DNA of 64,000 nt. Origin: Bacillota bacterium (GTDB taxonomy: Bacteria > Sysuimicrobiota > Sysuimicrobiia > Sysuimicrobiales > Segetimicrobiaceae). Location of the stretch: contig JAJPJJ010000088.1 in assembly GCA_021324295.1 (NCBI GenBank), positions 24,902 through 88,901 on the forward strand, read 5' to 3'. The notes beneath the pieces were generated by a model. It saw nothing but the letters and a program-made list of their open reading frames with translations, made no database searches and was not told the origin of the DNA. Position numbers and translations under genes: made by a program. How positions within the stretch are numbered: the first letter of the stretch is position 1; the number at the start of each line of letters is the position of its first letter. Positions 1 to 64,000 of this stretch are shown here, piece by piece.

Positions 1-754
1 CCGGGCCGATGACAGCCGCCTTCGCGGACGCGTCCGCGTCGGCGTCTCCGGCGACGACCTGCGCCCCCTCGGCCTTCGACCCGGCCTGGGACGGGGCCGC
101 GGCCAGCACGGTTCCAGACTCGGACCCGCCCGACGGAGGCGGCGCGGACGGTCCCGGTGCGCCGGGGCCCGCGGGTGCCGGCGGCGCGAGGCCGGGCGGC
201 ATCGGCGGCAGCGACGGCGCAAGCGCTGGCGGCTGGGCCTTGGCGGCCGGCGGCGCGGCGGGCCCGCCCTCTGGCGCGCGCGCTGGAGGCGTCGGCGCGG
301 GCGGCTGCTGGGCCGCGGGCAGCTGCGGCGCCGCGGGTCGGTGCGCGGCCGCGCCGCCCGCGGGGGGCCGCGCGGGCGCGCGGTGCGCCGGCGGCTGGCG
401 CATCTGGAGCATGATCAGGAGCACGACGACCGCGCCGCCGACCAGCAGCGTGAGGCGCGTCCGGTGGATCCGCCTGCGGCTGGACTGCGTCGGGTCGCGC
501 TTCTGCACCAGCCCGAGGAGCCGCGACAGCAGGCCGGCGCGCTTCGCCTCGCGGCGCATGACCGCGAGCGTCGGGATCTGGGGGGCGTCTCCGCCGACCA
601 CGGCGTCCATCACGCGGCCGGCGAGGTCCGGGTTGCGCTCGGTCAGGCGCCCGAGCATGCCCGTGAACTCCTGGGTGCCCGGGCTCGGCACCTGCTCGGG
701 CTGGATGCCGAGCGCGCGGGCGATCTCCGGGACCAGGTCGCTCCACGCCGCCAT
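1..754 (-). CDS. Hypothetical membrane protein, partial: the N-terminus is in the window at about 754 and the C-terminus lies beyond the window start. It has a cytoplasmic N-domain, one TM helix, and a Pro/Ala-rich tail.
   Basis: Minus frame starting MAAWSDLVPEIARALG... has GC3-rich codons, a TM segment LTLLVGGAVVVLLIML, then a PA-rich low-complexity tail. This ORF is not in the ORF track because no stop occurs within the window. The plus ORF 9..1145 covering the same DNA is R/S-rich junk over most of its length. Confidence 0.4.
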   Translation of the reverse strand, partial: MAAWSDLVPEIARALGIQPEQVPSPGTQEFTGMLGRLTERNPDLAGRVMDAVVGGDAPQIPTLAVMRREAKRAGLLSRLLGLVQKRDPTQSSRRRIHRTRLTLLVGGAVVVLLIMLQMRQPPAHRAPARPPAGGAAAHRPAAPQLPAAQQPPAPTPPARAPEGGPAAPPAAKAQPPALAPSLPPMPPGLAPPAPAGPGAPGPSAPPPSGGSESGTVLAAAPSQAGSKAEGAQVVAGDADADASAKAAVIGP

Positions 755-800
755 CTCGCGCACAGCATACTGGGCAGGCGACTGGCCGGGAGGGGAACCC

Positions 801-1145
801 GTGGTCTGGCGTCTGCTGCTCGTGGCCGAGCTCGGGAACGCGTTCGACTGGGCGACGACGCTCATCGGCGTCGGCGGGCTGCACCTCGTGGAGCTGAACC
901 CGCACGCGGGCCTGCTCATCCGGGCCGTGGGCGCGCTGTGGGGGATCACGCTGTTCAAGGCGGCCGTGGGCTTCGAGCTCGCCGGCATGGCCGCCGCGGC
1001 GGCGTGGCTCGGCGCCCGCCGGGACGGCCGCGCCTGCGCGCTGTGCCTCGTCGCGCTCGCGGCCGCCGGGGCGCTGCTGTGGTGGGTCGCGGCGGCCAAC
1101 GCGCAGACGCTCATCCTGTACTTCCGCTCGACGGCGGCGCGGTGA
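801..1145 (+). CDS. Small hypothetical integral membrane protein, about 114 aa.
   Basis: GTG start at 801 preceded by GGGAGGGG. The hydrophobic C-terminal two thirds have multiple TM helices. Its stop overlaps the next start (ATGA at 1143-1147). It is the only sensible part of ORF 9..1145. Confidence 0.4.
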   Translation: MVWRLLLVAELGNAFDWATTLIGVGGLHLVELNPHAGLLIRAVGALWGITLFKAAVGFELAGMAAAAAWLGARRDGRACALCLVALAAAGALLWWVAAANAQTLILYFRSTAAR

Positions 1146-1780
1146 TGGCGGACGCTTTGTCTGTGCGGGACGGCCTCGCGGAGCTCGCCGCGGACGGCGC
1201 CTGGACGGCCGCGCAGCTCAGGGCGCGGCAGCGCGCGTGGGGGCTCCCGGATCTCGGCGGCTGCGTGCAGCGCCTGCCGGTCCGGCTGCGGCCCACGGCG
1301 TGGGCGCACCGCCGCGTCTTCAGCACGGTCGTGCAGCCGAGCGCAGCCGGGACGGCGCTGCTTCGGGCAGCCGGGGTCCGGCCGCAGGAGATCCGCCCGC
1401 AGGAGCTCGAGCACGCGCTCGGCCTCGCGGAGCTGCGCTTCCGATGCGGGGCGCGGCGCTGTGGGTATCATGCCCAGGACGCGCTCGGGCGCGAGCACCG
1501 GCGCGCGCGGGCCCTCGGCGGTGCGGGGTTCGGCGGGGCGGTCGCGGACGGGCTGATGCGGACGCCTCATGGGGTGATCCTGCTTGAGTACGACCACGGC
1601 CGGTACACGGGCGCGCAGGTGCGGGAGAAGCTGCGCGCCCAGCGCGCACTCGTCCGCTGGGACAGCGCCCGCGTTCTGGGGGCGATCTGGGGCGCGCCGA
1701 CCGAGCGGCGGGCGACGTGGCTGCGCGGGCTCGGCGTCGGCGAGGTCGTCGTGCTGCCGCCGGAGACGTGGCTCGGCTGA
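1145..1780 (+). CDS. Hypothetical protein, 211 aa, with no family I recognise.
   Basis: ATG at 1145 overlaps the upstream stop. It sits in the 341..1780 ORF frame. The segment VILLEYDHGRYTGAQVREKL is the only globular-looking motif. Its stop overlaps the next start (TGATG at 1778-1782). Confidence 0.4.
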   Translation: MADALSVRDGLAELAADGAWTAAQLRARQRAWGLPDLGGCVQRLPVRLRPTAWAHRRVFSTVVQPSAAGTALLRAAGVRPQEIRPQELEHALGLAELRFRCGARRCGYHAQDALGREHRRARALGGAGFGGAVADGLMRTPHGVILLEYDHGRYTGAQVREKLRAQRALVRWDSARVLGAIWGAPTERRATWLRGLGVGEVVVLPPETWLG

Positions 1781-2484
1781 TGAGCGGCCGGACGCGGCGC
1801 GGCGGGCGCGGTCGGTCAGCAGCCGGACGACGCCTGCGCAGCCTGGGCGCCGCGCTCGGAGGAGCGGCCCTCCTGGCCGCCGCGCTGGCGGCCGGCTGGT
1901 CGGCTGTCTCGACACGCACGGCCTCCGCGCGGTTCCCGTTCCCGTGCCTCGGGGTGGAGGGCTTGGCGCAGCACGTCCACCCGTGGCTGAGGATCGAGGT
2001 CGACGGACAGCCGGTGACGATCCCGGCGGCTGTGGGGATCGTGGATCCGGTCTACCGGAACGGCGCGGCGGTCGGAGGCGCGTGCTTCGAGCCGCTGCAC
2101 ACGCACGACGCCTCGGGGATCATCCATTTGGAGTCCCCGTCCCCGACCCAGCTGTACACGCTGGGCGACTTCTTCGCCGTGTGGCAGGCGACGTACGGGA
2201 CGGTCAGGATCGGCGGGCGGGCATTCCCCGTGGACTACACAGGCCGGGAGCTCCTGGGGCATCTGGAAAACGCTTCCAGCGCGATCATCCTGCTGGTCGA
2301 CGGCCGGCCCGACTCACGGGGGCCGCGCCTTCCCCTCAACGGGCTGGACTACTGCTCGGCGGCCGTGGGGAGGGAGCCGCCCTGCTGGCCGACGGCACCG
2401 CAGGATCCGTATCCGCCGTTCCTTGCGCTCCGGTACGGGACCGGGCATACGATCGTGCTTGTCTACGGGAGCACGCGTCAATAG
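1780..2484 (+). CDS. Hypothetical secreted protein, 234 aa, with a twin-Arg-like signal.
   Basis: ATG at 1780 is in the 1717..2484 frame. The N-terminus MSGRTRRGGRGRSAAGRRLRSLGAALGGAALLAAALAAGW resembles a signal or TAT leader. It is translationally coupled to the upstream gene. Confidence 0.5.
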   Translation: MSGRTRRGGRGRSAAGRRLRSLGAALGGAALLAAALAAGWSAVSTRTASARFPFPCLGVEGLAQHVHPWLRIEVDGQPVTIPAAVGIVDPVYRNGAAVGGACFEPLHTHDASGIIHLESPSPTQLYTLGDFFAVWQATYGTVRIGGRAFPVDYTGRELLGHLENASSAIILLVDGRPDSRGPRLPLNGLDYCSAAVGREPPCWPTAPQDPYPPFLALRYGTGHTIVLVYGSTRQ

Positions 2485-2518
2485 GCTGAAGGCGCGTCTC
2501 CGACGCCGGGTCCGCGGC

Positions 2519-3433
2519 CTATCTCGCGGCCGCGAGCAGCGCCCTCGCGGCGTCGCGCGGACTGGCGGCGAGCGGCCACGTCGACGCGGCCCGCGCGACG
2601 GCGTCGGCCGCTCCGCCGGGCGTCGTCACCATGACCGGCGCCGCGGCGCCGTCCGCGAGGCGCCCGCGCGAGAGGACCAACACGGGAGCGACGGTTCCGG
2701 GAGGCGCGCCGAGCGCGCGGGCGACCGCCCGCCGCGCGCGCTCGAGCTGCCGCGCCGGGCTCGGGTGCTGCGCGGTGCCGTGCCGGCTCGTCTGCGTCCA
2801 CACCTCCGGCCCCGGCGCGACCTCGCCGCTCCACCGCTTCGTCTCGAGCGCGAAGGCGCCGGTGGGACCCAGCACGACGTGGTCGACCTCGCAGCGCCCG
2901 TCGTCGTCGGGCAGCCGCAGGTCGTGCAGGACGACGTAGCCGTCCGGCAGCGCGGCGAGCGCGCGCGCCGTCTCGCGCTCCCCCTCGATGCCGGCGGCGA
3001 TCCGCCGCGTGCCCGCGACGGCGCCCGACGCCCGCCATCCAGCGGCCAGCGCGAGCGCCGCGGCGGCCGCGCTCTCCGCCGCGCTCCGCCACGGCGCGGC
3101 CGCGGGGAGCGCGCTGCCGATTGCCACTCCCGAGCCGGCCGCCAGCGCGATCTCCATCCCCGCCGCGATGAGAGCGATGCGCTCGCCGGTCCACCGCCCG
3201 AGCGCGGCGGCGAGCCCCGAGGCGCCGGCGAGGAGCCACAGCGCGCCCGCGAGCCCGCAGGAGAACGCCCACAGGAGCGCGCGCTCGCTGTGGCGCGCCG
3301 CGGGGCCCAGGACGAGCGCCGCGGCGAACATGGCGGCGTCGACCCACCGCCACGGGTTCGTCTCGAGGATCGCGAGCTGTCTGCCCTCGACCTCGCCGGC
3401 CGTGCGCCCCGGGCCGCCGATGATCTGCGCCAC
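2519..3433 (-). CDS. Membrane-anchored NERD (nuclease-related domain) protein, 304 aa.
   Basis: The N-terminus has about 4 TM helices. The C-terminal segment GYVVLHDLRLPDDDGRCEVDHVVLGPTGAFALETKRW matches the NERD signature (D-H-x-hydrophobic...E-x-K). It starts 4 nt after the upstream AAA gene stop. Confidence 0.7.
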   Translation of the reverse strand: MAQIIGGPGRTAGEVEGRQLAILETNPWRWVDAAMFAAALVLGPAARHSERALLWAFSCGLAGALWLLAGASGLAAALGRWTGERIALIAAGMEIALAAGSGVAIGSALPAAAPWRSAAESAAAAALALAAGWRASGAVAGTRRIAAGIEGERETARALAALPDGYVVLHDLRLPDDDGRCEVDHVVLGPTGAFALETKRWSGEVAPGPEVWTQTSRHGTAQHPSPARQLERARRAVARALGAPPGTVAPVLVLSRGRLADGAAAPVMVTTPGGAADAVARAASTWPLAASPRDAARALLAAAR

Positions 3434-3437
3434 CCGC

Positions 3438-5699
3438 CTACGCCTCCTCGGGATCCAGCCGGGCGAGCGCCCGGCGGACGTGCTCGATCGTGACGCGCGG
3501 GGCGTCCTCGCTCAGCGCGATGACGCCGGCGATCCGGCACAGCTCCCGCAGGTCCCGGCCCGAGCGGCCGCCGGTGAGCGCGGCGACCTCCTCCGGCGTG
3601 GTCGTGGTCCTCGCGGGGAAGTGGCGCCGGAGGATCGCCGCCCGCTCTTCTGGCCCCGGCAGCGGGATCGCCACGTGATAGCTGAGCCGGCTGCGGACGG
3701 CCTGGTCGATCGCGTCCAAGTGGTTCGTGGCGCCCACCACGAACACGCCCGCAGCCGCGCCGCCCACGCCCTCGAGCTCCTGCAGGAACTGGTTGATCCG
3801 CTGGGTCGCGTCCTGCCCCGCGCCGGCGGCCGCCGCGCCGGGATCTGGGCGGCGCGAGGGCGCGACGCCGTCGAGCTCGTCGACGAACAGGATGCAGGGG
3901 GCCGCCTCGCGGGCCTGCCGGAACATGTCGCGGACGAGCTGCGTGCCCTCGCCGAGCCACATGGACGTGATGGCCGCGCCGGCGAACGCCAGGACCGGGC
4001 GGCCGGACTCGCCGGCCACGGCGCGGGCGATGAGCGTCTTGCCGGTCCCCGGCGGGCCGTAGAGGACCGCGCCGGCGGGCGGCGCCACCCCGAGCTCGCG
4101 GCCGACCTCGGGGTCGGTGATGAGGCGGACGAGCGTGCGCAGCTCGGCCATGATCCCGGGCGGCAGCACGAGGTCGCTGAAGCGCGCCTGCGCGATGCGG
4201 CTCGGTGCCGCCTGCCGGGTCGCGTGGCCGCCGGGCTCGGGGCGGATGCGGCGCAGGGCCAGCTCGAAGTGCGCGCGCGCGACCGCGGGCGCGCCCTCGG
4301 CCAGCGCCGCGAGGCCCGCCGCGCGGCACAGCTCGCGCAGGTCGCGCCCGCTCGCGCCCTGGGTCATGCGGGCGACCTCCTCCGGCGACGCCTGGGCGCG
4401 GGCCGGGAAGATGCGCCGCAGGATCTCGGCGCGCGCGGGCTCGTCGGGCAGCGGCACGGCCACGTGGTACCCGAGGCGGCTGCGGACCGCGGGGTCGATG
4501 TCGTCGAGCCGGTTGGACGCGCCCACCACGAACACGCCCGCGAGCGGGCCGGAGGCGCCCTCGAGCGCGTGCAGGAACTCGGCCATCCGCGCGCGGGCGT
4601 CCTGCGGCGCTCCCCCGCCCGCCGCGTCCGCGGCGCTGCGCGCCGGCGCCGCGCCGTCCAGCTCGTCGATGAACAGGACGCACGGCGCGGCCCGCCGGGC
4701 CTGCTCGAACACCGCGCGCACGAGCTGCGCGCCCTCGCCGACCCACATCGAGACGAGCTCGGCCCCGCTGAACGCCAGGGCGGCGCGCCCGGTCTCGCCG
4801 GCGATCGCCCGCGCGATCATGGTCTTGCCGGTCCCGGGCGGGCCGTAGAGGATGGCGCCCTGCGGGGGCTCGATCCCGAGCGCGGCGCCCGAGGCGGGAT
4901 CGCGCAGCAGGCGGATGAGCGCCTGGATCTCCAGGCGGGTGCGCTCGGGGAGCACGATGTCCGACAGGCGGAGCGTCGAGATCGCCGCGGACGTCGGCTC
5001 CCGCGTCACCCTCGGCGCGAGCGCGGAGACTTGGCGGCCCGCCGGCGCAGGCGCCGGCGCTGTGCGCATGGCGGCCGCGCCGCGCGCCGGACGCCTCCAC
5101 GAGGAGAGCGCGGCCGCCGAGGCGCCGAGGCACGCCAGCGCGACGGGCACGAAGACGACGAGGAGCACGTCCCCGGTCTGGTAGACGCGGTGCAGCGTGC
5201 CGGTCCTGACCGCGGCCACCCACAGGGCGGCCAGGAGCAGCGCGGCATGCCCGGCCTGCCGCGCCTCCCGGCGGCGCGGCCCCAGCCCGCTGAGCGCCCA
5301 CGACGCGGCGCACCAGCACGCGGCGGCCGCGTAGGGCGCGGCAACCGCAGCCGCGGCGCCGAGGGCCGCTCCGCTGGGGTCGACGGAGATCACCCGCAGG
5401 GCGTTGATCCACTCGACGCACAGCGCGAGCGCGCCGAACAGCACCCAGGCCGGCGCGCGCGAGCTCAGCATGGAGAGCAGTGCCCACGTGGACCCGAGCC
5501 ATGCCGCGAGCACCGAGCCGATCGCCCAGGCGCTTGCCGTGATCCACTCGGCGCGGTAGCCCTCCAGGCGCGCCACCGCGCCGCGGTACGTCAGCAGCAG
5601 GCAGACGACGGCCGAGACCGCGCACACCGCCGCGGTGCCGCGCACCGCCGGCCGGACGGCCGGCGCCTGCCGCATCCGTGTCATCGAGGCGATCCGCAT
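3438..5699 (-). CDS. Membrane-anchored tandem AAA+ ATPase, 753 aa, with two classic-clade AAA modules.
   Basis: The N-terminal roughly 250 aa are hydrophobic with multiple TM helices. Walker A GPPGTGKT occurs twice. Walker B is LFIDELD in the first module and LFVDELD in the second. SRH-like segments occur twice. The two modules are very similar to each other, indicating an internal duplication. Confidence 0.8.
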   Translation of the reverse strand: MRIASMTRMRQAPAVRPAVRGTAAVCAVSAVVCLLLTYRGAVARLEGYRAEWITASAWAIGSVLAAWLGSTWALLSMLSSRAPAWVLFGALALCVEWINALRVISVDPSGAALGAAAAVAAPYAAAACWCAASWALSGLGPRRREARQAGHAALLLAALWVAAVRTGTLHRVYQTGDVLLVVFVPVALACLGASAAALSSWRRPARGAAAMRTAPAPAPAGRQVSALAPRVTREPTSAAISTLRLSDIVLPERTRLEIQALIRLLRDPASGAALGIEPPQGAILYGPPGTGKTMIARAIAGETGRAALAFSGAELVSMWVGEGAQLVRAVFEQARRAAPCVLFIDELDGAAPARSAADAAGGGAPQDARARMAEFLHALEGASGPLAGVFVVGASNRLDDIDPAVRSRLGYHVAVPLPDEPARAEILRRIFPARAQASPEEVARMTQGASGRDLRELCRAAGLAALAEGAPAVARAHFELALRRIRPEPGGHATRQAAPSRIAQARFSDLVLPPGIMAELRTLVRLITDPEVGRELGVAPPAGAVLYGPPGTGKTLIARAVAGESGRPVLAFAGAAITSMWLGEGTQLVRDMFRQAREAAPCILFVDELDGVAPSRRPDPGAAAAGAGQDATQRINQFLQELEGVGGAAAGVFVVGATNHLDAIDQAVRSRLSYHVAIPLPGPEERAAILRRHFPARTTTTPEEVAALTGGRSGRDLRELCRIAGVIALSEDAPRVTIEHVRRALARLDPEEA

Positions 5700-5797
5700 C
5701 GCGGCCTCCGGCAGACAGCGTACGCGGGATGTCGGGAGCCGAAAGGCAAGACGCGTTCCGGCAGCGGCCGCCGCGCCGGCCGGTAGACTGGCCGGCG

Positions 5798-6631
5798 ATG
5801 CGTGCGCGCGCGTGCGTGATGCTGCTTGCGGCCGCCGCCGTCCTGCGGGTGGGCGCGCCCGCGGGCGCGGCGTCGGCGGACGCCCTGCTTAGCGCGGGCG
5901 TGGAGGCCTACCTGCGCGGCGCTCCCGTCCACGCCCTCGCGGACTTCGCGCTGGCCGCGCGCGCGGCGCCCCGCAGCGCCCTCGCGGCGCTGTGGGCCGG
6001 CGTGGCCGCGGTCGCCGCGGGCCGCATGCCGGAGGCGGCCGCGTGGTTCCGCGAGGCGCTTGCGAGGCCCCACAGCGCGGCGGAGGCCGGCGTTGCCGCG
6101 GCGTGGCTCCGCCGCCTGTCCGTCCTCGCCGCGCCGCCGGCGCCCGCCAGGCGGACGTGGCTCGAGATCGCCGCGCTGGCCCGGGCGAGCAATCCGCGGC
6201 TCACCGCGGGGCAGGCCCGGTGGGTGGGGCAGGCGGTCGTGGCCGCCGCCCAACGCGCGGGGATCGACCCGTGGCTGCTGGCCTCGGTGGTGTACGTCGA
6301 GAGCCGGTTCAACCACCAGTCCGTGAGCTGGGCGGGCGCCGTGGGGCTCGGCCAGCTCATGCCGCAGACGGCCGCGGCTGCGGGCGTGGACGCCCGCGAT
6401 CCGTGGGGGAACCTCGTCGGGGCGGCCCGCGTGCTGCGGTGGGACTACGACGAGTTCCGCAGCTGGCCGCTCGCGCTCGCCGCGTACAACGCCGGCGCCG
6501 ACGCGGTGCGGCGGTACGGCGGGATCCCGCCGTACGCGGAGACGCGCTGGTACGTCGCTGCGGTGCTATACGTTTACCGGCAGAGTGTCCAAACCAGCAC
6601 GCCGCCATGGTATAGTGTGTTTGGGCAATGA
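5798..6631 (+). CDS. Lytic transglycosylase (SLT domain) with a signal peptide.
   Basis: Contains ESRFNHQSVSWAGAVGLGQLMP...AAYNAGADAVRRYGGIPPYAETRWYV. ATG at 5798 (MRARACVMLLAAAAVL) gives a signal peptide. The upstream part of ORF 5678.. is unlikely to be translated. Confidence 0.8.
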   Translation: MRARACVMLLAAAAVLRVGAPAGAASADALLSAGVEAYLRGAPVHALADFALAARAAPRSALAALWAGVAAVAAGRMPEAAAWFREALARPHSAAEAGVAAAWLRRLSVLAAPPAPARRTWLEIAALARASNPRLTAGQARWVGQAVVAAAQRAGIDPWLLASVVYVESRFNHQSVSWAGAVGLGQLMPQTAAAAGVDARDPWGNLVGAARVLRWDYDEFRSWPLALAAYNAGADAVRRYGGIPPYAETRWYVAAVLYVYRQSVQTSTPPWYSVFGQ

Positions 6632-6652
6632 GCCGCAACTGGAGGAGATCCT

Positions 6653-6892
6653 GTGGCCACTGCGCGTGAGGAACTGCATCGACTGGCTGACGTCCTTCCT
6701 GCTCAGGCAGTGGAAGAGTTGGCCGAGGTCGGTCGGGTGCTGGAGCGCCAAGCCGGTGCAGGCGAGATCGAGGAGGTCACGGATCCCGAGGAAGCCGAGA
6801 TCGTGCGGCAGGCGCTGGACGACACGGCGAGCGAACGCGATCTCGCGCCAGAGGAAGCCAAGGCCTACCTGGACCAGCGCCGCGGCGCGTAG
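6653..6892 (+). CDS. Putative type II antitoxin, 79 aa, acidic.
   Basis: Small acidic protein immediately upstream of a ParE/RelE-like toxin with a 3-nt gap. The family is not recognised by motif. Confidence 0.5.
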   Translation: MATAREELHRLADVLPAQAVEELAEVGRVLERQAGAGEIEEVTDPEEAEIVRQALDDTASERDLAPEEAKAYLDQRRGA

Positions 6893-6895
6893 CCG

Positions 6896-7222
6896 GTGGC
6901 AAGTGCAGTCCGGTTTGGGCGCGCTGCGCTCGACGATATTGCACGATACGAAGCTTGGCGCGGCCGCCAGAATCCCGGATGGCGCCCGATCGGCTCCGAT
7001 CTGATCGATGCGATTGTCCGGGTCGCCAGCCGGTATCAATCGTTTGAGTCGATCCCGGCGCCACTCCTTTCCGTTCACGGGCAGGCCGCACGGCTGAAGC
7101 GACTTCTCGTTCCTGTCCGCTCAAAGGTATTTCGCGTCTATGTGGGGCCGGGCCGCGAGCCCGGAGCCATCAGTGTCCGAAGGGTGCTCCACCCCTCGCG
7201 TCGGCCGATTGATCGCGGCTGA
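6896..7222 (+). CDS. parE: Type II toxin, ParE/RelE family, 108 aa.
   Basis: GTG start. The C-terminal segment KVFRVYVGPGREPGAISVRRVLHPSRR matches the ParE/RelE fold motif pattern (YRIxY...I.RI.H). Confidence 0.65.
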   Translation: MASAVRFGRAALDDIARYEAWRGRQNPGWRPIGSDLIDAIVRVASRYQSFESIPAPLLSVHGQAARLKRLLVPVRSKVFRVYVGPGREPGAISVRRVLHPSRRPIDRG

Positions 7223-7228
7223 GTCAAC

Positions 7229-7253
7229 GGCCGTCGCCTAAAGGCGACGGCTT
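7229..7253 (+). terminator. Stem-loop GCCGTCGCC-TAAA-GGCGACGGC, 8 nt after the parE stop, followed by only TT.
   Basis: Perfect 9-bp inverted repeat with a 4-nt loop, seen directly in the sequence. There is no long U tail. Confidence 0.4.
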
Positions 7254-7392
7254 GCAGCTACTCGTAGCCGAAGCCACGAGCGCCACATCAGGCTGGTTGA
7301 CAGGCAGCCCACCCGCCCCAGGTCTACCGGGACCGGCACGGTACGCGGCGGCGATGTTGCGGGCGGCAGCGGCAGTCCCCGCGCCTCGCGTC

Positions 7393-8880
7393 TTATGGTC
7401 TTGATCGGCGACCCAAACGATCGCCGTTCGCCCCGCCAGGCGTCGGTCCGGAGTGTGCCCGGCTAGCCGCGCGCCCCGCGGCCTCGATGCGCTGCGTGAC
7501 GGCCCCGTTGATGGAGACCTGCACCGTCATCGGCACGGGCCCGGTGATCGTCTGGGTGACGCGCCGGCCGGGCGGGTGCGTCTCCTGCGAGTCCGTGACG
7601 GTGGCGCCGTCGGGCCCGACCGCGACGACGCGGACGAGCTGGCGCGGGGCGCCGCCCGGCACCGTGATCCGCAGCCGGATCGTCGCGCCGCCGCCCGCGT
7701 ACCGGATGGAGTGCGACAGCCACCGGCTCTTCCACGAGAGCCCGATCGCCCGGAGGTCCTCGCGCAGGGAGGCGACGATCCACGCGGCCCGGAGCCGGCG
7801 GATCGCCCGCCGCTCCAGCTCGCGCATGCGGTCGGGCGTCACCCCGTGCCGCCCGAGCTCACGCGCGGCCTCCTCGCCGCCGTCGAGCCCGTAGCGGCAG
7901 CGGATCACGGCCTGCTCGACCGGGGGCAGGACCCGGCGGACCAGCGCGCGCACGCTCGACGCGAGGTGTTCGCGCGCGGCCGTGCCGACGAACAGCTCCT
8001 CAGGCGACGGCGACTGCGGGTCGGCCTGCGTGTCGGCCACGGAGCGCTCGTCGTCCTCGTCCCCGCCGTGCCCGGCGGGCGCCTGCAGAGACACGGTGTC
8101 CACGGCGCCGCGCAGGGCGTCGTGCACCGCGCGCGGGCTCACGCCGATGGCCGCGGCCACCTCCTCCGGCGTCGGGCCGCGGCCCAGCTCCTGCGCGAGG
8201 CGCGCCTCGGCCCGCCGGATCCTGCGCAGGCGCTCCACGGCGTGCATCGGAATCCGGATGGTCCGTCCCTGCTCGGCGGTGGCGTGCTGCATGCTCTGCT
8301 GGATCCAGTACATCGCGTACGTGCTGAACCGGAACCCGCGCCGCCAGTCGAACTTCTCGACGGCCTTGATGAGCCCGGCGTTCGCCTCCTGGATGAGGTC
8401 GAGCGTCGGCAGGCCGCTCCACCTCGCGGCGCGGAACGCCGCGCTCGCGGCGAGCCGCAGGTTCGACTGGACCATGCGCTCGAACGCCGCCCGGTCGCCC
8501 GCCTCGATGCGCTTGGCGAGCTCGACTTCCTCGGCCGGCGCGAGCAGCGGGTACGCGCTGATCTCGCGCAGGTACAGCCGCAGCGAGTCGTCCGCGGGCG
8601 CATCGCCGTCCGGCGGATGCGCGGCCGGGAGCGCCGCGGCGTGCTCGGGGGAGAGCGTCTTCGCGCCGAGCTCGCCGAGGGCGTCCACGCTCGCCCGGTA
8701 GGCCTCCGGGTCCACCTCGTCGGGGCAGGGCACCGCGGCCAGCACGTCCGCGGTCGTGACCGCCCCGCCGGCCCGAGCGCGCCGGAGCAGCGAGGCGGCC
8801 CGGGACGCGGGGGCCGCGCGGCGCTGCGGCTGCGCGCCCGCGGGCGGCGCGGTCACGCGCTGTCCTCGCTCCATCCCCAT
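7393..8880 (-). CDS. Sigma-70 family RNA polymerase sigma factor (regions 1.2-4) with an extra C-terminal domain of about 130 aa.
   Basis: Region 2 is DLIQEANAGLIKAVEKFDWRRGFRFSTYAMYWIQQSM. Region 3 includes RIPMH. Region 4 is LPPVEQAVIRCRYGLDGG...RMRELERRAIRRLR. A non-sigma tail follows, ...RLRITVPGG...TQTITGPVPMTVQVSINGAVTQ. Confidence 0.75.
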   Translation of the reverse strand: MGMERGQRVTAPPAGAQPQRRAAPASRAASLLRRARAGGAVTTADVLAAVPCPDEVDPEAYRASVDALGELGAKTLSPEHAAALPAAHPPDGDAPADDSLRLYLREISAYPLLAPAEEVELAKRIEAGDRAAFERMVQSNLRLAASAAFRAARWSGLPTLDLIQEANAGLIKAVEKFDWRRGFRFSTYAMYWIQQSMQHATAEQGRTIRIPMHAVERLRRIRRAEARLAQELGRGPTPEEVAAAIGVSPRAVHDALRGAVDTVSLQAPAGHGGDEDDERSVADTQADPQSPSPEELFVGTAAREHLASSVRALVRRVLPPVEQAVIRCRYGLDGGEEAARELGRHGVTPDRMRELERRAIRRLRAAWIVASLREDLRAIGLSWKSRWLSHSIRYAGGGATIRLRITVPGGAPRQLVRVVAVGPDGATVTDSQETHPPGRRVTQTITGPVPMTVQVSINGAVTQRIEAAGRAASRAHSGPTPGGANGDRLGRRSRP

Positions 8881-9887
8881 GGGTCGCTCTCCGGGATATC
8901 GTCGTGCGTGCGCACCTTTGGCGGGCGCGGCGCCGGGCGCTGCTCGGCGGCCGCGGGCACCGGGACGATCTCGTCGGGCGAGGCCGGCGCGCCCGCGAGG
9001 ACGGCGTCGACCGCCTGGGCGGCGTCGCGGTGCACGGCGAGCGTGCGGTCCCGGCGCACCTCCACGGCGCAGCCGATGATCGGCGGCTCGAGCCGCCGCG
9101 GGCGGCCCCCGTCGGAGGACGGCTGTCCGACGAGCCCCGCGAGCTCGGGGTTGTGGACGATGTCGCCGAGCCCCTCGCCGTGCGCGGTGGCGAGCAGGCG
9201 CACGCCGCGGCGGGCGATGGTGCGGGCCGCGTCCGCCTCCCGGCGGGTCGTGATCTCGTCCACGACGACGACCTCCGGGAAGTGGTTGCGGACCGCGATC
9301 AGCATGATGTCGTACTGCGTGGCCGGCGCCGGCGCGCTGGGGCCCGGCACCTGCAGGCGCCTGGCCATCCCGATCGCCGGGTGCGGCACGACCCCGTCGC
9401 CGCCGATCTCGTTGTGGGAGTCGACCACCACGACCGCGGTGCCGAGCGCCTCGCTGAGGATCCGCGTGCAGTCGCGCAGCAGCGTCGTCTTCCCCGAGCC
9501 CGGCCGGCCGATCAGCAGGACCGACTCGCCGGTGTCGAGCAGGACGCGCCGCAGCGGCTCCGCCACGCCGGTGAGGTGGCGGCCGAGGCGGACCGTGACC
9601 CCCACCGGATCGCCGTACCGGTCGCGCACCAGGCTGAGCCGGTGCAGGGTCCCCTCCACGCCGGCGCGGTCGTCGCGCTCGAAGGCACCCACGCTCCCGA
9701 CGACGAACAGGATCTCCTCTTTGACGATCGGCATCGGGTCGAGCACCCGGAACCCGGCCGCGAACCGCGCCACCGGCGGCCGGCCGATGTCGAGCGCGAG
9801 CTCTACGAGGTCAGGCCCGAGAGACCCGACATACCCGGCGACCCTCGGGGGGAGGTGGCGGAGCAGGCGGGAGAGGTCGGGGTCCAT
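8853..9887 (-). CDS. SpoIIIAA / R3H-domain-like P-loop ATPase.
   Basis: Walker A LLIGRPGSGKTTLLRD. Walker B-like VVVVDE...IT at the end of the domain. It overlaps the sigma gene start by about 27 nt. Confidence 0.5.
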   Translation of the reverse strand: MDPDLSRLLRHLPPRVAGYVGSLGPDLVELALDIGRPPVARFAAGFRVLDPMPIVKEEILFVVGSVGAFERDDRAGVEGTLHRLSLVRDRYGDPVGVTVRLGRHLTGVAEPLRRVLLDTGESVLLIGRPGSGKTTLLRDCTRILSEALGTAVVVVDSHNEIGGDGVVPHPAIGMARRLQVPGPSAPAPATQYDIMLIAVRNHFPEVVVVDEITTRREADAARTIARRGVRLLATAHGEGLGDIVHNPELAGLVGQPSSDGGRPRRLEPPIIGCAVEVRRDRTLAVHRDAAQAVDAVLAGAPASPDEIVPVPAAAEQRPAPRPPKVRTHDDIPESDPWGWSEDSA

Positions 9888-9915
9888 ACGCCGCCACCAG
9901 ACAGACCCTTGCCAC

Positions 9916-10521
9916 CTACGGCAGACGTCTGCCGTGGGTGGCAGGGGTCTGTCTGCTGTAGATCCGGTCGTCCAGCTTCTCGAGCACGATGCACCGGACG
10001 AGGCCGCTCTGGATGGTCTGCGGGTGCTTGCCGCGGTGTCTGGCGATCTCCCGCACGCTCCAGCCGGCGAGGTGGAGGCGGTAGTCCTCCCACATCTCCT
10101 CCTCGGTCCGAGGGACGCTGTAGCCGGCCATCCGGGCCACCTGTCGCCCGGAGACCCCGGCCGCCTCGCCGATCTGGTTGAAGAACTGCTCGTGGTCCGC
10201 GGCCGCCGCCCCCGGGTGCGCGGCCTGCCAGGCGCGGTAGGCCGCGCGCAGGGCCGTGTAGCAGTCGCTGTACGCCGCCGCGGCCTCGCGCCGCAGCGAC
10301 GCGACGCGCCGGCGCGCCATCCTCCTCTTCCTCACCGCGAGCCTGTAGAGGTACAGCGCCCTGGCGAACTGGTGCCGCGCCCGCTGGGCGATCCTGCGCG
10401 CCTCGACCGACGCGGCCGTGGACTGGACGGCCGCGCGCACGAGCTCGGCGCACCGCGCCGCGTCCGCCCGGAGGGCGTCCGCGGCGGCCGGTGGATCCGC
10501 GAGCGCGGGCCGCTCCGGCAC
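9916..10521 (-). CDS. Hypothetical HTH protein with a sigma-region-4-like C-terminus.
   Basis: The segment WSVREIARHRGKHPQTIQSGLVRC resembles a helix-turn-helix. No further family call is possible. Confidence 0.4.
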   Translation of the reverse strand: MPERPALADPPAAADALRADAARCAELVRAAVQSTAASVEARRIAQRARHQFARALYLYRLAVRKRRMARRRVASLRREAAAAYSDCYTALRAAYRAWQAAHPGAAAADHEQFFNQIGEAAGVSGRQVARMAGYSVPRTEEEMWEDYRLHLAGWSVREIARHRGKHPQTIQSGLVRCIVLEKLDDRIYSRQTPATHGRRLP

Positions 10522-10524
10522 CGC

Positions 10525-11823
10525 CTACCTCCGCGCCGTCCGGCCGGCCGCGCGGTGGCGCGCGCGCCGCTGGTGGTCGCTGGCCACGGCGTGGTGCGCC
10601 TCGGCCAGCATGTCCTTCAGCCTCGCGAGGTCGCGGCGGGCGAGGTGCGGGTCGCGGTAGATCCGGGCGCGCCAGGCGAACGCGAGGAGGCCGGCCCAGA
10701 GCGTGTCGAGGGGCGACCACAGGAGCTTCGCCTGCTCGACCATGTACTCGGCCGCCTCGTGCTCGGCCCACTCGTTGATCCGCTCGAGGACGCCGGTGAA
10801 CTTCGCGACGTGGTTCGCGAGCAGGGCTTTGAGCTCGCTCAGGTTGCGCCGGACGTCGTACTTGTCGATCTGGGCGGCGAACAGGTTGAGCGCGGTCGCC
10901 GCGTGCGCCGACTCGTCGTCCTCGTCGGAGGCCGCCGGGGCCGGGGCCGGCGCGGCCCGCTGCCCGTCCGCGGCCGGCAGCGCCAGCGGGAGGCCGAGCT
11001 CCACGGCCTGCTTCTGCACCGCGGTGCGCGTGACGCCCTGGTCCGAGGCGATCGCGTTCACCACCGCGGTCGGCACGAAGCCGTGCGCCTTCGCCGCGTC
11101 GCGCAGGCGGCGCTCCGCCTCGGCCTTCTGCTCCGCGGTGCGGTCCTGGAAGACGTTCTTGACGGCGTCGTAGACGATCGCGGCGTGGACGCCGGACTGC
11201 GGGGCCGCCCACTCGGCCCACCCCATCGCGTCGCGGTCGCCCTCGTGCGCCTCGCGGTGCCGCTGCGCGAGGATGCGGAAGGTCGTCGCGCACTCCCCGG
11301 CGGTGAGGCGCTGCCCCTGCGGGGCGTTGAAGTAGACGAACAGCAGCTCGGGCGGCGGGTCCCCGTACATCGGATGGCGCTTGTAGGCGGGCGCGATGAG
11401 CTGGGCCGGCACGTGGGTCATGCCGGCCTCCTGCGCCGCCATCGCGCGCATCGCGCCGTCCACGACCACGTTGCTGGAGCCCCCGTCCGGCCGCGCCAGC
11501 ACCTTGATCGGATCGAGCCCGCAGGCGCGGAAGATCTCGTCCGGCTCCAGATCCGGCGAGGCCTCGCGCGCCGCGGCGATGAGCGACCGCAGCGCGTGGA
11601 TCGTGTCGCTGATCGCCTCCCGGCTGCGGCGCAGCCCCACGGCCAGCCTGAGGCCGCGGAACGTCAGCTCCCGCTCCTCGTCCTCCGGGATGTCCCGGAA
11701 GAGCTTGCGGAGCGACATGTCCATCCGCAGCATCTCGATCGCGAGCGCAAGCCCGTCCTTCACGACGACATACGGCTGGCCGATGCGCCGCTGCGCGAGC
11801 TTCGGGCTGACCTGTGCAGGCAT
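10525..11823 (-). CDS. ParB/Srx-like nuclease-domain protein, about 433 aa.
   Basis: The central segment IKVLARPDGGSSNVVVDGAMRAMAAQEAGMTHVPAQLI resembles the ParB N-terminal domain (hhDGhHRhhAA...G...hP). Start chosen at MPAQVSPKL at 11823. The upstream part of the ORF is R-rich. Confidence 0.5.
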   Translation of the reverse strand: MPAQVSPKLAQRRIGQPYVVVKDGLALAIEMLRMDMSLRKLFRDIPEDEERELTFRGLRLAVGLRRSREAISDTIHALRSLIAAAREASPDLEPDEIFRACGLDPIKVLARPDGGSSNVVVDGAMRAMAAQEAGMTHVPAQLIAPAYKRHPMYGDPPPELLFVYFNAPQGQRLTAGECATTFRILAQRHREAHEGDRDAMGWAEWAAPQSGVHAAIVYDAVKNVFQDRTAEQKAEAERRLRDAAKAHGFVPTAVVNAIASDQGVTRTAVQKQAVELGLPLALPAADGQRAAPAPAPAASDEDDESAHAATALNLFAAQIDKYDVRRNLSELKALLANHVAKFTGVLERINEWAEHEAAEYMVEQAKLLWSPLDTLWAGLLAFAWRARIYRDPHLARRDLARLKDMLAEAHHAVASDHQRRARHRAAGRTARR

Positions 11824-12015
11824 GGCCACGGCTGCCACCACCCCCCTTGATGGATGGAGCGCTTCAGTTCGGCGCTCAGTGTAGGGCGGCGCCCGTGCGG
11901 GCCAAGAGAAACCCGGTTCACGCAGCAGGGCCGTCCGGGACACTGCGCCCCCGCCCGGGAGGCGGGCCGAGCAGGGCCATTGTGCGGGAACGGCCGCCCG
12001 CTGTCTATGACGAGC

Positions 12016-12059
12016 GCATATGCCTAGGCATATGCCTGCGCATATGCCTAGGCATATGC
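12016..12059. repeat. Two tandem copies of a perfect 20-bp palindrome, GCATATGCCTAGGCATATGC, separated by CTGC (24-bp period).
   Basis: Read directly. Each unit is exactly self-complementary. It lies about 190 bp upstream of the ParB-like gene start and just downstream of the Crp-family gene. Its A+T content is high relative to this genome. Confidence 0.85.
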
Positions 12060-12183
12060 GCAGGCATAATTCGGACCCGTGTCCATGGCACAGGATGGGG
12101 GTGTGACGCCGGCGAGGTGGGGCGCTGTCGTGTCTGGCCGGCGCAGGCCGCCGCGGACCGGCTCAGGCGGCCTGCGCCGGCAG

Positions 12184-12951
12184 TCAGGAGATGCCGGGGT
12201 CGCCGGTCGCGACTCTGGCGATGGCCGCCGGGTCCATTAGCAGGATCCGGTGCCCGCTAGCGCTGGCGATCCCGGCCTGGCGCCAGGCCGCGAAGACCCG
12301 GCTCACCGTGGCCTGGTTGAGACAGGCGATCTCCGCGAGATCCTGCTGCGAGGCGTCCAGCACCAGCGGACGGTCCGGGGGGCCTGCCCGCATGGCGTGG
12401 CGGGCGATCTCCATCACCGCCATCGCCAGGCGCTGGTCGGAGCGCCTGGTGAGCAGCTCCGCCATCCGGTCGTACGCCGCGAGCGCCGCCCGGGCGGCGA
12501 CCCGCAGGCCGGCCATGGCGACCGCGGGGTGCCTGCCGGCGAGGTGCGCCCACGTCAGGGCGTCCCACCACAGCGACTCGCACCCGGTGAGCGCCTCGGC
12601 GGAGTACGGGTATTCCGTGCCGTCCAGCACGGCGGCGCCGCCGACCACCACGCCCGCGGACGCGACCCTGAGGGCGATCCGCGTGCCGTCGGGCTCGGTC
12701 CGCACCAGCTTGACCAGGCCGGACGTCACGACGTAGAGGCGCGACGCCGGGGCCCCCTGCCGGAACAGCGCCTGCCCGCGGCCGGCGCGGGAGAGCCGGG
12801 CCGCGGCCGAGACCTCGGCGATGGCGGCCGGAGGCAGCCCGTCAAACAGCGGGAGCGATGCGGCACCCGCTGGACAGGCGCCGCGGGGCGCGCCTGCGCC
12901 GCTGTGAATGTGAATTGGAGGCCGTGCTGATACACCGTCTTGGGTCTGCAT
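12184..12951 (-). CDS. Crp/Fnr family transcriptional regulator.
   Basis: cNMP-binding-like N-domain. C-terminal HTH QQDLAEIACLNQATVSRVFAAWRQAGI. Start at MQTQDG at 12951. The upstream part of the ORF is junk. Confidence 0.7.
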   Translation of the reverse strand: MQTQDGVSARPPIHIHSGAGAPRGACPAGAASLPLFDGLPPAAIAEVSAAARLSRAGRGQALFRQGAPASRLYVVTSGLVKLVRTEPDGTRIALRVASAGVVVGGAAVLDGTEYPYSAEALTGCESLWWDALTWAHLAGRHPAVAMAGLRVAARAALAAYDRMAELLTRRSDQRLAMAVMEIARHAMRAGPPDRPLVLDASQQDLAEIACLNQATVSRVFAAWRQAGIASASGHRILLMDPAAIARVATGDPGIS

Positions 12952-13665
12952 GGCGGCGATCCACCGCAGAGCAGGCCGCGCCGGCCGGCGCCTCCCGCGG
13001 CGCGGCCCGGATGACGTTCCCTCCTTTCGCGTCTGCGTCGCGGCGGGGGCGGAAGCGAGGCCGGACGCGCCCGCGGCGATCGGCCGCCGCACATCGGCTG
13101 GCGCCGGCGGAGCTGCGCGTCCGGGATCAGACCGCCGTCGGAGAGTAGGGATCCGCGCAGAAGCGCATGGGACTGCCGCGGGGAGATCACAAGGCAGGTG
13201 CTTCTTCGGTGCTTCACCGCTGCGCCCCCCGTTCGTCCAGCCGTGCAGCCCGCCGCAGCAAAAAGAAGAGGGCCGCCCCGGCCGTCGAGCAGGGGCAACC
13301 CCTTTCGGCAGCGCAGCCGACCGCGCGACGTCCACGCCCCCCGCGCGGTCCTGTCGCTTTGCGGCCCCGGATTGCTCCGGGTGTGCTCTTATCGAGAGGT
13401 CTCGAGCGTCACTCTGTCAGTTGTGCCAATCACGTTACACGCCCCGCCGGCGGCTGTCAATGCAAGTTGCGTATAAGGTGCGCGGAAGTACCGTTTAGCA
13501 CCGATAGAAGTTGGCCGCACCGGGCACCATATGCGGACGGCGTGACCTGCTTCCACAGGGGAATCCCCGGGCTTCAGTCCGGCGAGGACGTCAACGCGGG
13601 TTGCCCCGGCCCGCTGCGGCCGCTCGCATACACTGACGCCACACCATGGTGCGCGGAGGTCGCCG

Positions 13666-14757
13666 ATGCGGGTCGTGGCGGTCGGTGTCCTGATCGCGGC
13701 CCTTGCCAGCGCGGCGTGGGCCGCGCCGGTTACGTTGAGTGCGCAGGCGCTCCGGGAAAGCCCCGGCGTCGTCGCGATCGACGGGCAGAACGAGACGGCG
13801 GTCCAGTTCTGCGACGACGTGCGGTGGATCACGTTCAAGGCTCCGTGGCTCCACGCGCAGATCAGCCAGTACGACCGGCGGGTGCTCCTGCTGGACGCGG
13901 CCTCGCAGTCCGGCACGGCGGCGCTGTCGGTCTGGCTGGAGGGGCAGGGCGCTCCGCTGCAGCTCCTCGTGCGCGTGTCCCCGACAACCCTCGAGAACCA
14001 CCTGTACTTCGTGTCGTGCGGCGCCGCCCAGGCGGCCGCGCGCGCCGGACAGGAGGCCGGCGCGCGGTCCCCGGCCCCGGCCGCTCCCGCGGCCCCGGCG
14101 GCGGCACGGCCCGCGCAGCCCAGCGCGCATCCGGCGCCCGCCGCGGGCCCGGCGCCGGCCGGCGGCGCTGCGGCGTGGGACGCGTTTGTCCCGACGCTGT
14201 CGGCGCGCCAGTGGCAGCTCCTCCAGGCGCTCATCGCCTCGCCGACCGCGGACGCGTACGCGGCGTTCACCGCGTCGCTGTCTGCTGACCAGGCCGCGGT
14301 CTGGAGCCGGCTCGCCCCGTCCGCGCACCTGACTCCGCCGGCGGCGGAGCGGTCCGCGGCGCCGCAGGGCGGGCCCGCCTCGGGACCCGCGCAGGCCTGG
14401 CAGCCGGCGCCGGCGTGGCTCGTCTTCCAGGCCTCGGTCGTCGCGCCCAAGGGCGGCGGCGGCGCGCTCGTCCCGTACACGGTGACCAACACCGGGACGG
14501 TCGAGGTCGTGCTCGACGCGGTCCGCCTCCAGGTCCTGGACGCGAACGGCGCGCCGGTCCGCGATGTGCGGGTGGCGCGCCGCGACACGAGCGGGTTCGA
14601 CGGGCGGGTGCCGCCGGGCGGCGCGGAGTCCGGCACGATCGCCCTCCCGGCCGGCGTCCAGGGGTCCGTCACGATCCGCTGGCCGGCGGTGGCGATCGCC
14701 GAGAGCGCGGAGGGGATCTCCACGTACGCGCTGAGCCAGGCCGTCGAGGTCCCGTAG
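13666..14757 (+). CDS. Secreted hypothetical protein with an Ala/Pro-rich linker, 363 aa.
   Basis: Signal peptide MRVVAVGVLIAALASAAWAAP. Low-complexity AP-rich middle. Beta-rich C-terminal domain. Confidence 0.55.
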   Translation: MRVVAVGVLIAALASAAWAAPVTLSAQALRESPGVVAIDGQNETAVQFCDDVRWITFKAPWLHAQISQYDRRVLLLDAASQSGTAALSVWLEGQGAPLQLLVRVSPTTLENHLYFVSCGAAQAAARAGQEAGARSPAPAAPAAPAAARPAQPSAHPAPAAGPAPAGGAAAWDAFVPTLSARQWQLLQALIASPTADAYAAFTASLSADQAAVWSRLAPSAHLTPPAAERSAAPQGGPASGPAQAWQPAPAWLVFQASVVAPKGGGGALVPYTVTNTGTVEVVLDAVRLQVLDANGAPVRDVRVARRDTSGFDGRVPPGGAESGTIALPAGVQGSVTIRWPAVAIAESAEGISTYALSQAVEVP

Positions 14758-14765
14758 GCCGGGCG

Positions 14766-15278
14766 GTGGTCGACGTCACGATCGGGATCGACCCGGGAGT
14801 GGGCGGCGCCGTGGCCGCGCTGGACGGGCGCGGCAGGCTCGTCGCGCTCGACGACACCCCGACCATCATGGTGCGCTCCGGCCGGAGGCAGCGGCGCGCG
14901 TACGACGTCGCGGCCATGCGCGCCGCGGTGTCGCGCTGCGCCGCGGGCGGGACCGCGGCGCACGCCGTCATCGAGCACCAGCGGGCCATGCCCAAGCAGG
15001 GTGTCGCGAGCATGTTCAGCACGGGATACGGATACGGGCTGTGGGTGGGGCTGCTCGCCGGGCTCGGCATTCCGCACACGGTGGTCGAGCCGCAGCGGTG
15101 GCAGGCGGCGATGCTCCTGGGCCGCGGCGATCCGAAAGCCCGGGCGCTCCTCGCCGCGTCTCGGCTGTTCCCCTCGATCGTGATCCCGAGGACCCGCCAC
15201 GGCCGCGCCGACGCGCTGCTGCTGGCGGAGTACGGGCGCCGGCTGCTGTCAGGCATCGCGCGGGAGGCGGCGTCGTGA
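14766..15278 (+). CDS. RuvC-like Holliday junction resolvase (phage-type).
   Basis: GTG start at 14766. The segment VDVTIGIDPGVGGAVAALDGRGRLVALDD matches the RuvC N-terminal catalytic motif (IGIDPG). It lies 9 nt after the upstream stop. Confidence 0.55.
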   Translation: MVDVTIGIDPGVGGAVAALDGRGRLVALDDTPTIMVRSGRRQRRAYDVAAMRAAVSRCAAGGTAAHAVIEHQRAMPKQGVASMFSTGYGYGLWVGLLAGLGIPHTVVEPQRWQAAMLLGRGDPKARALLAASRLFPSIVIPRTRHGRADALLLAEYGRRLLSGIAREAAS

Positions 15279-15946
15279 CGCGCGCCGCGGTCGCAGCCGC
15301 GATCGGCGCGGGGCTGCTGGCGCTGTGGGGCGCGCCCTCATCGGCGCAGGCGCCGGCCGGCACGACGAACGCGGTGCTGAGCTACGTCGACGCGGCGGGC
15401 GGCCACGTGAGCGTGGTCCGGCACTGGACGGGTCCGGGCACCGGGCAGGACACGCAGGTGACGCCGTTCACGCCCTACTTCTGGGACGGCTGCCTGCCGT
15501 TCCAGCAGGGCGCGCTCATGCTGCTGCTCACGAGCCCGGCGGGCTACCCAGCGCCGCAGCTCACGAGCTCCGCGGCGTACACGGCCCAGTACCTCGCCAG
15601 GCTGGGGCAGGCGGCGGCGTCGGCGCTCAATCAGGCGGCGGCGTCCCTGCCGCCGTCCCAGGCGCAGGCCGCGGGCAACCTGGAGGCGCTCGCGGCGCGG
15701 CTCGCCACGCCGGGCGACCCGGCCTATGAGATCCTGAAGGCCGCTCCGCTCGTGAACTCCCTCAGCGCGTACGAGGACTACGGGTACGCGGTGTTCATGT
15801 TCGTGCGGTGGAAGTGGATCTACGTCCCGTTCCCCGTGCCGTCGCCGTGCGCGCAGGTCGACATCGTGTCGGTTCCGGAGGGGTACGGGATCCCGTTCGT
15901 CGCGCGGGCGCGGCCGTCCTGGACCGAGGCCCGCTGGCGCCCGTAG
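15275..15946 (+). CDS. Secreted hypothetical protein.
   Basis: GTG at 15275 overlaps the upstream stop (GTGA). Signal peptide VTRAAVAAAIGAGLLALWGAPSSAQA. Confidence 0.5.
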   Translation: MTRAAVAAAIGAGLLALWGAPSSAQAPAGTTNAVLSYVDAAGGHVSVVRHWTGPGTGQDTQVTPFTPYFWDGCLPFQQGALMLLLTSPAGYPAPQLTSSAAYTAQYLARLGQAAASALNQAAASLPPSQAQAAGNLEALAARLATPGDPAYEILKAAPLVNSLSAYEDYGYAVFMFVRWKWIYVPFPVPSPCAQVDIVSVPEGYGIPFVARARPSWTEARWRP

Positions 15947-16485
15947 TGCCGGCGGCGCGCGGGTGGCCCGCGCTGGCGGCCGCCGCGGCCGTGATCGCGG
16001 CGGGCGTGCCCGCGGCGGCCGCCGGCCCCCAGGCGCGGCAGGCCGAGGTGCGGGCCGCGGGAGGCGTGGTCGTGCGGTACCCGGCGCTGTGGCGGGCCGC
16101 GGTTGCCGAGGGCGGCCGCGTCGTCGTGATCGCGGGGCCGCGGGGAGGCAAGACGCGCGCGGCCGCCGCGATCATGGTCGTGCGCGGGGGCGCCGACAGC
16201 GCGGCGCTGCTTGCGAGCGCCGCGCGCGGCCTGGGCGCGCGGGCGCCCCTCAAGCTCCTCGGGGAGCGGCGCCTCGGGCCGGGCCGCGCGGCGCGCTACT
16301 ACGTGCGGGGCGAGGGCGCCGCGTCGGAGTACGTGATGGTCGGCGCCGCGGCGGGCCGCGGCTGGGCGGTGATCATGGTGGCCGTCGATCCGGTGTCGGA
16401 CCCGGCGCTGCGCACGCGGGCCGCGGTGTTTCAGGCCATCCTCATGGACGTGCGGATGCCGGCTGGAGGCGGCGGGGAGGGGTGA
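15946..16485 (+). CDS. Hypothetical exported protein.
   Basis: GTG at 15946 overlaps the upstream TAG. The N-terminus is hydrophobic. It is translationally coupled to the next gene (ATGA at 16483-16487). Confidence 0.45.
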   Translation: MPAARGWPALAAAAAVIAAGVPAAAAGPQARQAEVRAAGGVVVRYPALWRAAVAEGGRVVVIAGPRGGKTRAAAAIMVVRGGADSAALLASAARGLGARAPLKLLGERRLGPGRAARYYVRGEGAASEYVMVGAAAGRGWAVIMVAVDPVSDPALRTRAAVFQAILMDVRMPAGGGGEG

Positions 16486-16724
16486 TGCGGGTGGACGTGC
16501 AGGCCAATGACGCGTGGCGGCGCGGCGTCGAGCGGCGGAGGCGGCTGCTCGGTGTGCGGGACGTGGCGGAGTACCTGGGGCTCAGCAAGGACACGGTGCA
16601 CGAGATGTGCCGGAAGCACCGGATCCCGCACCTCAAGATCGGCGGCCGGATCCGGTTCGAGCCGGAGGAGTTCTACCGGTGGGTGGAGACGCACCGACGC
16701 GGGTATCAGCCGCATCGCGTGTGA
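16485..16724 (+). CDS. xis: Excisionase-family HTH DNA-binding protein.
   Basis: The segment VAEYLGLSKDTVHEMCRKHRIPHLKIGGRIRFEPEEF is the excisionase/MerR-like helix-turn-helix 17 signature. Confidence 0.65.
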   Translation: MRVDVQANDAWRRGVERRRRLLGVRDVAEYLGLSKDTVHEMCRKHRIPHLKIGGRIRFEPEEFYRWVETHRRGYQPHRV

Positions 16725-16789
16725 CGCTGGGATCCGGCGTTGCCGATCTCGTTCGGTACACGCGAGACAGGTGTAAGGGGGAGCACCGT

Positions 16790-17056
16790 ATGACTCAAGT
16801 CGATGAGCTGCGCCATGCCCAGATGGCGGTGGCGGTGTTAGATCCGAATCAGCTCGTTAGCGACGGACTCATGACCGTGCCCGAGGTGGCAGCGTTTCTT
16901 CGGCTCAGCCGAAGCACTGTCTACGCCTTGATGGAGAAGGGCGCGCTGCCGTATGTCCGGATCGGCGCCGCCCGCCGTGTCCCGCGGCGCGCCGTGATTG
17001 ACCTGGCTGCTGCCAACCTTCGGGGGGAGTTCCACGATCGGACCGCAAACTACTGA
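16790..17056 (+). CDS. Second excisionase-family HTH DNA-binding protein.
   Basis: The segment MTVPEVAAFLRLSRSTVYALMEKGALPYVRIGAARRVPRRAV carries the same signature. Confidence 0.6.
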   Translation: MTQVDELRHAQMAVAVLDPNQLVSDGLMTVPEVAAFLRLSRSTVYALMEKGALPYVRIGAARRVPRRAVIDLAAANLRGEFHDRTANY

Positions 17057-17091
17057 GTGCGTCGCGATGACCAGTGTGGAGGTGAACCCCC

Positions 17092-18234
17092 GTGGGCGGC
17101 AGGCGCGGCCGCGGCGAAGGGACGGTGTTCAGACGCGGAGATGGGCTGTGGGTAGGCGCCTTGACCTTTGGGTACGATTCTCGCGGGAAACGCCGCAGAC
17201 AAGTGGTGTACGGGGCCACCAAGGCGGAGGTGCTGGAGCGTCTTGCGCGGCTGCGGGTGAGCGCCCTGGACGGCACAATGGTCCATCCACAGCGCCTCAC
17301 GGTGGCGGGGTATTTGGCGCGGTGGCTGGAAGACACGGTCCGCACCGGGATGCGGGAGAGCACGTATCAGATGTACGAGATAACCGTTCGATGCCACATC
17401 GCGCCGTCCATTGGCGGGGTTCAGCTGCCAAGGGTCGGCGCCATGCACGTTCACGCCATGCTCGCGGAGATGGAACGGAATGGGGCGTCGCCGCGTCAGC
17501 GTCAGATTGCCTTCAAGGTGTTCCGCCGGGCGATGCGCCAGGCGGTGCGCTGGAAGATGATCCCGCACGACCCGTGCGCCGCGGTCACCGCCCCGCGGGT
17601 TCCGCATAGGGAGATGCAGGTGCTGACGCCTGAGCAGGCCAGGCGCTTCCTCGCGGCTGCATGCGAGGACAGATTGTATGGGCTCTATGCCGTCCTGTTG
17701 GGCTGCGGGCTGCGCCTCGGGGAAGCGCTCGGCTTGACATGGCCGGACGTGGATCTGGAGCGAGGCACGATCACGGTGCGGCGGCAGCTGTGTGACGTGA
17801 ACGGCAGGCTCTGGCTGCAGGAGCCGAAGACGGAGCGCTCTCGAAGGACCATAGACCTCCCGGCATTTGTTGCCGATGCACTGCGGGACCACCAACAGCG
17901 AATGAAGACCGAGGGTCACCTCCTCAACGACCGGTTGCTCGTGTTTGTTGACACCGACGGCAAACCTATTCGCCGGACCAATCTCCGGAAACGCTCCTTC
18001 CTCCCGCTGCTTCGCCGGGCGGGGCTGCCGCGCATCAGGCTGCACGACCTGCGTCACACCGCTGCGACGCTGCATCTCTTGCAGGGGACGCACCCGTCTG
18101 TCGTCCAGCACATGCTCGGTCATGCCAGGGTAAGCATCACGCTGGACGTGTACTCGCACGTCCTCCCGACGCTCGGCAAGGAGGCGGCCCAGCGGATCGA
18201 CGCGCTGCTGCGGGCGCCGCGGCCGGGCCGGTGA
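17092..18234 (+). CDS. int: Tyrosine site-specific integrase (phage integrase family).
   Basis: GTG start. C-terminal catalytic region includes RLHDLRHTAATLHL...HMLGHARVSITLDVYSHV with the R..HxxR..Y pattern. Confidence 0.85.
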   Translation: MGGRRGRGEGTVFRRGDGLWVGALTFGYDSRGKRRRQVVYGATKAEVLERLARLRVSALDGTMVHPQRLTVAGYLARWLEDTVRTGMRESTYQMYEITVRCHIAPSIGGVQLPRVGAMHVHAMLAEMERNGASPRQRQIAFKVFRRAMRQAVRWKMIPHDPCAAVTAPRVPHREMQVLTPEQARRFLAAACEDRLYGLYAVLLGCGLRLGEALGLTWPDVDLERGTITVRRQLCDVNGRLWLQEPKTERSRRTIDLPAFVADALRDHQQRMKTEGHLLNDRLLVFVDTDGKPIRRTNLRKRSFLPLLRRAGLPRIRLHDLRHTAATLHLLQGTHPSVVQHMLGHARVSITLDVYSHVLPTLGKEAAQRIDALLRAPRPGR

Positions 18235-18328
18235 GGCTGGACTGTAGCCAAACTGTAGCCAAACGGGCAGATAACGGGCTACGGAAGCGCACGTCTGTGG
18301 ACGCCGAAACGTGGCGGAAGCCCAATAA

Positions 18329-18931
18329 AATCAACGGTTTAGGACGCGGGCGGACGGCGTTGGAATATCGCTGAATCTGTCCGGCGGGCGAGTGATCCTC
18401 GCGGTCGGCGCCGGGTGGCTCGAAGAAGAGTTCGCCCTGCTGGGGCAGCCGTTTCGCGACCGCGGGCGCCGTCTGGTCGAGGCGATCCACGTGCTCCGCG
18501 CGTGCTGGGGCGCCGACCCGATCACCTTCGAGGGCGCGGTCTATCGTCTCGCCCCGTTTGCGATGGATCCGAAGCCGGCGCAGGGGTCGCGGCTCCCTGT
18601 CCTCGGGGGAGGGGAGAGCGACGCGGCCCTCCGCCGCGTCGTAGCGGCGTGCGACGGCTGGCACCCGCTCGGGCTGAGCCCCGAGAGGCTCGGGGAGCGG
18701 CTCGGGCGCCTCAGGGCGATGACGGCGCGCGCAGGGCGCTCGATGTCGGACCTGCTCCTCACGGCCCGCCCCGGCTGGGCGACCCCGCTCACGCATCAGA
18801 CGGCCGCGCGCTACGAGGAGCTCGGCGTTCGCCTGCTGGTGGCCGACGTCAACTACCGCGCGCTGACCCTCCCCGGGGCGCTCGCCGAGATCGAGCGGTT
18901 GGCCGCCGAGCTCCGCCTGCGGGACGGCTAG
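18329..18931 (+). pseudogene. 3-prime fragment of an LLM-class (luciferase-like, F420/FMN-dependent) oxidoreductase gene. The N-terminal half is missing.
   Basis: The in-frame segment ...SLNLSGGRVILAVGAGWLEEEFALLGQPFRDRGRR...DGWHP matches the LLM motif (LSGGRxxLGxGAGW). An in-frame stop occurs at 18326, and upstream of it lies non-coding A/T-richer DNA with direct repeats. The truncation point abuts the integrase 3-prime end. Confidence 0.6.
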
Positions 18932-19082
18932 GAGTGTGTCCGACAAGCGTCTTCCTGGCCGGGGGCCCAGCGCCAAGGCCCGAAACTTGGGCCCTGGCGG
19001 GCCGGCGTCGGCGCCAGGGACCGCGTGTCAGACGGACCCGAGCGCGGCGGGGGCGCCTGCGCCACGCGCCCGGCCCCGGCGG

Positions 19083-20912
19083 TCAGCCGGTCCTGCGTCC
19101 TTCCTGGTGCGCGTACTGCAGCCGGTAGAGCTTCGCGTAGATCCCTCCGCGCGCGAGCAGGGCCGCGTGGGTCCCCTGCTCGGCGATCCGGCCCTTGTGG
19201 AGGACGATGATCCGGTCCGCGTGCTGGACGGTGGAGAGCCGGTGCGCGATGATGATCGCGGTGCGGCCGCGGAGGGCCGTCCGCATCGCCTCCTGGATGA
19301 GCGCCTCCGTCTCGGCATCCACGCTGCTCGTGGCCTCGTCGCGGACGAGCAGGATCTCCGGGTTGAAGGCGAGCGCGCGTGCGAACGCGATGAGCTGCTT
19401 CTGTCCGGCCGACAGCCCGGCGCCGCGCTCCCGCAGCTCGGTGCGATACCGGTCCGGGAGGGTCTCGATGAACCGGTGGATGCCGACGCGCTCGGCCGCC
19501 CGGCGGATCTCCTCGTCGGAGATCGCACGCTCCCCGAGGCGGATGTTGTCCTCGATCGTGCCCGAGAAGAGGAAGACGTCCTGGAGGACCACGCCGATGT
19601 GCCGGCGGAGCTCGCGCTGGCGGAGCCGCCGGATGTCGACCCCGTCCAGGAGGATCTGTCCCCGCTGGGGATCGTAGAACCGGGCCAGCAGGTTGATGAC
19701 CGAGGTCTTGCCGGCGCCGGTGTGCCCGACGAGCGCGACCCGCTCGCCCGGCTCGACCGTGAACCGCACGCCGCGCAGGGCCCACGTCTCGTCGTCCTCG
19801 TACGCGAACCACACGTCCCGGAACTCGATCCGGCCGCGGACGCGGGGCAGGGGCAGGGGGTCGGGCGGATCCTGCACCACGACCGGCTCGTCGAGGACGC
19901 GAAAGATCCGCTCGGATGAGGCCATCGCCGCCTGCAGGATGTTGAACTTGTCCGAGAGGTCCCGGATCGGATCGAAGAACCGCTCCGCGTACTGGATCGC
20001 GGCGACGAGCACGCCGAGGGTGGCGATCCCGCGCACGACCTGCCCGCCCCCGTACCAGAGCAGGACCGCGACGCCGACCGTGCCGAGGAACTGGACCGCG
20101 GGATAGAACTGCGAGAAGTTCCACGTCGCGTCCAGGTTGGCCGCGAGGTAGCTCGTGTTGAGGGCGTCGAAGTCGCGCAGGCTGCGCGCCTCGCGGGTGA
20201 AGAGCTGGGTCACCGTCATGCCGGTGATCTGCTCGTTGAGGTAGGCGTTGATCCGCGCGAGGCGCGTCCGGACGGCGCGGTACGCCTCGCGGGAGCGGAC
20301 GCGGAACCGCTCGGTGACCGCGTAGACGACCGGCACCACGGAGAACGCGGCGAGCGCGAGCCGCCAGTTCATCCACAGCATCACGCCCATGATGCCGACG
20401 AGCGTGAAGATGTCCCCGAAGATCGCGACCACGCCCGAGGTGATCAGCTCGTTCAGGGCATCCACGTCGTTGGTGACGCGCGTGACGATCCGGCCAACCG
20501 GCGTGCGGCTGAAGAAGCCGACCGACAGCCGCTGGAGGTGGTCGACCATCTCCATCCGCAGGTCGGCCATCACGCGTTGCCCCACGAACTGCATCAAGTA
20601 GCTCTGCAGCCAGCGCGCGGCAAAGCCGACGGCCAGGATCACGAGGTAGAGCGCGGCGATCCCGGCGAGGCCGCGCATGAGCGCCCGCGCGTGCCCGGCC
20701 CCCGCGGCCCCGCCGAACGGCGCGATGTACCGGTCGATCGCCACGCGGTAGAGAGACGGGCCGGCCAACTCCGCGAGCGAGGCGACCAGCAGCAGCAGGA
20801 TCGCGAGCGCGACCGCGGCCCGGTACGGGCCGACGTACCGAAGGAGCCGGCGGATCAGCCGCGCGTCGTACGCTTTGCCAAGGATCGCGTCTTCGTCCAG
20901 GTACGCGCTCAT
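19083..20912 (-). CDS. ABC exporter subunit (fused TMD-NBD, MdlB/MsbA-like).
   Basis: Six-TM N-domain. Walker A GHTGAGKTS. Signature LSAGQKQLIAFARAL. Walker B ILLVRDEATS. Confidence 0.85.
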   Translation of the reverse strand: MSAYLDEDAILGKAYDARLIRRLLRYVGPYRAAVALAILLLLVASLAELAGPSLYRVAIDRYIAPFGGAAGAGHARALMRGLAGIAALYLVILAVGFAARWLQSYLMQFVGQRVMADLRMEMVDHLQRLSVGFFSRTPVGRIVTRVTNDVDALNELITSGVVAIFGDIFTLVGIMGVMLWMNWRLALAAFSVVPVVYAVTERFRVRSREAYRAVRTRLARINAYLNEQITGMTVTQLFTREARSLRDFDALNTSYLAANLDATWNFSQFYPAVQFLGTVGVAVLLWYGGGQVVRGIATLGVLVAAIQYAERFFDPIRDLSDKFNILQAAMASSERIFRVLDEPVVVQDPPDPLPLPRVRGRIEFRDVWFAYEDDETWALRGVRFTVEPGERVALVGHTGAGKTSVINLLARFYDPQRGQILLDGVDIRRLRQRELRRHIGVVLQDVFLFSGTIEDNIRLGERAISDEEIRRAAERVGIHRFIETLPDRYRTELRERGAGLSAGQKQLIAFARALAFNPEILLVRDEATSSVDAETEALIQEAMRTALRGRTAIIIAHRLSTVQHADRIIVLHKGRIAEQGTHAALLARGGIYAKLYRLQYAHQEGRRTG

Positions 20913-22747
20913 CGCCGGTCCTGCCCGGTGGGATCCGGCATCGTGGTCCCGCCCGGCTCCTGGTCCGCCCGCCCGCCCTCGGGCTCCGCGTCCCCCTCGG
21001 GCGGCTCCTCGGCCTCCAGCGCCTCCCGCAGCAGTTGCTTCTCGTAGAGGTCGGCGTACAGGCCGCCGCGGGCGAGGAGGTCCTCGTGCGTGCCCTGCTC
21101 GGCGATGCGGCCGCCGTTCAGCACCACGATCCAGTCGGCGTCCCGCACCGTGGAGATCCGGTGGGAGATCAGCAGGCAGGTGCGCGATCTCATGATCCCG
21201 CGCAGCCGCGTGAGGATCTCCTGCTCGGTGTGGGTGTCTACGCTGCTCAACGCATCGTCGAGGATCAGGATCCGCGGATCGCGGATCACGGCGCGGGCGA
21301 GCGCGGTGCGCTGCCGCTGTCCGCCCGAGAGCGTGACGCCCCGTTCGCCGACGAGCGTCCGGTAGCGGAGGGGAAACTCCTCAGCGTCCAGGGAGATCTG
21401 CGAGACCTCGGCGGCTGCGAGCACGCGGCGGCCATCCCCGCGCGCCTCGACGTCTGCGCCGAACGCGATGTTCTCGAAGAGCGTGTCCGAGAAGAGGAAC
21501 GTCTCCTGCGGGACCAGCGCGATCGCCCGCCGGAGCGACGCAAGCTCGATCTGCCGCACGTCGTGCCCATCCACGAGCACCTGCCCCTCCGTCGGATCGT
21601 AGAGGCGGGGGACCAACTGGACCAGCGTGCTCTTGCCGGATCCCGTCGGGCCGACCAGCGCGACGGTGCGGCCGGCGGGGATCGTGAGCGTGATACCGCT
21701 CAGCACGGGCGTGCCGCCCAACGTCAGCGAGACGTTCCGGAACGCGATCTCCCCGCGTACGGACGAGAGCACCACCGGATCGCGGGAATCGCGGATCGCC
21801 GGCCGCGCGGCGAAGATCTCGTCGAGCCGGTCCATCGACGCCCGGCCCTGCTGCCAGAGGTTCGTCACCCAGCCGAGCGCGATCATCGGGAAGCTGAGGC
21901 GCGCGAGGTAGTAGGAGAACTGTACCATCTGCCCGAGCGTGATCCGGCCCCGGATGACCGCGTCGCCGCCCTGCCACAGGAGCACGACGGATGCGATCCC
22001 CAGGATGAACCCGATCGCCGGCCACAGGGCGCCCTGCACGCGCGCCATCCGGAGGTTTGTCGCCACGACGTTCTCGGATTCCTCACGGAAGCGGGCACTC
22101 TGGGCGTCCTCGCGCGCGAACGCCTTGATCACCCGGATCCCGCTGAAGCTCTCCTGGGCGCGGGTCGACAGCGAGCTGAACTGCGCCTGGACCTCATCGA
22201 AGCGCCGGTGGATCTCCCGGCCGAGGACGATGAACAGCAGCGTGACCGCCGGCAGGATGAGCATCGTCCAGAGCGTCAGCGGGACGTCGATCGAAAGCAT
22301 GAACGCCACCGACGCGACGATCATCACGCTGGTGTGCAGCGAGCGCATCAGCCCCACCCCGGCGAACCGCTGCACCGCCCGGATGTCGTTGACGGCCCGG
22401 GCCATGAGATCCCCGGTGCGGACCTCCTGAAAGAACCCGAGGTGCATCCGCTGCAGGTGGCGGAAGTAGTCCCGCCGGAGCTCCGCCTCGATCCGCTGCG
22501 CGGCGCCGAGGATCCGGGTGCGCATCACGTAGCTCGTGGCGGCCTCCAGCAGCCCGAGCGCGACGAGGGCGCCCGCGTACATCGCGAGGAGCATCGGGGC
22601 CACGCCGTGCCGGATCCCGTCGACCGCGGCGCGGAGCACCCAGGGGGAGAGCTGGGCCATCGCGATCGAGGCGATGGCGGCCGCGTACCCGATGAGGTAC
22701 GCGCGGCGATACCTGTGGACGTAGGTCCAGAATCTCCGGCTGTGCAT
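20909..22747 (-). CDS. ABC exporter subunit (fused TMD-NBD), heterodimer partner.
   Basis: Contains GPTGSGKST, LSGGQRQRTALARAV and ILILDDALS. It overlaps the downstream partner gene by 4 nt. Confidence 0.85.
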   Translation of the reverse strand: MHSRRFWTYVHRYRRAYLIGYAAAIASIAMAQLSPWVLRAAVDGIRHGVAPMLLAMYAGALVALGLLEAATSYVMRTRILGAAQRIEAELRRDYFRHLQRMHLGFFQEVRTGDLMARAVNDIRAVQRFAGVGLMRSLHTSVMIVASVAFMLSIDVPLTLWTMLILPAVTLLFIVLGREIHRRFDEVQAQFSSLSTRAQESFSGIRVIKAFAREDAQSARFREESENVVATNLRMARVQGALWPAIGFILGIASVVLLWQGGDAVIRGRITLGQMVQFSYYLARLSFPMIALGWVTNLWQQGRASMDRLDEIFAARPAIRDSRDPVVLSSVRGEIAFRNVSLTLGGTPVLSGITLTIPAGRTVALVGPTGSGKSTLVQLVPRLYDPTEGQVLVDGHDVRQIELASLRRAIALVPQETFLFSDTLFENIAFGADVEARGDGRRVLAAAEVSQISLDAEEFPLRYRTLVGERGVTLSGGQRQRTALARAVIRDPRILILDDALSSVDTHTEQEILTRLRGIMRSRTCLLISHRISTVRDADWIVVLNGGRIAEQGTHEDLLARGGLYADLYEKQLLREALEAEEPPEGDAEPEGGRADQEPGGTTMPDPTGQDRR

Positions 22748-22851
22748 CGCGCGTCAGCGGCGGGGCACAGGCATTATACCGGCCGGCGGGATCGAGGGGA
22801 AGCTCACGCCGGCTGCGAGGGCGGGCGGCGGCCGCGCGGTGCGGGGCGCGG

Positions 22852-23505
22852 CTACCGCTTCCGGGCGACGAGCACCCCGTCCCGGAGTGGCACGATCGTG
22901 CTCACGAACTCCGGATCGGCAAAGACATCGCGCGTGAACTCCCGGACGCCCCTGGTCTCGGCGTCGGTGCAGGAGGGATCGAGCACGCGCCCCCGCCAGA
23001 ACATGTTGTCGGCGAGCATCAGCCCGCCCGGGGCGAGGTGCTGCTTGATCACCGGCAGCGATGCCGGATACGCTTCCTTCTCGATGTCGCTGAAGACGAT
23101 GTCGAACTGCCCGTCGGTCCGCCTCAGCTCCTCGACCGCCTCGCTGACCCGGAACCGGACGAGCTCGGCGAGGCCCATGCGGCGCAGATACTCGCGCGCG
23201 GATCGCGAGAGATCCTCGTCCCAGACGACGTGGAACACTTCCCCGCCACCGTTGTCCCGAACGCCCATCGCGAACCAGGCGGTGGAGTACCCGTATCCCG
23301 AGCCGAGCTCGAACACGCGCCGCGCCCGGCCGAGCCGCGTGAGCAGGTAGAAGAGCTGGCCGACGGCCGGCCCGACGATCGGGAAGCGGGTGCGCTGCGC
23401 GTAAGCTTCCATCTCCTGGAGGACGGGCGGACGCGGGGGGATCAGGCCTTCGAGGTAGGCTGCGAGGGCGGGCTGATGGGCGTCCTGATAGAGGTCCTTG
23501 CTCAC
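22852..23505 (-). CDS. Class I SAM-dependent O-methyltransferase (family 3, caffeoyl-CoA OMT-like).
   Basis: Contains VFELGSGYGYSTAWFA and DIVFSDIEKEAY. GTG start at about 23505 is preceded by AAGGAGG. Upstream ORF residues are R-rich. Confidence 0.7.
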   Translation of the reverse strand: MSKDLYQDAHQPALAAYLEGLIPPRPPVLQEMEAYAQRTRFPIVGPAVGQLFYLLTRLGRARRVFELGSGYGYSTAWFAMGVRDNGGGEVFHVVWDEDLSRSAREYLRRMGLAELVRFRVSEAVEELRRTDGQFDIVFSDIEKEAYPASLPVIKQHLAPGGLMLADNMFWRGRVLDPSCTDAETRGVREFTRDVFADPEFVSTIVPLRDGVLVARKR

Positions 23506-23789
23506 GGTAGCCTCCTTGCCGTGCCGTATCGGAGCCGCGTGGCCGGGTCGGGTGCGCTGCCGGAGGCGGATCGACCCTCCCCGGCGGCCGGTCGACCCAG
23601 GGGCGGCGCGACTACGAGCGCGGACTTCCTCCCCGTCTCGAAGCGGACCTTCCCGGCAGGGCGGAGACGTGGGGCCCCTAACGGCCATCGCCGGACGCCC
23701 GAGGGCGGATTCCACAGGCACCTGCTGCAGGAGAACGCCCGGCGGCGGAGAATTGGTCTGACAATAAGATCAGCAGATTATCTGCTGCA

Positions 23790-24491
23790 ATGGAGGCGGC
23801 CGTGCCGATCACGCCTGTCCGCTCTCCGAAGCTCTATCTGCTCATCGTCGAGCAGCTCAAGCAGCTCATCCAGCGCGGAGAGTACCGTCCCGGCGATCGC
23901 CTGCCGACGGAGCGGGAGCTGGCCCAGCTCTTCCAGGTGAGCCGTGCCCCCGTGCGGGAGGCGCTCGTCGCCCTGGAGTTACTGGACATCGTGGAAGGGA
24001 GGGTCGGCGGGGGGTGGTTCGTCCGCCGCGCCCCGGATGCGTCGCTCGACGTCGCGGCGGTGCAGGGACGGCCGCCCTCGGACATCCTCCACGCGCGTGT
24101 GCTCGTCGAATGCGCGGTGGTCGAGCAGGTCGCGCGCCAGTGTGACGAGGACGACCTCGACGCGCTCCGGCGCGCGGTGGAGGCGTTCGAGGCCGAGGTG
24201 GAGCGGGGCGAGTACCACGGCGACGCGGACCGTCTGTTTCACCTGACGCTCGCCCGGGCCAGCGGCAACACCGTCTTTGCCGACCTGGTGGGCTATCTCT
24301 GGGATCTGCAGAACGGGCAGTTCTTCCAGCGCGTCGAGGGGATGAGCGGGACGGCGCGCCCGCGCATGGAGCGGTACGCGGCGGAGCACCGGGCGATGTT
24401 CGAGGCGGTCGCGACGCGGGACGCCTCGCGCGCGCGCGAGGCGATGCGCCGCCACCTCGAGGGCGTGTACCAGGACCTGCTCGATTCCTAG
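23790..24491 (+). CDS. GntR family (FadR/FCD) transcriptional regulator.
   Basis: N-terminal wHTH LYLLIVEQLKQLIQRGEYRPGDRLPTERELAQLFQVSRAPVREAL. FCD-like C-terminal domain. Confidence 0.8.
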   Translation: MEAAVPITPVRSPKLYLLIVEQLKQLIQRGEYRPGDRLPTERELAQLFQVSRAPVREALVALELLDIVEGRVGGGWFVRRAPDASLDVAAVQGRPPSDILHARVLVECAVVEQVARQCDEDDLDALRRAVEAFEAEVERGEYHGDADRLFHLTLARASGNTVFADLVGYLWDLQNGQFFQRVEGMSGTARPRMERYAAEHRAMFEAVATRDASRAREAMRRHLEGVYQDLLDS

Positions 24492-24552
24492 CGGTCCCAC
24501 GGAGGGCGCCACGGCGGCTGGGGGTGAGGCGACGGAGTCTGTAGCGGATCGC

Positions 24553-25455
24553 GTGCAGGCCTCTCCGCGGCGCGTCCGTGCGCCGTGGCACACGGACGCT
24601 GCGGCGGCATGGGGCATGCTCGCGCCCACCCTGCTCCTCCTGCTGCTCCTCGCCGTCTATCCCCTCCTCTACGCCCTCTATCTCAGCATGACCAGCACGC
24701 AGGTCGGGACGCCCGGCCGCTTCGTGGGCCTCGCCAACTTCGTGCGGCTGCCGCAGACGCAGATCTTTGCCCTCACCCTCTGGAACACGGTCTGGTATAC
24801 GGTCGCCGCGGTGGCCGCCAAGCTCGTGCTCGGGCTCGCCCTGGCCCTCGTCCTCGCGCAGCGCGCCCCGGGCATGCGGTGGATCCGCGGCGCCGTGCTC
24901 GTGCCGTGGGTGGCTCCGATCTCGCTGAGCGTGCTCGCCTGGACGTGGATGTTCGACTTGTCGTTCAGCGTGATCAACTGGGTGCTGATGCACCTGCATC
25001 TCGTCCCCGGCCCGATCGCCTGGCTCGGGGCTCCCCGTCTCGCCCGCTGCGCGGTCGTGCTCGTGAACGTCTGGTCCGGGCTGCCGTTTTTCGGCATCAC
25101 GTTTCTGGCAGGCCTCGTCACGGTGCCGCAGGAGCTGTACGAGGCGGCGACGGTGGACGGGGTGGGCGCGATGGGCCGCTTCTGGGCGATCACGCTCCCG
25201 CTGCTGCGGCCGGTCCTCGCGACGGTGCTCCTCTTCTCGCTCGTGATGACGAGCAGCGACTTTGCCACCGTCTTCGTGCTGACGCACGGCGGCCCGATGA
25301 ACACCACCCAGCTTCTGGCCACGCTCGCGTTCAAGCTGGGGCTCGCGACGGGGGACCTCGGCAACGCCGCCGCGATCTCGCTGTACCTGTTTCCCGCGCT
25401 CGCCTGCATGACCTACGTGCAGGCCCGGCTGATGCGGAGGGCCTGGCAGTGGTGA
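24553..25455 (+). CDS. Carbohydrate ABC transporter permease (MalF-type).
   Basis: Six TM helices. EAA-like loop ...EAATVDGVGAMGRFWAITLP. Confidence 0.8.
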   Translation: MQASPRRVRAPWHTDAAAAWGMLAPTLLLLLLLAVYPLLYALYLSMTSTQVGTPGRFVGLANFVRLPQTQIFALTLWNTVWYTVAAVAAKLVLGLALALVLAQRAPGMRWIRGAVLVPWVAPISLSVLAWTWMFDLSFSVINWVLMHLHLVPGPIAWLGAPRLARCAVVLVNVWSGLPFFGITFLAGLVTVPQELYEAATVDGVGAMGRFWAITLPLLRPVLATVLLFSLVMTSSDFATVFVLTHGGPMNTTQLLATLAFKLGLATGDLGNAAAISLYLFPALACMTYVQARLMRRAWQW

Positions 25456-26285
25456 GCGGACGCCGCGCGGCCCTCACCTACGCGCTGTCGGCGCCGTTCG
25501 TGGTGTTTGCGCTGTTTCCGTTTGCCTGGATGCTCGTCACCTCCATCAAGAAGAACAGCGAGCTGTACGACCTTGCCCAAAACCCGTTCCTCGTGCGCGC
25601 GGGTCCCACGTGGGACCACTACCGGTTCCTCTTCCAGCACACGGCCTTCCCGCTGTGGCTCCGCAACTCCGCGATCGTCGCGATCGCGTCGACGGCGGCC
25701 TCGGTCGTGCTGGCGTCCCTCGCCGCCCACGCGCTCGCCCGGCTGCGGTTCCGCTACGCCGAGGGGGTCTCGACGTTCGTCTTCATCGTGTACCTCATGC
25801 CGACGACCTTGTTGTTTCTCCCGCTGGCCCGGGTCGTCTCCGCGTTGCACCTCTCCAACACCCTGTGGTCGCTGATCGTCACGTATCCGGCGTTCATGGT
25901 GCCATTCATTACGTGGATGCTCGCCGCGTACCTCAGCAGCATCCCCCGCGACCTCGAAGAGAGCGCGCTCGTCGACGGCTGCACGCGGCTCGGCGCGCTC
26001 TGGCGCGTCGTGGTGCCGCTTGCCCGGCCGGGCCTCATCACCGCGACGCTGTTTGCGTTCACGCTGGCGTGGAGCGAGTTCATCTATGCCCTGACGTTCA
26101 TCTCGACCACGAGCGTCAAGACCGTGACCGCCGGCGTTGTGGTCGATCTCATCCGCGGCGACGTCTTCTACTGGGGCTCGCTGATGGGCGGCGCGCTCGT
26201 GGCATCGCTCCCGGTGGTCCTGTTGTTCTCGCTGTTCCTCGACTACTACGTGGCGGGCCTGACGGCCGGCGCCGTCAAGGGGTAG
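25452..26285 (+). CDS. Carbohydrate ABC transporter permease (MalG-type).
   Basis: GTG at 25452 overlaps the upstream stop. Contains EESALVDGCTRLGALWRVVVPLARP. Confidence 0.8.
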   Translation: MSGRRAALTYALSAPFVVFALFPFAWMLVTSIKKNSELYDLAQNPFLVRAGPTWDHYRFLFQHTAFPLWLRNSAIVAIASTAASVVLASLAAHALARLRFRYAEGVSTFVFIVYLMPTTLLFLPLARVVSALHLSNTLWSLIVTYPAFMVPFITWMLAAYLSSIPRDLEESALVDGCTRLGALWRVVVPLARPGLITATLFAFTLAWSEFIYALTFISTTSVKTVTAGVVVDLIRGDVFYWGSLMGGALVASLPVVLLFSLFLDYYVAGLTAGAVKG

Positions 26286-26361
26286 GGGGTGAGAGCGCCA
26301 GCAGACGATCCCGCGTGGCCGACGGATGAGGGCCTCGGCTCCACAGATCGGGCAAGGGGGG

Positions 26362-27636
26362 ATGTCGATGGGGATGACGCGCAGGGCATTCGTCACAGTG
26401 GTAGGGGGCGCCGGGCTCGCGGCGGCCGCCGGTCTGGGACGCCCGCGGCCGGCCGCCGGGGCGGGCGCCACCCTGCGCCTTCTGGCGCACAGCTCGTACA
26501 ACGAGGATAGCGACAAGGCGATCGCCAGGCTCGGGGCGGAGTTCGCCGCCGCGCACAGCGCGACGTTCAGCGCGGACTTCATCGACCAGCCGGAGGTGGC
26601 CGCCAAGCTGACCGCGGAGGAGCAGGCTCAGGCGGGCCACGACATCGTCGACCTGCAGGATAATTTGCCGACGATCCACAAGGGCTTTCTCGTGCCCCTC
26701 GACGACGTCGTCGCGGAGATCACCAGGACGTACGGCGCCTTCTATCCCATCGCCAAGGACTCCGGGTACGTCGACGGCCACTGGCTCTCGATCCCGTGGC
26801 TCGGGAACTGCGAGCTCGGCGTGTACCGGGCGGACTACTTCGCGCAGGTCGGCGAGCGGCCGCCGGCGACCTGGACCGACCTGCTGCGCGCGGCTACGAA
26901 GCTGAAGAAGGCCGGGCATCCGGTCGGGATCGCGGTCAGCCAGTGCGAGGACTCCAACGCCGCGCTCTATCCGCTGCTGTGGTCGTTCGGCGCGTCCGTC
27001 ACGGATGCGCGGGGCCGCCTGACGATCGACTCGCCGGCGACGGGCGCGGCGCTCGACTACGTGCGCAGGCTCGCCGCGGAGATGGATCCGACGGTGTTCT
27101 CCTGGGACGACAGCAGCAACAACAAGCACATGCTCTCGGGCCGGGGCTCCTACACGATCAACGCGCCGAGCATCTACCTGAAGGCGAAACGCGACAAGAT
27201 GCCGTTTGCGGCCTCGGTCAAGCACGCCCAACCCCCGGCCGGGCCCAAGGGCCGCTTCTTCTACGCCGATATCCACGGCTGGGGGGTGTTCAAGTTCAGC
27301 AAGAACATCGACCTGGCCAAGCGGTTCCTGCGGTCGATGTACACGGCGGAGGGCCAGAAGGTCTTCCTGACGCTCGGCCAGGGCTACGACATGCCGGTCC
27401 TCCCGCACTTCGACGTGAACCCGCCGTACGCGGCCGATCCGCAGCTGCGCCCCGAGGTCGGGTTCCTCAAGAACGCCCACCTGGCGGCCTACCCGGCACC
27501 GCCGGACCCGCGTGCGGAGAAGGCGTACCAGACGTACGTGATCCCGAACATGTTCGCGCGCGCCGCGCAGGGCGCGTCGAACAAAGATGCGGTCGCGTTT
27601 GCGGTCAAGGCCCTGAAGGACATCGGCTACGCGTAG
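26362..27636 (+). CDS. ABC transporter extracellular solute-binding protein (family 1) with a TAT-like signal.
   Basis: Contains MSMGMTRRAFVTVVGGAGLAAAAGLG. Typical SBP_bac_1 spacing. Confidence 0.75.
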   Translation: MSMGMTRRAFVTVVGGAGLAAAAGLGRPRPAAGAGATLRLLAHSSYNEDSDKAIARLGAEFAAAHSATFSADFIDQPEVAAKLTAEEQAQAGHDIVDLQDNLPTIHKGFLVPLDDVVAEITRTYGAFYPIAKDSGYVDGHWLSIPWLGNCELGVYRADYFAQVGERPPATWTDLLRAATKLKKAGHPVGIAVSQCEDSNAALYPLLWSFGASVTDARGRLTIDSPATGAALDYVRRLAAEMDPTVFSWDDSSNNKHMLSGRGSYTINAPSIYLKAKRDKMPFAASVKHAQPPAGPKGRFFYADIHGWGVFKFSKNIDLAKRFLRSMYTAEGQKVFLTLGQGYDMPVLPHFDVNPPYAADPQLRPEVGFLKNAHLAAYPAPPDPRAEKAYQTYVIPNMFARAAQGASNKDAVAFAVKALKDIGYA

Positions 27637-27712
27637 GGACAGGGTCATCGTGCGGGCGGCGGGGAGCCACGGCTCCCCGCCGCCCGCGATCCTCGGCTCG
27701 CAGGAGCAGACG

Positions 27713-28831
27713 ATGCGCATCACGAGCATCCGCACCCGCCAGGTCGACATCCCGCTGCCTGAGCCGTTCTATCCGGCCTGGGCCCCCGGACGCGTCGAGA
27801 CCGAGATCCGCGTCGTCTACGTTCGTATCGACACCGACGCGGGCGTCTACGGGATCGCCGGGCACGAGTTTTACGGCGCGGAGGAGCAGTGCGTCGCGCG
27901 GGTCGCCCGGTACCTCGTCGGCGAGGACCCGCTGCGGCTCGAGAAGCACGCCGGCACGCTGCGTTACCTGTGGCCCTACTTCGGCACGGCGGTGTGGTTC
28001 GTCGAGATCGCCCTGTGGGACATCCTCGGCAAGGTCGCCGGCCTCCCCGTCTACAAGCTCCTCGGCAACGTGCGCGACACGATCCCCGCGTACGCGTCGA
28101 CCGGCCAGAACCGCACGCCCGGCGAGCGGGCCGACGACGCGCGGCGGCTGCAGGACGAGGGCTTCCGGGCGATCAAGCTGCGCGTCCACAACGACGCCGT
28201 CGCGGACGACGTCGCGCAGGTCGCAGCCGTCCGCAGGGCGGTGGGGGATGCGATGGCCATCATGGTCGACGCCAACCAGACCGACGTGCACGACGCCCCG
28301 TTCCCGGGCCCGCACTGGACGTACCACCGCGCGCTGGAGACGGTGCGCGCGCTCGCGGAGTATCGGGTGACGTGGCTCGAGGAGCCGCTCCCGCGTCACG
28401 ACTACGAAGGCCTGCGCCGGCTGCGGGCTACGTCCCCGATCCCGATCTCGGGGGGCGAGGTGAACCAGGGCTTCGCGGAGCTGCAGCGCCTCCTCGCCGA
28501 CGGCTGCTACGACATCCTGCAGCCCGACGTGACGCTGTGCGAGGGGTTGCTGCGGACGCGCGCGCTGGCGACGCTGGCCCACGCCGCCTCGGTGCTCGTG
28601 GTACCGCACACGTGGGGCGACCCGCTGGGCATGGTCGCGAACCTGCACCTCGCCGCGGCGATCCCCAACACCTCCTACTTCGAATTCCCGCACGACCCCC
28701 CGGCGTTTCCGAGCGCCGTCTACCAGCAGACGCTCAAGGAGCCGCTCGCCGTCGAAGACGGCATGGTCGCGCTGCCGCAGGGCCCCGGGCTCGGCGTCGA
28801 GCTCCAGGACTGGATCTTCGAGGACGCCTGA
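27713..28831 (+). CDS. Enolase-superfamily enzyme (mandelate racemase/muconate lactonizing family, probable sugar-acid dehydratase).
   Basis: N-terminal capping domain MRITSIRTRQVDIPL... Barrel motifs KLRVHND, EEPLPRHD, and GGE...D. Confidence 0.8.
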   Translation: MRITSIRTRQVDIPLPEPFYPAWAPGRVETEIRVVYVRIDTDAGVYGIAGHEFYGAEEQCVARVARYLVGEDPLRLEKHAGTLRYLWPYFGTAVWFVEIALWDILGKVAGLPVYKLLGNVRDTIPAYASTGQNRTPGERADDARRLQDEGFRAIKLRVHNDAVADDVAQVAAVRRAVGDAMAIMVDANQTDVHDAPFPGPHWTYHRALETVRALAEYRVTWLEEPLPRHDYEGLRRLRATSPIPISGGEVNQGFAELQRLLADGCYDILQPDVTLCEGLLRTRALATLAHAASVLVVPHTWGDPLGMVANLHLAAAIPNTSYFEFPHDPPAFPSAVYQQTLKEPLAVEDGMVALPQGPGLGVELQDWIFEDA

Positions 28832-29166
28832 TCCGGCTGTCGCCCGCGCTGGCCGCTCGAGATGATGCATACGGGCCGGCTCGCGGACCCGGTGGCGGCG
28901 GGCGCCTCGCTCGTGTCGCCCCAGCCGCTGTTTGTCCAGCCGGAAGACGTGGAGGCGGTGCACGGGGGCCGGTATCGCGGTGCTGACGACGCTGGAGCGC
29001 CCCGAGGATGCGGCCGTGCTGCTGGCGTGGGACGTCGATGCGCTGGAGTCCGACGACCCCGCGATGGTCGTGGCGGCGGTCCGCCGCCTGCGGCAGTGCG
29101 CCGGGGGCTCGCGGTGACGCCCGGCGCCGCCCCGCGGCCCCGTGGGGTGGGGTGGAGGAGAGCCGG

Positions 29167-29950
29167 ATGACCGCGGAGAGCCTGCGTGACCTCGCGATCG
29201 CCGCGGCGCGGGGCGGGGGCGCGGTGCTCCGCCGGTACTACGGCGCCCCCGGTCGCGTCGTCACGAAGCCCGACGGCGCAGGCCCCGTCTCCGAGGCGGA
29301 TCTGGCGAGCGAGGCCACGATCGTGGCTGTCCTGCGGTGGAGCCGGATCCCCATCCTCGCCGAGGAGAGCGGCGGCGCCGGCGACGAGTCCCCGCGCCGG
29401 TGGATCGTCGACCCGCTCGACGGCACCAGCAACTTCATCCGGCACCTGCCGTGGTTCTGCGTGGGCATCGCGCTTGCGGCCGGGGACGACGTGGAGCTGG
29501 GGGTGGTGTACGCGCCCCTCACCGACGAGCTGTTCGTGGCCGAACGGGGGCTGGGGGCGACGCTTAACGGCGTCCCCGTCCGCGTCTCGCCCACGGACGC
29601 CCTCCACGATGCCTGCCTCTTCACCGCCTGCGACGCCGCGGTGTGCGGCGCGCCGGCGCGGATCCGGCGCGTGGCACACGTGGCCTCGCGGGCCCGCGAG
29701 CTGCGGAGCCCAAACGCCGCGCTCCTCGACCTCGCGTACGTCGCAGCCGGGCGCGCCGACGGCTTCTGGGAGCAGGGACTCGCGCCGTGGGATATCGCCG
29801 CGGGGAGCCTGCTGGTCCGTGAAGCCGGCGGCGAAACATCCGACTTCAGCGGCGGGCCGCTCCGCTTCGCGCGCCGCGAGATCGTCGCCACCAACGGGAG
29901 GATTCACGACGAGCTTGTGGCGGCGCTATCCGCGGCGCCCCTAGGCCTGT
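29167..29950 (+). CDS. suhB: Inositol monophosphatase family protein (SuhB/ImpA-like). The 3-prime end is uncertain.
   Basis: Contains WIVDPLDGTSNFIRHLPWFCVGIAL. As given, the frame stays open to 30279 with an R-rich tail. Removing one C from the CCCC run at about 29943 gives ...LSAAP-TAG. Confidence 0.65.
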
Positions 29951-30830
29951 GCCCGCGCGCGGGGCAGCAGCCGCCGCAGGTGTGGCAGGGAGGTCCGGAT
30001 GCAGGCGTCAAGCACGGCCGCAGCGGACGCGCCGGCGCTCGACGGGATCACCTCCAGGACGGCGGCGCCCGCATAGCCGACGTCCCGCAGCGCTCCGGCG
30101 ACCCGGGCACGTTCAGGTGCCCCCTGCCGAGGCCCAGGCGGTTGGTATCGGCGGCGTGTCGATGCCACAGGCGGGACCCGGCGGCGCCGGTCGCATCGCC
30201 GATGGCGCGCTCTTCGGTGTTGGCGTGGAAGAGGTCGAGCGTCATGCCGACGGCGGGTGCCCCGACGTCCTCGAGATAGGCGAGCGCCGAGGACACGGTG
30301 GTCACGAGGTAGGCCTCGTATCGGTTCAGCGGCTCGATGGCGATGCGGATGCCCAGGCGCTCGGCCTCCCGCGCCGCCGTGCGCATCCCTTCGACCGACG
30401 GGCGCCATCCCATCTCCCGCGTGGCGATCGGCGAGCGCCGGGTCTCGCCCGACGGCAGCATCTGCACGAGCGGCGCCCCGACCGCCGCGGCAAACCGCAG
30501 GCACTCTTGGACAGTCCCCGCCGCACGGTCGTGTCCGCGCTGGCGAAGCGCCACGTAGTAGTACCGGATGTGCAGGTCGTGCGCGTGGCTCCGGTGCGGG
30601 TTCGCTACATCGTGCCATGGCTGGAGCCGGCCCAGGCGTGCCTGCGGGTCGGACGCCTCGGGCGGCGTCCAGCGTCCGAAGTCGTCGACGATCCCGCACC
30701 GCTCCTCGAGCCACGCCGTCACAAGCGCCACGGCGTCGGTCTGAGAGCGCGCGAGCGCCTCGTGGACGTAGAACGAAACGTTGGGATAGTCGGGCGGCTC
30801 GAACGTGGACGTGGCGGGCAGCTCAAACGC
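29941..30830 (-). CDS. Sugar phosphate isomerase/epimerase (xylose-isomerase-like TIM barrel, IolE/ribulose-phosphate epimerase-like). Apparent frameshift near 30100 and an uncertain start.
   Basis: The 30048..30992 frame contains IRIAIEPLNRYEAYL...LDLFHANTEE...RLWHRHAADTNRLGLGRGHLN. The C-terminus continues in the 29941..30714 frame as ALRDVGYAGAAVLEV..., matching the paralog at 61910. The N-terminal 55 residues of the ORF overlap grdA and are junk. Confidence 0.5.
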
Positions 30831-31290
30831 CGCTGCCCGCCCGCGTCTGCCGCAGCGCCTCCATGATCCCGGGTTTATCGAGCACGAACTCCAGCGGCCC
30901 GATCTCCTCCTCGTACACCTCGGCGGCGATCGCCGCCTTGACCTCGTCTTCGAGGATATGGTACACGGGGAGTCCCAACGGGACTCCGGCAAGTGGTCCG
31001 GCGTAGCTGGGGTCCCCCTGCGTCAGCGTCAGCGCGACCATTCGGGTGCTGCCGGCCGTGGGCGTCCCGAGCACCACCACCATGCGGTCCCGCTGGCCCG
31101 ACTCGACCAGCCGTTGGATGGCCCCCTGCTCCTCCAGATCCATTGCCCCCGCGGACGTTCAGACGAAGCACTGCGTCGTGCTGTAGACGACCTGGCCCCC
31201 GGCGCTCACGGCGCACCGTTCGAGCGCCGGTGCCGGGATCCCATCCCGCTCCCCAAGGGCCAGGACGAGCCTACCCTTGAGCTCCACCAT
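30823..31290 (-). CDS. grdA: Glycine-reductase-complex selenoprotein A (GrdA) with an in-frame UGA (Sec) at 31159-31161.
   Basis: ATG at 31290 after GGAGGA. Translation reads [55 protein letters not shown]...VVVLGTPTAGSTRMVALTLTQGDPSYAGPLAGVPLGLPVYHILE. The CxxU motif and C-terminal block are the GrdA signature. The ORF track shows only the post-UGA part, 30823..31143. Confidence 0.8.
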
Positions 31291-32791
31291 CCGGTCCTCC
31301 TCTCTCCGCGGTGCGGAGGGTATTCCGCTCCATGAGCATGCTGATGCCGTCCCCCATCGCCGTCATGCGCCCGAGGAAGAGGCTGCCCTTGGCGACGAGC
31401 TGCACGCGGCGCAGGGCGCCGTCTGTCAGGCCAGCCACGGCGTGCGGGAGATACGGGATCGCCGAGGCGATATGCCCCTGCGTGGGCGAGTAGCCGGGCA
31501 TCCCGTGCGCCTCCGCAAACGCGGGCATCTCGCTCCGGGCGATCTCGCCGGCCTGCGCGGCCAGCGCGGCGATCACCTGATAGTTGGCCGCCGGGACGTT
31601 GCCGGAGCCTGCGGGTTCCGTGATATCGGGGTTGTGCAGCTCGACCGCGTAGCGGTCGATGTCCGACAGCCGGAGGCCGAGCGCCCGGAGGGGCTCGACC
31701 GTCAACACCCTCGCCATCTGGTGCGGCGCGGTCCCGTCGCCGACCCGGTGGACGGCTGCGGCGTCCAGCCGTAGGATCGGGCTGTGGCCGTCGTCGCGCC
31801 CCACGTCGATGGCGACGCCCGCGAGCACGTCTTCCAGCACGGGGTAGCCCGCCGCCAGGTGCCCGCGGAACTTCATGCCCAGCTTGGCGAGCGAGCCGCC
31901 CGCGACGACCACGACGCGCCGGTACCGACCGCTCGCGACCAGCGCGCCGGCCATCAGCAGCCCGTGCAGCGGCGCGGCACAAAAGGCCTTGACGTCGGCG
32001 CCGCCGGCCGTCCGCACGCCCGCGAGCTCTCCGATGGCCTTGGCGAGGTTGCCCCCGCCGCGCTGGTACCGGTCGCCGACCGCCTCCTCGCCGCATCCCA
32101 GCAGGTACTCCACCGGGTCGGGGTCGTCCACCTCGTCGAGTAGCCGGCGCAGCGCGAGCGCCCCGGTTGCCTTCGCGGCGAGGTTCTCCAGCAGCACCGT
32201 CGCGCTCAAGGCCTCGTCCTGCTCGTGGCCCGCCGCGACGGCCCCGACGGGTCGTTCGTCCTCGTGGAAGAGCGGCTCGCCGCGATCCTCCAAGGTCCGC
32301 GCGATCTGCTGCGCGCTGGCCGCCGGTATCGGGCCGGCGCCCGTCGCATCCGCGAGGCGCGCGGCGAAGTCCTCGGTGAAGCGCACGAGGTTGGCGGCAT
32401 CAGCCCGCGCGAGCCACGCGTAGAACGTCATCTGATCGACGATGGCCCCGCCGGGTCCCCGGGGGCGGGCCCCCGCGATCGGGTGGCGGTGCCAGGGCCG
32501 TGCGATCTCGCGGAGCGCCTCGGGGGCGAGGCTGCCGATCATCACCTGATGCGGAGGGTACGCCACGGCCAGCGCGAACGACCGCAGGCGGCTGCGCAGC
32601 TCGGCGCGCAGGGCGGCTCCGCCCGCCGGCAGCTCGCGCCGGGGCTTCGAGCCGGCGGCGACCAGGCCTGGGACATGCGCAAGGATGAACCGGACGCCGC
32701 GGATCACGACGCGGGCCGGCCCGCGGCCGGCGGCCGGGCCTGTGCCGGTCACCGTGTACGTCTCCGCCGGCGGGAACGGGTCAGTAGTCAT
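31271..32791 (-). CDS. GrdC-like protein (glycine reductase complex component C beta-subunit family, thiolase/FabH-like fold).
   Basis: 506 aa. The Cys-containing block FCAAPLHGLLMAGALVASGRYRRVVVVAGGSLAKLG and its position immediately upstream of grdA support the call. The match is by remembered family features only. Confidence 0.6.
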   Translation of the reverse strand: MTTDPFPPAETYTVTGTGPAAGRGPARVVIRGVRFILAHVPGLVAAGSKPRRELPAGGAALRAELRSRLRSFALAVAYPPHQVMIGSLAPEALREIARPWHRHPIAGARPRGPGGAIVDQMTFYAWLARADAANLVRFTEDFAARLADATGAGPIPAASAQQIARTLEDRGEPLFHEDERPVGAVAAGHEQDEALSATVLLENLAAKATGALALRRLLDEVDDPDPVEYLLGCGEEAVGDRYQRGGGNLAKAIGELAGVRTAGGADVKAFCAAPLHGLLMAGALVASGRYRRVVVVAGGSLAKLGMKFRGHLAAGYPVLEDVLAGVAIDVGRDDGHSPILRLDAAAVHRVGDGTAPHQMARVLTVEPLRALGLRLSDIDRYAVELHNPDITEPAGSGNVPAANYQVIAALAAQAGEIARSEMPAFAEAHGMPGYSPTQGHIASAIPYLPHAVAGLTDGALRRVQLVAKGSLFLGRMTAMGDGISMLMERNTLRTAERGGPDGGAQG

Positions 32792-34118
32792 CGTAACTCT
32801 GACAGCCCAGCCCGTAGTTGTCGAAGTGTCCGAAGATCGGCGAGTACGCCCCGGACAGGGCCTCCAGGTCCAGCGGGCCCTCCGCGGGCGTCCTGATGTC
32901 CGGCCGCTCCTGATCGAGCACCACTTCGTGGCCTCCGACGACGCGTGCCATGCGCGGCAGCGCGTCGGCCGGAGCCAGCGTCCCCGTGCTCACGATCGCG
33001 TCCGCCTCCGGAACGCTGAACAGGAGCGGGGGTTCCTCCGTCCCGGTCTCGGCCAGCGCGGGCGTCATGCGCACGACCTTGATGTCGGACTCGATCGTGA
33101 GGAAGACCGTCTTGATCCCCGCTCGCTCCAGCCCCTGGATCGTCAGCATCACCTCGATGAGGTCGTTGCCGCCGTGGTTCCACGTCACCAGCGCGCCCTG
33201 CGCAGCAAGCATCTCGGCGAGCTTCACCGTCTGGTAGGCGCTCCGCTGCTTGTCATGCAACGATCCCCACCGTGTTCGGGCGACGATCGAACCGACCCAC
33301 GCGAGGTCCGCGCCGTGACGCGCGTAGAGCGCCGGGAGCACCGGGTTGTTCACGTGGAGCCACGTGCACTTGCCGGGATAGGTCACCACCGCGTCGCCCG
33401 TGATCGCGCCGTCCAGGATCTCGTTGGGGTGGAGCAGGATCGGCAGCGCGTGCGGGGTGTACCCGTAGATCCCCGTGCCGATCCCGGGCACCATCGAGGC
33501 GTTGAGCGTGTGGACGTGGACGACCCGCGGCAGCGGCCGCTCGACCGGGGCCAGGCCGAAGCGCTGCTCGGCCGGCGCCGCCTGCCCCCGCAGCGGCGCG
33601 GCCAGGTCATCGGCCACCCGGTGCCCGGCGCCGCGCAGGGCGTCGTTCCACTCGGTCAGCTCCAGGCGGGGCTCGGTCGTCAGGGTGAGCACGAGGTACC
33701 GGAGCGTGCTGTACACGGTGACCGCGCCGGGCCCGGACATGTCGATGACGCTGTCGGTGGCGGCGCTCACGGCGCGGCGCACATGAGGCAGCGCCTCGGA
33801 CGCGATGAGGACGCCGAAGCCGCCGTAGCGGAAGGTCACGCCGTCCCCCACCGTCTCCGGCGGATGGCCGCAGACGCCGGGGTACGCGTGCCCCCGGCCG
33901 GCGACCTTGACCCGCGGCTCGATGATGTCGCGCACGTGGACGATCCGGGCGCGCTCGCCGGGCTCGACGAGGTCGACCGCGACCTCACGGATCCGCGGGT
34001 CTTCGAGCACCCGCGCGCGCACCCGCGCCGGGTCGATCACCAGGCGCCCGCCGGTCCATCCCGGCGGCGTGCCGAACGCGACGGCCTCGACCGGAAACGT
34101 GCCGAGCAGCAGCTCCAT
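32781..34118 (-). CDS. GrdE-like proprotein (substrate-binding protein B alpha/beta precursor family).
   Basis: 445 aa, from ATG at 34118 (MELLLGTFPV...). It is homologous to the N-terminal half of the adjacent GrdB-like protein. Contains GFGVLIASEALPH and YPGKCTWLHVNNP, a candidate Cys self-cleavage/pyruvoyl site. The 1160-aa ORF 32781..36263 is a false fusion. Confidence 0.65.
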   Translation of the reverse strand: MELLLGTFPVEAVAFGTPPGWTGGRLVIDPARVRARVLEDPRIREVAVDLVEPGERARIVHVRDIIEPRVKVAGRGHAYPGVCGHPPETVGDGVTFRYGGFGVLIASEALPHVRRAVSAATDSVIDMSGPGAVTVYSTLRYLVLTLTTEPRLELTEWNDALRGAGHRVADDLAAPLRGQAAPAEQRFGLAPVERPLPRVVHVHTLNASMVPGIGTGIYGYTPHALPILLHPNEILDGAITGDAVVTYPGKCTWLHVNNPVLPALYARHGADLAWVGSIVARTRWGSLHDKQRSAYQTVKLAEMLAAQGALVTWNHGGNDLIEVMLTIQGLERAGIKTVFLTIESDIKVVRMTPALAETGTEEPPLLFSVPEADAIVSTGTLAPADALPRMARVVGGHEVVLDQERPDIRTPAEGPLDLEALSGAYSPIFGHFDNYGLGCQSYDDY

Positions 34119-34126
34119 CGCCGCGC

Positions 34127-35428
34127 CTACGCTCCGTCGAACAGCGTGGGGCCCTGCACGTCGGCCGCGAGCGCGCGCAGGGCCCGCTCCACGATCCGGC
34201 GCCGGAGGGCCCGGTCCGCGGCCGGCGAGAGCGAGGGGTCCCCACAGACGTGCTCGATCTTGACGCCCGGCACCACGCGGTTGGCGCCGGCCTGCATCGC
34301 CAGCGGCGGCAGCGCGCTGATCACCGTCACCGGAACGCCCAGCCGCTCGATCTCTTTGCTCATCGTTGCGCCGCAACGATTGCAGGACCCTCAGGTCGCG
34401 ACCAACAGCGCACCGTGGGCGCCCGCCGCCTGCAGCGCCTGTGCGATCTCGGCGCCGTTGCGCTTGCAGTCCGCGAGGCGCTGATCGTTCCCGGTCGTCG
34501 TGCAGTAGAAATCCAGCAGGCGCGCGAACGCGCCCTCGCGCTCCAGCTCCCGGAGGGCGTCGAGGGGCAGCACGACGTTCGGATTGGCGCACGCCGGCTG
34601 GTTGTAGAAGCCGCCGTGCACGCATTCGAACTCCTCGGGGGAGAGCGCCGCGCGTCCGCCGAGATCGTAGCGGCACCACCGGGTCTCGCTGCACCGCTTG
34701 AGGTGGTCGGGGTTGCCTCTGGGGACGATCGCCCCTGTGGTGACGACGCCGATCGTCGCCCGCCGGAGGTCCCGGACCCCAGGAGCGGGCGGCACGGACT
34801 CGTACGCGTCGACCGGCAGTTCGGTCCGGTAGGGCCGGCCGCTCAGCTTGGCGACGAGCATCGCCACGGCTCGCTCGGCTCCGGGGCGCTCGCGCATCCC
34901 CGGCCGCCGGACGCCGCGGGGGAGGTACCCCTCGCGCTCGGCCGGACCGATCGTCGCCCCGGAGGCGAGCCTGCGTCCGAGTGCGACGATGATCGGGAGC
35001 GCCCGCGCCATGTCCGCCGCCGAGTCCCCGGTGGGAACGATATACGCCTTCCTGAACATGACGACCCCCGGGTTCTCGGGGTGCATGCCTGTGACCGCGG
35101 GCACGCCCGTCTCCGCCGCCACACGGCAGACCTCGGCGCACGCGCTGCCGTACCGGCCGGCGGCGAACGCCGGCCCGGCGACGACCAGGTCGGGACCCAC
35201 GCGCCGGAGCCACGCGCGGACGGCGGCGGCGGCGTCCTCGAGGTGCTCGTTGAAGAAGTTGTCGCCGCAGACGAGCGTCGACGTCACGGCGCCAAGGTCG
35301 CCGAGGAGCGCCTGGAGCAGGCGACCGGGGCCGACCGGGCCGTCGCGCACCGAGGGAGGGACGTGTGCCCGCTCTTCCCCTCCGATCCCGGCGAAGAACT
35401 GGTTCAGGTAGTGACCCACGCGCAGCAT
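34127..35428 (-). CDS. GrdB-family selenoprotein B (glycine/sarcosine/betaine/proline reductase family) with an in-frame UGA (Sec) at 34391-34393.
   Basis: ORFs 34391..35428 and 34127..34363 are one gene read through UGA. The sequence reads ...GALLVAT-U-GSCNRCGATMSKEIERLGVPV.... Total length is about 424 aa with Sec near residue 346, as in GrdB. A hairpin ATCGTTGCG-C-CGCAACGAT lies 11 nt after the UGA (SECIS-like). N-terminal motifs are HYLNQFFAGIGGEE and VCGDNFFNE. Confidence 0.8.
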
Positions 35429-35431
35429 CCG

Positions 35432-36415
35432 TCAGGCCTCCGGGACCGGGACGGGCTGGCCCCCTCGGGCGATGCTCGTGTAGGCCGCGTCGAGCACGGC
35501 GATGCTGTGGAACGCATCGCGCGCGGTGACCGGCGGCGGGGCGTCGCCGAGGCACGCATCGATGAACGCCCGGTCCTCCTCGATGTACCCCCACAGGTCG
35601 AGCAGCCCCGCAGACGGGAGCCGCTGCCATTCGGCATGCGGCTGCTCGCGGGTCGCGTGCCGCACGCGGTCGAGGTCCTCCGAGACAAGGAGGGCATGGT
35701 CGCCGTAGAGCTCGACGCGCTCCTGCGGCGCGGCCCACGACGCGTGGCCGCAGGTGGTGAAGGCGACCAGCCGGTCCCCCCGGCAGCGCATCAGCATCAC
35801 GATGTCGTCGTAGTCGGGATAGCAGCTCGTCCGGCCGAGCGCCGCGACGGCCTCGATCGGGCCCACGAGCCACGCGATCATGTCCACGAGGTGGACGGCG
35901 GTATCGTACATGAAGCCGCCGGAGATCGCGGCGTTCGCGTACCAGCTCGGGGTCAGCATGTCCCCGTCGTTCATCTTCACGTTGGCGGAGAACGGGACGA
36001 AGCCGCGCTCGAGCTCCTGCCGGAGATACCGGTACGCGGGGGCCCAGCGCCGGTTGAACCCCATCTGGTAGACGCGCTCGCTCGCCGCCACGCGTTCCAC
36101 GATCCGCCGGGCGTCCCGGAGCGACGTCGCCATCGGCTTCTCCGAGAAGACGTGGAGGCCGCGGTCGAGCGCTTCGAGGACGACGGACGCGTGGTAGACG
36201 TTGGGTAGGGTGACGAAGACAGCCTCGATGCCGAGGCCCGCGAGCTCGGCCAGATCCCGGCACGGGCGCGCGCCCATGCTCGCGGCCGCCTCGCGGGCGA
36301 CCGTCTCGACCGCGTCCGCGACCCCCACGATGCTGGCGCGCGGGTCGGCCGCCAGGGCCTCCAGGTGGCGCCGGCCCATCGTCCCCGCGCCGATCACTCC
36401 GACCTTCACCGCCAT
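35432..36415 (-). CDS. Gfo/Idh/MocA family NAD(P)-dependent oxidoreductase (inositol 2-dehydrogenase-like).
   Basis: Start MAVKVGVIGAGTMGRRHLEAL... Rossmann fold. EKP motif (FSEKPMATS). Confidence 0.75.
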   Translation of the reverse strand: MAVKVGVIGAGTMGRRHLEALAADPRASIVGVADAVETVAREAAASMGARPCRDLAELAGLGIEAVFVTLPNVYHASVVLEALDRGLHVFSEKPMATSLRDARRIVERVAASERVYQMGFNRRWAPAYRYLRQELERGFVPFSANVKMNDGDMLTPSWYANAAISGGFMYDTAVHLVDMIAWLVGPIEAVAALGRTSCYPDYDDIVMLMRCRGDRLVAFTTCGHASWAAPQERVELYGDHALLVSEDLDRVRHATREQPHAEWQRLPSAGLLDLWGYIEEDRAFIDACLGDAPPPVTARDAFHSIAVLDAAYTSIARGGQPVPVPEA

Positions 36416-37569
36416 GGATCGATCACCACCTTCATCGAGTCGGGCGCGATCGAGCGCTCGACGGCCGCCCGCACCTCGTCCAGGCCATACCGGTGGGACA
36501 CGAACTCCCGCAGCGCCGGGTACTGGCGCATGTACCGCAGCATCTGCCGCATGCTCGGCCCGTAGCTCGCCGGCTCCTCGCCGCCCACGCCGAGGATGCG
36601 GACGCTCTTGGAGCAGAGGTGACGATGCGGGTTGATCGCGACATCGCCCAGGTCCGAGAAGTTGCCGGCTTCGACGAGCAGGCCCCCCGGGCGCAGCAGG
36701 TCGAGCGCCTCCGGGACCACCTGGGGCACGCCCGCGCACTCCACCACGGCGTCCGCCCCTCGCCCGTGGGTCAGGTCGCGAACGAACGCGAGACGGTCCG
36801 CCGCCGTCGTCTGCGTTGCGTTGAGCGCATGGTCGACGCCCAGGCGCCTGGCCATCGCGAGCCGGTACTCGGAGAGGTCGACGGCGACGATCGTCCCGGC
36901 GCCGAGCATACGCGCCTTCATGGCAAAGCACATCCCGAGCGGGCCGACGCCGAGAACCACGAGGGTGTCGTCCCACAGGAACGGCTCGCTGGGCACCGCC
37001 GACATCTGCTTGGCGCGGTCGAGGCCCACGGTGACGGCCATGACCTCCGTCAGGACCGCGAGATCCGGCGGCAGCTCATCGGGGACGCGCACCAGGAAAC
37101 TCCCCGGCACCACATAGAGGTACTCCGCCCAGCCGCCGAACAGATGCGGCGGGCGGGCGGCGCTCATGTTGTTGCCGTAGTCCACCATGCGTTCACAGAG
37201 ATAGTAGGGGAAGTCGTGCGTGCAGTAGTAGCACCGCCCGCAGACCACGTTGGCTCCAACCACCACCCGGTCGCCGATCTGGAGCGGCGTCCCCTCGAAG
37301 TCCACGTAGCGACCGTCGCCGCCGATCGCCGCCACCGTCCCCACGTTCTCGTGGCCCTGGATGATCGGAAACGGAATCGTGCGCGGGGAGCCGGTGCCGC
37401 CGTACTGCGTCGTGTAGCCGAGGTACGTGTGCTTGTCGGTCCCGCAGATCCCCGAGAGCTCTATCTTGACGAGGACGCTGCCCGGCCCGGGATCCGGCAT
37501 GGGATACTCGCGGACCTCGTACCGGCCCGGGGCCACCAGCGTCGCGGCGCGTACCGTGCGTCGCCCCAT
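36406..37569 (-). CDS. Zn-dependent alcohol dehydrogenase (MDR superfamily, sorbitol/threonine-DH-like).
   Basis: Contains GICGTDKH, GHENVG and CGRCYYC (structural-Zn Cys cluster). Rossmann motif GVGPLG. Confidence 0.75.
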   Translation of the reverse strand: MGRRTVRAATLVAPGRYEVREYPMPDPGPGSVLVKIELSGICGTDKHTYLGYTTQYGGTGSPRTIPFPIIQGHENVGTVAAIGGDGRYVDFEGTPLQIGDRVVVGANVVCGRCYYCTHDFPYYLCERMVDYGNNMSAARPPHLFGGWAEYLYVVPGSFLVRVPDELPPDLAVLTEVMAVTVGLDRAKQMSAVPSEPFLWDDTLVVLGVGPLGMCFAMKARMLGAGTIVAVDLSEYRLAMARRLGVDHALNATQTTAADRLAFVRDLTHGRGADAVVECAGVPQVVPEALDLLRPGGLLVEAGNFSDLGDVAINPHRHLCSKSVRILGVGGEEPASYGPSMRQMLRYMRQYPALREFVSHRYGLDEVRAAVERSIAPDSMKVVIDPWR

Positions 37570-37631
37570 TCCGGTCGGCTGCCCTCCTGCCGTGCCCCTA
37601 CGGCTGCTGGTGCTCCCCCCGGCGGCCTGCG

Positions 37632-38759
37632 TCACGGCGCGGGGACAGCGACACGGCGGCCCTCCTCCGCCGCGGCCAGCAGCGCGTCGCACACGCGGGC
37701 ACTCGCGAGCCCGTCGGCGAACGTGGCGCCCACCATCTCGCCGCCGGCGCCGGCGGTGCGTCGGACGAACTCCTCCCATTGGTGGACGAAGGTGTGCTCC
37801 CACCCCAGGATGTGGCCCGGGGGCCACCACCGTCCGCCGAAGGGGTGGTCCCGCTCGGTGACCAGCACATCGGCCAGCCCCCGCGCGCGGCCGTCCCCGT
37901 GGTAGACCTGCAGCTCGTTGAGCCGCTCGAGGTTGAACGCCACGGTGCCGCGCTCGCCGTTCAGCTCGAACGAGAGGAAGTTCTTCCGGCCGGGGCACAT
38001 GCCGCTGGCGTCGAGGGTGCCGAGGGCCCCGCCTTCGAACTCGAGCGTGGCCACCACCGCGTCCTCCACCGTGACCGGCCGGTGCCCTCCCGGCGCGGGT
38101 CGCGTCCGGGTATACGTACGGACGGCCGCGGTCACGGCGGTGATCGGGCCGACGAGGAAGTGCGCCAGGTCGATCACGTGCGAGGCGAGATCCCCGACGA
38201 CCCCGCTCCCCGCGAGCCCCCGCTCGTGGCGCCACCCGTGCGGCGCGTCGGGGTCGAGCAGCGAATCGTCACTGTACCGGGCGCGGAAATGGTACACCCG
38301 GCCGAGCGCTCCGTCGAGAACGAGGCGACGGGCGAGGAGCACCGCCGGCACGAAGCGGTAGTTGAACCCCGTCATCGCCGCCTCGCGCGCCTCCTCGGCG
38401 GCGCGCACCATCGGCGCCGCCTCCGCCGCGGTCCGGGCGAGCGGCTTCTCGCAGAGGACCGCTCTGCCGGCGCGCAGCGCCGCGATGCTGGGCTCCGCGT
38501 GGATGTCGTTCGATCCGGCGTTGATCACGACCTCGACCTCGGAGTCGTCGAGGAGAGCCCGCCAGTCCGCGGTCCAGCGCTCCGCCCCCAGCCGCCGGGC
38601 GGCCGCTTCGGCCCGGGCCGCGTCGCGGCCGGCGATCGCGACCAGCCGGCCCACCGCGGGCGCCTCGGGGAAGGCCTCCGCGTGGCGCCGCAGGGCGGTC
38701 GCGTGGGCGCGCGCGATGCCCCCGGAGCCCAGCACGGCGACGCCGACGACCCGCGGCAC
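37632..38759 (-). CDS. Gfo/Idh/MocA family oxidoreductase (second copy).
   Basis: GTG start after AGGAGGA. Contains VAVLGSGGIARAH and CEKPLART. Confidence 0.7.
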   Translation of the reverse strand: MPRVVGVAVLGSGGIARAHATALRRHAEAFPEAPAVGRLVAIAGRDAARAEAAARRLGAERWTADWRALLDDSEVEVVINAGSNDIHAEPSIAALRAGRAVLCEKPLARTAAEAAPMVRAAEEAREAAMTGFNYRFVPAVLLARRLVLDGALGRVYHFRARYSDDSLLDPDAPHGWRHERGLAGSGVVGDLASHVIDLAHFLVGPITAVTAAVRTYTRTRPAPGGHRPVTVEDAVVATLEFEGGALGTLDASGMCPGRKNFLSFELNGERGTVAFNLERLNELQVYHGDGRARGLADVLVTERDHPFGGRWWPPGHILGWEHTFVHQWEEFVRRTAGAGGEMVGATFADGLASARVCDALLAAAEEGRRVAVPAP

Positions 38760-38767
38760 GGATCCTC

Positions 38768-40045
38768 CTACAGGAGCGCGGATGCGACCTTGCGCGTCGC
38801 GCGGACGATGTCGAACTCGTCCCGCTCGCTGAAGAGCGGGTGGAGGTCGATGTGGAGCGCGCGGCGCAGGAGGTCGTCCGTCCGCGGGAACATGCCCTTC
38901 TCGAGGCGTGCGCACCCCCTGTAGTACGGGCACTCCCACGCGCAGTGGCGTTCCGCAAACATCCGGCGCTCGATGATCTGATCGAAGTGGTGGTACACGT
39001 GCTGTCCGCTGTCCCACGCCACCGTGGCGCGGATCCCCTCGGCGGTAAGCGCTGCGCTGAAGGCGCGCGCCAGGTCCGGGGTCGGCAGGAAGAACATCAG
39101 CGTGGCGCCCGTGTCCCCGTCCGGGTCGGGCACGCGGCGGATCGTGACGCCCGGGAGCCCGCGCATCCCGTCGAGGATGGCGGTCTTGTGCGCCCGCATC
39201 CGCTCGATGATCCAGTCCATGCGGCCGAGTTGTACCAGCCCGATCGCGCCGGTGATCTCGCTCATCCGGAAGTTGATCCCGATCATCAGCTGGTTGCCGA
39301 CGGGGATCGTCTCGTCCAGCTCTTCCATGCGCACCGATCCCTGATCATGGTAACGGACGGCGCGCTCCCAGAGCGCCGGGTCGTCCGTGACCACCATGCC
39401 GCCCTCGCCCGTCGTGATGACCTTGTGGTACTGCAGGCTGTAGGCGCCGATGGCGCCGAGGGTCCCCAGGCGCCGCCCGCGGTAGCGCCCGCCGACGGCT
39501 TGGGCCGCGTCCTCGACGACGTGCAGACGGTGCCGTGCCGCCACCTCCAGGATCGGGGCCATATCGGCGCCCGCCCCGCGCATGTGCACCGGGAGGATCG
39601 CCCTCGTGCACGGCGTGATCGCGGCCTCGAGCGTCGCGGGGTCCATCGTGAGGCTGTCGTCGATGTCGACGAAGACGGGCACGGCGCCCAGGTGCACCAC
39701 GGCGTTGACCGTCGCGACCCAGGTGTACGTCGGGACGATCACCTCGTCGCCCGGCCCGACCCCGAGCGCCGCGAGCGCGGTCAGCAGCGCCGCCGTGCCG
39801 GACGTGACGCCGACGGCGTGGCGGGCGCCCATGGCCGCGGCGAACGCGCGCTCGAACTGGCTCACCTTGTGCAGCGGCCTGGGGCCGTAGTGCCGGAACA
39901 AGCTCCGGCTCTCCAGGACCTCCATGACCGCGGCCTTCTCCGCGTCGCCGATCAGCAGGCCGCCGGGATAGCCGGGGAGGAGCGGTTCGCTGCGGACCGG
40001 CGTGCCGCCGTGGATGGCCAGTCGTTCCCCCGTGCCCTGTGTCAT
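38768..40045 (-). CDS. DegT/DnrJ/EryC1/StrS-family PLP-dependent aminotransferase (scyllo-inosose/sugar aminotransferase-like).
   Basis: Start MTQGTGERLAIHGG after GGAGG. The probable PLP-lysine region includes SLQYHKVITTGEGG. The upstream part of ORF 38768..41158 is junk. Confidence 0.8.
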   Translation of the reverse strand: MTQGTGERLAIHGGTPVRSEPLLPGYPGGLLIGDAEKAAVMEVLESRSLFRHYGPRPLHKVSQFERAFAAAMGARHAVGVTSGTAALLTALAALGVGPGDEVIVPTYTWVATVNAVVHLGAVPVFVDIDDSLTMDPATLEAAITPCTRAILPVHMRGAGADMAPILEVAARHRLHVVEDAAQAVGGRYRGRRLGTLGAIGAYSLQYHKVITTGEGGMVVTDDPALWERAVRYHDQGSVRMEELDETIPVGNQLMIGINFRMSEITGAIGLVQLGRMDWIIERMRAHKTAILDGMRGLPGVTIRRVPDPDGDTGATLMFFLPTPDLARAFSAALTAEGIRATVAWDSGQHVYHHFDQIIERRMFAERHCAWECPYYRGCARLEKGMFPRTDDLLRRALHIDLHPLFSERDEFDIVRATRKVASALL

Positions 40046-41073
40046 CGCCGACCTCCGGTCGTGCCTCGTACGACGAGCTCGTTCGGCAGGACCACGATGG
40101 TGGGATTCACATCGGTCCCACGGATGAGGTCGAGGAGCATCCGGGCGGCCCGCCGGCCCATCTCCTCCTTGGCGATCCGGACGGTGGTCAGCGGAGGGTT
40201 GGTCACCGACGCCAAGTCGATGTCGTCCATCCCGACGACGGAGAGGTCTGCGGGGATCGCCAGCCCGCGCTCCCGGGCCGCCGTGATCACGCCGAGCGCG
40301 AGCAGGTCGGTGACGGCGAAGATAGCGGTCGGTGGATCGGCGAGCGACAGCAGCACGCCCGCCGCCTCGCGCGCGCGCTCCGCGTCGATCGGGATGAGCC
40401 TCTCGAGCCCCGGGTCCGGGCCGAGCCCCGCCTCCGCCAGCGCGCGCCGGTACCCGTCGTGCGTCTCCCGCCCGAACGGGTAGTCCACGGCCGCACCCAC
40501 GAAGCCGATACGGGTGTGCCCCAGCTCGGCGAGGTAGCGGGTCGCGCTGTAGGCGCCCCCCGCGTTGTCGTTGACGACCGCGGGCACCGGCCGGCCCGAG
40601 AGGTGGTTGTCCAGGAGCACGACCGGCGTCCCGGCCGCGATCGTGTCCTCCACCCACCGGGTGTCGACGACGCCGGCGACGAGCACGCCATCGATCTCGC
40701 GGGCGCTCGCCATCTCGACGAACTGTGGCAGCTGCGACGCCGAGCGGAGCGGCGGCGTGATCAGCATCCGGTAGCCCGCCTCCTCGAAGACGCCGCCGAC
40801 CCCGGTCAGGACCGCGCGGTAGAAGAGGTCCGAGAAGATGCCGGTCATGTTGGTGCCCGGCACGATGGCGACCGAGTCCGAGCGCCCCAGGATGAGGCGC
40901 CGGGCGGCGGCGTGCGGCGTGTAGCGCAGCCGCCGCGCCGCTTCCATCACGCGCCTGCGCGTCTCGTCGCTGACCCTCGCCCGGCCGTTCAGCGCCTGGG
41001 AGGCCGTCGGCACCGACACGCCGGCGAGGCGCGCCACGTCTCGGAGGCTCGTCGTCTTCGATCTCATGGGCAC
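40042..41073 (-). CDS. LacI family transcriptional regulator.
   Basis: N-terminal HTH TSLRDVARLAGVSVPTASQALNG. Periplasmic-binding-like core. Its stop abuts the aminotransferase start, so it is the first gene of the operon. Confidence 0.85.
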   Translation of the reverse strand: MPMRSKTTSLRDVARLAGVSVPTASQALNGRARVSDETRRRVMEAARRLRYTPHAAARRLILGRSDSVAIVPGTNMTGIFSDLFYRAVLTGVGGVFEEAGYRMLITPPLRSASQLPQFVEMASAREIDGVLVAGVVDTRWVEDTIAAGTPVVLLDNHLSGRPVPAVVNDNAGGAYSATRYLAELGHTRIGFVGAAVDYPFGRETHDGYRRALAEAGLGPDPGLERLIPIDAERAREAAGVLLSLADPPTAIFAVTDLLALGVITAARERGLAIPADLSVVGMDDIDLASVTNPPLTTVRIAKEEMGRRAARMLLDLIRGTDVNPTIVVLPNELVVRGTTGGRR

Positions 41074-41115
41074 CGGTGTGCTGTGTCGCCTCCATTGTGA
41101 CGCGGGACGGCGGGG

Positions 41116-41134
41116 TTGTCAAATCGATTTGACA
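41116..41134. promoter_or_regulatory. Palindromic operator TTGTCAAA-TCGA-TTTGACA (cre/LacI-type with central CG), in the divergent promoter between lacI and the FAD-oxidoreductase gene.
   Basis: Perfect 18-bp palindrome TGTCAAATCGATTTGACA. The same half-sites recur at 44321 and 61789. Confidence 0.6.
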
Positions 41135-41346
41135 CCCAGCGCCGTCCGCTGATAGCATGGGCGTGTGCGCTGCCGCCGCCGCGTGCGCTCCGCGACCGGG
41201 GCGCCGCGTGGGCGCCCGTCCGGCCCGATGCGCCTGCCTCCCCGTGCCCGGCGCGGCCCCATGCGATCCCCATCCGACGGAGCCGGGGATGCCGCGGTGG
41301 CGCGCGGCTCGTGCGCTGCCATCCCAGGACGCGGAGGTGCCTCACA

Positions 41347-42786
41347 GTGGCGGGCGTGATCGAGGCGGGGCGCGTGGCTGAACCTGCGCGCGAGGTACCC
41401 GTGGCGCATGTCACGGACGTGCTCGTGGTGGGAGGTGGCATCGCGGGCGTGATGGCCGCGATCGCCTCGGGCCGCAGCGGGGCGCCGACGCTGCTGGTCG
41501 AGCGCTTCGGATCCCTCGGCGGCACGGGAACCTCCGCCATGATGAACCTCTTCTACGTCCCCTACGCGGCGTCCCGGGGGCTCGTCCGGGAGCTGCTCGA
41601 TCGCCTCATCGCCCGGGGCGGGGCGATTCCGGGCGAGTTTGTGGTCTACGATCCCGAGCTGTACAAGATCACGGCGCTCGAGATGCTGGCCGAGGCGCAG
41701 GTGAAGATCCTGCTCCACACGCTGGTCAGCGACGTCGTCATGGAGGGCAAGATCCTCCGCGGCATCGTGGTCGAGAACAAGTCCGGCCGCCAGGCGATCC
41801 TGAGCCGCGTGACGGTCGACGCCACCGGCGACGCCGACGTGGCCGCGCGTGCCGGTGCCCCGTACGTCAAGGGCCGGGAGGAGGACGGCAAGATGCGCCC
41901 CATGACGTTGATCTTTCGCATGGGGGGCGTCGATGTGCGCCGGCTGGTCGAGCACGTGCGGACGCACCTCGACGACTTCTCGCCCGATCCGCTCCAGTGC
42001 ATGCTGGACCTCGAGCATCATATGGTCCGCATCTTCGGCTTCTTCAAGCTGGTGGAGGAGGCCAAGGCCCGGGGCGAGTTGTGGCCGGACTGCTACTACT
42101 TCCGCGTCGAGTCCGTGATGCCGGAGCGTGGTGTGCTCACCGTGAACGCGACACGCGTCTATGGCGTCGATGGGACGAGCGCGGAGGATCTGTCCCGCGC
42201 CGAGATCGAGACGCGGCACCAGATGATCCAGCTCGCCGCGTTCGCCCGCAAGTACATTCCGGGGTTCGAGCGCTCGTTCATTCTCGACTCCGCGAGCACG
42301 ATCGGCGTCCGAGAGACACGCCGGGTCCGCGGCGAATATGTGATGACCGAGGACGATATCCTGGCTGGGCGCCACTACGACGACGTGGTGGGAGTCGACG
42401 CCAACCAGCAGAACCCCCGCCAGCAGGGCGGTCACCCGCCGGACGGCAAGGAAGGTGGACCGCAGGACGCCGAGGCGCGGCGGCTCGTTGCCCGCATGTT
42501 CGTCTACGAGATCCCGTACCGCTGCCTGGTCCCCGCGGAGGTCGACGGCCTCCTCGTGGCCGGTCGCTGCCTGTCCGTGGATCACCACGCCGACGTCTAC
42601 ACCCGCAACCAGGGCACGGCGATGGCCTCCGGGGTCGCGGCCGGGGTGGCGGCGGCACTGGCAGCGAGGGCCGGGGTCCCACCGCGGCAGGTCGATGTGC
42701 GGGCCGTCCAGGCCAGGCTCCGGGACCTCGGGGCCGATCTCGATCTGCTGCGCCGCCTCGGGCCGTCGCCGGAGCGCCTGGCATGA
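41347..42786 (+). CDS. FAD-dependent oxidoreductase (FAD_oxidored, PF12831-like). The start is uncertain between 41347 and 41401.
   Basis: N-terminal dinucleotide fold DVLVVGGGIAGVMAAIA...LVER. Contains DATGDADVA and GVRETRRVRGEY. Confidence 0.7.
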   Translation: MAGVIEAGRVAEPAREVPVAHVTDVLVVGGGIAGVMAAIASGRSGAPTLLVERFGSLGGTGTSAMMNLFYVPYAASRGLVRELLDRLIARGGAIPGEFVVYDPELYKITALEMLAEAQVKILLHTLVSDVVMEGKILRGIVVENKSGRQAILSRVTVDATGDADVAARAGAPYVKGREEDGKMRPMTLIFRMGGVDVRRLVEHVRTHLDDFSPDPLQCMLDLEHHMVRIFGFFKLVEEAKARGELWPDCYYFRVESVMPERGVLTVNATRVYGVDGTSAEDLSRAEIETRHQMIQLAAFARKYIPGFERSFILDSASTIGVRETRRVRGEYVMTEDDILAGRHYDDVVGVDANQQNPRQQGGHPPDGKEGGPQDAEARRLVARMFVYEIPYRCLVPAEVDGLLVAGRCLSVDHHADVYTRNQGTAMASGVAAGVAAALAARAGVPPRQVDVRAVQARLRDLGADLDLLRRLGPSPERLA

Positions 42787-42849
42787 GTCAAACCGGCGCG
42801 GACGGCGCCCGACCTCGTGAGCGGCCGACGCGACCGTCGGGAGGCCGGC

Positions 42850-44256
42850 ATGCGCACCCGCGCTGAGGCCGACGTGGTCGTCTGCGGGGGCGGCACGGCG
42901 GGGGCGGTCGCGGCGATCGCCTCGGCGCGCACGGGAGCCCGCACGCTCCTGGTCGATCAGTATGGCCGGGTCGGCGGGATGGCGTCCGCCGGGATGTCCT
43001 TCCTGGGCGTGAGCGACGCGGGCGGCCGACGGGCGCTTGGGGGGATCGGCGCGGAGCTGTTCGAGCGGCTCGAGGCGATCGGGGCAGCGTTCGCGGATCG
43101 CCCCGACCGGCAGGTCGGCTCGGTGACGGTGGCCGACCCGCTCGCCCTGCAGCACGTGCTGCTCACGATGCTGGTGGAGGCCGGGGTCCAGTTCCTGCTG
43201 CACGCATTCTGCGCCGACGTGCTGATGGAGGGGCGACGAGTGCGCGGGATCGTCGTTGCCGACAAGGCGGGCATCGAGCTCGTGCGCGCCCGGGCGATCG
43301 TGGACGCCACAGGGGACGGCGACATCGCGGCGCGGGCTGGCGCGCGATTCGTGCTCGGCCGCGACCGCGACGGCGTCATGCAACCGGCCACCCGCATCTT
43401 CCGTATGGCCGGCGTCGACGTCGAGGCGATGTTCGCCTACCTGCGCGAGCACCCGGAGGAGATGGACGTGCCGGAGCGCTGGGACGGGTCCGGCTACACC
43501 GCCGAGGACCTGCGACATACGTCCGTCGTGATGGACGCGTTCCCGGGGCTCGTGGCGCAGGCCCGCGCCACCGGCGAGCTGACGGTGCCCCGCGATCGGA
43601 TCGGCATCGAGACCGGCCCGGTGCCCGGGGTCGTGACGATCAATGCCACGCGGGTTCATGGGGTCGACGGAACCGATCCGGAGGCGGTGAGCCGCGCCGA
43701 GATCGAGACGCAGCGACAGATGTTCGAAGTGTCCCAGTTCCTGCGCCGCCGCGTCCCGGGGTTCGAGCGCGCGTGGCTGCTCGATGCCGCCTATCAGATC
43801 GGCATCCGGGAGACGCGCCACATCCTCGGGGAGTATGTGCTGACGCTCGACGACGTGCTCGCCGGCCGCGACTTTCCGGACACGGTCGCCCGTGGGGCCT
43901 ACCCGGTGGATCTGCACGACGTCCACGCCGGGGCAGAGGTGCTGGGGCGCGCGGTGGGGGGCGGCGGGGTCACACTCCGGCGGATCGAGCGAGCGTATGG
44001 GATCCCGTTCCGGTGTCTTGTGCCCGCGGACGTCGACGGGGTCGCCGTCGCGGGCCGCGCCATCTCCGCCACCCACGAGGCCGCAGGCTCGGTGCGCGGT
44101 CAGGCGGTGTGCATGGCGACCGGACACGCCGCCGGCACGATCGCCGCGTTGAGCGCCAAGCGGGACATCGTCCCCCGCTCGCTCAGCGTGGCCTCGATCC
44201 AGCAGGTGCTCGCCGCGCAGAGGGCGATCCTCTTCGCGGGATCGGTCCCGCCGTAG
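42850..44256 (+). CDS. FAD-dependent oxidoreductase, paralog 2.
   Basis: Contains DVVVCGGGTAGAVAAIA, DATGDGDIA and GIRETRHILGEY. Confidence 0.7.
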   Translation: MRTRAEADVVVCGGGTAGAVAAIASARTGARTLLVDQYGRVGGMASAGMSFLGVSDAGGRRALGGIGAELFERLEAIGAAFADRPDRQVGSVTVADPLALQHVLLTMLVEAGVQFLLHAFCADVLMEGRRVRGIVVADKAGIELVRARAIVDATGDGDIAARAGARFVLGRDRDGVMQPATRIFRMAGVDVEAMFAYLREHPEEMDVPERWDGSGYTAEDLRHTSVVMDAFPGLVAQARATGELTVPRDRIGIETGPVPGVVTINATRVHGVDGTDPEAVSRAEIETQRQMFEVSQFLRRRVPGFERAWLLDAAYQIGIRETRHILGEYVLTLDDVLAGRDFPDTVARGAYPVDLHDVHAGAEVLGRAVGGGGVTLRRIERAYGIPFRCLVPADVDGVAVAGRAISATHEAAGSVRGQAVCMATGHAAGTIAALSAKRDIVPRSLSVASIQQVLAAQRAILFAGSVPP

Positions 44257-44320
44257 GGCGGCGCGCGGGTCGTGGGGCGCCGTGCTCGCCGGTGGCCTTT
44301 CGACGCCCGGCGCCTGAACC

Positions 44321-44344
44321 GGTTGTCAAAACGGTTTGACAACC
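44321..44344. promoter_or_regulatory. Operator copy 2, GGTTGTCAAA-ACGG-TTTGACAACC, upstream of the SBP gene at 44705.
   Basis: Same inverted half-sites TTGTCAAA/TTTGACAA with a 4-bp spacer. Confidence 0.55.
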
Positions 44345-44704
44345 GAGGCCTGCCGTACTATAATGCACCTACCCCACGGGAGCGCGTTATCGCTCTCTGA
44401 GCCGGGACGGCGGAGCCAGCCCGTTGGCACCTCCGGGACGCGACAACCCATGGCGATGTGCGCAGGCCGGAGGGGCACGGCCCGCCCCGGCGCGGCATCG
44501 TGCCCGCCTGTCTCTCGTTCGCCGCATCCGCCACGCCCGGCGATCGCCCCCTTCCGTCCGGTCCCTGCGTTGAGCACACCGGACCCGCGGACATGAGACA
44601 GCACGGCGGCGGGACTCGCGACCCGACCCCCAGCCGCCGCCTGCGCATTGGCCCTGATCGTGTGACGCCCCGAGACAGCAGCACCGGAGACAAGGAGGGA
44701 TAGC

Positions 44705-46105
44705 ATGTTGCAGCCTCGCAGCGACAGGCACCGGGCGGCGGCCGGCGTCGTGACGGCGCTCCTGCTCCTGCTCGTTGGACTGAGCCCGCTCAGCCAGTCC
44801 TCGCACGCCCAAGGCATGACGACGCTCACGTTTCTCGGGCCAGACTTCGACGAGTGGGTCGCGTTTGTGAAGGTGGCCAACCAGATCGGCAAGCCCATGG
44901 GGATCCAGGTCAAACCCGACTACCTGCCGTGGGACGATGTGTTCCAGAAGGCCCTGATCGATTCCAAGTCCGGGGTCCGGACCTGGGACTACGTGTACGT
45001 GTACAATACATGGGTGCCCGGGCTGTCCGCGGCCAAAGCCATCCTGCCGATCAACGACTTCATGACGAGCCCCGCGGCCACAAGCGCGGTCCAGCCCAAC
45101 GACTTCATCACCCTGACGACCGCGGGGCTGGAGCTCAACGGCAAGCTGTGGGCGATGCCGATGCTGGCGGCGCCGTACATGATGGCGTACCGTACGGACC
45201 TGTTCGCCAACCCGATCGAGAAGAAGGCGTTCCAGGCCAAGTACGGCTACCCGCTCGCCCTCCCCCAGACGTACAAGCAGCTCATGGACGTCGCCCAGTT
45301 CTTCACCCGCAAGGCCGGGGAGAAGTTGATGGGCAAGACGCTCGACCAGGACTTCTACGGGGTCGTCCTGGCGAACAAGAGCGGCGGGTTCCTGTTCCAC
45401 CGGTACGAGCACATCCTGGTGGCGTACGGCGCGAACCTGATCTACGATCCCAAGACGATGCAACCCACGGTGAACTCGCCGCAGGGCATCGCCGCCGCCA
45501 AGTACTACGTCGCGCTCCACAAGTACATGGAGCCCGGCAGCGAGTCGCTCACCGGCGGCGGCGCGGAGCGCATCATGGCTTCCGGCCGGGGCGCCATCGC
45601 CATGGACGCCCTCGACAACATGCTGTCGGTGCTGCCGGTGGCGAAGCTTTCCAAAGTCGTCGGCAAGATCAACTACGCCCTGCTGCCCACGCAGCTCGCG
45701 AGCCGTCCCCACGCCAACGTGGGCGACGCGAACGGCCTGGCGATCTACGCGCTCACCCAGCACCGGGACGCGGCCTTCAAGCTGGCGACTGCGGTCCTGA
45801 ACACGCAGGGCACGAAGCAGGTGATGAAGGAGTACCCGGCGCTCGTGCCCATGCGCGCGTCCGTGATCCACGATCCGGAAGTGCGGACCAACTACGCGCC
45901 CGTGTTCAACGCGATGAGCACGTTCCTCAACGGCAAGCCGTACACGGTCTTCATCCCGCCGCTCAAGGAGTGGGTGCAGGCCCAGGACATCTACGAGCAG
46001 GCGATGTCGGCCGCGATGTCGGGCCAGCAGTCCGTGGAGGACGCGCTCAACGGAGCGCAGGCCAAGGTGGTCGCTCTCTTCAAGCGGCAGGGCTACATCA
46101 AGTAA
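44705..46105 (+). CDS. ABC transporter extracellular solute-binding protein (family 1).
   Basis: Signal peptide followed by the SBP_bac_1 architecture. It heads a three-gene importer operon. Confidence 0.8.
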   Translation: MLQPRSDRHRAAAGVVTALLLLLVGLSPLSQSSHAQGMTTLTFLGPDFDEWVAFVKVANQIGKPMGIQVKPDYLPWDDVFQKALIDSKSGVRTWDYVYVYNTWVPGLSAAKAILPINDFMTSPAATSAVQPNDFITLTTAGLELNGKLWAMPMLAAPYMMAYRTDLFANPIEKKAFQAKYGYPLALPQTYKQLMDVAQFFTRKAGEKLMGKTLDQDFYGVVLANKSGGFLFHRYEHILVAYGANLIYDPKTMQPTVNSPQGIAAAKYYVALHKYMEPGSESLTGGGAERIMASGRGAIAMDALDNMLSVLPVAKLSKVVGKINYALLPTQLASRPHANVGDANGLAIYALTQHRDAAFKLATAVLNTQGTKQVMKEYPALVPMRASVIHDPEVRTNYAPVFNAMSTFLNGKPYTVFIPPLKEWVQAQDIYEQAMSAAMSGQQSVEDALNGAQAKVVALFKRQGYIK

Positions 46106-46176
46106 TGTCGTAGTGCGGCGCGGGAGCCGCCGCCCGCGGGCGGCGGCTCCCCGACGAGGCTCTTCCGGAGCGCGCG

Positions 46177-47076
46177 ATGGGAATGAAATGGGCGGCCCTC
46201 GGCAGCGGCCGCTTCTACTTCTGGATCATGGCGATGCCCGCGGTCCTCTACGTGGCCGCGTGGCGGCTGGCGCCGGCGGTCTACACGCTGTGGCTGGGCC
46301 TGCATCAGTACAACATCGTGTACGACGCCGCGCCGCGCTGGAACCATCTCGCCAACTTCCTCCAGATCCTGCGCGACGGGGCGCTCCGCCAGTCGCTCGG
46401 GCTGTCCGCGCAGTTTGCCGTCATTGCCATGACAGCCGAGGTTCTGATCGGGCTCGCCGCGGCGCTGTTTCTCGACACCGACCCGCCGGGACGGAATCTG
46501 CTGCTCGGCGTGTTCCTGATGCCGATGATCATGGCGCCCGTCGTCGTCGGCACGGCCTGGGGGACGCTCTTCGACCGGACCGTCGGCTACATCCCGTACG
46601 TGCTGCGCCTGCTGCACGGGCCGCAGCTGCAGTGGATGGCGACGCCCGGCACGGCGATGTTCGCGCTACTGGTTGCGGATGCGTGGGAGTGGGCCCCGCT
46701 CGTGACGCTGCTGTTGTTCGCCTCGCTGCAGGCCATCCCGCGCGAGCATTTCGAGGCGGCGCGCGTGGACGGCGCGTCGGGCTGGCAGCTGTTCCGGCGG
46801 ATCATCCTGCCGCAGATCACCGGGATGGTGCTCGTGGCCGCCGGCCTCCGGCTGATGGACGCGTTCCTCGAGCTGGACAAGGTCTTCGTGATGACCGGCG
46901 GAGGGCCGGGCTCGTCGACCCAGTTCGTGAGCATGTTCATCTACAAGCAGGCGTTCCAGTTCTACGAGCTCGGGTACGCGTCGGCGGTGATCACGGTGCT
47001 GCTGGCGGTCCTGGCCGTCGCGTACTGGTTCTACCTGCGCAGCTACTACCGCACCCTCGAGGCGGCCAACCTGTAA
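46177..47076 (+). CDS. Carbohydrate ABC transporter permease (MalF-type).
   Basis: Six TM helices. Contains EAARVDGASGWQLFRRIILP. Confidence 0.8.
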   Translation: MGMKWAALGSGRFYFWIMAMPAVLYVAAWRLAPAVYTLWLGLHQYNIVYDAAPRWNHLANFLQILRDGALRQSLGLSAQFAVIAMTAEVLIGLAAALFLDTDPPGRNLLLGVFLMPMIMAPVVVGTAWGTLFDRTVGYIPYVLRLLHGPQLQWMATPGTAMFALLVADAWEWAPLVTLLLFASLQAIPREHFEAARVDGASGWQLFRRIILPQITGMVLVAAGLRLMDAFLELDKVFVMTGGGPGSSTQFVSMFIYKQAFQFYELGYASAVITVLLAVLAVAYWFYLRSYYRTLEAANL

Positions 47077-47984
47077 TGGACGTCCGTTCGCTGGTCTCGG
47101 GAGAGACCGAGGGGGACGCCGGCGCGCGGGCCCTGCGCGCGAGCACCGGCGCCCGCCGCCGCTCGGCGCTCGCCGTCCGCCGCGCCCGGTGGCACCTGGC
47201 CGGCATTGTCGCGCTGCTTGCCTGGACGCTGCCGCCGTTTCTCTACCTCGTCATGCTGTCGATCAAGCCGGAGCGGATCCTGATCGACCGGTCGGCGCTG
47301 TTCTTCGTGCCGACGTTCGAGCGGTACCGCGACTTCGTCGCCAGCGGGCTGGCGGCGCCGATCTGGACCAGCCTCGTGACGTCCACGCTCGGGGGGCTCG
47401 GCACCGTCGTGCTGGCCGGCCTCGCCGCGATGACGTTCCGCTTTCTCGACTTCAAGGCGAAGACGGTCCTGTTTCTGCTGATTCTCCTGCCCCGGATGTT
47501 CCCGCCGGTGACGACCCTGATCCCGATCCAGCTGACGCTCAAGGCGCTGGGGCTCATCGACACCAAGACGGCGCTCGTCATCCTGTTCATCGGATTTGAG
47601 ATTCCGCTGGCGACGTGGATTCTGCACACCTTCTTCGCCGACGTGCCCCGCGAGCTCGCCGAGAGCGCGGCGCTCGACGGCGCCTCGCTGCCCGCGATCG
47701 TCACGAAGATCCTGCTGCCCCTCGCCGGCCCGGGACTGCTGGCCGCCTTCATCCTGAGCTTCATCTTCAACTGGAACGAGTTTCTCTTTCCGCTCATCGT
47801 CACGAGCTTCAACGCCCGCACCGGCTCGGTGGCCATCATGAGCTTCACCGCCGGCTACAAGAAACTGCAGTGGGGCGCGCTCGCCACGCTCGGGGTCATC
47901 ATGACGATTCCGGTAGTGCTGTTCGTGCTGGCGTTCCGGCAGTCGCTGGTCCGGGGCTTCACCGCCGGCGCGCTGAAAGGCTGA
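47076..47984 (+). CDS. Carbohydrate ABC transporter permease (MalG-type).
   Basis: ATG overlaps the upstream TAA (TAATG). Contains ESAALDGASLPAIVTKILLP. Confidence 0.8.
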   Translation: MDVRSLVSGETEGDAGARALRASTGARRRSALAVRRARWHLAGIVALLAWTLPPFLYLVMLSIKPERILIDRSALFFVPTFERYRDFVASGLAAPIWTSLVTSTLGGLGTVVLAGLAAMTFRFLDFKAKTVLFLLILLPRMFPPVTTLIPIQLTLKALGLIDTKTALVILFIGFEIPLATWILHTFFADVPRELAESAALDGASLPAIVTKILLPLAGPGLLAAFILSFIFNWNEFLFPLIVTSFNARTGSVAIMSFTAGYKKLQWGALATLGVIMTIPVVLFVLAFRQSLVRGFTAGALKG

Positions 47985-48008
47985 TACGTCGACAAACCGG
48001 AGGGACAC

Positions 48009-49580
48009 ATGACTGGAACACCGGAACGGAACGGCGGCCTGACCCGCCGCCGGCTTTTCCGGCTCGCCGCGGGCGCCGCGGCGGCCGGCGCTGCGCTGCC
48101 GGCCGCGGGACCGTTCGGCGAATGGGCGCTCGCCGCGGCGGCGAAGCGCGGCGGCACGCTCACGGTCGGCGTCAACACGGACCTGGTCTCGCTGGACCCC
48201 AACGACATCGTCTTCGCGAACGTGCCGATGTTCTTCCAGGTGTACAACTATCTCGTCAAGTACAGCACCACGCTGCAGCCGCGGCCCGACCTCGCGGAGT
48301 TCTGGGATCTGGCCAAGGACGGCATGAGCGTCGTGTTCCGGCTGCAGGACGGCGTCCGGACGCATTCCGGCGGAACCTTCGGCGCGGACGCACTGATCGC
48401 GAACTTCCACCGGACCAAGGCCAAGGCGACCGGCGGCGGCCTCTACAGTCGCCTCGGCGACTGGGAGGCGGCCGAGCGGGTGGACGCGCGGACCGTGCGG
48501 TTCCGGTTCTCCCATCCCCACCCCGACTACCTGGCGCAGATCGCCCGGTGGGGGATGGTCGATCCGGCGGCCTTCGCGACTGTCAAGCAGAAAGGCGGCG
48601 GGACCGGACCGTTCCGCGTCCAGGAGTGGGTGCCGGGCGACCGCGTGACGTTCGTCCGGTTCGACGGCTACTGGCAGAAGGGGCTGCCGCTGCTCGACCG
48701 CGTGGTCTGCCGCGTCTTCTCCGATCCGCAGGCGCTCGAGAACGCGTTCCAGGCCGGCACGATCGACATCGCGCACACGATCGTCAACAAGGACGTGGCG
48801 CGCCTCCGGCAGGCCGGCTTCCACGTCGAGCCGGCGCCCGTGCCGAACGAGTACTACGTCCTCACGCTCAACACCCGGCGGCCCCCGCTCGACAACATCA
48901 AGGTCCGCCAGGCGATCCAGCTGCTCGTCGACCGCGCCACGGTGTCGCGGACGGTGCTCGGCGGCGTCGCCCGGCCCATCGCGCAGATGGTGACGCCCGC
49001 CTCGCCGGGATACGATCCGCAGATTGAGACCGAGTACGCGTACAACCCCGCGAAGGCGAAGCAGCTGCTCGCCTCGGCCGGCGCCGGGCGCGGCGGACGC
49101 CTGAACTTTCTCACGTCCACGAGCACGCCGGAGCTCCCGCAGATCGCCCAGATCATCCAGGCCGACCTGCAGAAGGCGGGCCTCGACGTCGGCATCACGA
49201 TCCACGAGCCGGCCCAGTACTTCCCGGCGTACTTTGCGGGCAACTTCGACCTGAACCTCTCGTTCCTCACGCTGGCGACGATCGATCCCACGGATTTCAC
49301 GATCAGCTCGGCGTTCAGGACCGACGGAACGAACCCGTCGTGGCTCCAGACGGGGCCGCCGCCCGGGTACATCCAGGGGCTGCAGAACCTCAACGCCACG
49401 TTCAACATGCGGGAACGCTGGACGCGCCTGCGCAGCGTGATCCGGTACATCCTCGAACAGGCGTGGGCCGTGCCGGTCGCGCTGCACCTCCCGACGTACG
49501 GCCTCGGCAAGGCCGTCGAGGGGTTCGAGGTCGACCCGCAGATGCTGCTCCAACTGAGGGGGACCTGGTTGAATCGCTGA
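48009..49580 (+). CDS. ABC transporter substrate-binding protein, family 5 (Dpp/Opp-like), with a TAT signal.
   Basis: Leader RRRLFRLAAGAAAAGAALPAAG. SBP_bac_5-like length and motifs. Confidence 0.8.
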   Translation: MTGTPERNGGLTRRRLFRLAAGAAAAGAALPAAGPFGEWALAAAAKRGGTLTVGVNTDLVSLDPNDIVFANVPMFFQVYNYLVKYSTTLQPRPDLAEFWDLAKDGMSVVFRLQDGVRTHSGGTFGADALIANFHRTKAKATGGGLYSRLGDWEAAERVDARTVRFRFSHPHPDYLAQIARWGMVDPAAFATVKQKGGGTGPFRVQEWVPGDRVTFVRFDGYWQKGLPLLDRVVCRVFSDPQALENAFQAGTIDIAHTIVNKDVARLRQAGFHVEPAPVPNEYYVLTLNTRRPPLDNIKVRQAIQLLVDRATVSRTVLGGVARPIAQMVTPASPGYDPQIETEYAYNPAKAKQLLASAGAGRGGRLNFLTSTSTPELPQIAQIIQADLQKAGLDVGITIHEPAQYFPAYFAGNFDLNLSFLTLATIDPTDFTISSAFRTDGTNPSWLQTGPPPGYIQGLQNLNATFNMRERWTRLRSVIRYILEQAWAVPVALHLPTYGLGKAVEGFEVDPQMLLQLRGTWLNR

Positions 49581-49603
49581 CCCGCCGGAGGCGGTCCAGA
49601 CCG

Positions 49604-50395
49604 ATGGAACTCAGATACGAACTGATGCGGCCCCAGGAGATCGTCGCGGCGCGGACGCGCACGCCGATCGCGTACGTGCCGATCGGGCCGATGGAATGGC
49701 ACGGCCCCCACATGGCCGTCGGCATGGACATGCTGCACGCCCACACCATGGCGCTCGAGGCGGCGCGCAAGGCCGGCGGCGTCGTCCTGCCGCCCCTGCC
49801 CCTCGGCACGGAAACCTACACCGACGCCGAGCGCCTGCGCCACCGCGGGTTCGAGGGCAGCGAGCGGATCTACGGCATGGACTACCCGGGCTTCGCGCTG
49901 CCGAGCCTGTACATCGAGGAAAGCGCGTTCGCGATCATCGTGCGGGAGATCGTCCGCGGCCTGAAGCGTCAGGCCTTCAGGGTCATCGCGCTCGTGAACG
50001 GCCACGGCGCGCTCAACCACCGCAACACGCTCATGCGGGTCGCGACCGAGACGACCGAGCCGGGACGCGTGACCGTGCTGCTCGCGGGCTACCTCTACGA
50101 TGGACGGTACCGCGAGCACGCCGCGATCGGCGAGACGTCGTACCTGCTCGCTTATCATCCCGAGGCCGTCGACCTCTCGGCGCTGCCCCCGCTGCCGAAG
50201 CCGCTCGGGTACCGGGACTTCGGGGTCCTCGACCGCCAGACCGTCGTCGGGGAACCGACGCCGGATTTCACCGTCGCCCCGGAGCACGACCCGCGGCGGG
50301 CCACCCCGGAACGCGGCCGGGACGACGTGGCGTACGAGTCGGACCGGATCGCCCGGAGGGTCGCCGAGGCGCTTGCCGCGCTCCAGCCGGCGTGA
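49604..50395 (+). CDS. Creatininase-family amidohydrolase.
   Basis: Contains IGPMEWHGPHMAVGMD and LVNGHG, characteristic of the creatinine amidohydrolase family. Confidence 0.75.
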   Translation: MELRYELMRPQEIVAARTRTPIAYVPIGPMEWHGPHMAVGMDMLHAHTMALEAARKAGGVVLPPLPLGTETYTDAERLRHRGFEGSERIYGMDYPGFALPSLYIEESAFAIIVREIVRGLKRQAFRVIALVNGHGALNHRNTLMRVATETTEPGRVTVLLAGYLYDGRYREHAAIGETSYLLAYHPEAVDLSALPPLPKPLGYRDFGVLDRQTVVGEPTPDFTVAPEHDPRRATPERGRDDVAYESDRIARRVAEALAALQPA

Positions 50396-50401
50396 GCGAC
50401 G

Positions 50402-51361
50402 ATGGCCGGCGGCGGGCTCGGACGTTACCTGGCGCGGCGCGGCGTCGAGGCCGCCCTCACCCTGTTCCTGGCGTCCGTGCTGGTCTTCGCCATGGTGGCC
50501 GCGCTGCCGGGCGACCCGGCACAGGTGATCCTCGGAGACCGCGGTACGCCGGACCAGCTGCACGCCCTGCGCGCGTATCTCGGCCTCGATCAGCCGCTCC
50601 CGGTTCAATACGGACGGTGGATCGCGCGCACGCTGCGCGGAGACCTGGGGCATTCGCTCATCAACGGCGCGCCGGTGTCCGAGACCGTCGGACGCGCGCT
50701 GCCGCTCACGCTGCAGCTCTCGTTGTGGGCCTTCGCCGTGGTCGTCCTGATCGCGTTCCCCGCCGGCGTCTTCGCCGCCACGCGGGCGAGGTCGCGGCTC
50801 GCCGCGGCCCTGCGCTGGTATCACGGCTGGGCGCTGGCCGTCCCGGTCTTCTGGCTCGGCGTGCTGCTGTCGTGGTATTTCGGCGTCGTGCTGCGGTGGC
50901 TGCCGCCCTCGGGATTCGTCTCGCTCGGCGAGAGCCCGGCCGGATGGGCCCGCAGCCTCGTCCTGCCCGGCATCACGCTCGGCCTCGGCGTGGGCTCCGT
51001 CATGGCGCGCTTCGTCGAAGGCTCCCTCGCGGACGTGCTCTCGAACGACTTCGTGCGCACCGCCCGCGCGAAGGGACTTCCGAACCGCGCGGTCGTGTGG
51101 CGGCATGCGCTCGGCAACGCGCTCATTCCCATCGTCACGGTGCTGGGCATTCAGGCCGGGTTCTTCATCGGGGGCGCCGTGATCACCGAGGCGGTCTTCG
51201 CCATTCCGGGCCTCGGGAGCATGCTGTGGCGCTCGATCCTGACGCGCGACTACCTCGTGACGCAGTCCGTGATCCTGATCGGCATCGCGGCGTTCGTCGT
51301 GATCAACCTCTGTACCGACGCCCTGTACGGCCTGCTCGATCCCAGGATCAGATATCAATGA
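50402..51361 (+). CDS. ABC transporter permease (DppB/OppB-type).
   Basis: BPD_transp_1 core with the typical N-terminal RYLARR...TLFL segment. Confidence 0.8.
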   Translation: MAGGGLGRYLARRGVEAALTLFLASVLVFAMVAALPGDPAQVILGDRGTPDQLHALRAYLGLDQPLPVQYGRWIARTLRGDLGHSLINGAPVSETVGRALPLTLQLSLWAFAVVVLIAFPAGVFAATRARSRLAAALRWYHGWALAVPVFWLGVLLSWYFGVVLRWLPPSGFVSLGESPAGWARSLVLPGITLGLGVGSVMARFVEGSLADVLSNDFVRTARAKGLPNRAVVWRHALGNALIPIVTVLGIQAGFFIGGAVITEAVFAIPGLGSMLWRSILTRDYLVTQSVILIGIAAFVVINLCTDALYGLLDPRIRYQ

Positions 51362-51383
51362 GGCGCGCCGGAGAGCCCGCGGG

Positions 51384-52259
51384 GTGGTGATGGCCCTCTC
51401 GTCGAGGACGCTTGCGTCCCATGCCGCGCCCCGCCGCGAGCGGCGCCGCAGCGGGCGGACAGCCGCGGCCGACCCCGGCATCGCCTTCCTTGTCGTGGTG
51501 GCGGCCGCCGCCGTCGCGGCGCCGCTGCTGACACGCTACGGGCCCACGGACATGAGCAAGAACGCCGTGCTGGCATTCCCCTCGTGGAGCCACCTGATGG
51601 GAACGGACCAGTTCGGGCGCGACATCCTCAGCCGCCTGCTGTACGGGGCCCGGACGGCGCTGGCGGTCGGCGTGGGGGCGACGGCGATCGCCGCGGTGTG
51701 CGGCGTGCCGCTCGGCCTCTGGACCGGATTCAAGGGCGGGACGGTGGACGCGATCGCGATGCGGGGGGTGGACACCCTCATGGCCATCCCGGCGGTGCTG
51801 CTCGCGATGGCGCTCGTGGCGGTGGCCGGTCCGGGGTCGCTGAACGTCGCCGTGGCGGTGGCGGTCGTCGGTCTGCCGCAGTTCGCGCGGATCGCCCGCG
51901 CCGGCGTGCTGGCCCACCGGCGGATGGAGTACGTGGAGGCGTCGGTCGCGGCGGGGGCGCACGACGTGCGCATCGTCTTTCGCACGATCCTGCCGAACGT
52001 GCTGTCCCCGGTGCTGATCCAGATCCCCATCGGCGTCTCCCGCGCCATCCTGCTCGAGGCCAGCCTGAGCTTCCTGGGGCTGGGCACGCAGCCCCCGCAG
52101 CCGTCGTGGGGCCTGATGATCAGCGAGAGTCGCGAGTACATGTACGCGGCGCCGTGGTACGGGATCTTTCCGGGCGCCGCGATCGCGCTGACCGTGCTCG
52201 CGCTAAACCACGTCGCCGACCGGGTAAGGAGCCAATGGCGGACCGACCCGGCGCGGTAG
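51384..52259 (+). CDS. ABC transporter permease (DppC/OppC-type).
   Basis: Contains NAVLAFPSWSHLMGTDQFGRDILSRLLYGART, the DppC N-terminal signature. Confidence 0.8.
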   Translation: MVMALSSRTLASHAAPRRERRRSGRTAAADPGIAFLVVVAAAAVAAPLLTRYGPTDMSKNAVLAFPSWSHLMGTDQFGRDILSRLLYGARTALAVGVGATAIAAVCGVPLGLWTGFKGGTVDAIAMRGVDTLMAIPAVLLAMALVAVAGPGSLNVAVAVAVVGLPQFARIARAGVLAHRRMEYVEASVAAGAHDVRIVFRTILPNVLSPVLIQIPIGVSRAILLEASLSFLGLGTQPPQPSWGLMISESREYMYAAPWYGIFPGAAIALTVLALNHVADRVRSQWRTDPAR

Positions 52260-52302
52260 CGCGGCCCCCGGCCGGGGTGCCGGAGACGCGAGGTGATGCC
52301 GA

Positions 52303-53697
52303 ATGAGGTTTTTCGGGCACGCCGACGTGATCGTCGTCGGCGGCGGGACGGCCGGAATCGTGGCGGCGATCGCGAGCGCCCGAACCGGGACGCCGACGCT
52401 GCTCGTGGAGCAGTCGAGCGGCCTCGGGGGAACGAGCACGCGCGGCCTCATGAACTGCTTCGTCACCTTCCACGACGCCGGAGGCCGGCAGGCCGTGCGC
52501 GGCATTGCGCAGGAGATCGTGGACCGGCTGGTGCAGGCGAAGGGCTCGGCGGGACACACCGCGGATACCATGGGCGAGTGTGTGACCCGCGTCCTGTTCG
52601 ACCCATTCGTGCTCGGGAACGTGCTGTTTGAAATGGCGGGCGAGGCGGGCGTCGAGCTCCTGCTCCACACCGCCGTGGCCGACGTGCTGATGGAGGCCGA
52701 CCGTCTCACCGGGCTGGTCCTGTACAACAAGGGCGGGTTGCAGGTCGCGACGTGCCGCGTGTGCATCGATGCCAGCGGCGACGGCGACGTGGCGGCGGCG
52801 GCCGGAGCGCCCTTCGAGCAGGCGGCGCGGGGAGAACTGCAGCCCATCACGCTGATGTACCGGCTCGGCGGCGTCGACATCGACCGGTGGGCGGACTTCG
52901 TCCGCGAACGACCGCGGGCGTTCGAGATGACGCGCGTGCCGGAGGATCCCCGCGCGGAGGGGCTCGGGATCATGAGCCTGACGTATTATCAGCCGTTCCG
53001 GGATGCGGTGCGGGCCGGCGAGTTGCCCCGCGGGATATCCGGCGAGCAGGTGTGGCTGCTGTGCGGACGCGAGGAGGCGCGCCAGGGCGTGGTGACCGTC
53101 AACGGGACGCGGGTGGAAGGCCTGGACGGCACGAATCCACGGGAACTGACCCGCGCGGAGGCCGAGGCGCGGCGCCAGGCCGCGGGGCTCACGGCGTGGC
53201 TGCGGCGCCACGTCCCCGGGTTCGAGCAATGCTATATCTATCAGACCGCGCAGCAGCTCGGCGTCCGGGAGACGCGGCGCATCCTTGGAGACTACGTCCT
53301 GACCGAAGACGACGTCTTGACGGCGCGCGCGTTCGATGACGCGATCGCCAAGGGGGCCACCCCGATCGACATCCACGGCGGCGCCGACGCCGGGGGCGAG
53401 AACTACTGGATCAAAACCGCGGATTCGGGCATTTTGGCGTACGATATCCCCTACCGCTGCCTCGTGCCGCGGAAGGTCGAACACCTGCTCGTCGCGGGGC
53501 GGTGCATCTCGACGACCCACAGGGCGCACGGCGCGACCAGGATGCAGCCGGTATGCATGGCCACGGGCCAGGCGGCGGGCACCGCGGCGGCGCTCGCGGC
53601 CGCGCGCGCGGTGGCGCCGCGCGACCTCGACGTGCAGCTGTTGCAGAAGACGCTGATCCAGGCCGGCCAGGTGATTCGCGAGGAGCAGATGGCATGA
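52303..53697 (+). CDS. FAD-dependent oxidoreductase, paralog 3.
   Basis: Contains DVIVVGGGTAGIVAAIA, DASGDGDVA and GVRETRRILGDY. Confidence 0.75.
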   Translation: MRFFGHADVIVVGGGTAGIVAAIASARTGTPTLLVEQSSGLGGTSTRGLMNCFVTFHDAGGRQAVRGIAQEIVDRLVQAKGSAGHTADTMGECVTRVLFDPFVLGNVLFEMAGEAGVELLLHTAVADVLMEADRLTGLVLYNKGGLQVATCRVCIDASGDGDVAAAAGAPFEQAARGELQPITLMYRLGGVDIDRWADFVRERPRAFEMTRVPEDPRAEGLGIMSLTYYQPFRDAVRAGELPRGISGEQVWLLCGREEARQGVVTVNGTRVEGLDGTNPRELTRAEAEARRQAAGLTAWLRRHVPGFEQCYIYQTAQQLGVRETRRILGDYVLTEDDVLTARAFDDAIAKGATPIDIHGGADAGGENYWIKTADSGILAYDIPYRCLVPRKVEHLLVAGRCISTTHRAHGATRMQPVCMATGQAAGTAAALAAARAVAPRDLDVQLLQKTLIQAGQVIREEQMA

Positions 53698-53720
53698 CCG
53701 ACCGGCGGCGGAAGAGGTAG

Positions 53721-55060
53721 GTGCGAATGGACGCGCAAAGGCTGCGGGTGGCGCACTACATCAACCAGTTCTTTGCGGGGATCGGCAGCGAGGAGCGCGC
53801 GGATACGCCGCCCGCCGTCAAGGACGGTCCGGTCGGTCCCGGGCGGGCGATGCAGGCGGCCCTCGGCCCGCACGGCGCCGTGGTCTCCACCATGGTGTGC
53901 GGCGACAGCTATTTCAACGAACAGATCGACTCGCCGCCGAAGCGGTGCGCGCGTGGCTCGGCGCGCAGCGGCCCGACGTGGTGATCGCCGGGCCGGCGTT
54001 CGCCGCGGGCCGGTACGGGCGCGCGTGCGTCGAAGTGTGCCGCATCGCGGCGGACCTCGGGATCCCGGTCGTGACCGGCATGCATCCCGAGAACCCGGGC
54101 CTGCTGATGTACCGGGCGGCGTACGTCGTGCCGACGGCCGGCAACGCCGCCGGCATGAGTGCGGCGCTCGGCGCGATCGTCCCGCTCGCCCGAAAGCTCG
54201 GCGCGCGGCTCCCCGTCGGCCCCGCGGAAGAAGATGGCTATCTGCCGCGCGGCATCCGGCGGCCCGGGACGCGGGCGCGGCCCGGGGCCCGGCGGGCCGT
54301 CGACATGCTCGTCGCCAAGCTCGGCGGACGGCCGTTTCGAACCGAGCTGCCGGTCGAGGGCTACGAGGCCGTCGCGCCCGCGCCACCGGTCGCGGACCTG
54401 CTGCACGCGACGATCGCGGTGGTGACGACCGGCGCGATCGTGCCGAAGGGCAATCCGGACCACCTCAAGCGGTGCAGCGAGACGCGGTGGCGGCGCTACG
54501 AGCTCGCGGGCCGCCGGCGCCTCACGCCGGACGAGTTCGAGTGCGTCCACGGCGGCTTCTACAACGTCCCGGCGTCGGAGAACCCCAACGTTGTGCTGCC
54601 GCTCGACGCGCTGCGCGAGCTCGAGGACCGCGGCGCCTTCGCGCGGCTGGCCGACTTCTACTGCACCACCACCGGCAACGATCAGCGGTTCGCGGACTGC
54701 GTGCGCAACGGCAAGGAGATCGCCGAGCTGCTCTGGCAGGAGCGCATCGACGGCGTGCTGCTGGTCGCCCCCTGAGGGTCGTGCAATCGTTGCGGCGCAA
54801 CGATCAGCAAAGAGATCGAGCGGCGGCGGATCCCGGTCGCCGTGATCAGCGCGCTGCCGCCGCTCGCGATGCAGGCCGGCGCGAACCGCGTCGTCCAGGG
54901 CGTCAAGATCGAGCACGTCTGCGGCGATCCCGCGCTGCCGGCCGAGGAGGACGGCGCGGTGCGCCGGCGGCTGGTGGAGCGCGGGCTGCGGGCGCTTGCG
55001 ACCGCGGTGGAGCGTCCCACGCTGTTCGAAGACGACGGCGCGGTGGTGACGGCGCGATGA
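53721..55060 (+). pseudogene. Second GrdB-family selenoprotein gene. It has an in-frame UGA at 54773-54775 plus SECIS, and an apparent -1 frameshift near 53931.
   Basis: Frame A (53721..) reads ...VCGDSYFNEQID. Frame B (53897..) continues AAEAVRAWLGAQRPDVVIAG... Both are colinear with the intact minus copy. After LLVAP-UGA, the sequence GSCNRCGATISKEIE... is followed by the identical hairpin ATCGTTGCGGCGCAACGAT at 54786-54804. Confidence 0.6.
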
Positions 55061-56363
55061 CGGCCTCGATGAATCTGACCGTGGGAACGTTCCCCGTCCG
55101 CGAGGTGGCCTTCGGCGCCCCGGCGGGATGGAAGGACGGGCGGCTCGTCGTCGACGCGGACCGCGTGGCGGCGCTCGTACGGGAAGACCGCCGGATCCGC
55201 CGCGTCGCCGTGGACCTGGTCCGGCCGGGCGAGGCGGCGCGGATCGTGCAGGCGCGCGACGTGATCGAACCGCGCGTCAAGGTCGACGGCCCCGGACACA
55301 CCTACCCGGGCATCTGCGGCCACGCCCCGGACACCGTCGGCGACGGCGTGACACACCGCTACGCCGGCTTCGGCGTGCTGATCGCGTCCGAGGCGCTGCC
55401 GCACATCCGGCGCACCGTCAGCGCGGCCACGGACAGCCTCATCGACATGTCGGGGCCGGGCGCCGTGACCGTGTACAGCACGCTGCGGTACGTCGTGCTG
55501 ACGATCGAGACCTGCCGGATCTCGACCTGACGTCGTGGAACGACGCGCTGCGCGGGGCCGGCCACCGCGTCGCGGCCGACCTCGCGGAGCTCGTGCGCGG
55601 GCAGACGCCGCCGGACCGGCGTGCGTACCGGCTGGCGCCGCCCGCCGCCGGGCGTCCGCGGGTCGTGCACGTGCACACGCTCAACGCCTCGATGGTCCCG
55701 GGGATCGGGACCGGCATCTACGGGTATACGCAGCACGCCCTGCCGGTGCTGCTGCACCCGAACGAGATCCTCGGGCGACGCCGTCGTCACGTACCCCGGC
55801 AAGTGCACGTGGCTGCACGTGAACAACCCGGTGCTCGACGCGCTGTACGAACGCGACGGGACGGACGTCGTCTGGCTCGGCTCGATCATCTCGCGCACGC
55901 GGTGGGCGGGCTCGACGAGAAGCGGCTGAGCGCGTACCAGACCGCCAAACTGGCCGCGATGCTCGGCGCCGACGGCGCGCTCGTCACCTGGAACCACGGC
56001 GGCAACGACCTCCTCGAGGTGATGATGACGATTCAAAGCCTCGAGCGCGCGGGCATCAAGACGACGTTCCTCACCATCGAATCGGACATCAAGGTGGTCC
56101 GGATGACGCCCGCGCTCGCGGAGACGAGTACCACGGAGCCGTCGCTGCTGTTCAGCGTGCCGGAGGCCGACGCGATCGTCAGCACGGGCACCCTCGCGCC
56201 GGCCGATCCGCTGCCGGCGATGCCGCGGGTCATCGGCGGCCGCGAGGTCGTCTTCAACCAGGAGCGCCCGGACGTGCGCACGCCGGCGGCCGGTCCGCTG
56301 GACCTCGAGGCGGTGTCCGGCGCGTACTCACCGATCTTCGACACTTCGACAACTACGGCTTGA
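55057..56363 (+). pseudogene. Second GrdE-like gene, with at least three frame changes relative to the minus copy.
   Basis: Segments MTASMNLTVGTFPV...LTIET, then DLDLTSWNDALRGAGH..., then GDAVVTYPGKCTWLHVNNPV (ORF 55621..55929), then RLSAYQTAKLAAMLGADGALVTWNHGGNDL... lie in different frames. The first shift falls at a CC/CCC run near 55515. Confidence 0.55.
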
Positions 56364-56378
56364 GGTGTCAGAGCTACC

Positions 56379-57835
56379 TTGACTACTGAGCGCGCGAGAT
56401 CAGTCCCGAGCGGCATCCGGCCCGTCATCCGCGCGGCGCGGTTCGCGATCGCCCACGCGCCGGGCCTGATTCCGTCCGGCTCCAAGCCGCGGCGGGAGCT
56501 CGCAGCACGCGGCGCGGCCGAGCGCGAGGCGCTGCTCACGCACCTGCGGTCCTTCGAGGACGCCGTGCGGTATCCGCCGCACCAGGTGATGCTCGGAACG
56601 CTCCCGCCCGAGGCGCTGCGCGGGATTCCACGGCCCTGGCACGACCGGCCGGTGGACGGGGCGCGCGCGGAGGGGCCCGGCGGTCGCATGCTCGACGAGA
56701 TGGAGTTCTATGCCTGGCTGGCGCGGGCGGATACGGCGAGCCTGCTCTACGTCACCCCGGAGTTCGCGCGGACGCTCGACACTTCGGCGCGCCCGAGCGT
56801 CTCCAGACGATGGCCGCCGCCGACCTGGCCCGCGCCGTCGAACGCGGCGCGGAGCCGCTGCGCCGCGCGCCGAACGAGACGGTCGGCGCCGTCGTCCCCG
56901 CGCACGAGCAGGACGAGTCCCTCGCGGCGCCCGTGCTGCTGGAGAACCTCGCCGCCAAGGTCACAGGCGGCCTCGCCCTGCGGACGCTCCTCGAGGCCGT
57001 TCCCGCCGCCGATGCGCCAATCGACTACCTGATCGGATGCGGCGAGGAGGCCGTGGGCGACCGGTATCAGCGCGGCGGCGGCAACCTCGCGAAAGCCATG
57101 GGAGAACTCGCCGGCGTCCGAACCGCCGGGGCGTCGGATGTCAAGTCGTTCTGCGCGAGCCCGCTGCACGCGCTCCTGGTGGCCGGGGCCTTGATCGCCG
57201 GCGGTGTGTACCGGCGCGTGGTCGTGGTCGCGGGCGGGTCGCTCGCGAAGCTGGGCATGAAGTACCGCGGGCACCTGGCCGCCGGCTATCCGGTGCTGGA
57301 AGACGTTATTGTCGGCGCCGCGATCGACGTCGTGCCGGACGACGGACGCAGTCCCGTCCTCCGCCTCGACGCCGCCGCGGTGCACCGGGTCGGCGACGGC
57401 GCGGCCCCCCACCAGATGGCCCAGGTGCTGTCCGCGGCGCCGCTGCGGGCCGCCGGCCTGCGGCTGTCCGACGTGGACCGGTACGCCGTCGAACTGCATA
57501 ACCCGGACATCACCGAGCCCGCGGGATCCGGCGACGTGCCGTACCGCAACTACCAGATGATCGCCGCGCTGGCCGCGCACGCCGGGGAGATCGAGCGTTC
57601 GGCGATGGACCGCTTCGTCGAGGCGCACGGGATGCCGGGGTTCTCGCCGACGCAGGGGCACATCGCGTCGGCCGTGGCGTATTTGCCGCACGCCATCGCC
57701 GGCCTCACGGAAGGCCGGCTGCAACGGGTGCAGCTCGTGGCCAAGGGCACATGGCGGACGGCGCCAGCCTGCTGCTCGAACGAAACGGGGTGCCGCCGGC
57801 CGGAGGGAGGCCCGCATGATCGATCTGCACGATAA
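56379..57835 (+). pseudogene. Second GrdC-like gene, with a frameshift near 56800 and a disrupted 3-prime end.
   Basis: 56379 frame (...FYAWLARADTASLLYVTPEFARTLD) then 56810 frame (...VPAHEQDESLAAPVLLENLAAK...FCASPLHALLVAGALIAGGVYRRVVVVAGGSLAKLG...) match the minus copy. The C-terminus diverges into the IS remnant. Confidence 0.5.
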
Positions 57836-58308
57836 GCTCGTCCTCGCGCTCGGCGAGCGCGACGGCATTCCGGCAGCAACGCCGCCGCCAGCCACCGGTG
57901 CTTCTGGTTGCTGGTGCGCCACCGATCCACTTTCCCCGTCCGCATCTCGACCCCGCTGAACACCGACTCCAGCATGTTCGTCGTCGCCAGCGTCTGCCGG
58001 AGGGTCGGCCCCACCCCGAGCCGGTGCACGGTGAGCGCCTCCTCCGGCCCCTCGTCCAAACTGCGCAGTGCGGACTCGTTGAGCCGCCGGAGGTCCGCCC
58101 GGAGCTCCTCGAATGCGGCTTTCGCCTCCGCGTAGGTCGGCTGCGCGTACGCCCGCGCGAGCTTGCCGCGCCACACCGCCTGCTGGCTCTTGGGGAGGTA
58201 CGCGATGACGTTTTCGCGCTTGTGGTACTGACACCGCTGAACGGGGGTCTCCGGGCCGAAGACTTCCTCCACGCCGGCCTGCAGCCCCTCGCTCCCATCG
58301 ATGATCAC
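57835..58308 (-). mobile_element. IS256-family transposase remnant (C-terminal half only).
   Basis: The segment MIIDGSEGLQAGVEEVFGPETPVQRCQYHKRENVIAYLP...TTNMLESVFSGVEMRT matches the IS256/mutator DDE region. The N-terminal half is absent. The 3-prime extent is approximate. Confidence 0.55.
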
Positions 58309-58320
58309 CAGTAGCCCCGA

Positions 58321-59196
58321 GGTATCGTCAAGTGGTGTGGAAACGGGAAAGGCGGTCGGTTACCCTCTTGGTGAGCAAAACCAGAGACCGGGTTGAGGGC
58401 CCGGAAGGAGGGGAACCGCCGCCATGCACCAGCACACCACAGTCGCGCCCGCGTCGTCAAGCATCGTCTGGGACAATTTGGACACTTGGGTCGCCGTGGC
58501 CGGATGCAGCGATGGTCGCAAGGTCGTGGTCGCCGTGACGCCCGGGGCGCGGGAGTCAGTGGAGAGCTGGGCCGCGCTGCTCCGGGACCTGCGGGCGCGC
58601 GGGATGCCGTGTCCCCGGCTGGTGATCGGCGATGGGCACCTGGGGATCTGGGGCGCGCTGCGCCAGGTGTACCCCGAGGCGGCCGAGCAGCGCTGCTGGA
58701 ACCACCGGCTGCTCAACCTCCTGGACAAACTGCCCCGGACGCAGCACGCCGCGGCGAAGCCGCTGCTGACCGCGATCGCGTACGCGCCCACCCGCGCGGA
58801 GGCTGAGCAACGACGCGCGGCATTCGAGACGTGGTGCCGCCGGCACGGCTATGACCACGCCGCCGTGGCCGTGAGCCGGGATTGGGAGCGGTTCGTGACC
58901 TTCTATCGGTTCCCGCGGGAGCACTGGCGGCACCTGCGGACGTCGAACATCGTGGAGTCGCCGCTGGCGGCGCTGCGCCTGCGCACCGATGCGGCCAAGC
59001 GATTCAAGCGCGTCGCCAACGCCACCGCCGTGATCTGGAAGATGCTCATGGTCGCCGAGACCCGGTTCCGTCGGCTCAACGCCCCGGAGCTCGCGAAGCG
59101 CGTCTACCTGGGCATCGAGTACCAAGACGGAGTCGAGGTCACCACCAAGCAGGGGGCCGTCGCGTGAGGCCCGTTTCCACACCACTTGACGATACC
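58321..59196 (+). mobile_element. Internally deleted IS256-family element bounded by perfect 27-bp inverted repeats.
   Basis: Left IR GGTATCGTCAAGTGGTGTGGAAACGGG (58321-58347). Right IR is its exact reverse complement (59170-59196). The interior encodes only the C-terminal two thirds of a transposase (58424..59167). Confidence 0.7.
58424..59167 (+). CDS. Truncated IS256-family transposase ORF inside the element.
   Basis: The segment ...VVVAVTPGARESVESWAALLRDLRARGMPCPRLVIGDGHLGIWGALRQVYPEAAEQRCWNHRLLNL...RTSNIVES is colinear with the IS256 DDE core. It lacks the N-terminal DNA-binding third. Confidence 0.6.
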   Translation: MHQHTTVAPASSSIVWDNLDTWVAVAGCSDGRKVVVAVTPGARESVESWAALLRDLRARGMPCPRLVIGDGHLGIWGALRQVYPEAAEQRCWNHRLLNLLDKLPRTQHAAAKPLLTAIAYAPTRAEAEQRRAAFETWCRRHGYDHAAVAVSRDWERFVTFYRFPREHWRHLRTSNIVESPLAALRLRTDAAKRFKRVANATAVIWKMLMVAETRFRRLNAPELAKRVYLGIEYQDGVEVTTKQGAVA

Positions 59197-59469
59197 TCAC
59201 CCGGACGACGCAGGCTTCAAGCGCACGCCGCCGCTCTCCACAGCATCGTCCACCCGCGCGGGCCGATCTATCGAACTAGGATTCCGCCTGTGATTGCAGT
59301 CAGGCTGCGACAGGTGTTTCGTCCCCAATTTGTCACTCCCTCTGTTTTCTTCACAATATTCACAGCAGATTCATATCGCTTGTCTATGATCGCTTTGCAA
59401 CAAGGTCTTGAGGGGCATCGCGCGACCGATCAGAGAGCCGTTCGAACCGGGACAACAGAGAGGAGCGTA

Positions 59470-60408
59470 GTGTGCGCAGCCGGCGTATCAGCCGCAACGC
59501 CAGCAGCCGGACCCGCGGCAGTTCCCGCCGGCCTACCAGCCGCAGCCGCGTCAGCCACAGCTGGGATGAGCCCGCTGGGCGGACCCCGCCGGAACGCGCG
59601 CCGGAGGCGATGGGGACACGTCGTCGGGACCGCGCTCCTGCTCGCGTGGACGCTCCCGCCGTTCCTCTACCTCGTGATGCTGTCGCTCAAGCCCGAGCGG
59701 ATCCTGATCGACAGGTCCCAGGTCCTCTTCTGGCCCACCCTGGAACGGTACCGGGATTTCATCGCGAGCGGGCTGGGGCTGCCGATCTGGAACAGCCTGG
59801 TCACGTCGACGCTCGGGTCGATGGGGACGCTGGTCCTCGGCGGCCTCGCCGCCCTGACGTTCAGCTTTCTCGAGTTCAGGGGCAAGGCCCTCTTGTTCCT
59901 CGTGATCCTGCTCCCGAGGATGTTCCCACCTGTCACGACGCTGATCCCGATCCAGTTGATGCTGAAGGGGCTGGGCCTCATCGACACCAGGCTGGCCCTT
60001 ATCATCTTGTTCACGGGGTTCGAGATCCCGCTGGCGATCTGGGTTTTGCGGACGTTCCTCGACGAGATCCCGCGCGAGCTGGCGGAGAGCGCGGCGCTCG
60101 ACGGTGCGTCCTTCCCGGCGATCATCGCCAAGGTGATCCTGCCGTTGTCGGGACCGGGGCTGCTGGCCGCGTTCATCCTGAGCTTCATCTTCAACTGGAA
60201 CGAGTTCCTGTTTCCCCTCATCGTGACGAGCTTCAACGCGCGGACCGGCGCCGTGGCCATTATGAGCTTCACCGCCGGGTACAAGAAGCTGCAGTGGGGG
60301 GCCCTCGCGACCCTCGGCGTGGTGATGACGATCCCCGTGATCCTCTTCGTGCTGGCGTTCCGCGGGTCGCTGGTTCGAGGCTTTACAGCCGGCGCCCTGA
60401 AAGGGTGA
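59470..60408 (+). CDS. Orphan carbohydrate ABC permease (MalG-type), a close paralog of the 47076..47984 gene.
   Basis: GTG start after GAGAGGAG. From TLPPFLYLVMLS onward it is near-identical to the 47076 permease. No SBP or partner permease is adjacent. Confidence 0.7.
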   Translation: MCAAGVSAATPAAGPAAVPAGLPAAAASATAGMSPLGGPRRNARRRRWGHVVGTALLLAWTLPPFLYLVMLSLKPERILIDRSQVLFWPTLERYRDFIASGLGLPIWNSLVTSTLGSMGTLVLGGLAALTFSFLEFRGKALLFLVILLPRMFPPVTTLIPIQLMLKGLGLIDTRLALIILFTGFEIPLAIWVLRTFLDEIPRELAESAALDGASFPAIIAKVILPLSGPGLLAAFILSFIFNWNEFLFPLIVTSFNARTGAVAIMSFTAGYKKLQWGALATLGVVMTIPVILFVLAFRGSLVRGFTAGALKG

Positions 60409-60462
60409 GGGCGGGGGAAGCCCCCGCCCCACGCCGGCCACGCCCGGGCGCCTGGCCCGGCC

Positions 60463-61632
60463 TCAGATCTTCACCATGACTTTGCCGTCCTGCCGTTGGC
60501 TCGCGCGGACCACGGCGTCCGGCGCCGCGCTGAGGGGGAAGCGGCTCGTGATGATCGGCCGCAGGTCGACCCGCCCCGAGGCCATGAGCCGCGTGACGTG
60601 CTGGAACGTCCCGTACCCCGAGTGCCCCTGCGCCCCGAAGACCTGCCCAGCCCGTGTCTGGAAGTGCTCCAGGTACAACGGCGCCCGCTCCGCCGCGCGT
60701 CCGATGATCACGACCTTGCCCCCGATCGCCAGCGCCTGCTCCATCTCCGGCACCGTGACCGCCGGCGCGCCGGCCGCCTCCACCTGCATGTCGGCGCCCG
60801 CGCCCCCGCTCGCCTGGAGGATCACCTCGTGCGGGCTGCCCCCGGCCCGCTGGAGCGCCACAGGGTCGTGCACCTCGTCCGCGCCCACCTGCCGCGCGAG
60901 CGCCTGCCGCACCGGGCTCACCTCGAACGCGATCACCCGGCTCGCGCCTGCCGCCCGCGCCAGCGCGATCGCCGCGAACCCGATCGGCCCGGTGCCGTAC
61001 ACCGCCACGATGCCGCCCGGCGGGAACCCGCCGGCCCGTACGAACATCCCATTGTAGGCGACGCTGGTGGGTTCGCACAGCGCCCCGGCCTCGCACGCCG
61101 CTTCCGCGCTCCCATAGCGCTCGGCCAGCGCGCCGATCGGCCAGCAGTACTTGGCCCCCACCACGAGCTGTTCGGCCATCGCGCCGTTGATCGTGAACCC
61201 CAGCTCCTCGAGATTCTCACACTGGTTGGGCCAGCCGTTGCGGCACGGCAGGCAGTGGCCGCACCAGATCATCTCCTCCATCGTGACCAGATCGCCGGGC
61301 CGCAGGTCTCGGACGTCGCGGCCGACCTCGATGACCTCGCCACTGGTCTCGTGGCCGATGATCACGGGGAACCGGGTCAGCCCCGGGTAGCGGATATAGC
61401 CTGCCGCGTCGGTCTCGTAGAAGTGCACATCGCTGCCGCAGACGCCGCAGGCCCTCGGCCGCACCCTCACGTCCTGGGGCCCGAGCGGCGGCTCCGGCAC
61501 CTCGACGAGCCCGAGGTGGGGATGGCGCCAGACGCTGGAGCCGGTCACCGCCTTGCGGGTGCGCTGCTCGAACTCGGAGACCCGGTACTCCGGGCGGGGT
61601 GCCCACTCCGCGGTGAACTGCAGTCCCTTCAT
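60463..61632 (-). CDS. Zn-dependent alcohol dehydrogenase (MDR, sorbitol-DH/inosose-dehydrogenase-like).
   Basis: Start MKGLQF. Contains GVCGSDVH, GHETSGEV and CGHCLPC. Rossmann motif GTGPIG. Confidence 0.8.
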   Translation of the reverse strand: MKGLQFTAEWAPRPEYRVSEFEQRTRKAVTGSSVWRHPHLGLVEVPEPPLGPQDVRVRPRACGVCGSDVHFYETDAAGYIRYPGLTRFPVIIGHETSGEVIEVGRDVRDLRPGDLVTMEEMIWCGHCLPCRNGWPNQCENLEELGFTINGAMAEQLVVGAKYCWPIGALAERYGSAEAACEAGALCEPTSVAYNGMFVRAGGFPPGGIVAVYGTGPIGFAAIALARAAGASRVIAFEVSPVRQALARQVGADEVHDPVALQRAGGSPHEVILQASGGAGADMQVEAAGAPAVTVPEMEQALAIGGKVVIIGRAAERAPLYLEHFQTRAGQVFGAQGHSGYGTFQHVTRLMASGRVDLRPIITSRFPLSAAPDAVVRASQRQDGKVMVKI

Positions 61633-61788
61633 CTTTACACCTCTGTCCGTGCCGTGTGCGGGCGCATCCTCGTGGCGCGATCGCGGTCGTCCGCGGGTCG
61701 CCGGCGACGGCCGCAGACCGCGCTTCCTCTCGTGCCGCGGATCGGCCGCCACGGCAGGCGTACTTCATTCTGCGCCATCCCGCCGCTG

Positions 61789-61810
61789 TTTGTCAAATCG
61801 GTTTGACAAA
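61789..61810. promoter_or_regulatory. Operator copy 3, TTTGTCAAA-TCGG-TTTGACAAA, in the divergent region between the ADH gene and the TIM-barrel gene.
   Basis: Same half-sites as 41116 and 44321. Confidence 0.55.
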
Positions 61811-61909
61811 CGCCGGCGGCCGGCCATAAGATGGGTGGTGATCCGCGCGCCCCGCGTGCGTCTCCCGCACGAGCGGGACGCGTCGTGCCCTCGTGCCGGA
61901 GGGGATGCG

Positions 61910-62686
61910 ATGTACCTAGGCTGCAGCTCCGAGTCGTACAGCGACCTTCTGGACGCCGGCCGGCTGACGCTGCCCGAGTGGCTTCGGGTGTGTGCCGAGG
62001 ATCTGGGTGTCGGCGCGGTCGAGCTGGAGGACAAGCACATCGGCGAACCCACCCCGGGCCGCCTGGACGAGCTGCGCGACGCCGCGGCGCGGTACGGCCT
62101 CGAGATCGTCAACGTCGCGCTGATGAACAACTTTGGGTTAGCCGACGACGCGCGGCGTCGCGCCGAGGAAGCGCGGACGGTCGAGTGGATCGAGGCATCG
62201 CGCCGGCTCGGCTCACGGTTCCTGCGGACCTTCGCCGGATGGCCGGAAGGGGACCGCGCGGCCCGGTGGCCCGCCATGCTGGGCGCGCTGCGCGCCGTCT
62301 GCGGCCGGGCGGAGACCGCGGGCGTGCGGCTCGTGATGGAGAACCACAACCACGGCGGCTTCGTGCAGACCGCCGCCGACGTCGAGGCGATCTTCCGGGA
62401 CGTCGGCAGTCCCGCGTTGGGGCTGCTGCTCGACACCGGGAACTACCTCGATGGGGCGCCGTCGATCGCCCGGACCGCCGGGCTCGCCTGGCACGTGCAC
62501 GCCAAGTTCACGCGTGTCGGCGCCGACGGCCGCGATGCCGGCGTCGACCAGGACGCCGCGATCCGGGCCCTGCGCGACGTAGGCTACGCGGGCTGCATCT
62601 CGGTGGAATATGAAGGAGAGGAGTCCGGCCGCACCGCGGTGCCCCGGATCGTCTCCTACCTGCGCCGGGCGATCGAGCACGCGTAG
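61910..62686 (+). CDS. Sugar phosphate isomerase/epimerase (xylose-isomerase-like TIM barrel).
   Basis: Start MYLGCSS. Contains RLVMENHNHGG, LLLDTGNY and ALRDVGYAGCISVEYEGEE. Confidence 0.8.
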   Translation: MYLGCSSESYSDLLDAGRLTLPEWLRVCAEDLGVGAVELEDKHIGEPTPGRLDELRDAAARYGLEIVNVALMNNFGLADDARRRAEEARTVEWIEASRRLGSRFLRTFAGWPEGDRAARWPAMLGALRAVCGRAETAGVRLVMENHNHGGFVQTAADVEAIFRDVGSPALGLLLDTGNYLDGAPSIARTAGLAWHVHAKFTRVGADGRDAGVDQDAAIRALRDVGYAGCISVEYEGEESGRTAVPRIVSYLRRAIEHA

Positions 62687-62810
62687 GCGGACGCCCCGGC
62701 CGCGCGGGCACGAACCGGCACCGCGACGTGGGAAGACGGCTTTGTAGGCGAAGCGCCCTGGCCCGGCCGGTGGGGCCCGGGCCTGTAAGACGGGTCGCAA
62801 GGAGGCTCCG

Positions 62811-63785
62811 ATGATCCCAGCGATGCGCGCGCTCGCAGCCGTCCTCGTCGCGGCGGCCGCGGCGCCCGTGTCCGCGGCCGCGCCGGGCCCGATCGCGCTG
62901 CACGAGTATCCTGTCCCGGCGGGGTCGCATCCGCACGACGTGGCGCCGACCGGCGACGGCGCGGTCTGGTACACGGCGCAGGCGGCCGGGGAGCTGGGGC
63001 GCCTCGACCCGGCGACGGGGCACGTCCGGCGCATCGCGCTGGGACGGGGGGCTGCGCCGCACGGCGTGATCGCCGGGCCCGACGGCGCGCTGTGGGTGAC
63101 CGACGGCGGGCTCAACGCCATCGTGCGGGTCGACCCGAGGAGCGGTCAGGTGCGGCGGTTCCCGCTGCCCTCGGCGCGCGGAGGCGCGAGCCTGAACACC
63201 GCGGCCTTCGACCGTCGCGGCGTGCTCTGGTTCACCGGGCAGAGCGGTATCTACGGGCGGCTGGATCCCGCGACAGCGCGGCTGCGCGTGTTCGATGCGC
63301 CTCGCGGCCCCGGCCCGTACGGGATCACGGCGACGCCGCAGGGCGCGGTGTACTACGCGTCCCTCGCGGGTAGCTACCTGGGCCGCATCGACCCCGCGAC
63401 CGGCGCAGTCACCGTGCTCGACCCGCCGACGCCACGACAGGGTGCGCGGCGGGCCTGGTCCGATTCGCGCGGGAGGATCTGGGTGAGCGAATGGAGCGTG
63501 GGGCGGCTCGCGATGTACGACCCGCAGGCGGGACAGTGGCACGAGTGGCGCCTGCCGGGTGCGGATCCCATGCCCTACGCCGTCTTCGTCGACGACCGGG
63601 ACACGGTGTGGCTGAGCGACTGGGGTGCCAACGCCCTCGTGCGGTTTGACCCCGCCGGGGCGACCTTCACCCAAATCCCCCTCCCGCACGCAGACGCCGC
63701 GGTCCGGCAGCTCGCCGGACGACCGGGCGAGGTGTGGGGCGCGGAGTCCGGCCTGGACCGGCTGGTGGTCGTCCGGACCCGCTAG
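62811..63785 (+). CDS. Vgb-family (streptogramin-lyase-like) beta-propeller protein with a signal peptide.
   Basis: Signal MIPAMRALAAVLVAAAAAPVSAAAP. Repeated YxxxxxxxxIxRxDPxTGxV blades (GRLDPATG, VRVDPRSG, GRLDPATA, GRIDPATG). Confidence 0.7.
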   Translation: MIPAMRALAAVLVAAAAAPVSAAAPGPIALHEYPVPAGSHPHDVAPTGDGAVWYTAQAAGELGRLDPATGHVRRIALGRGAAPHGVIAGPDGALWVTDGGLNAIVRVDPRSGQVRRFPLPSARGGASLNTAAFDRRGVLWFTGQSGIYGRLDPATARLRVFDAPRGPGPYGITATPQGAVYYASLAGSYLGRIDPATGAVTVLDPPTPRQGARRAWSDSRGRIWVSEWSVGRLAMYDPQAGQWHEWRLPGADPMPYAVFVDDRDTVWLSDWGANALVRFDPAGATFTQIPLPHADAAVRQLAGRPGEVWGAESGLDRLVVVRTR

Positions 63786-64000
63786 TCGCGGTCGCCCTCC
63801 GGCGCGCCGCCCCTCCCGCCGCGCCGCTCCTCCGGGGCCGGCGCTGCGGGAGGGGACGGCTCCCTTCGAACGGAATGTCCATGATGCCGATACCCGTGCC
63901 CCTGGTGGCCCGCGCGTTCGGGTGTGCGCGCCGCCGGGTGTGAGTTCTCCGTGGGGGAGGTGGGACCGCCTCGCGCGACGGCCCCGGCGCGGCCGGCTCC

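Follow-up and report, generated by a model that had tools for sequence, protein, structure and literature searches.

GrdA and GrdB have been known for decades to be selenoproteins, and their genes are expected to carry an in-frame TGA with a hairpin after it. GrdD, the alpha subunit of protein C, forms acetyl phosphate. The grdAB operon of Clostridium litorale has a pair of in-frame TGA codons (cited in PMC13188914), and Cys homologues are not known for GrdA and are very few for GrdB (PMC1794560). The subunits around this core are more variable: GrdI of betaine reductase is a GrdE homologue that is no proprotein and carries no pyruvoyl group, fluoroacetate reductase acts on a non-amine substrate with a FarE that has no processing cysteines and a FarB that has no CxxC, and one protein A/C set is often common to several protein B complexes in bacteria (PMC10838667).

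Here we analyze a module of this family, with the gene order B-E-C-A, in a stretch of 64,000 nucleotides from a metagenome-assembled genome (hereafter, the window; Table 1). Like the glycine reductase of Clostridia and Tissierellia, it encodes members of both the GrdB and the GrdA families, with Sec predicted in UxxCxxC (B) and CxxU (A). In contrast to those systems, in which the order is E-A-B-C-D, B is only 44-50% identical, there is no GrdD, TrxA or TrxB nearby, the SGN|C site is missing, and the glycine-specific motif is not matched. The module resembles betaine reductase (GrdH/GrdI) in combining a predicted Sec-containing B that retains UxxCxxC with a non-pyruvoyl GrdE homologue, but B reached only 412 bits with the GrdH model (NF040795, cutoff 775), no betaine transporter is nearby, and the neighbors are sugar-/cyclitol-type dehydrogenases, an aminotransferase and an enolase-superfamily gene. 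FarB/FarE of Cloacibacillus (Synergistota) likewise pair a protein-B-type selenoenzyme with an E subunit without processing cysteines, but the CxxC that is missing in FarB is kept here, and the FarE model (cutoff 675) gave E only 55 bits. D-proline reductase PrdB has a homologous Sec-containing subunit (TIGR04483, 80 bits), although this score is far under the cutoff of 300 and covers the C-terminal third only, and a PrdA-type partner is missing.

Table 1. Features of the B-E-C-A module, its upstream genes and the decayed second module (positions in the window)
Feature	Position	Strand	Description
LacI regulator	40042..41073	minus	Pfam/NCBIfam; same operon, upstream
DegT-type aminotransferase	38768..40045	minus	Pfam/NCBIfam; same operon, upstream
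GFO/IDH/MocA	37632..38759	minus	Pfam/NCBIfam; same operon, upstream
Zn-ADH	36406..37569	minus	Pfam/NCBIfam; same operon, upstream
GFO/IDH/MocA	35432..36415	minus	Pfam/NCBIfam; ends 3 nt before selenoprotein B start
Selenoprotein B gene	34127..35428	minus	433 codons including predicted Sec346; motif U-G-S-C-N-R-C; one frame, single internal TGA
In-frame UGA, predicted Sec codon 346 of selenoprotein B	34391..34393	minus	TGA at the homologous codon in all compared loci
Putative SECIS core hairpin	34362..34380	minus	8-bp stem AUCGUUGC/GCAACGAU; GGC apical loop at 34370..34372; nt +14 to +32 (U of UGA = 1)
Possible SECIS lower-stem extension	34349..34389	minus	nt +5..+12 with +35..+45; at most lineage-specific
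GrdE/GrdG/GrdI-family substrate-binding partner of protein B	32781..34118	minus	PF09338 253 bits; without pyruvoyl-forming Asn-Cys site
GrdC (protein C beta subunit)	31271..32791	minus	NF040746 525 bits (cutoff 450)
grdA (selenoprotein A)	30823..31290	minus	155 codons including predicted Sec44; motif C-F-V-U; NF040748 175 bits (cutoff 130); PF04723 174 bits
In-frame UGA, predicted Sec codon 44 of GrdA	31159..31161	minus	TGA here and in homologues
Candidate grdA SECIS	31115..31142	minus	nt +20..+23/+44..+47 and +24..+27/+34..+37; loop GAGGAG; unproven
Decayed paralogue grdB2	53727..55060	plus	frameshift near 53930; in-frame TGA 54773..54775; identical hairpin 54786..54804
Decayed grdE2	55057..56363	plus	several frame changes
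Decayed grdC2	about 56390..57835	plus	frame change
grdA2 remnant	57816..57875	plus	recognizable, then lost (module copy to 57959)

In-frame TGA codons of the B gene and grdA

The list of open reading frames splits the B gene into two minus-strand entries, 34391..35428 and 34127..34363. The first-pass annotation had taken these for colinear ORFs separated by a TGA, with the junction VAT-U-GSCNRCGATM, and translation of the region bore out both the coordinates and the junction: the two entries form one frame without frameshifts, and the only internal TGA lies in the context LLVAT-U-GSCNRCGATM. When the protein was scanned with U replaced by C, it scored 466 bits with TIGR01918 (cutoff 65) and 408 bits with PF07355 (cutoff 22).

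The homologous codon was TGA in all 159 other loci (80/80 from genomes and 79/79 from metagenomes). The frame remained open for 84-102 codons beyond it in 157/157 loci, which excludes the case in which the two halves are normally separate proteins, and tblastn alignments of the homologues extended past the TGA through residues 429-433. The best 120 database protein homologues were all called at 340-375 aa, nearly all at 343-351, and end essentially at the TGA position. Alignment with Cys-containing homologues had been proposed as a check; none was found among these 120 proteins or the 159 loci.

The grdA frame had also been claimed to need a UGA, and its sole internal TGA indeed falls at C-x-x-U, in the context QCFV-U-TSAGAMDLE. 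This codon was TGA in 87/87 grdA genes of the fetched loci. For the two genes together, the invariant TGA spans Clostridia, Chloroflexota and the closest uncultured lineages. As judged from these alignments, both UGAs occupy family-invariant Sec positions, and both are very probably selenocysteine codons of an enzyme of the glycine/sarcosine/betaine-reductase family.

The window also carries a decayed second module at 53.7-58 kb, whose grdB2 is 71% identical to the B gene described above. Fragmentation of this copy was evident from three-frame translation, and assembly error was rejected as its origin, the same breaks being present in independent assemblies from different samples.

Partner subunits and class of the reductase

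The operon genes upstream of the B gene (35432..41073) are tightly packed, and the same set was called in independent assemblies; on the other side, the GrdE-like gene starts 9 nt past the B stop. The locus is also present in the MAGs GCA_037024555.1, GCA_037025265.1 and GCA_037025145.1. The GrdE-like subunit scored 166 bits with the GrdG model (cutoff 780). It has TGDAV at the place of SGN|C, and Cys242 of the Asn-Cys self-cleavage site is missing. SGN|C was found in 49/49 classical GrdE proteins and GD[AM]V in 54/54 proteins of the close clade. Since the subunit is predicted from these residues to be unable to form a pyruvoyl group, primary and secondary amines, glycine and sarcosine among them, are improbable as substrates.

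A verified GrdD probe gave no tblastn match in the 64-kb window, although the gene may lie elsewhere in the genome, and no thioredoxin genes were found near the module. Within 10 kb on either side, GrdD, TrxB and TrxA were near 49, 35 and 46 of 60 classical loci, respectively, and near 0, 0 and 6 of 67 close-clade loci. The B protein itself stayed below the cutoffs of the GrdB equivalog (TIGR01917, 429 bits, cutoff 602) and of sarcosine reductase GrdF (NF040794, 473 bits, cutoff 800), failed four of the six sub-motifs of the glycine-specific GrdB motif (Nobu et al. 2022), which the L041 control passed, and lacks the GrdF motif (IHGGYDR...TTGTGT). The earlier name "GrdB-like" instead of GrdB was thus apt for a protein that fails the glycine-, sarcosine- and betaine-specific tests, and we infer that the module is a divergent variant of protein-B systems.

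An ordinary glycine, sarcosine or betaine reductase, with GrdD and thioredoxin encoded elsewhere and the dehydrogenase neighbors coincidental, is an unlikely description of this locus. It would agree with the GrdA and GrdC scores, which pass the equivalog cutoffs, with JGI names of homologues that include "betaine reductase" and "glycine reductase", with the resemblance of a non-pyruvoyl GrdE-like subunit to a betaine-type enzyme, and with the sharing of protein A/C sets mentioned above. However, B and E are below every substrate-specific cutoff given here, B fails the glycine- and sarcosine-specific motifs, and the pyruvoyl Cys that glycine and sarcosine reductases need is missing. In addition, the dehydrogenase gene upstream is separated by a mere 3 nt, and enolase-superfamily (23/67) and Zn-ADH (19/67) neighbors recur among relatives, both of which argue for a functional linkage.

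A divergent B-E-C-A module could instead form a self-contained, uncharacterized selenoenzyme class, a possibility that we raise tentatively. Such a class would work without pyruvoyl, GrdD or a dedicated thioredoxin, would be widespread in uncultured high-GC soil/hot-spring bacteria (MAGs labelled ANGP1, Fervidifonticultor and Methylomirabilota) and in Chloroflexota, and would act by reductive cleavage on something different from glycine, sarcosine and betaine, perhaps a compound made by the dehydrogenase, aminotransferase and enolase-superfamily enzymes that are co-transcribed with it, with no acetyl phosphate endpoint. No description of the B-E-C-A module was found in the literature on CSP1-3/Sysuimicrobiota, Rokubacteria and Methylomirabilota, and the CSP1-3 genome paper nowhere mentions grd genes or selenium.

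Hairpin downstream of the B-gene TGA

The first-pass annotation had placed a perfect 9-bp stem with a single-C loop 11 nt downstream of the TGA. The position stood: a palindrome (ATCGTTGCG/CGCAACGAT) at 34380..34362 is separated from the TGA by 10 nt and starts at the 11th. The geometry did not, because the central base is C on the plus strand only and G in the mRNA, and a loop of one base cannot form. RNAfold gave instead an 8-bp stem closed by a GGC loop, with an energy of -8.6 kcal/mol and pair probabilities of 0.94-0.99 in a 140-nt context.

The bSECIS consensus model (Zhang and Gladyshev 2005; summary in PMC13188914) specifies a loop of 3-9 nt, an upper stem of 4-16 bp, a G in the first two loop positions and a UGA-to-loop distance of 16-37 nt, with a minimum free energy of -7.5 kcal/mol or lower. 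The B-gene hairpin has a 3-nt loop opening with GG, an 8-bp stem and a spacing of 18 nt at the energy given above, so its placement had been rightly judged as that of a bacterial SECIS, in agreement with four published criteria and with its conservation and covariation in the family. It shares with the bSECIS consensus and the E. coli fdhF SECIS an in-gene stem-loop right after the UGA with a small GG-opening loop, but there is no sequence likeness to the fdhF element, and the bulged U of the latter is missing here.

The folding energy of the hairpin region was not significant compared with shuffles (z = -0.15), and z-scores of the regions after the UGAs ranged from -0.15 to -0.87 for grdB and from +1.0 to +1.2 for grdA. 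Because folding z-scores are uninformative in a sequence of 72% GC, codon usage, entropy and covariation were used. The stem requires AAT, CGT and GCA, which account for 6%, 3.7% and 2.8% of the Asn, Arg and Ala codons of the window (GC3 = 0.93), and the joint probability of these rare codons given the peptide is 3e-5, or 7e-4 if G-U pairs are allowed. Third-position entropy among 88 unique relatives was 0-0.27 bits at five stem codons, 1.57 bits at the loop codon and about 0.8-1.7 bits at flanking codons; the wobble bases of the stem are frozen, whereas those of the neighboring Cys, Gly, Ser and Ile codons vary. The inner 5 bp were paired in 82/82 sequences. Double-sided compensatory changes occurred in three stem pairs (CGU..ACG to AGA..UCU, CGU..ACG to CGA..UCG, and AAU..AUC to AAC..GUA), and the observed covariation score, which rests on 10 cells in these 3 pairs, some from close kin genomes, with most stem positions invariant, was attained by 0/500 shuffles. 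These results show that selection acts on synonymous sites of the hairpin and that its pairs covary.

A hairpin that has no function as RNA and arises only from chance self-complementarity among the codons of the conserved peptide C-N-R-C-G-A-T is very improbable. The near invariance of the peptide motif and the unremarkable folding energy would be expected in that case, but many synonymous spellings were possible and three rare A/U-ending codons are used nevertheless, the freezing of wobble bases is confined to the stem, and a change in the Arg or Thr codon is accompanied by a change in its partner.

As a SECIS element, the hairpin has a family-wide core in selenoprotein B, CGUUGC-GGN-GCAACG, which starts 12 nt past the UGA and is shared with GrdB of Clostridia and Tissierellia. 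Unlike in the latter, the motif here has Asn in place of Thr; the stem thereby gains two base pairs, so that in the Asn clade the element starts 10 nt past the UGA. The lower-stem extension was predicted in the window (-14.2 kcal/mol) but was rejected as a family-wide element, most of its pairs being unpaired in 48-72 of 82 members.

For grdA, where the first-pass annotation had put forward no SECIS, folding, the bSECIS criteria and the alignment of relatives yielded no convincing one. The candidate hairpin has a 6-nt loop and a 24-nt spacing, with an energy of -5 to -6 kcal/mol and pair probabilities of 0.55 at most. It was 81-100% paired in 26 unique relatives, among which changes were one-sided only and none was compensatory, and RNAalifold on 64 and on 26 sequences gave only a trivial 2-bp helix as a family-wide structure.

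Decoding of the TGA codons

Of the sel machinery that the first-pass annotation had inferred, nothing turned up in the 64-kb window: ARAGORN and Rfam at the gathering threshold detected no tRNA-Sec, and Pfam/NCBIfam scans of its about 59 called genes and scans for SelD/SelB motifs gave no selA, selB or selD. A 95-nt "tRNA-Thr(GGT)" reported by ARAGORN at 12303..12397 was rejected as a tRNA-Sec-like or allo-tRNA; even at E <= 10 Rfam matched it to neither tRNA nor tRNA-Sec, and it falls within a Crp-family coding region. tRNA scans of 20 related loci gave nothing, and a SelB-like GTPase was present among the related loci in three classical Clostridia loci only.

This absence of sel genes and tRNA-Sec from the window is what would favor a selenium-free reading of the UGA, in which suppression or a changed genetic code inserts Cys, Trp or Gly, an explanation that we find hardly credible. 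Of the 58 genes called in the window, 33 end in TGA as an ordinary stop, and therefore the code has not been reassigned; a SelB-type hairpin that is conserved and correctly spaced would also be purposeless, and a MAG of Methylomirabilota, a related phylum label, is predicted to have 63 selenoprotein genes (PMC13188914). The weakest proposal, that the TGA is a true stop leaving a split or dead gene that yields a fragment of 345 residues and, at most, a second protein of 78 residues from an ATG at 34363, has in its favor the two ORFs that gene callers annotate in every assembly and the decayed paralogue in the same window, but is almost certainly wrong given the invariant TGA, the conserved and alignable downstream frame, the lack of frameshifts in this copy against several in the decayed one, and the classical selenoprotein status of GrdB and GrdA with few or no Cys forms (PMC1794560).

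With selenocysteine as the favored reading, the 8-bp GGC-loop hairpin located 10 nt past the UGA in the selenoprotein-B mRNA would serve as the SECIS element. By analogy with the established bacterial mechanism, SelB-GTP carrying Sec-tRNASec would bind the apical part of the hairpin and deliver Sec once the UGA enters the ribosomal A site, which would yield a protein of 433 residues whose active site is U-x-x-C-x-x-C. The UGA of grdA would be decoded likewise to give a C-x-x-U selenoprotein A. As in other protein-B systems, the Sec of B may attack the alpha-carbon of the bound substrate, and the resulting fragment may be handed on in selenoether form, first to GrdA and from there to GrdC.

Significance

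UGA recoding itself is already known biology and is textbook knowledge for the Grd family. The Grd-like enzyme is less ordinary than the recoding, with standard parts missing and a sugar-type dehydrogenase operon attached. Since all assemblies and database entries compared annotate the genes wrongly, as split ORFs, public protein sets lack the full-length selenoproteins. The analysis provides a compact and testable definition of the SECIS core for selenoprotein B, backed by synonymous-site and covariation evidence at very different GC contents. It also delineates, in soil-type lineages, a coherent clade of Grd-like operons that have no pyruvoyl site, no GrdD and no thioredoxin genes and are accompanied by sugar-type dehydrogenases. 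Identification of the substrate would broaden the chemistry of this selenoenzyme family and would document reliance on selenium in phyla about which little is known.

In-frame TGA codons of the selenoprotein B and grdA genes

Translation of the minus strand of the window (GC, 72%) from 35428 to 34127 gave 433 codons in one frame, and the sole interruption was a TGA in the context LLVAT-U-GSCNRCGATM. This confirmed the first-pass annotation, which had regarded two separately listed ORFs as colinear and divided only by TGA, and its claim that grdA needs a UGA to be read through also held, the frame having a single internal TGA (QCFV-U-TSAGAMDLE). Because TGA is the normal stop of 33 of the 58 called genes of the window, the code is not reassigned.

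In the protein database, the best 120 homologues of selenoprotein B share 65-100% identity with it and have lengths of 340-375 amino acids, nearly all 343-351, indicating that gene callers end them at essentially one common position. The homologous codon was TGA in 80/80 genome loci from Clostridia, Tissierellia, Synergistia, Chloroflexota, Nitrospinota and the closest uncultured lineages, with the consensus T-U-G[ST]C[NT]RCGA[TS], and in 79/79 further metagenome loci. The frame stays open for 84-102 codons past this TGA in 157/157 loci and tblastn alignments extend through residues 429-433, so the two halves are never separate proteins, the case that the first-pass annotation had named as refuting and that is thereby excluded. 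The grdA TGA was kept in 87/87 copies (C[FY]V-U-T[AS]AGAMD). Cys homologues are very few for GrdB, and none is known for GrdA (Zhang et al. 2006, PMC1794560). Both TGAs are thus supported as Sec-UGA codons of the canonical kind, one in selenoprotein B and one in selenoprotein A. Sec recoding of this type was known before, and only the organism is new.

Features of the window, with strand and supporting matches
Feature	Position	Strand	Remarks
Entries of the ORF track	34391..35428 and 34127..34363	-	listed separately
Selenoprotein B	34127..35428	-	PF07355, 408 bits; TIGR01918, 466 bits (cutoff 65)
TGA of selenoprotein B	34393..34391	-	
Palindrome	34380..34362	-	
GrdE/G/I-family protein	32781..34118	-	PF09338, 253 bits
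GrdC	31271..32791	-	NF040746, 525 bits (cutoff 450)
GrdA	30823..31290	-	equivalog NF040748, 175 bits (cutoff 130)
TGA of grdA frame (31290..30823)	31161..31159	-	
GFO/IDH/MocA dehydrogenase		-	upstream gene; ends 3 nt before B start
Zn-dependent alcohol dehydrogenase, second GFO/IDH/MocA, DegT-type aminotransferase, LacI regulator		-	upstream of B
Paralogous Grd-like cluster	53727..57959	+	
TGA of grdB2	54773..54775	+	
Hairpin copy in grdB2	54786..54804	+	
Mutator-family transposase fragment	58424..59167	+	after decayed cluster
PF12831 FAD-dependent oxidoreductases	41311..42786, 42817..44256, 52303..53697	+	three paralogues, 42-45% identical
Peptide/opine-type ABC transporter operon	48009..52259	+	
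Creatininase-family gene	49625..50395	+	within transporter operon
c-di-GMP-I riboswitch	13304..13397	-	RF01051, 56.9 bits
Crp/Fnr-family regulator	12184..13092	-	cNMP_binding, HTH_Crp_2
ARAGORN 'tRNA-Thr (GGT)'	12303..12397	-	95 nt
Mobile-element-like region	1..18931		
Tyrosine integrase	17203..18234		
HTH_17 excisionase-like gene	16482..16724		

A predicted SECIS hairpin in the selenoprotein B gene

The palindrome ATCGTTGCG/CGCAACGAT begins at the 11th nucleotide past the TGA. The first-pass annotation had given its coordinates and position correctly; its loop geometry, a 9-bp stem with a single-C loop, was wrong, as a one-base loop is impossible and RNAfold gave an 8-bp stem, AUCGUUGC/GCAACGAU, with the loop GGC. 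The centre of the palindrome in the mRNA is G, and the C is the plus-strand base. The bSECIS model, with thresholds as restated in PMC13188914, asks for a loop of 3-9 nt with G in its first two positions, an upper stem of 4-16 bp, a UGA-to-loop distance of 16-37 nt and an MFE of -7.5 kcal/mol or lower. The hairpin lies within all these limits (GGC, 8 bp, 18 nt, -8.6 kcal/mol), in agreement with the earlier view that it is suitably placed for a bacterial SECIS. Pair probabilities were 0.94-0.99 in a 140-nt context, the folding energy of the region was not significant (z = -0.15), and an extra lower stem predicted in the window is not conserved.

Each stem pair joins a wobble base with a first codon position, or a second position with a second. 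Three of the stem codons are rare in this genome, whose GC3 is 0.93 (AAT, 6% of Asn; CGT, 3.7% of Arg; GCA, 2.8% of Ala). For the given peptide, this spelling has a joint probability of 3e-5 (7e-4 with G-U allowed). Among 88 unique sequences of the clade with Asn in place of Thr in the motif, third-position entropy at the five stem codons was 0.27, 0, 0, 0 and 0 bits; outside the stem, the loop codon had 1.57 bits and flanking codons had about 0.8-1.7. The inner five pairs formed in 82/82 sequences of an ungapped alignment, and three stem pairs showed double-sided changes: CGU..ACG to AGA..UCU (homologous loci L023/L025/L027) or to CGA..UCG (locus L072), and AAU..AUC to AAC..GUA (loci L018/L024). 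The observed covariation score was reached by 0/500 shuffles, and paired cells amounted to 81.7% at the hairpin versus 20-63% in slid controls. The two Cys codons of UxxCxxC provide an internal control for RNA-level selection: the first (codon +3) is TGC or TGT freely, with TGT dominant in AT-rich Clostridia, whereas the second (codon +6, in the stem) is TGC in 151/151 unique sequences, even in those Clostridia. The bSECIS values, rare codons, frozen wobble positions and covariation together indicate that the core CGUUGC-GGN-GCAACG is a family-wide element, and support the hairpin as a conserved, predicted selenoprotein-B SECIS. The replacement of Thr by Asn in the window's clade lengthens the stem by two base pairs.

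For grdA, a weak SECIS candidate was found at nt +20..+47 (U of UGA as 1; loop GAGGAG, -5 to -6 kcal/mol); its changes were one-sided only, and RNAalifold did not recover it. No tRNA-Sec, SelA, SelB or SelD was found within the 64-kb window. The sole ARAGORN call, of abnormal length for tRNA-Thr, is probably a false positive, as its position falls within the Crp-family gene and Rfam gave neither a tRNA nor a tRNA-Sec match, even at E <= 10. Several of the closest loci carry the label Methylomirabilota, and a MAG of this group was predicted to have 63 selenoprotein genes (PMC13188914).

A second, decayed cluster and other features

The paralogous cluster retains the in-frame TGA of grdB2 (VAP-U-GSCNRCGATI) and an identical copy of the SECIS hairpin. 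Frame changes occur in grdB2 (a frameshift), grdE2 and grdC2, and only the first 20 codons of grdA2 are recognisable. The fragmentation recurs in independent assemblies from different samples, indicating that the decay is real.

The PF12831 paralogues flank both clusters, and their homologues (74-85% identity) adjoin the B-E-C-A module (selenoprotein B, GrdE-like subunit, GrdC, GrdA) in 12/67 relatives; they may act together with the module, for instance as putative electron donors replacing thioredoxin reductase. The operon with the creatininase-family gene is directly upstream of the decayed cluster, and a creatininase homologue is near the module in 13/67 relatives (89% identity in one of them, L016). 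Two Dehalococcoidia loci, L018 (10001..18059) and L024 (10001..18680), have three tandem selenoprotein-B/GrdE-like gene pairs, with B copies 47-52% identical to that of the window, FGDS/FDDS at the pyruvoyl site of E, and neither GrdC nor GrdA within +/-10 kb.

By gene content, the first 18 kb of the window looks like an integrated mobile element, having, besides the integrase and excisionase-like genes, a NERD nuclease, a two-domain AAA ATPase, a sigma-70 factor and an SLT transglycosylase; several of its ORFs matched no Pfam family. An adjoining luciferase-like monooxygenase gene appears N-terminally truncated, as its match is limited to profile positions 101-225 of 314. The riboswitch, about 210 nt upstream of the Crp/Fnr-family gene on the same strand, suggests c-di-GMP control of this regulator.

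A variant reductase module

Profile scans of the selenoproteins were run with C in place of U. The model TIGR01918 ('glycine/betaine/sarcosine/D-proline family reductase selenoprotein B') is at subfamily level, and B scored below the equivalog cutoffs of GrdB (429/602), GrdF (473/800) and GrdH (412/775), as E did with the GrdG model (166/780). The glycine-specific motif published by Nobu et al. 2022 has six sub-motifs, of which B failed four. The sarcosine motif was not matched by B either, and locus L041, a classical control, passed the GrdB motif. The pyruvoyl-forming Asn-Cys self-cleavage site is SGN|C, with Cys at residue 242, in 49/49 classical proteins, GD[AM]V in 54/54 close-clade proteins, GPYR in nearly all Chloroflexota-type ones and TGDAV in the window's E. 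The window's E thus lacks the classical site; precedents for an E subunit that is not processed are GrdI of betaine reductase and FarE of fluoroacetate reductase (PMC10838667).

The genes for the GrdE/G/I-family protein and GrdC sit between selenoprotein B and grdA, stops and starts of the upstream same-strand genes overlap or nearly abut, and the locus recurs with identical gene calls in several metagenome-assembled genomes from NCBI and in Logan run assemblies. With tblastn probes from the verified textbook locus trxB-trxA-grdE-grdA-grdB-grdC-grdD, GrdD, TrxB and TrxA were detected near 49, 35 and 46 of 60 classical loci; for the 67 close-clade loci the corresponding figures were 0, 0 and 6, and the window had no match to any of the three. 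Downstream sequence sufficed for judging the gene order in 25 close-clade loci, 20 of which have B-E-C-A complete. Recurrent neighbours were enolase-superfamily (23/67), Zn-ADH (19/67), creatininase (13/67), PF12831 (12/67) and GFO/IDH/MocA (9/67) genes. No description of the module was found in the searchable literature.

The window's reductase is therefore not a standard one. It is a predicted non-pyruvoyl B-E-C-A variant without nearby GrdD or thioredoxin genes, inside a sugar-type dehydrogenase operon, and this variant is common in uncultured soil-type lineages. The enzyme variant, rather than Sec recoding, is the moderately interesting part of the locus.

Follow-up and report, generated by a model that had tools for sequence, protein, structure and literature searches.

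Three intergenic copies of one inverted half-site motif lie in a bacterial gene cluster of obscure function, and they raise the question of which protein reads them and which genes they control. The first-pass annotation had proposed that the adjacent LacI-family regulator uses them as operators and that they define one dispersed regulon. We searched the 64-kb stretch of DNA analyzed here (the window) with the pattern TTGTCAAA-N4-TTTGACAA, allowing up to 3 mismatches, and obtained exactly 3 matches:

41116..41135, no strand: site 1, TTGTCAAATCGATTTGACAC, 1 mismatch at the last base, in the spacer between lacI and the FAD oxidoreductase 1 gene (FAD1)
44323..44342, no strand: site 2, TTGTCAAAACGGTTTGACAA, perfect, in the spacer between the FAD oxidoreductase 2 gene (FAD2) and a sugar-binding protein gene
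61790..61809, no strand: site 3, TTGTCAAATCGGTTTGACAA, perfect, in the spacer between an IolM-like Zn-dehydrogenase gene and a TIM-barrel gene

The 3 copies of the 20-bp motif were confirmed, as no match arose in 100 dinucleotide-preserving shuffles (0/100). The shorter pattern GTCAAA-N4-TTTGAC with up to 2 mismatches recovered the same 3 window sites (0.12 expected), and the half-site TTGTCAAA occurred as 5 arms (0.09 expected) that were confined to the 3 palindromes. The scan of the source organism covered the window and 8.7 kb of the same contig: weaker copies were not found in the window with 4 mismatches allowed, nor further copies in the next 8.7 kb. The start coordinate given earlier for site 1 was exact and those of sites 2 and 3 were 2 nt and 1 nt too low; all 3 sites lie between the genes named for them. 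To call the regulon dispersed was an overstatement, because everything lies within one 31-kb gene cluster. The conserved part of the 20-bp palindrome is an 18-bp core, TGTCAAAnCGnTTTGACA, and the central CG (positions 10–11) was present in 11/11 compiled sites. This form is that of a LacI-family operator, since 1251/1303 LacI-family motifs are even palindromes of 16–22 nt and 1173/1303 (about 90%) have a central CG (PMC4052901).

Each palindrome arm is also a TTGACA −35 box pointing outward. Promoters were called with a sigma-70-type −35/−10 consensus, assumed to be valid for this uncultured lineage, and 5 promoter-like sites matching at least 10 of 12 positions were found in the 64 kb, all of which take a palindrome arm as their −35 box:

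41094..41122, minus strand: predicted lacI promoter, TTGACA (left arm), 17 nt, CACAAT; 10/12
41129..41158, plus strand: predicted FAD1-FAD2 promoter, TTGACA (right arm), 18 nt, TAGCAT; 10/12
44336..44364, plus strand: predicted sugar ABC operon promoter, TTGACA (right arm), 17 nt, TATAAT; 12/12
61767..61796, minus strand: predicted IolM-like dehydrogenase promoter, TTGACA (left arm), 18 nt, CAGAAT
61803..61832, plus strand: predicted TIM-barrel operon promoter, TTGACA (right arm), 18 nt, TAAGAT

This double use of the arms as −35 hexamers of 5 promoters had gone unnoticed in the first-pass annotation. Several of the −10 elements are shared with relatives: ATTGTG of the lacI promoter is invariant across the orthologue alignment (locus L212 also has TTGACA-N17-CACAAT), TAGCAT of the FAD1 promoter is kept in L001–L003 in the alignment, and L218 and L212 have a −10-like hexamer at equal distance in the dehydrogenase promoter. 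With the arms doubling as −35 boxes, their conservation could partly reflect promoter function alone. Measured from its centre, site 1 is 58 bp from the lacI ATG and 221 bp from the FAD1 GTG, site 2 is 372 bp from the start of the sugar-binding protein gene, and site 3 is 167 and 110 bp from its two start codons, with the site upstream in every case. All these positions fall within −400 to +100 of a start codon, and 2 of the 5 are inside the 30–140 bp range that holds >75% of known LacI-family sites (PMC4052901). The 335-nt leader of site 2 matched no Rfam family and its folding stability was not unusual (z = −0.7).

The genes that these promoters are predicted to serve run away from the 3 sites. 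To the left of site 1, the lacI gene itself is followed by co-directional genes:

38768-39991, minus strand: DegT-family aminotransferase, downstream of lacI
37632-38675, minus strand: Gfo/Idh/MocA dehydrogenase, downstream of lacI
36406-37605, minus strand: Zn-dehydrogenase, downstream of lacI
30048..36400, minus strand: further genes co-directional with lacI (a second Gfo/Idh/MocA gene, IolG-like; GrdB-like, Gly_reductase, DUF5940, TIM-barrel)

The lacI-DegT order is kept in all recovered orthologous loci, and the Gfo/Idh/MocA gene comes next in L004, L005, L212, and L215. The GrdB-like gene is intact and has an in-frame TGA. Tight packing and the lack of any other promoter-like site suggest that 30048..36400 belongs to the regulon, and co-directional operon structure is likewise what would tie the Grd-like genes to it. 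A literature search returned nothing relevant on DUF5940 or scyllo-inosamine catabolism. The remaining genes lie on both strands to the right of site 1:

41347-42786, plus strand: FAD1, PF12831 FAD-dependent oxidoreductase, start GTG after a GGAGG Shine-Dalgarno sequence
42817-44256, plus strand: FAD2, PF12831 FAD-dependent oxidoreductase
44705..53697, plus strand: site-2 transcription unit, predicted extent
53741..57835, plus strand: second copy of the Grd-like operon, frameshifted, last in the site-2 gene string
60463..61632, minus strand: IolM-like Zn-dependent dehydrogenase, start ATG at 61632, NCBIfam IolM equivalog
61910-62686, plus strand: xylose-isomerase-like TIM-barrel gene, 80% identical to its L218 orthologue
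62811-63785, plus strand: beta-propeller SGL/Vgb-lyase-like gene, downstream of the TIM-barrel gene

The GTG start of FAD1 is conserved in the orthologue alignment, and FAD1 and FAD2 are both in synteny with relatives. The site-2 unit begins with genes for a sugar-binding protein, 2 permeases, and a peptide/opine-type binding protein, and continues with a creatininase-family gene, 2 Dpp-type permeases, and a third PF12831 oxidoreductase; its gene order is repeated in L004 and L215, and 44336..44364 is the sole promoter-like site within 44000-58500. The ORFs of 53741..57835 are split identically in 3 independent assemblies, and this copy is probably a decaying pseudo-operon. At site 3, the dehydrogenase matched NF041097 (IolM, scyllo-inosose 3-dehydrogenase) with 537.8 bits (cutoff 450) over model positions 1-388/389. 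Counterparts of the IolM partners were sought in the window as well: for IolN, the creatininase-family gene matched only the generic creatininase model (63 bits), and for IolO, 2 TIM-barrel genes scored 31 and 77 bits against a cutoff of 300. Beyond the window, the plus-strand string of site 3 goes on with a sugar ABC importer, EthD, and a PfkB kinase (L201).

The candidate reader of the palindromes is encoded next to site 1:

40042..41067, minus strand: LacI-family regulator, 341 aa, start ATG at 41067, with Pfam LacI HTH and Peripla_BP_3/1 domains

Its HTH (PF00356) scored 59.8 bits against a cutoff of 27 (residues 9-53) and its effector domain 135 bits with Peripla_BP_3 and 68 bits with Peripla_BP_1. 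The protein aligns over its full length to the CcpA, PurR, and LacI structures, and its PDB relatives are CelR-like, CcpA, and PurR. The hinge, TPHAAARRL, aligns with RPNAVARGL of CcpA and has the hinge-helix leucine, the residue that in the PurR and LacI structures inserts into the central CG step. The recognition helix reads VSVPTASQALNG, and the helix PTASQALNG is unique to this LacI clade, with Q replacing the R or K of the paralogues. The best solved-structure match is the CelR-type regulator PDB 5ysz (E = 5e-44, residues 4-335), which shares the full-length LacI-family architecture at only distant similarity. Its recognition helix is GTVSRVING instead of PTASQALNG, so a different operator is expected. 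No record of an identical LacI protein was present in the contig index.

Orthologues of this regulator carry the motif with them. Six orthologous loci have an exact core upstream of lacI, and a seventh has a half-degenerate one (69–85% identity): in L001–L005 and in L215 the exact core occurs once per locus, 80–160 bp upstream of lacI. It is invariant in the alignment of 6 orthologous lacI spacers, which average 54% identity, and the motif stands next to every recovered orthologue. By contrast, it is absent, at up to 3 mismatches, from 75 paralogue loci totalling 1.35 Mb. This pairing of orthologue conservation with paralogue absence supports, at the level of sequence comparison, the proposal that the adjacent LacI-family regulator has its operators in these palindromes, which would delimit one predicted regulon.

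The comparative check gave a split result, with sites 1 and 3 conserved and site 2 specific to this organism. The counterpart of site 3 in L218/L219 is ATGTCAAATCGATTTGACAA, in the orthologous spacer between TIM-barrel and dehydrogenase genes whose products are 80% (TIM) and 87% (dehydrogenase) identical, and the −10 elements are equally spaced. In L212/L213, a perfect site lies 109 bp upstream of an 88%-identical dehydrogenase, 5.6 kb from the LacI orthologue. The motif of L218 heads an iolM, iolN, iolO-like operon, in which IolN clears its model cutoff of 245 with 503 bits and IolO, at 298.1 bits, is borderline for its cutoff of 300. This conservation surfaced only with the dehydrogenase as query and not with the TIM-barrel gene: TIM-barrel homologues of up to 81% identity, in MR_MLE-GFO-TIM or DegT|GFO-TIM contexts, have no motif. 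The motif is also missing beside an 86%-identical dehydrogenase homologue in L214. The FAD2|SBP1 spacers of L004, L005, L215, L216, and L217 contain no counterpart of site 2. The predicted single regulon is supported at site 3 by conservation in two other lineages; the Grd-like genes are linked to it only by co-directional operon structure.

Other explanations of the palindromes were weighed against control by this repressor. They might be mere compact bidirectional promoters, made of back-to-back −35 hexamers and served by no dedicated transcription factor; the arms are perfect TTGACA boxes with −10-like hexamers 17–18 nt away, and sites 1 and 3 lie between divergent genes. However, the 6 central bases (AAnCGnTT) are invariant or symmetric across lineages though dispensable for a promoter, the left arm of site 2 is perfect with no minus-strand promoter or gene to serve, and the motif follows one LacI clade and is missing from the 1.35 Mb around paralogues. 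The lacI gene of L212 has no diverging gene, and its distal arm has lost the outer, −35-specific bases and kept the inner CAAATCG, which fits the inner bases serving the repressor and makes this locus a natural control that separates promoter-required from repressor-required bases. We regard a bare promoter as very improbable. Scarcely more probable is that the copies are read by another regulator, either the GntR/FCD protein (23682-24491) or a factor encoded elsewhere, a reading that draws on the fact that co-location of the motif with lacI is, in most loci, also co-location with FAD1. Against it, the L212 motif stands upstream of lacI with FAD1 absent beside it, the motif has the LacI-family form (PMC4052901) of an even palindrome with central CG and AAnCGnTT, a clade-specific recognition helix pairs with a clade-specific motif, and the GntR gene lies 17 kb off with no site nearby.

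If the LacI-family protein does bind the sites, it could still act as an activator or dual regulator, as a few members of the family do (PckR, FruR/Cra, and CcpA are dual; PMC4052901). The site covers the −35 hexamers, however, which is the classic position for steric repression, near-consensus promoters (10–12 of 12) need no activator, and among local LacI-family regulators the majority repress, binding DNA in the ligand-free state (PMC4052901); we give activation little credence. A reading without any operator function, in which the palindromes belong to a small dispersed repeat family (MITE- or REP-like) or form an RNA hairpin or terminator, is most improbable. The sites do fold into stable hairpins (z −3.8 to −5.8), GC-rich dyad symmetry runs past the core at the 3 window sites, and site 2 follows the FAD2 stop codon by 67 nt. 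Yet there are only 3 copies in 64 kb, without shared flanks: the 3 regions are alike only in the 20-bp palindrome and a −10-like TAnnAT 17–18 nt downstream, so a longer repeat did not give rise to them. Flanked by divergent −10 boxes, sites 1 and 3 would not be transcribed, no U-tract follows the sites and the terminator scan flagged none of them, and the extended symmetry is missing from most orthologous sites and was judged not to be a conserved feature. A metagenome DNA-pattern scan, among the matches listed, was dominated by an unrelated repeat family that contains the same 18-mer (TGTCAAACCGGTTTGACA) and is thus uninformative on this lineage; that repeat has ~45% GC and a different extended unit.

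We consider it likely that the LacI-family repressor encoded at 40042-41067 uses the core as its operator and so controls the flanking promoters. A repressor dimer would bind the palindrome with its hinge helices entering the central CG step, and because the arms are outward-facing TTGACA hexamers, one bound dimer could block both divergent promoters. It would thereby exclude RNA polymerase from the lacI operon and FAD1-FAD2 at site 1, and from the IolM-like dehydrogenase and the TIM-barrel operon at site 3, and at site 2 it would block the one promoter from which the sugar ABC operon and the genes downstream are predicted to be transcribed. The repressor would come off the DNA when its sugar-binding domain takes up a small-molecule effector, for which an inositol-derived or aminocyclitol-type compound is the likeliest candidate, and transport genes, catabolic genes, and the repressor gene would then be induced. 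Such autoregulation, found for 72% of LacI-family regulators (PMC4052901), is suggested by the site that lies in the divergent spacer beside the regulator gene. Site 2 counts against the model, being unconserved and, at its distance from the start codon, outside the 30–140 bp range.

The predicted system resembles local LacI-family sugar repressors, among which a RegPrecise reconstruction (Ravcheev et al. 2014, PMC4052901) defined 7 LacI-family 'IolR' groups of inositol-utilisation regulators. It shares with them the HTH_LacI and periplasmic-binding-protein fold, an even palindrome of 18–20 bp centred on CG, an autoregulatory site placed between the regulator gene and its divergent neighbour, and a small regulon of local transport and catabolic genes, with targets of the inositol type. 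It differs from them in its half-site TGTCAAA, with C at ±6 where cre-type motifs have G, in a recognition helix with TASQ and not TVSR/K, in arms that are both exact −35 hexamers, and in its host, an uncultured soil lineage of ~72% GC. The sites had also been described as cre/LacI-operator-like, of which the LacI-like part (even palindrome, central CG) holds and strict identity to cre does not. No match to the cre consensus TGWAANCGNTNWCA was found in the window at up to 1 mismatch; the window sites read TCAAAnCGnTTTGA, with 2 mismatches to cre that swap C and G at ±6. The register around the central CG (T-n-A-A-A-n-CG-n-T-T-T-n-A) is nonetheless shared with cre of Firmicutes, and the regulator's best PDB matches include CcpA. 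CcpA is global, whereas the window regulator is local and adjoins its targets. As a candidate, CcpA itself (NCBIfam TIGR01481) was rejected at 137.1 bits against a cutoff of 442.

In its target enzymes, the predicted system is like the inositol regulon of Thermotoga maritima, which comprises the IolM/IolN/IolO pathway according to Rodionova et al. 2013 as cited in PMC3750489, and the window dehydrogenase passes the IolM model. There, a ROK-family IolR controls the operon (PMC3750489), in contrast to the LacI-family regulator found here, and the window has only iolM.

The mechanism proposed is conventional and a matter of ordinary bacterial gene control, and the operator whose arms are also −35 boxes is a clean case of a dual-function sequence. 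The conserved core regulon predicted by these comparisons consists of lacI-DegT, the FAD oxidoreductases, and the IolM-like dehydrogenase with the TIM-barrel gene, a content that points to inositol- or aminocyclitol-type substrates. A broader reading, which we put forward as speculative and rather unlikely, is that the repressor unites Grd-like, flavoprotein, DegT, IolG/IolM, and 2 types of ABC-importer genes for an undescribed pathway, which may include a selenocysteine-containing GrdB-like reductase module and the 3 PF12831 flavoproteins. Its substrate may be an imported N-linked inositol or aminocyclitol conjugate, opine- or rhizopine-like, whose C–N bond may be cleaved reductively by the glycine-reductase-like enzyme before cyclitol degradation of the Thermotoga type; if this were true, the regulon would be the first handle for naming the substrate. 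In practical terms, the finding places the unusual Grd-like and flavoprotein genes in a context and offers a possible inducible promoter-repressor pair. For this uncultured high-GC soil bacterium, the analysis provides a testable regulatory map of a gene cluster of obscure function, in which one repressor, an 18-bp operator, and 5 promoters are predicted.

Exactly 3 matches to the inverted half-sites TTGTCAAA-N4-TTTGACAA were found in the window by a pattern search allowing up to 3 mismatches:

41116–41135, site 1: TTGTCAAATCGATTTGACAC, with 1 mismatch at the final base
44323–44342, site 2: TTGTCAAAACGGTTTGACAA
61790–61809, site 3: TTGTCAAATCGGTTTGACAA

The same 3 positions were recovered when the shorter core and the bare half-site were searched separately, a scan with 4 mismatches allowed found no weaker copies in the window, and the pattern had no match across 100 dinucleotide-preserving shuffles. 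Because the G+C content of the window is approximately 72%, an A+T-rich 20-mer of this kind is very improbable by chance. The 3 copies reported in the first-pass annotation were thus all found, although its start coordinates were too low by 2 nt at site 2 and 1 nt at site 3. When the 3 regions were aligned, the only parts alike were the palindrome and, 17 to 18 nt downstream, a TAnnAT hexamer; therefore, the sites are not copies of a longer repeat. GC-rich dyad symmetry reached 6 to 12 bp past the 20-bp core at all 3 window sites (41100–41151, 44307–44358, and 61774–61825; flank-shuffle p = 0.04, 0.03, and <0.003), with flanks that differ from site to site, and this extended symmetry was not found at most orthologous sites.

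The genes around the sites were mapped using a GC3 frame plot together with Pfam and NCBIfam, ORF lists being unreliable at such G+C:

40042–41067, minus strand: lacI, the LacI-family regulator gene, first leftward from site 1
leftward of lacI, minus strand, in order: DegT-family aminotransferase, Gfo/Idh/MocA dehydrogenase, and Zn-dehydrogenase genes
then, minus strand: a second Gfo/Idh/MocA gene (IolG-like) and an intact GrdB-like / Gly_reductase / DUF5940 (Grd-like) set
ending at 30048, minus strand: TIM-barrel gene, last in the leftward string from site 1
rightward from site 1, plus strand: two PF12831 FAD oxidoreductase genes, FAD1 (start GTG at 41347) and FAD2
from ATG 44705, plus strand: sugar-binding protein gene (SBP1) after site 2, then two permease genes
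continuing the site-2 string, plus strand: peptide/opine-type binding protein, creatininase-family gene, two Dpp-type permeases, and a third PF12831 gene
ending the site-2 string, plus strand: a second, frameshifted Grd-like set
60463–61632, minus strand: IolM-like Zn-dehydrogenase gene, on one flank of site 3
61910–62686, plus strand: xylose-isomerase-like TIM-barrel gene, on the other flank of site 3
next after it: SGL/Vgb-lyase-like beta-propeller gene

The dehydrogenase at site 3 scores 537.8 bits against the NCBIfam equivalog model for IolM, scyllo-inosose 3-dehydrogenase, above the cutoff of 450. Past the beta-propeller gene, beyond the window, lie genes for a further sugar ABC importer, EthD, and a PfkB kinase. 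Mutator-family transposase fragments follow the second Grd-like set (57550–58308, minus strand; 58424–59167, plus strand), after which the second sugar ABC permease is duplicated in truncated form at 59638–60408, 80% identical to 47214–47984. This suggests that an IS-mediated rearrangement moved the site-3 locus beside the main cluster. The sole Rfam match in the window was a c-di-GMP-I riboswitch aptamer at 13304–13397 on the minus strand (RF01051, 56.9 bits vs a gathering score of 35).

Every site contains TTGACA twice, in its right arm (plus strand) and in its left arm (minus strand). A consensus promoter scan of the 64 kb returned 7 promoter-like sites, and all 5 of those scoring at least 10/12 use palindrome arms as predicted -35 boxes:

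site 1 to lacI: TTGACA-17-CACAAT
site 1 to FAD1: TTGACA-18-TAGCAT
site 2 to the ABC operon: TTGACA-17-TATAAT, perfect
site 3 to the IolM-like dehydrogenase gene: TTGACA-18-CAGAAT
site 3 to the TIM-barrel gene: TTGACA-18-TAAGAT

The scan found no promoter-like element on the opposite strand of site 2, nor any further promoter-like site beyond the palindrome-based ones within 29500–41200 and 44000–58500. Long operons driven from the sites fit this lack of other promoters, short of proof.

A scan of LacI homologues using one genome per species yielded 80 loci, 5 of which were orthologues (69–85% identity; unclassified soil MAGs, some labelled 'Bacillati bacterium ANGP1') and 75 paralogues (at most 40% identity). 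The core TGTCAAAnCGnTTTGACA occurred exactly once in each of the 5 orthologous loci, 80 to 160 bp upstream of lacI, and, with up to 3 mismatches, in 0 of the 75 paralogue loci (1.35 Mb in total, 65% G+C). In the aligned lacI|FAD1 spacers, whose mean identity was 54%, the lacI -10 box (ATTGTG), the 18-bp palindrome, and the FAD1 Shine-Dalgarno and start were invariant. Other searches added two orthologues of 71% identity, one in locus L215, with an operator site between lacI and FAD1, and one in locus L212, with a site upstream of lacI. All the lacI orthologues found have the recognition helix V-S-(V/L)-P-T-A-S-Q-A-L-N-G, which occurred in none of the 75 paralogues; those have TVSR or TVSK, so that the glutamine of the clade stands where paralogues have arginine or lysine. 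In LacI and CcpA complexes, the helix arginine contacts the G at operator position ±6, and this position is C here. The glutamine may be matched by the C at ±6, a suggestive correlation between helix and operator. A metagenome pattern search for the operator core was also performed, and the matches listed were dominated by an abundant repeat family of unit cacgatacaaccggtTGTCAAACCGGTTTGACAaccggttgtatcgtg and approximately 45% G+C (contigs L081–L200; Ga0056108, Ga0056133-136, Ga0209259, Ga0209459), often with several copies per 1–3 kb contig among those matches. This family is unrelated and has the 18-mer in common with the operator by coincidence.

The L212 locus has no gene divergent from lacI, and the operator upstream of its LacI orthologue (13488–13507, CCGCCAAATCGATTTGACAA) is half-degenerate. 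The lacI-proximal arm and the TTGACA-17-CACAAT promoter are intact, and the distal arm reads CCGCCAAATCG, in which the outer -35 hexamer bases are gone and the inner CAAATCG is kept. As a natural control, the locus would separate the constraint on a promoter from that on an operator: the inner 14 bp or so would be kept for a DNA-binding protein, and the outer bases where a second promoter is needed. The pattern agrees with the LacI family, in which base contacts are made by the seven bp nearest the operator centre (PMC4052901).

Site 3 is conserved in loci L218 and L219, where the dehydrogenase (87% identical) and TIM-barrel (80%) genes have the same divergent layout with ATGTCAAATCGATTTGACAA in the spacer between them; after the dehydrogenase come a gene passing the IolN model (503 bits vs a cutoff of 245) and one at the IolO threshold (298.1 vs 300). 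In L212 and L213, from a 65% G+C lineage, a perfect TTGTCAAATCGATTTGACAA lies 109 bp upstream of an 88%-identical dehydrogenase gene, and the divergent operon holds creatininase-family, Gfo/Idh/MocA, sugar ABC, glycerophosphodiester phosphodiesterase, and inositol monophosphatase genes. In a four-way alignment of site-3 spacers the palindrome was the only invariant block, and the -10-like hexamers hold their distance on both sides. The motif was not found in L214, where an 86% dehydrogenase homologue lies in another gene context. Glycerophosphodiester phosphodiesterase and inositol monophosphatase genes occur both in the lacI operon of L215 (1–21392) and in the L212 operon divergent from the IolM-like gene (1–7452), a placement that hints at glycerophosphoinositol-type compounds among the substrates.

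The site-2 motif was not found in the FAD2|SBP1 spacers of L004, L005, L215, L216, and L217, which are 106–175 bp long and do not align with the 450 bp of the window; the ABC genes of these loci are apparently driven by the site-1 promoter. In the window, a leader of approximately 335 nt (44365–44704) separates the perfect site-2 promoter from the sugar-binding protein gene. This leader matches no Rfam family, folds with ordinary stability (z = -0.7), and is not homologous to the short spacers of the relatives. Promoter, operator, and leader together look recently acquired.

The first-pass annotation had also placed the Grd operon in the regulon, a link that we infer from operon geometry and from synteny in a single locus, L215, where one site precedes an unbroken gene string from FAD1 through the Grd-like genes. 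The two Grd-like sets form a 4.1-kb inverted duplication (31384–35426 vs 53741–57749, 74.6% identical). In three independent assemblies, the right-hand copy is divided into several ORFs in an identical manner, which suggests a pseudo-operon in decay and not an error of sequencing. Each GrdB-like gene carries a TGA in frame (34391–34393 within 34127–35431, minus strand; 54773–54775, plus strand) in the context VA(T/P)-U-GSCNRCGA, with high-GC3 coding beyond it, and the TGA probably encodes selenocysteine in this uncultured soil bacterium of approximately 72% G+C.

That the palindrome is a promoter only, with no bound factor, is highly improbable: this would not account for the invariance of the centre, for a left arm of site 2 that is perfect yet has no promoter, for the L212 arrangement, or for the restriction of the motif to one LacI clade. 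Recognition by a different factor fits the evidence less well than the LacI protein and is very unlikely. Stable hairpins at the sites and the symmetry extending past the core in the window would suit a repeat or RNA hairpin, but likeness stops at the core, sites 1 and 3 are each flanked by divergent -10 boxes, no U-tract is present, and most orthologous sites are missing the extended symmetry, making this reading extremely improbable. Activation instead of repression is unlikely given the occlusion of the -35 boxes and the near-consensus promoters.

We propose that a LacI-family dimer would bind the palindrome and cover the -35 hexamers, shutting RNA polymerase out of one or two promoters per site until an effector frees it from the operator. 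The lacI gene would itself be autoregulated, as are 72% of LacI-family regulators, whose motifs are even palindromes of 16–22 nt in 1251 of 1303 cases and have a central CG in 1173 of 1303 (PMC4052901). The sites had been called cre/LacI-operator-like, and of these two a cre/CcpA identity was rejected: they fail the cre consensus, and the protein scores far under the ccpA cutoff.

The conserved targets comprise IolM, IolN, and IolO-like genes, IolG-like dehydrogenases, inositol monophosphatase, glycerophosphodiesterase, and the DegT aminotransferase, whose family includes scyllo-inosose aminotransferases. Because of this gene set, the predicted substrates point to inositol-derived or aminocyclitol compounds; a predicted identity for the effector is a guess. 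The kind of regulator is already known, since it would behave like typical local LacI-family sugar repressors and the LacI family already includes seven catalogued groups that regulate inositol utilisation (PMC4052901). In Thermotoga maritima, the IolM-type pathway is under the ROK-family IolR (PMC3750489). Here, a LacI-family protein appears to have taken over the control of the IolM-type pathway that IolR exerts in that organism.

Follow-up and report, generated by a model that had tools for sequence, protein, structure and literature searches.

Does a bacterium with two sets of Grd-like selenoprotein genes have two working reductase systems, or is one of them dead? The question arises from a stretch of 64,000 nucleotides (the window, by which the whole of the DNA analysed is meant), where one set lies intact on the minus strand and a second, with broken reading frames, lies on the plus strand. 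The preliminary description of this DNA allowed either a decaying duplicate of the operon or a region with many indel errors. The plus-strand region is very probably a real, recently inactivated second Grd-like selenoprotein operon, dead and pseudogenised in an ordinary way. The intact cluster, which serves as the reference, is arranged as follows.

35428-30823, minus strand: intact paralogous grdB-grdE-grdC-grdA-like cluster
35428-34127, minus strand: grdB-like gene, with the selenocysteine (Sec) UGA at 34393-34391
34118-32781, minus strand: grdE-like gene
32791-31271, minus strand: grdC-like gene
31290-30823, minus strand: grdA, with the Sec UGA at 31161-31159 (CFV-U)

Six other assemblies contain this cluster with 99.5-100% identity. 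Its GrdB-like protein matches Pfam GRDB (4.9e-122) and TIGR01918 (466 bits, above the cutoff of 65), and its GrdC-like protein matches NCBIfam NF040746 (525 bits, above the cutoff of 450). Positions 53727-57874 of the plus strand form a colinear paralogue of the cluster (74.6% nucleotide identity), in which three genes precede the remains of grdA.

53727..55060, plus strand: grdB-like pseudogene (selenoprotein B family), 1-nt deletion at 53932/3, Sec UGA kept
55069..56389, plus strand: grdE-like pseudogene (Gly_reductase family), four deletions
56379..57819, plus strand: grdC-like pseudogene (reductase component C beta), two deletions

The grdE-like gene has an alternative ATG at 55057 that overlaps the grdB stop codon. 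The similarity between the two sets persists on re-alignment, where a 4.1-kb blastn alignment (74.6% identity) joins 53741-57749 to minus-strand positions 35426-31384, and the paralogous set described earlier is thereby confirmed. After frame correction, the GrdB-like, GrdE-like and GrdC-like products are respectively 72%, 78% and 69% identical in amino acids to those of the intact copy.

The selenocysteine signals of the plus-strand grdB-like gene are preserved. Its UGA (54773-54775) falls at the position of the Sec codon in alignments with the intact minus copy and the orthologues, and lies in a U-G-S-C motif of the U-x-x-C type. The SECIS-type hairpin (54786-54804, ATCGTTGC-GGC-GCAACGAT) lies 13 nt 3′ of the UGA and is the same in both copies, as had been claimed; its stem is unchanged across 13 related loci, and the hairpin does not vary in 15 sequences. 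An in-frame UGA in a U-x-x-C motif, with a hairpin just 3′ of it, is what a GrdB-family subunit of a Grd operon should have, and the plus copy has it. Rfam gave no match in the region.

Glycine/sarcosine/betaine reductase (Grd) operons are known from Clostridia and their relatives, where the order is grdE-grdA-grdB-grdC-grdD, often with trxA/trxB. The genes studied here resemble them in having a GRDB-family selenoprotein with UGSC and a downstream hairpin, a GrdE-like subunit of the Gly_reductase family (5e-75), a GrdC that reaches the NCBIfam equivalog cutoff and, in intact copies, a GrdA with the CFVU motif. They differ in gene order (B-E-C-A) and in their neighbours, which are ADH, GFO/IDH/MocA, enolase-superfamily, FAD-oxidoreductase and ABC-transporter genes rather than Stickland genes; the plus copy differs further in being, to judge from its sequence, non-functional. 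Component C of the known systems consists of GrdC and GrdD. GrdC is present here, and a tblastn search (E <= 1e-3) found no GrdD in the window, in loci L001-L014 or within 10 kb at the 13 related loci L015-L027. Scores against the substrate-specific equivalogs for glycine, sarcosine and betaine fall below the cutoffs for both GrdB (glycine GrdB 429 bits against 602, sarcosine GrdF 473 against 800, betaine GrdH 412 against 775) and GrdE (GrdG 166 against 780).

In canonical GrdE, the Cys of GN-C-VS becomes a pyruvoyl group (Cys242 in C. difficile; PMC9908766). The corresponding column (Cys241 in L070) holds Ala here, in GD-A-VV, in place of the Asn-Cys cleavage site; the motif could be located in 136 of 137 retrieved homologues, and these, like both window copies, have GD followed by A, S, M or T. 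Eight residues downstream of the canonical column is an invariant Cys (YPGKC), to which the self-cleavage site may have shifted. A PDB sequence search with the GrdE-like protein returned no match, and neither literature searches on Grd in Rokubacteria nor two papers on CSP1-3 yielded any mention of Grd genes.

Intact orthologues of the plus copy occur on two related MAG contigs (L024 and L020) and a metagenome contig (L094), all with full grdA and both Sec codons. Amino acid identity to L024 is 93% for the GrdB-like and 90% for the GrdC-like product, and for the GrdE-like product it is 93% to L024, 93% to L094 and 90% to L020. The polarity of the frame breaks is set by these three relatives, against which there are seven window-specific indels: all are deletions, with no insertions, and none is a multiple of three.

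53932, plus strand: 1-nt deletion, grdB-like
55511, plus strand: 1-nt deletion, grdE-like
55773, plus strand: 14-nt deletion, grdE-like, DGAIA plus 1 nt lost
55903, plus strand: 1-nt deletion, grdE-like
56339, plus strand: 1-nt deletion, grdE-like
56776, plus strand: 1-nt deletion, grdC-like
57748, plus strand: 25-nt deletion, grdC-like

Five are thus of 1 nt, one of 14 nt and one of 25 nt, distributed as one in grdB, four in grdE and two in grdC; together with a truncation of grdA they disrupt every gene of the set. The preliminary description had counted at least five frame changes, at 53931, about 55515, about 55775, about 55905 and about 56800, which correspond to 53932, 55511, 55773, 55903 and 56776; it had missed the breaks at 56339 (-1) and 57748 (-25). 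Nucleotide alignment with the paralogue is too noisy to place lesions, containing dozens of compensating gaps of 1-2 nt, and a protein-guided frameshift alignment with the paralogue placed most breaks while producing artefacts at 55049 and 57793 and moving 56776 to 56802. Final positions were taken instead from the alignment with close orthologues. A 14-nt gap at the grdB/grdE junction (55057-55063) was considered as an eighth lesion and rejected as benign variation, since intact L094 shares this state and L020 has a 24-nt gap. By eye, the orthologue alignment offers no convincing microhomology at the 14- and 25-nt deletions.

The fourth gene has been lost in a different manner, through a junction with insertion sequence (IS) remnants.

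57816..57874, plus strand: grdA 5′ stub of 19 codons + 2 nt, MIDLHDKLVLALGERDGIPA, where homology to the grdA of L024 and L020 stops at 57874
57875..58318, minus strand: element A, internal fragment of an IS256-family transposase gene, both ends gone
58319..59198, plus strand: element B, internally deleted IS256-family derivative with perfect 29-bp terminal inverted repeats

The set had been said to lack grdA and to end in a transposase fragment. The bulk of grdA is indeed gone, its Sec codon and CFVU motif included, though the stub survives; there is an IS256 remnant at the end, though it is one of two different remnants, with the stub fused to the first and the second following. Element A has no stop codon and no inverted repeat and is missing the N-terminal ~190-230 residues. 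It matches positions 230-352 of 379 in Pfam Transposase_mut (6.8e-13) and 191-335 of 338 in NCBIfam IS256 (NF033543), and it is because the fragment is partial that its score (103.6 bits) stays under the cutoff of 150. Element B has its repeats at 58319-58347 and 59170-59198 and a transposase ORF at 58424-59167 that is short of ~145-180 N-terminal residues; it passes the NF033543 cutoff (158.7 bits) and matches the Pfam family at 3.7e-31. No target-site duplication (8-9 bp) is present around it. Both remnants thus belong to the IS256/Mutator DDE transposase type, and the combination of inverted repeats, target duplication and full-length transposase gene is found in neither; unlike IS256-family elements proper, neither is autonomous. 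The two are only distantly similar to each other (about 25% amino acid identity, estimated by eye). Since the fragment next to grdA is internal to a transposase gene, the junction marks the breakpoint of a deletion and not the end of an inserted element.

Could the frame breaks be sequencing or assembly errors in a functional second operon? High-GC DNA is error-prone on some platforms, substitutions on the window branch have the dN/dS of a functional gene (below), and in one related MAG assembly, L027, the HSPs of grdB and grdE are split, possibly through errors of this kind. Against this, at least seven assemblies, produced by three pipelines (JGI, four NCBI GCA and three Logan per-run assemblies), contain the same sequence with zero gaps over the region or the part of it that they cover. 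Three of them (L007, L009 and L012) have one private SNP each, the three SNPs lying at different sites (55116, 55458 and 55593), and the assemblies are therefore not copies of one consensus. Two lesions are as long as 14 and 25 nt, most lie outside homopolymers and a single one turns GGGG into GGG. The lesions are restricted to the grd genes: on the same contig there are no breaks in the 4.6-kb minus copy or in the seven flanking genes at 46177-53697 (7.5 kb), which are colinear and gap-free against the orthologous locus in L024. In addition, grdA and the three genes after it have been physically lost. The gapless assemblies, the distinct SNPs and the unbroken flanks lead us to reject indel error, which is extremely improbable; at assembly level, the lesions are real in the DNA.

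A second possibility is that the plus copy arose by recent duplication of the minus operon within this genome and began to decay soon afterwards. In its favour, gene order and SECIS hairpin are common to the two copies, which are separated by 18 kb on a single contig. Their divergence argues otherwise, with dS 0.78 and dN 0.20 and no exact shared stretch as long as 31 nt, as do the closer ties of the plus copy to other genomes. It has 90.7% DNA identity to L024 with conserved synteny, which extends from 45206 to exactly 57874, and L020 is likewise syntenic with the window. In a bootstrap tree built with a distance method from concatenated genes, L024 and L020 form a group with the plus copy (100%), and the minus copy lies outside a clade in which other species are included (96%). 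The two copies are old paralogues, not a recent duplicate, and dS together with the tree grouping therefore indicates that a long-standing second operon has died specifically in this lineage. Recent duplication is very improbable; of the decaying duplicate proposed earlier, pseudogenisation stands and fresh duplication does not.

An allele that is intact, or that carries a subset of the lesions, was not found: the full-length GrdE homologues retrieved reach 93.7% identity at most, and only the window's own 157-aa fragment reaches 100%. A scan of metagenome contigs across the first deletion site matched nothing, including the window's own allele, and that collection therefore does not contain this organism. 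The same kind of scan with the SECIS region matched L094 alone, intact and with 89% DNA identity.

A third possibility is that the fragments are still expressed and useful, either as split subunits or with frames restored by frameshifting or transcriptional slippage. In a variant, the Sec-containing part of GrdB (residues 70-445) would work with partners from the minus copy. In support, the grdB-like frame is open after 53932 through the UGA to its natural stop, the hairpin is intact and dN/dS is unrelaxed. The first ~69 GrdB codons, which include the conserved N-terminus, are nevertheless out of frame with the rest; there are four breaks in grdE and two in grdC; the 14- and 25-nt losses are beyond any recoding mechanism; slippery motifs are absent at the lesion sites; and no intact relative has such an architecture. 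This explanation is very improbable. No full-length product is possible from any of the four plus-strand genes, which by their sequence are presumably non-functional.

The pattern of substitution bears on when the operon died. On the window branch, 84 substitutions are synonymous and 31 nonsynonymous, compared with 115/35 and 123/45 on intact lineages (Fisher p = 0.57 and 1.0), with no sign of the relaxed selection and raised dN/dS that mark a pseudogene. No stop codon has arisen by substitution in the plus copy, and the UGA and SECIS hairpin are kept. Because dN/dS on the window branch matches that of intact relatives, the inactivation is very recent. Taken alone, unrelaxed dN/dS is the pattern of a functional gene, and it is reconciled with the lesions only by assuming very recent inactivation. 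Substitutions in the neutral phase are estimated at ~4 (upper bound ~22), against seven indels, or ~0.5 (at most ~3) per indel. Mutation-accumulation studies give ~7-10 substitutions per indel. Simple neutral decay would not readily give seven indels for about four neutral substitutions.

In other respects the region resembles bacterial pseudogenes that form by small frameshifting deletions and IS truncation: its indels are deletion-biased, as in bacterial pseudogenes generally (Kuo & Ochman 2010, PMC2916853), IS remnants lie at its edge, adjacent genes are lost and an intact paralogue exists. It departs from them in the absence of a detectable rise in dN/dS and in its few neutral substitutions per indel. 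It also departs from a survey of Burkholderia pseudogenes, in which the insertion:deletion ratio is about 0.76-0.79 (PMC6054270), in that all seven indels here are deletions.

The history of the locus can be outlined as follows. In the ancestors of this lineage there were probably two Grd-type selenoprotein reductase modules, old paralogues of each other, both with grdB-grdE-grdC-grdA and similar accessory genes. The plus-type module lies at an ancestral position that is syntenic with its position in related species, where it is intact. An IS256-associated rearrangement probably removed grdA from codon 20 on, leaving two transposase remnants. The same rearrangement probably took the downstream MR_MLE, Zn-ADH and GFO/IDH/MocA genes; L024 and L020 have MR_MLE-ADH-GFO genes 3′ of grdA, and the window has homologues only beside the minus cluster. 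Seven small deletions, which may have come before or after the rearrangement, broke the frames of grdB, grdE and grdC. Redundancy or loss of a substrate may be why decay was tolerated, and any Grd-type function that the cell still keeps is presumably carried by the intact minus module. The deletions may represent a burst rather than clock-like neutral decay, possibly caused by error-prone repair around an IS-mediated break.

For annotation, the region comprises four pseudogenes and two IS256 remnants, not a second functional selenoprotein system; public automatic gene calls give about eight short 'GRDB/Gly_reductase/DUF5940' ORFs for it. The loss is of an ordinary kind, with unusually many deletions for few base changes. 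It is a clean, well-polarised case in which an operon has died very recently and can be compared with orthologues and a paralogue that are still intact, and a single example of how, in a soil bacterium of high GC content, small deletions may accumulate faster than substitutions. Members of the Grd-like clade are frequent among high-GC soil MAGs that carry the labels ANGP1, Methylomirabilota/Rokubacteria and Armatimonadota, and a non-exhaustive literature search found no mention of the clade. Its members are without the canonical pyruvoyl Cys and without linked grdD, and lie among sugar-acid or inositol-type genes; they may therefore reduce a substrate other than glycine, sarcosine or betaine. 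That the clade consists of uncharacterised Grd-type reductases with another substrate and that the decay was also a burst of small deletions is, as a joint proposition, possible but rather doubtful. If it is true, the two modules may differ in substrate, and the lineage would then just have lost one of its substrates. The broader value of the locus lies in the intact clade to which it points, a widespread Grd-like selenoprotein system.

The window, with a G+C content of about 72%, carries on its minus strand an intact grdB-grdE-grdC-grdA-like cluster:

35428–34127, minus strand, grdB-like gene with in-frame UGA at 34393–34391
34118–32781, minus strand, grdE-like gene
32791–31271, minus strand, grdC-like gene
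31290–30823, minus strand, grdA with in-frame UGA at 31161–31159

The encoded proteins match the Pfam families GRDB (4.9e-122), Gly_reductase (5e-75), DUF5940 (5e-53) and GRDA (2e-51). NCBIfam names the third product, at 525 bits against a cutoff of 450, 'reductase complex component C subunit beta' and that of grdA, at 175 bits against 130, 'selenoprotein A'. GrdB and GrdE are placed at broad subfamily level only, short of the equivalog cutoffs for glycine, sarcosine and betaine. Judged by these profiles, the family assignments of this cluster are firm. Elsewhere in the window, Rfam RF01051 identifies a c-di-GMP-I riboswitch aptamer (13304–13397, minus strand; 56.9 bits, gathering score 35, E = 1.8e-8), and ARAGORN calls a 95-nt tRNA-Thr (GGT) at 12303–12397 (minus strand), unusually long for this type, that overlaps a mechanical ORF (12184–13335, minus strand); the call is doubtful.

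A plus-strand set of Grd-like genes aligns with this cluster by blastn at 74.6% identity across 4.1 kb, with frame-corrected amino acid identities of 72%, 78% and 69% for the GrdB-, GrdE- and GrdC-like products. The selenocysteine codon of the minus copy aligns with a UGA at 54773–54775, and the hairpin ATCGTTGC-GGC-GCAACGAT starts 13 nt past it; the hairpin is the same in both copies, and across 13 related loci the middle loop base alone differs. The paralogous set with identical UGA and SECIS hairpin noted in the preliminary description is therefore real, and the region is a true colinear paralogue.

Alignment to the diverged minus copy was dropped as too noisy for exact placement of lesions, and orthologues were therefore sought. 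When one genome per species was scanned, 13 close loci emerged, and two of these hold intact orthologues of the plus copy: the related MAG contigs L024 (DASYXS010000077.1; amino acid identity of GrdB 93%, GrdE 93%, GrdC 90%) and L020 (DATGHZ010000008.1; 86%, 90% and 83%). In both, grdA is complete, including its Sec codon, and synteny between L024 and the window runs from 45206 to exactly 57874. A metagenome scan added a third intact orthologue, L094 (Ga0070731_10000959). Another related locus, L027 (8686–11336; a MAG contig labelled Candidatus Rokubacteria), has grdB and grdE genes of its own that align in pieces, which may reflect sequencing indels or independent decay. Multiple alignment of the window with L024, L020 and L094 yielded seven window-specific indels, all of them deletions and none a multiple of three:

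53932, plus strand, grdB, −1
55511, plus strand, grdE, −1
55773, plus strand, grdE, −14
55903, plus strand, grdE, −1
56339, plus strand, grdE, −1
56776, plus strand, grdC, −1
57748, plus strand, grdC, −25

At least five frame changes had been proposed; all five positions were right, and two further lesions had been missed. The plus copy contains no substitution-born stop codons. Where grdB meets grdE, a gap of 14 nt was ruled out as a lesion and is benign, because intact L094 has it too.

Many indel errors in the region had been offered as the alternative to decay. Exact-protein look-ups recovered the locus from JGI 3300005532, four NCBI metagenome assemblies and three Logan per-run assemblies, which match the window without gaps and at ≥99.95% identity over the part covered by each. 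Single SNPs differ between assemblies (L007 at 55593, L009 at 55116, L012 at 55458), which are therefore not copies of one consensus. Most lesions lie outside homopolymers, that at 55903 alone shortening a four-G run; on the same contig the 4.6-kb minus copy has no frame breaks, and seven flanking genes (46177–53697) each give one gap-free alignment to L024 (79–95% amino acid identity). Together these comparisons lead us to reject indel error as the source of the frame breaks, short of raw-read inspection. Although no exact match of ≥31 nt exists between the two window copies, three separate runs gave Logan contigs that stop at one and the same position, 54562, inside the grdB-like pseudogene; co-occurring relatives such as L094 may produce a graph branch at this point.

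By the Nei–Gojobori method, dS is 0.78 and dN 0.20 between the plus and minus copies, and likewise between the intact L024 orthologue and the minus copy. In a neighbour-joining tree of concatenated GrdB, GrdE and GrdC (1264 columns), L024 is the sister of the plus copy (100%) and L020 joins next (100%), while the minus copy falls outside a clade (96%) that takes in loci of three other species. The two copies are thus old paralogues. Of the decaying duplicate suggested earlier, pseudogenisation stands; the dS of 0.78 and the grouping with L024 and L020 point to an old duplication and show that the plus copy is not a fresh duplicate. Decay itself is another matter. Counted with L020 as outgroup and L024 and L094 as ingroup, changes on the window branch number 84 synonymous and 31 nonsynonymous, compared with 115/35 and 123/45 on the intact lineages (Fisher p = 0.57 and 1.0); a separate three-taxon count gave 116/43 versus 119/38 (p = 0.61). 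The nonsynonymous excess of about 3 (upper bound near 16) translates into about 4 (at most about 22) substitutions gained while neutral, and inactivation is very recent.

Mutation-accumulation work gives about one indel per 7–10 substitutions; the plus copy, whose seven deletions stand beside about four neutral substitutions, has many more indels per substitution. There is no insertion among its seven indels, whereas insertion:deletion ratios of 0.76–0.79 were found when Burkholderia pseudogenes were surveyed (PMC6054270). Small deletions could be common in this lineage, they could have struck as a burst near the IS-associated break, or additional hits could have been favoured.

The 3′ end of the plus copy adjoins two different IS256-type remnants, in agreement with the transposase fragment originally described:

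57875–58318, minus strand, element A, internal IS256-type transposase match fused to grdA codon 20
58319–59198, plus strand, element B, a different IS256-family element adjoining element A, with perfect 29-bp terminal inverted repeats

Nor is grdA wholly absent, as had been thought: a 5′ stub of 19 codons and 2 nt remains (57816–57874), at which L024 and L020 homology stops. Since element A matches internal transposase only (Pfam positions 230–352 of 379; NCBIfam 191–335 of 338), with neither stop codon nor terminal repeat, its junction with grdA marks the breakpoint of a deletion rather than the end of an insertion. Element B, an 880-bp deletion derivative, encodes a transposase without its first ~145–180 residues and has no target-site duplication. 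JGI contig Ga0070739_10000260 breaks off within it (window 58607), a sign that element B is repeated in the genome and might be mobilised in trans. After grdA, L024 and L020 continue with enolase-superfamily (MR_MLE), Zn-ADH and GFO/IDH/MocA genes, whose window homologues lie beside the minus cluster only. Beyond element B lie an unrelated ADH and an orphan ABC permease gene (59566–60408) lacking a partner permease or binding protein, preceded by low-G+C DNA (64%; 59200–59560). The permease gene is ~80% identical in DNA to that at 47214–47984 and is probably a further rearrangement relic. At least two or three rearrangements have occurred at this end.

The ancestral operon is Grd-type and differs from canonical Grd in several respects. 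Its order is B-E-C-A. With the window and L001–L027 covered, neither the window nor the 10 kb around any of the 13 related loci contains a homologue of grdD (component C alpha, PlsX-like), and no thioredoxin genes were seen in called-gene lists around both clusters. The C. difficile GrdE peptide 242–266 bears an N-terminal Cys-derived pyruvoyl group (PMC9908766); in canonical GrdE the residue converted to this cofactor is the Cys of the motif GN-C-VS, which is Cys241 in L070, a Fervidicola locus. GrdE-like proteins throughout the present clade carry GD-A-VV instead, among them those of both window copies, L016, L020 and L024:

33400–33370, GrdE GD-A-VV site of the minus copy
55773–55800, GrdE GD-A-VV site of the plus copy

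Of 137 homologues retrieved (P0001–P0137), the motif could be located in 136, all of which have A, S, M or T in this column, and an invariant Cys lies eight residues past it (YPGKCTW); processing may be either shifted or absent. Both modules neighbour Zn-ADH, GFO/IDH/MocA, MR_MLE enolase-superfamily, FAD-dependent oxidoreductase and sugar-type ABC transporter genes, the plus-type module additionally a creatininase-family gene and a peptide-type ABC system:

27713–28822, 35438–37554 and 42856–53697, window, accessory genes
13307–17366, L024, accessory genes

This context is not one of Stickland fermentation, and given the operon order, missing grdD, replaced Cys and neighbours, no substrate is assigned to the operon. 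Relatives are labelled ANGP1 'NP_x', Methylomirabilota/Rokubacteria or Armatimonadota MAGs; by such names only, the organism may belong to NP-7, a high-GC surface-soil family described in the PNAS paper on phylum CSP1-3 (PMC11962464).

Overall, the plus copy is best read as a paralogous operon that recently became a pseudogene and is accompanied by IS debris, an ordinary phenomenon; its decay, rich in indels, and the Grd-like clade with its non-canonical features might repay more work.
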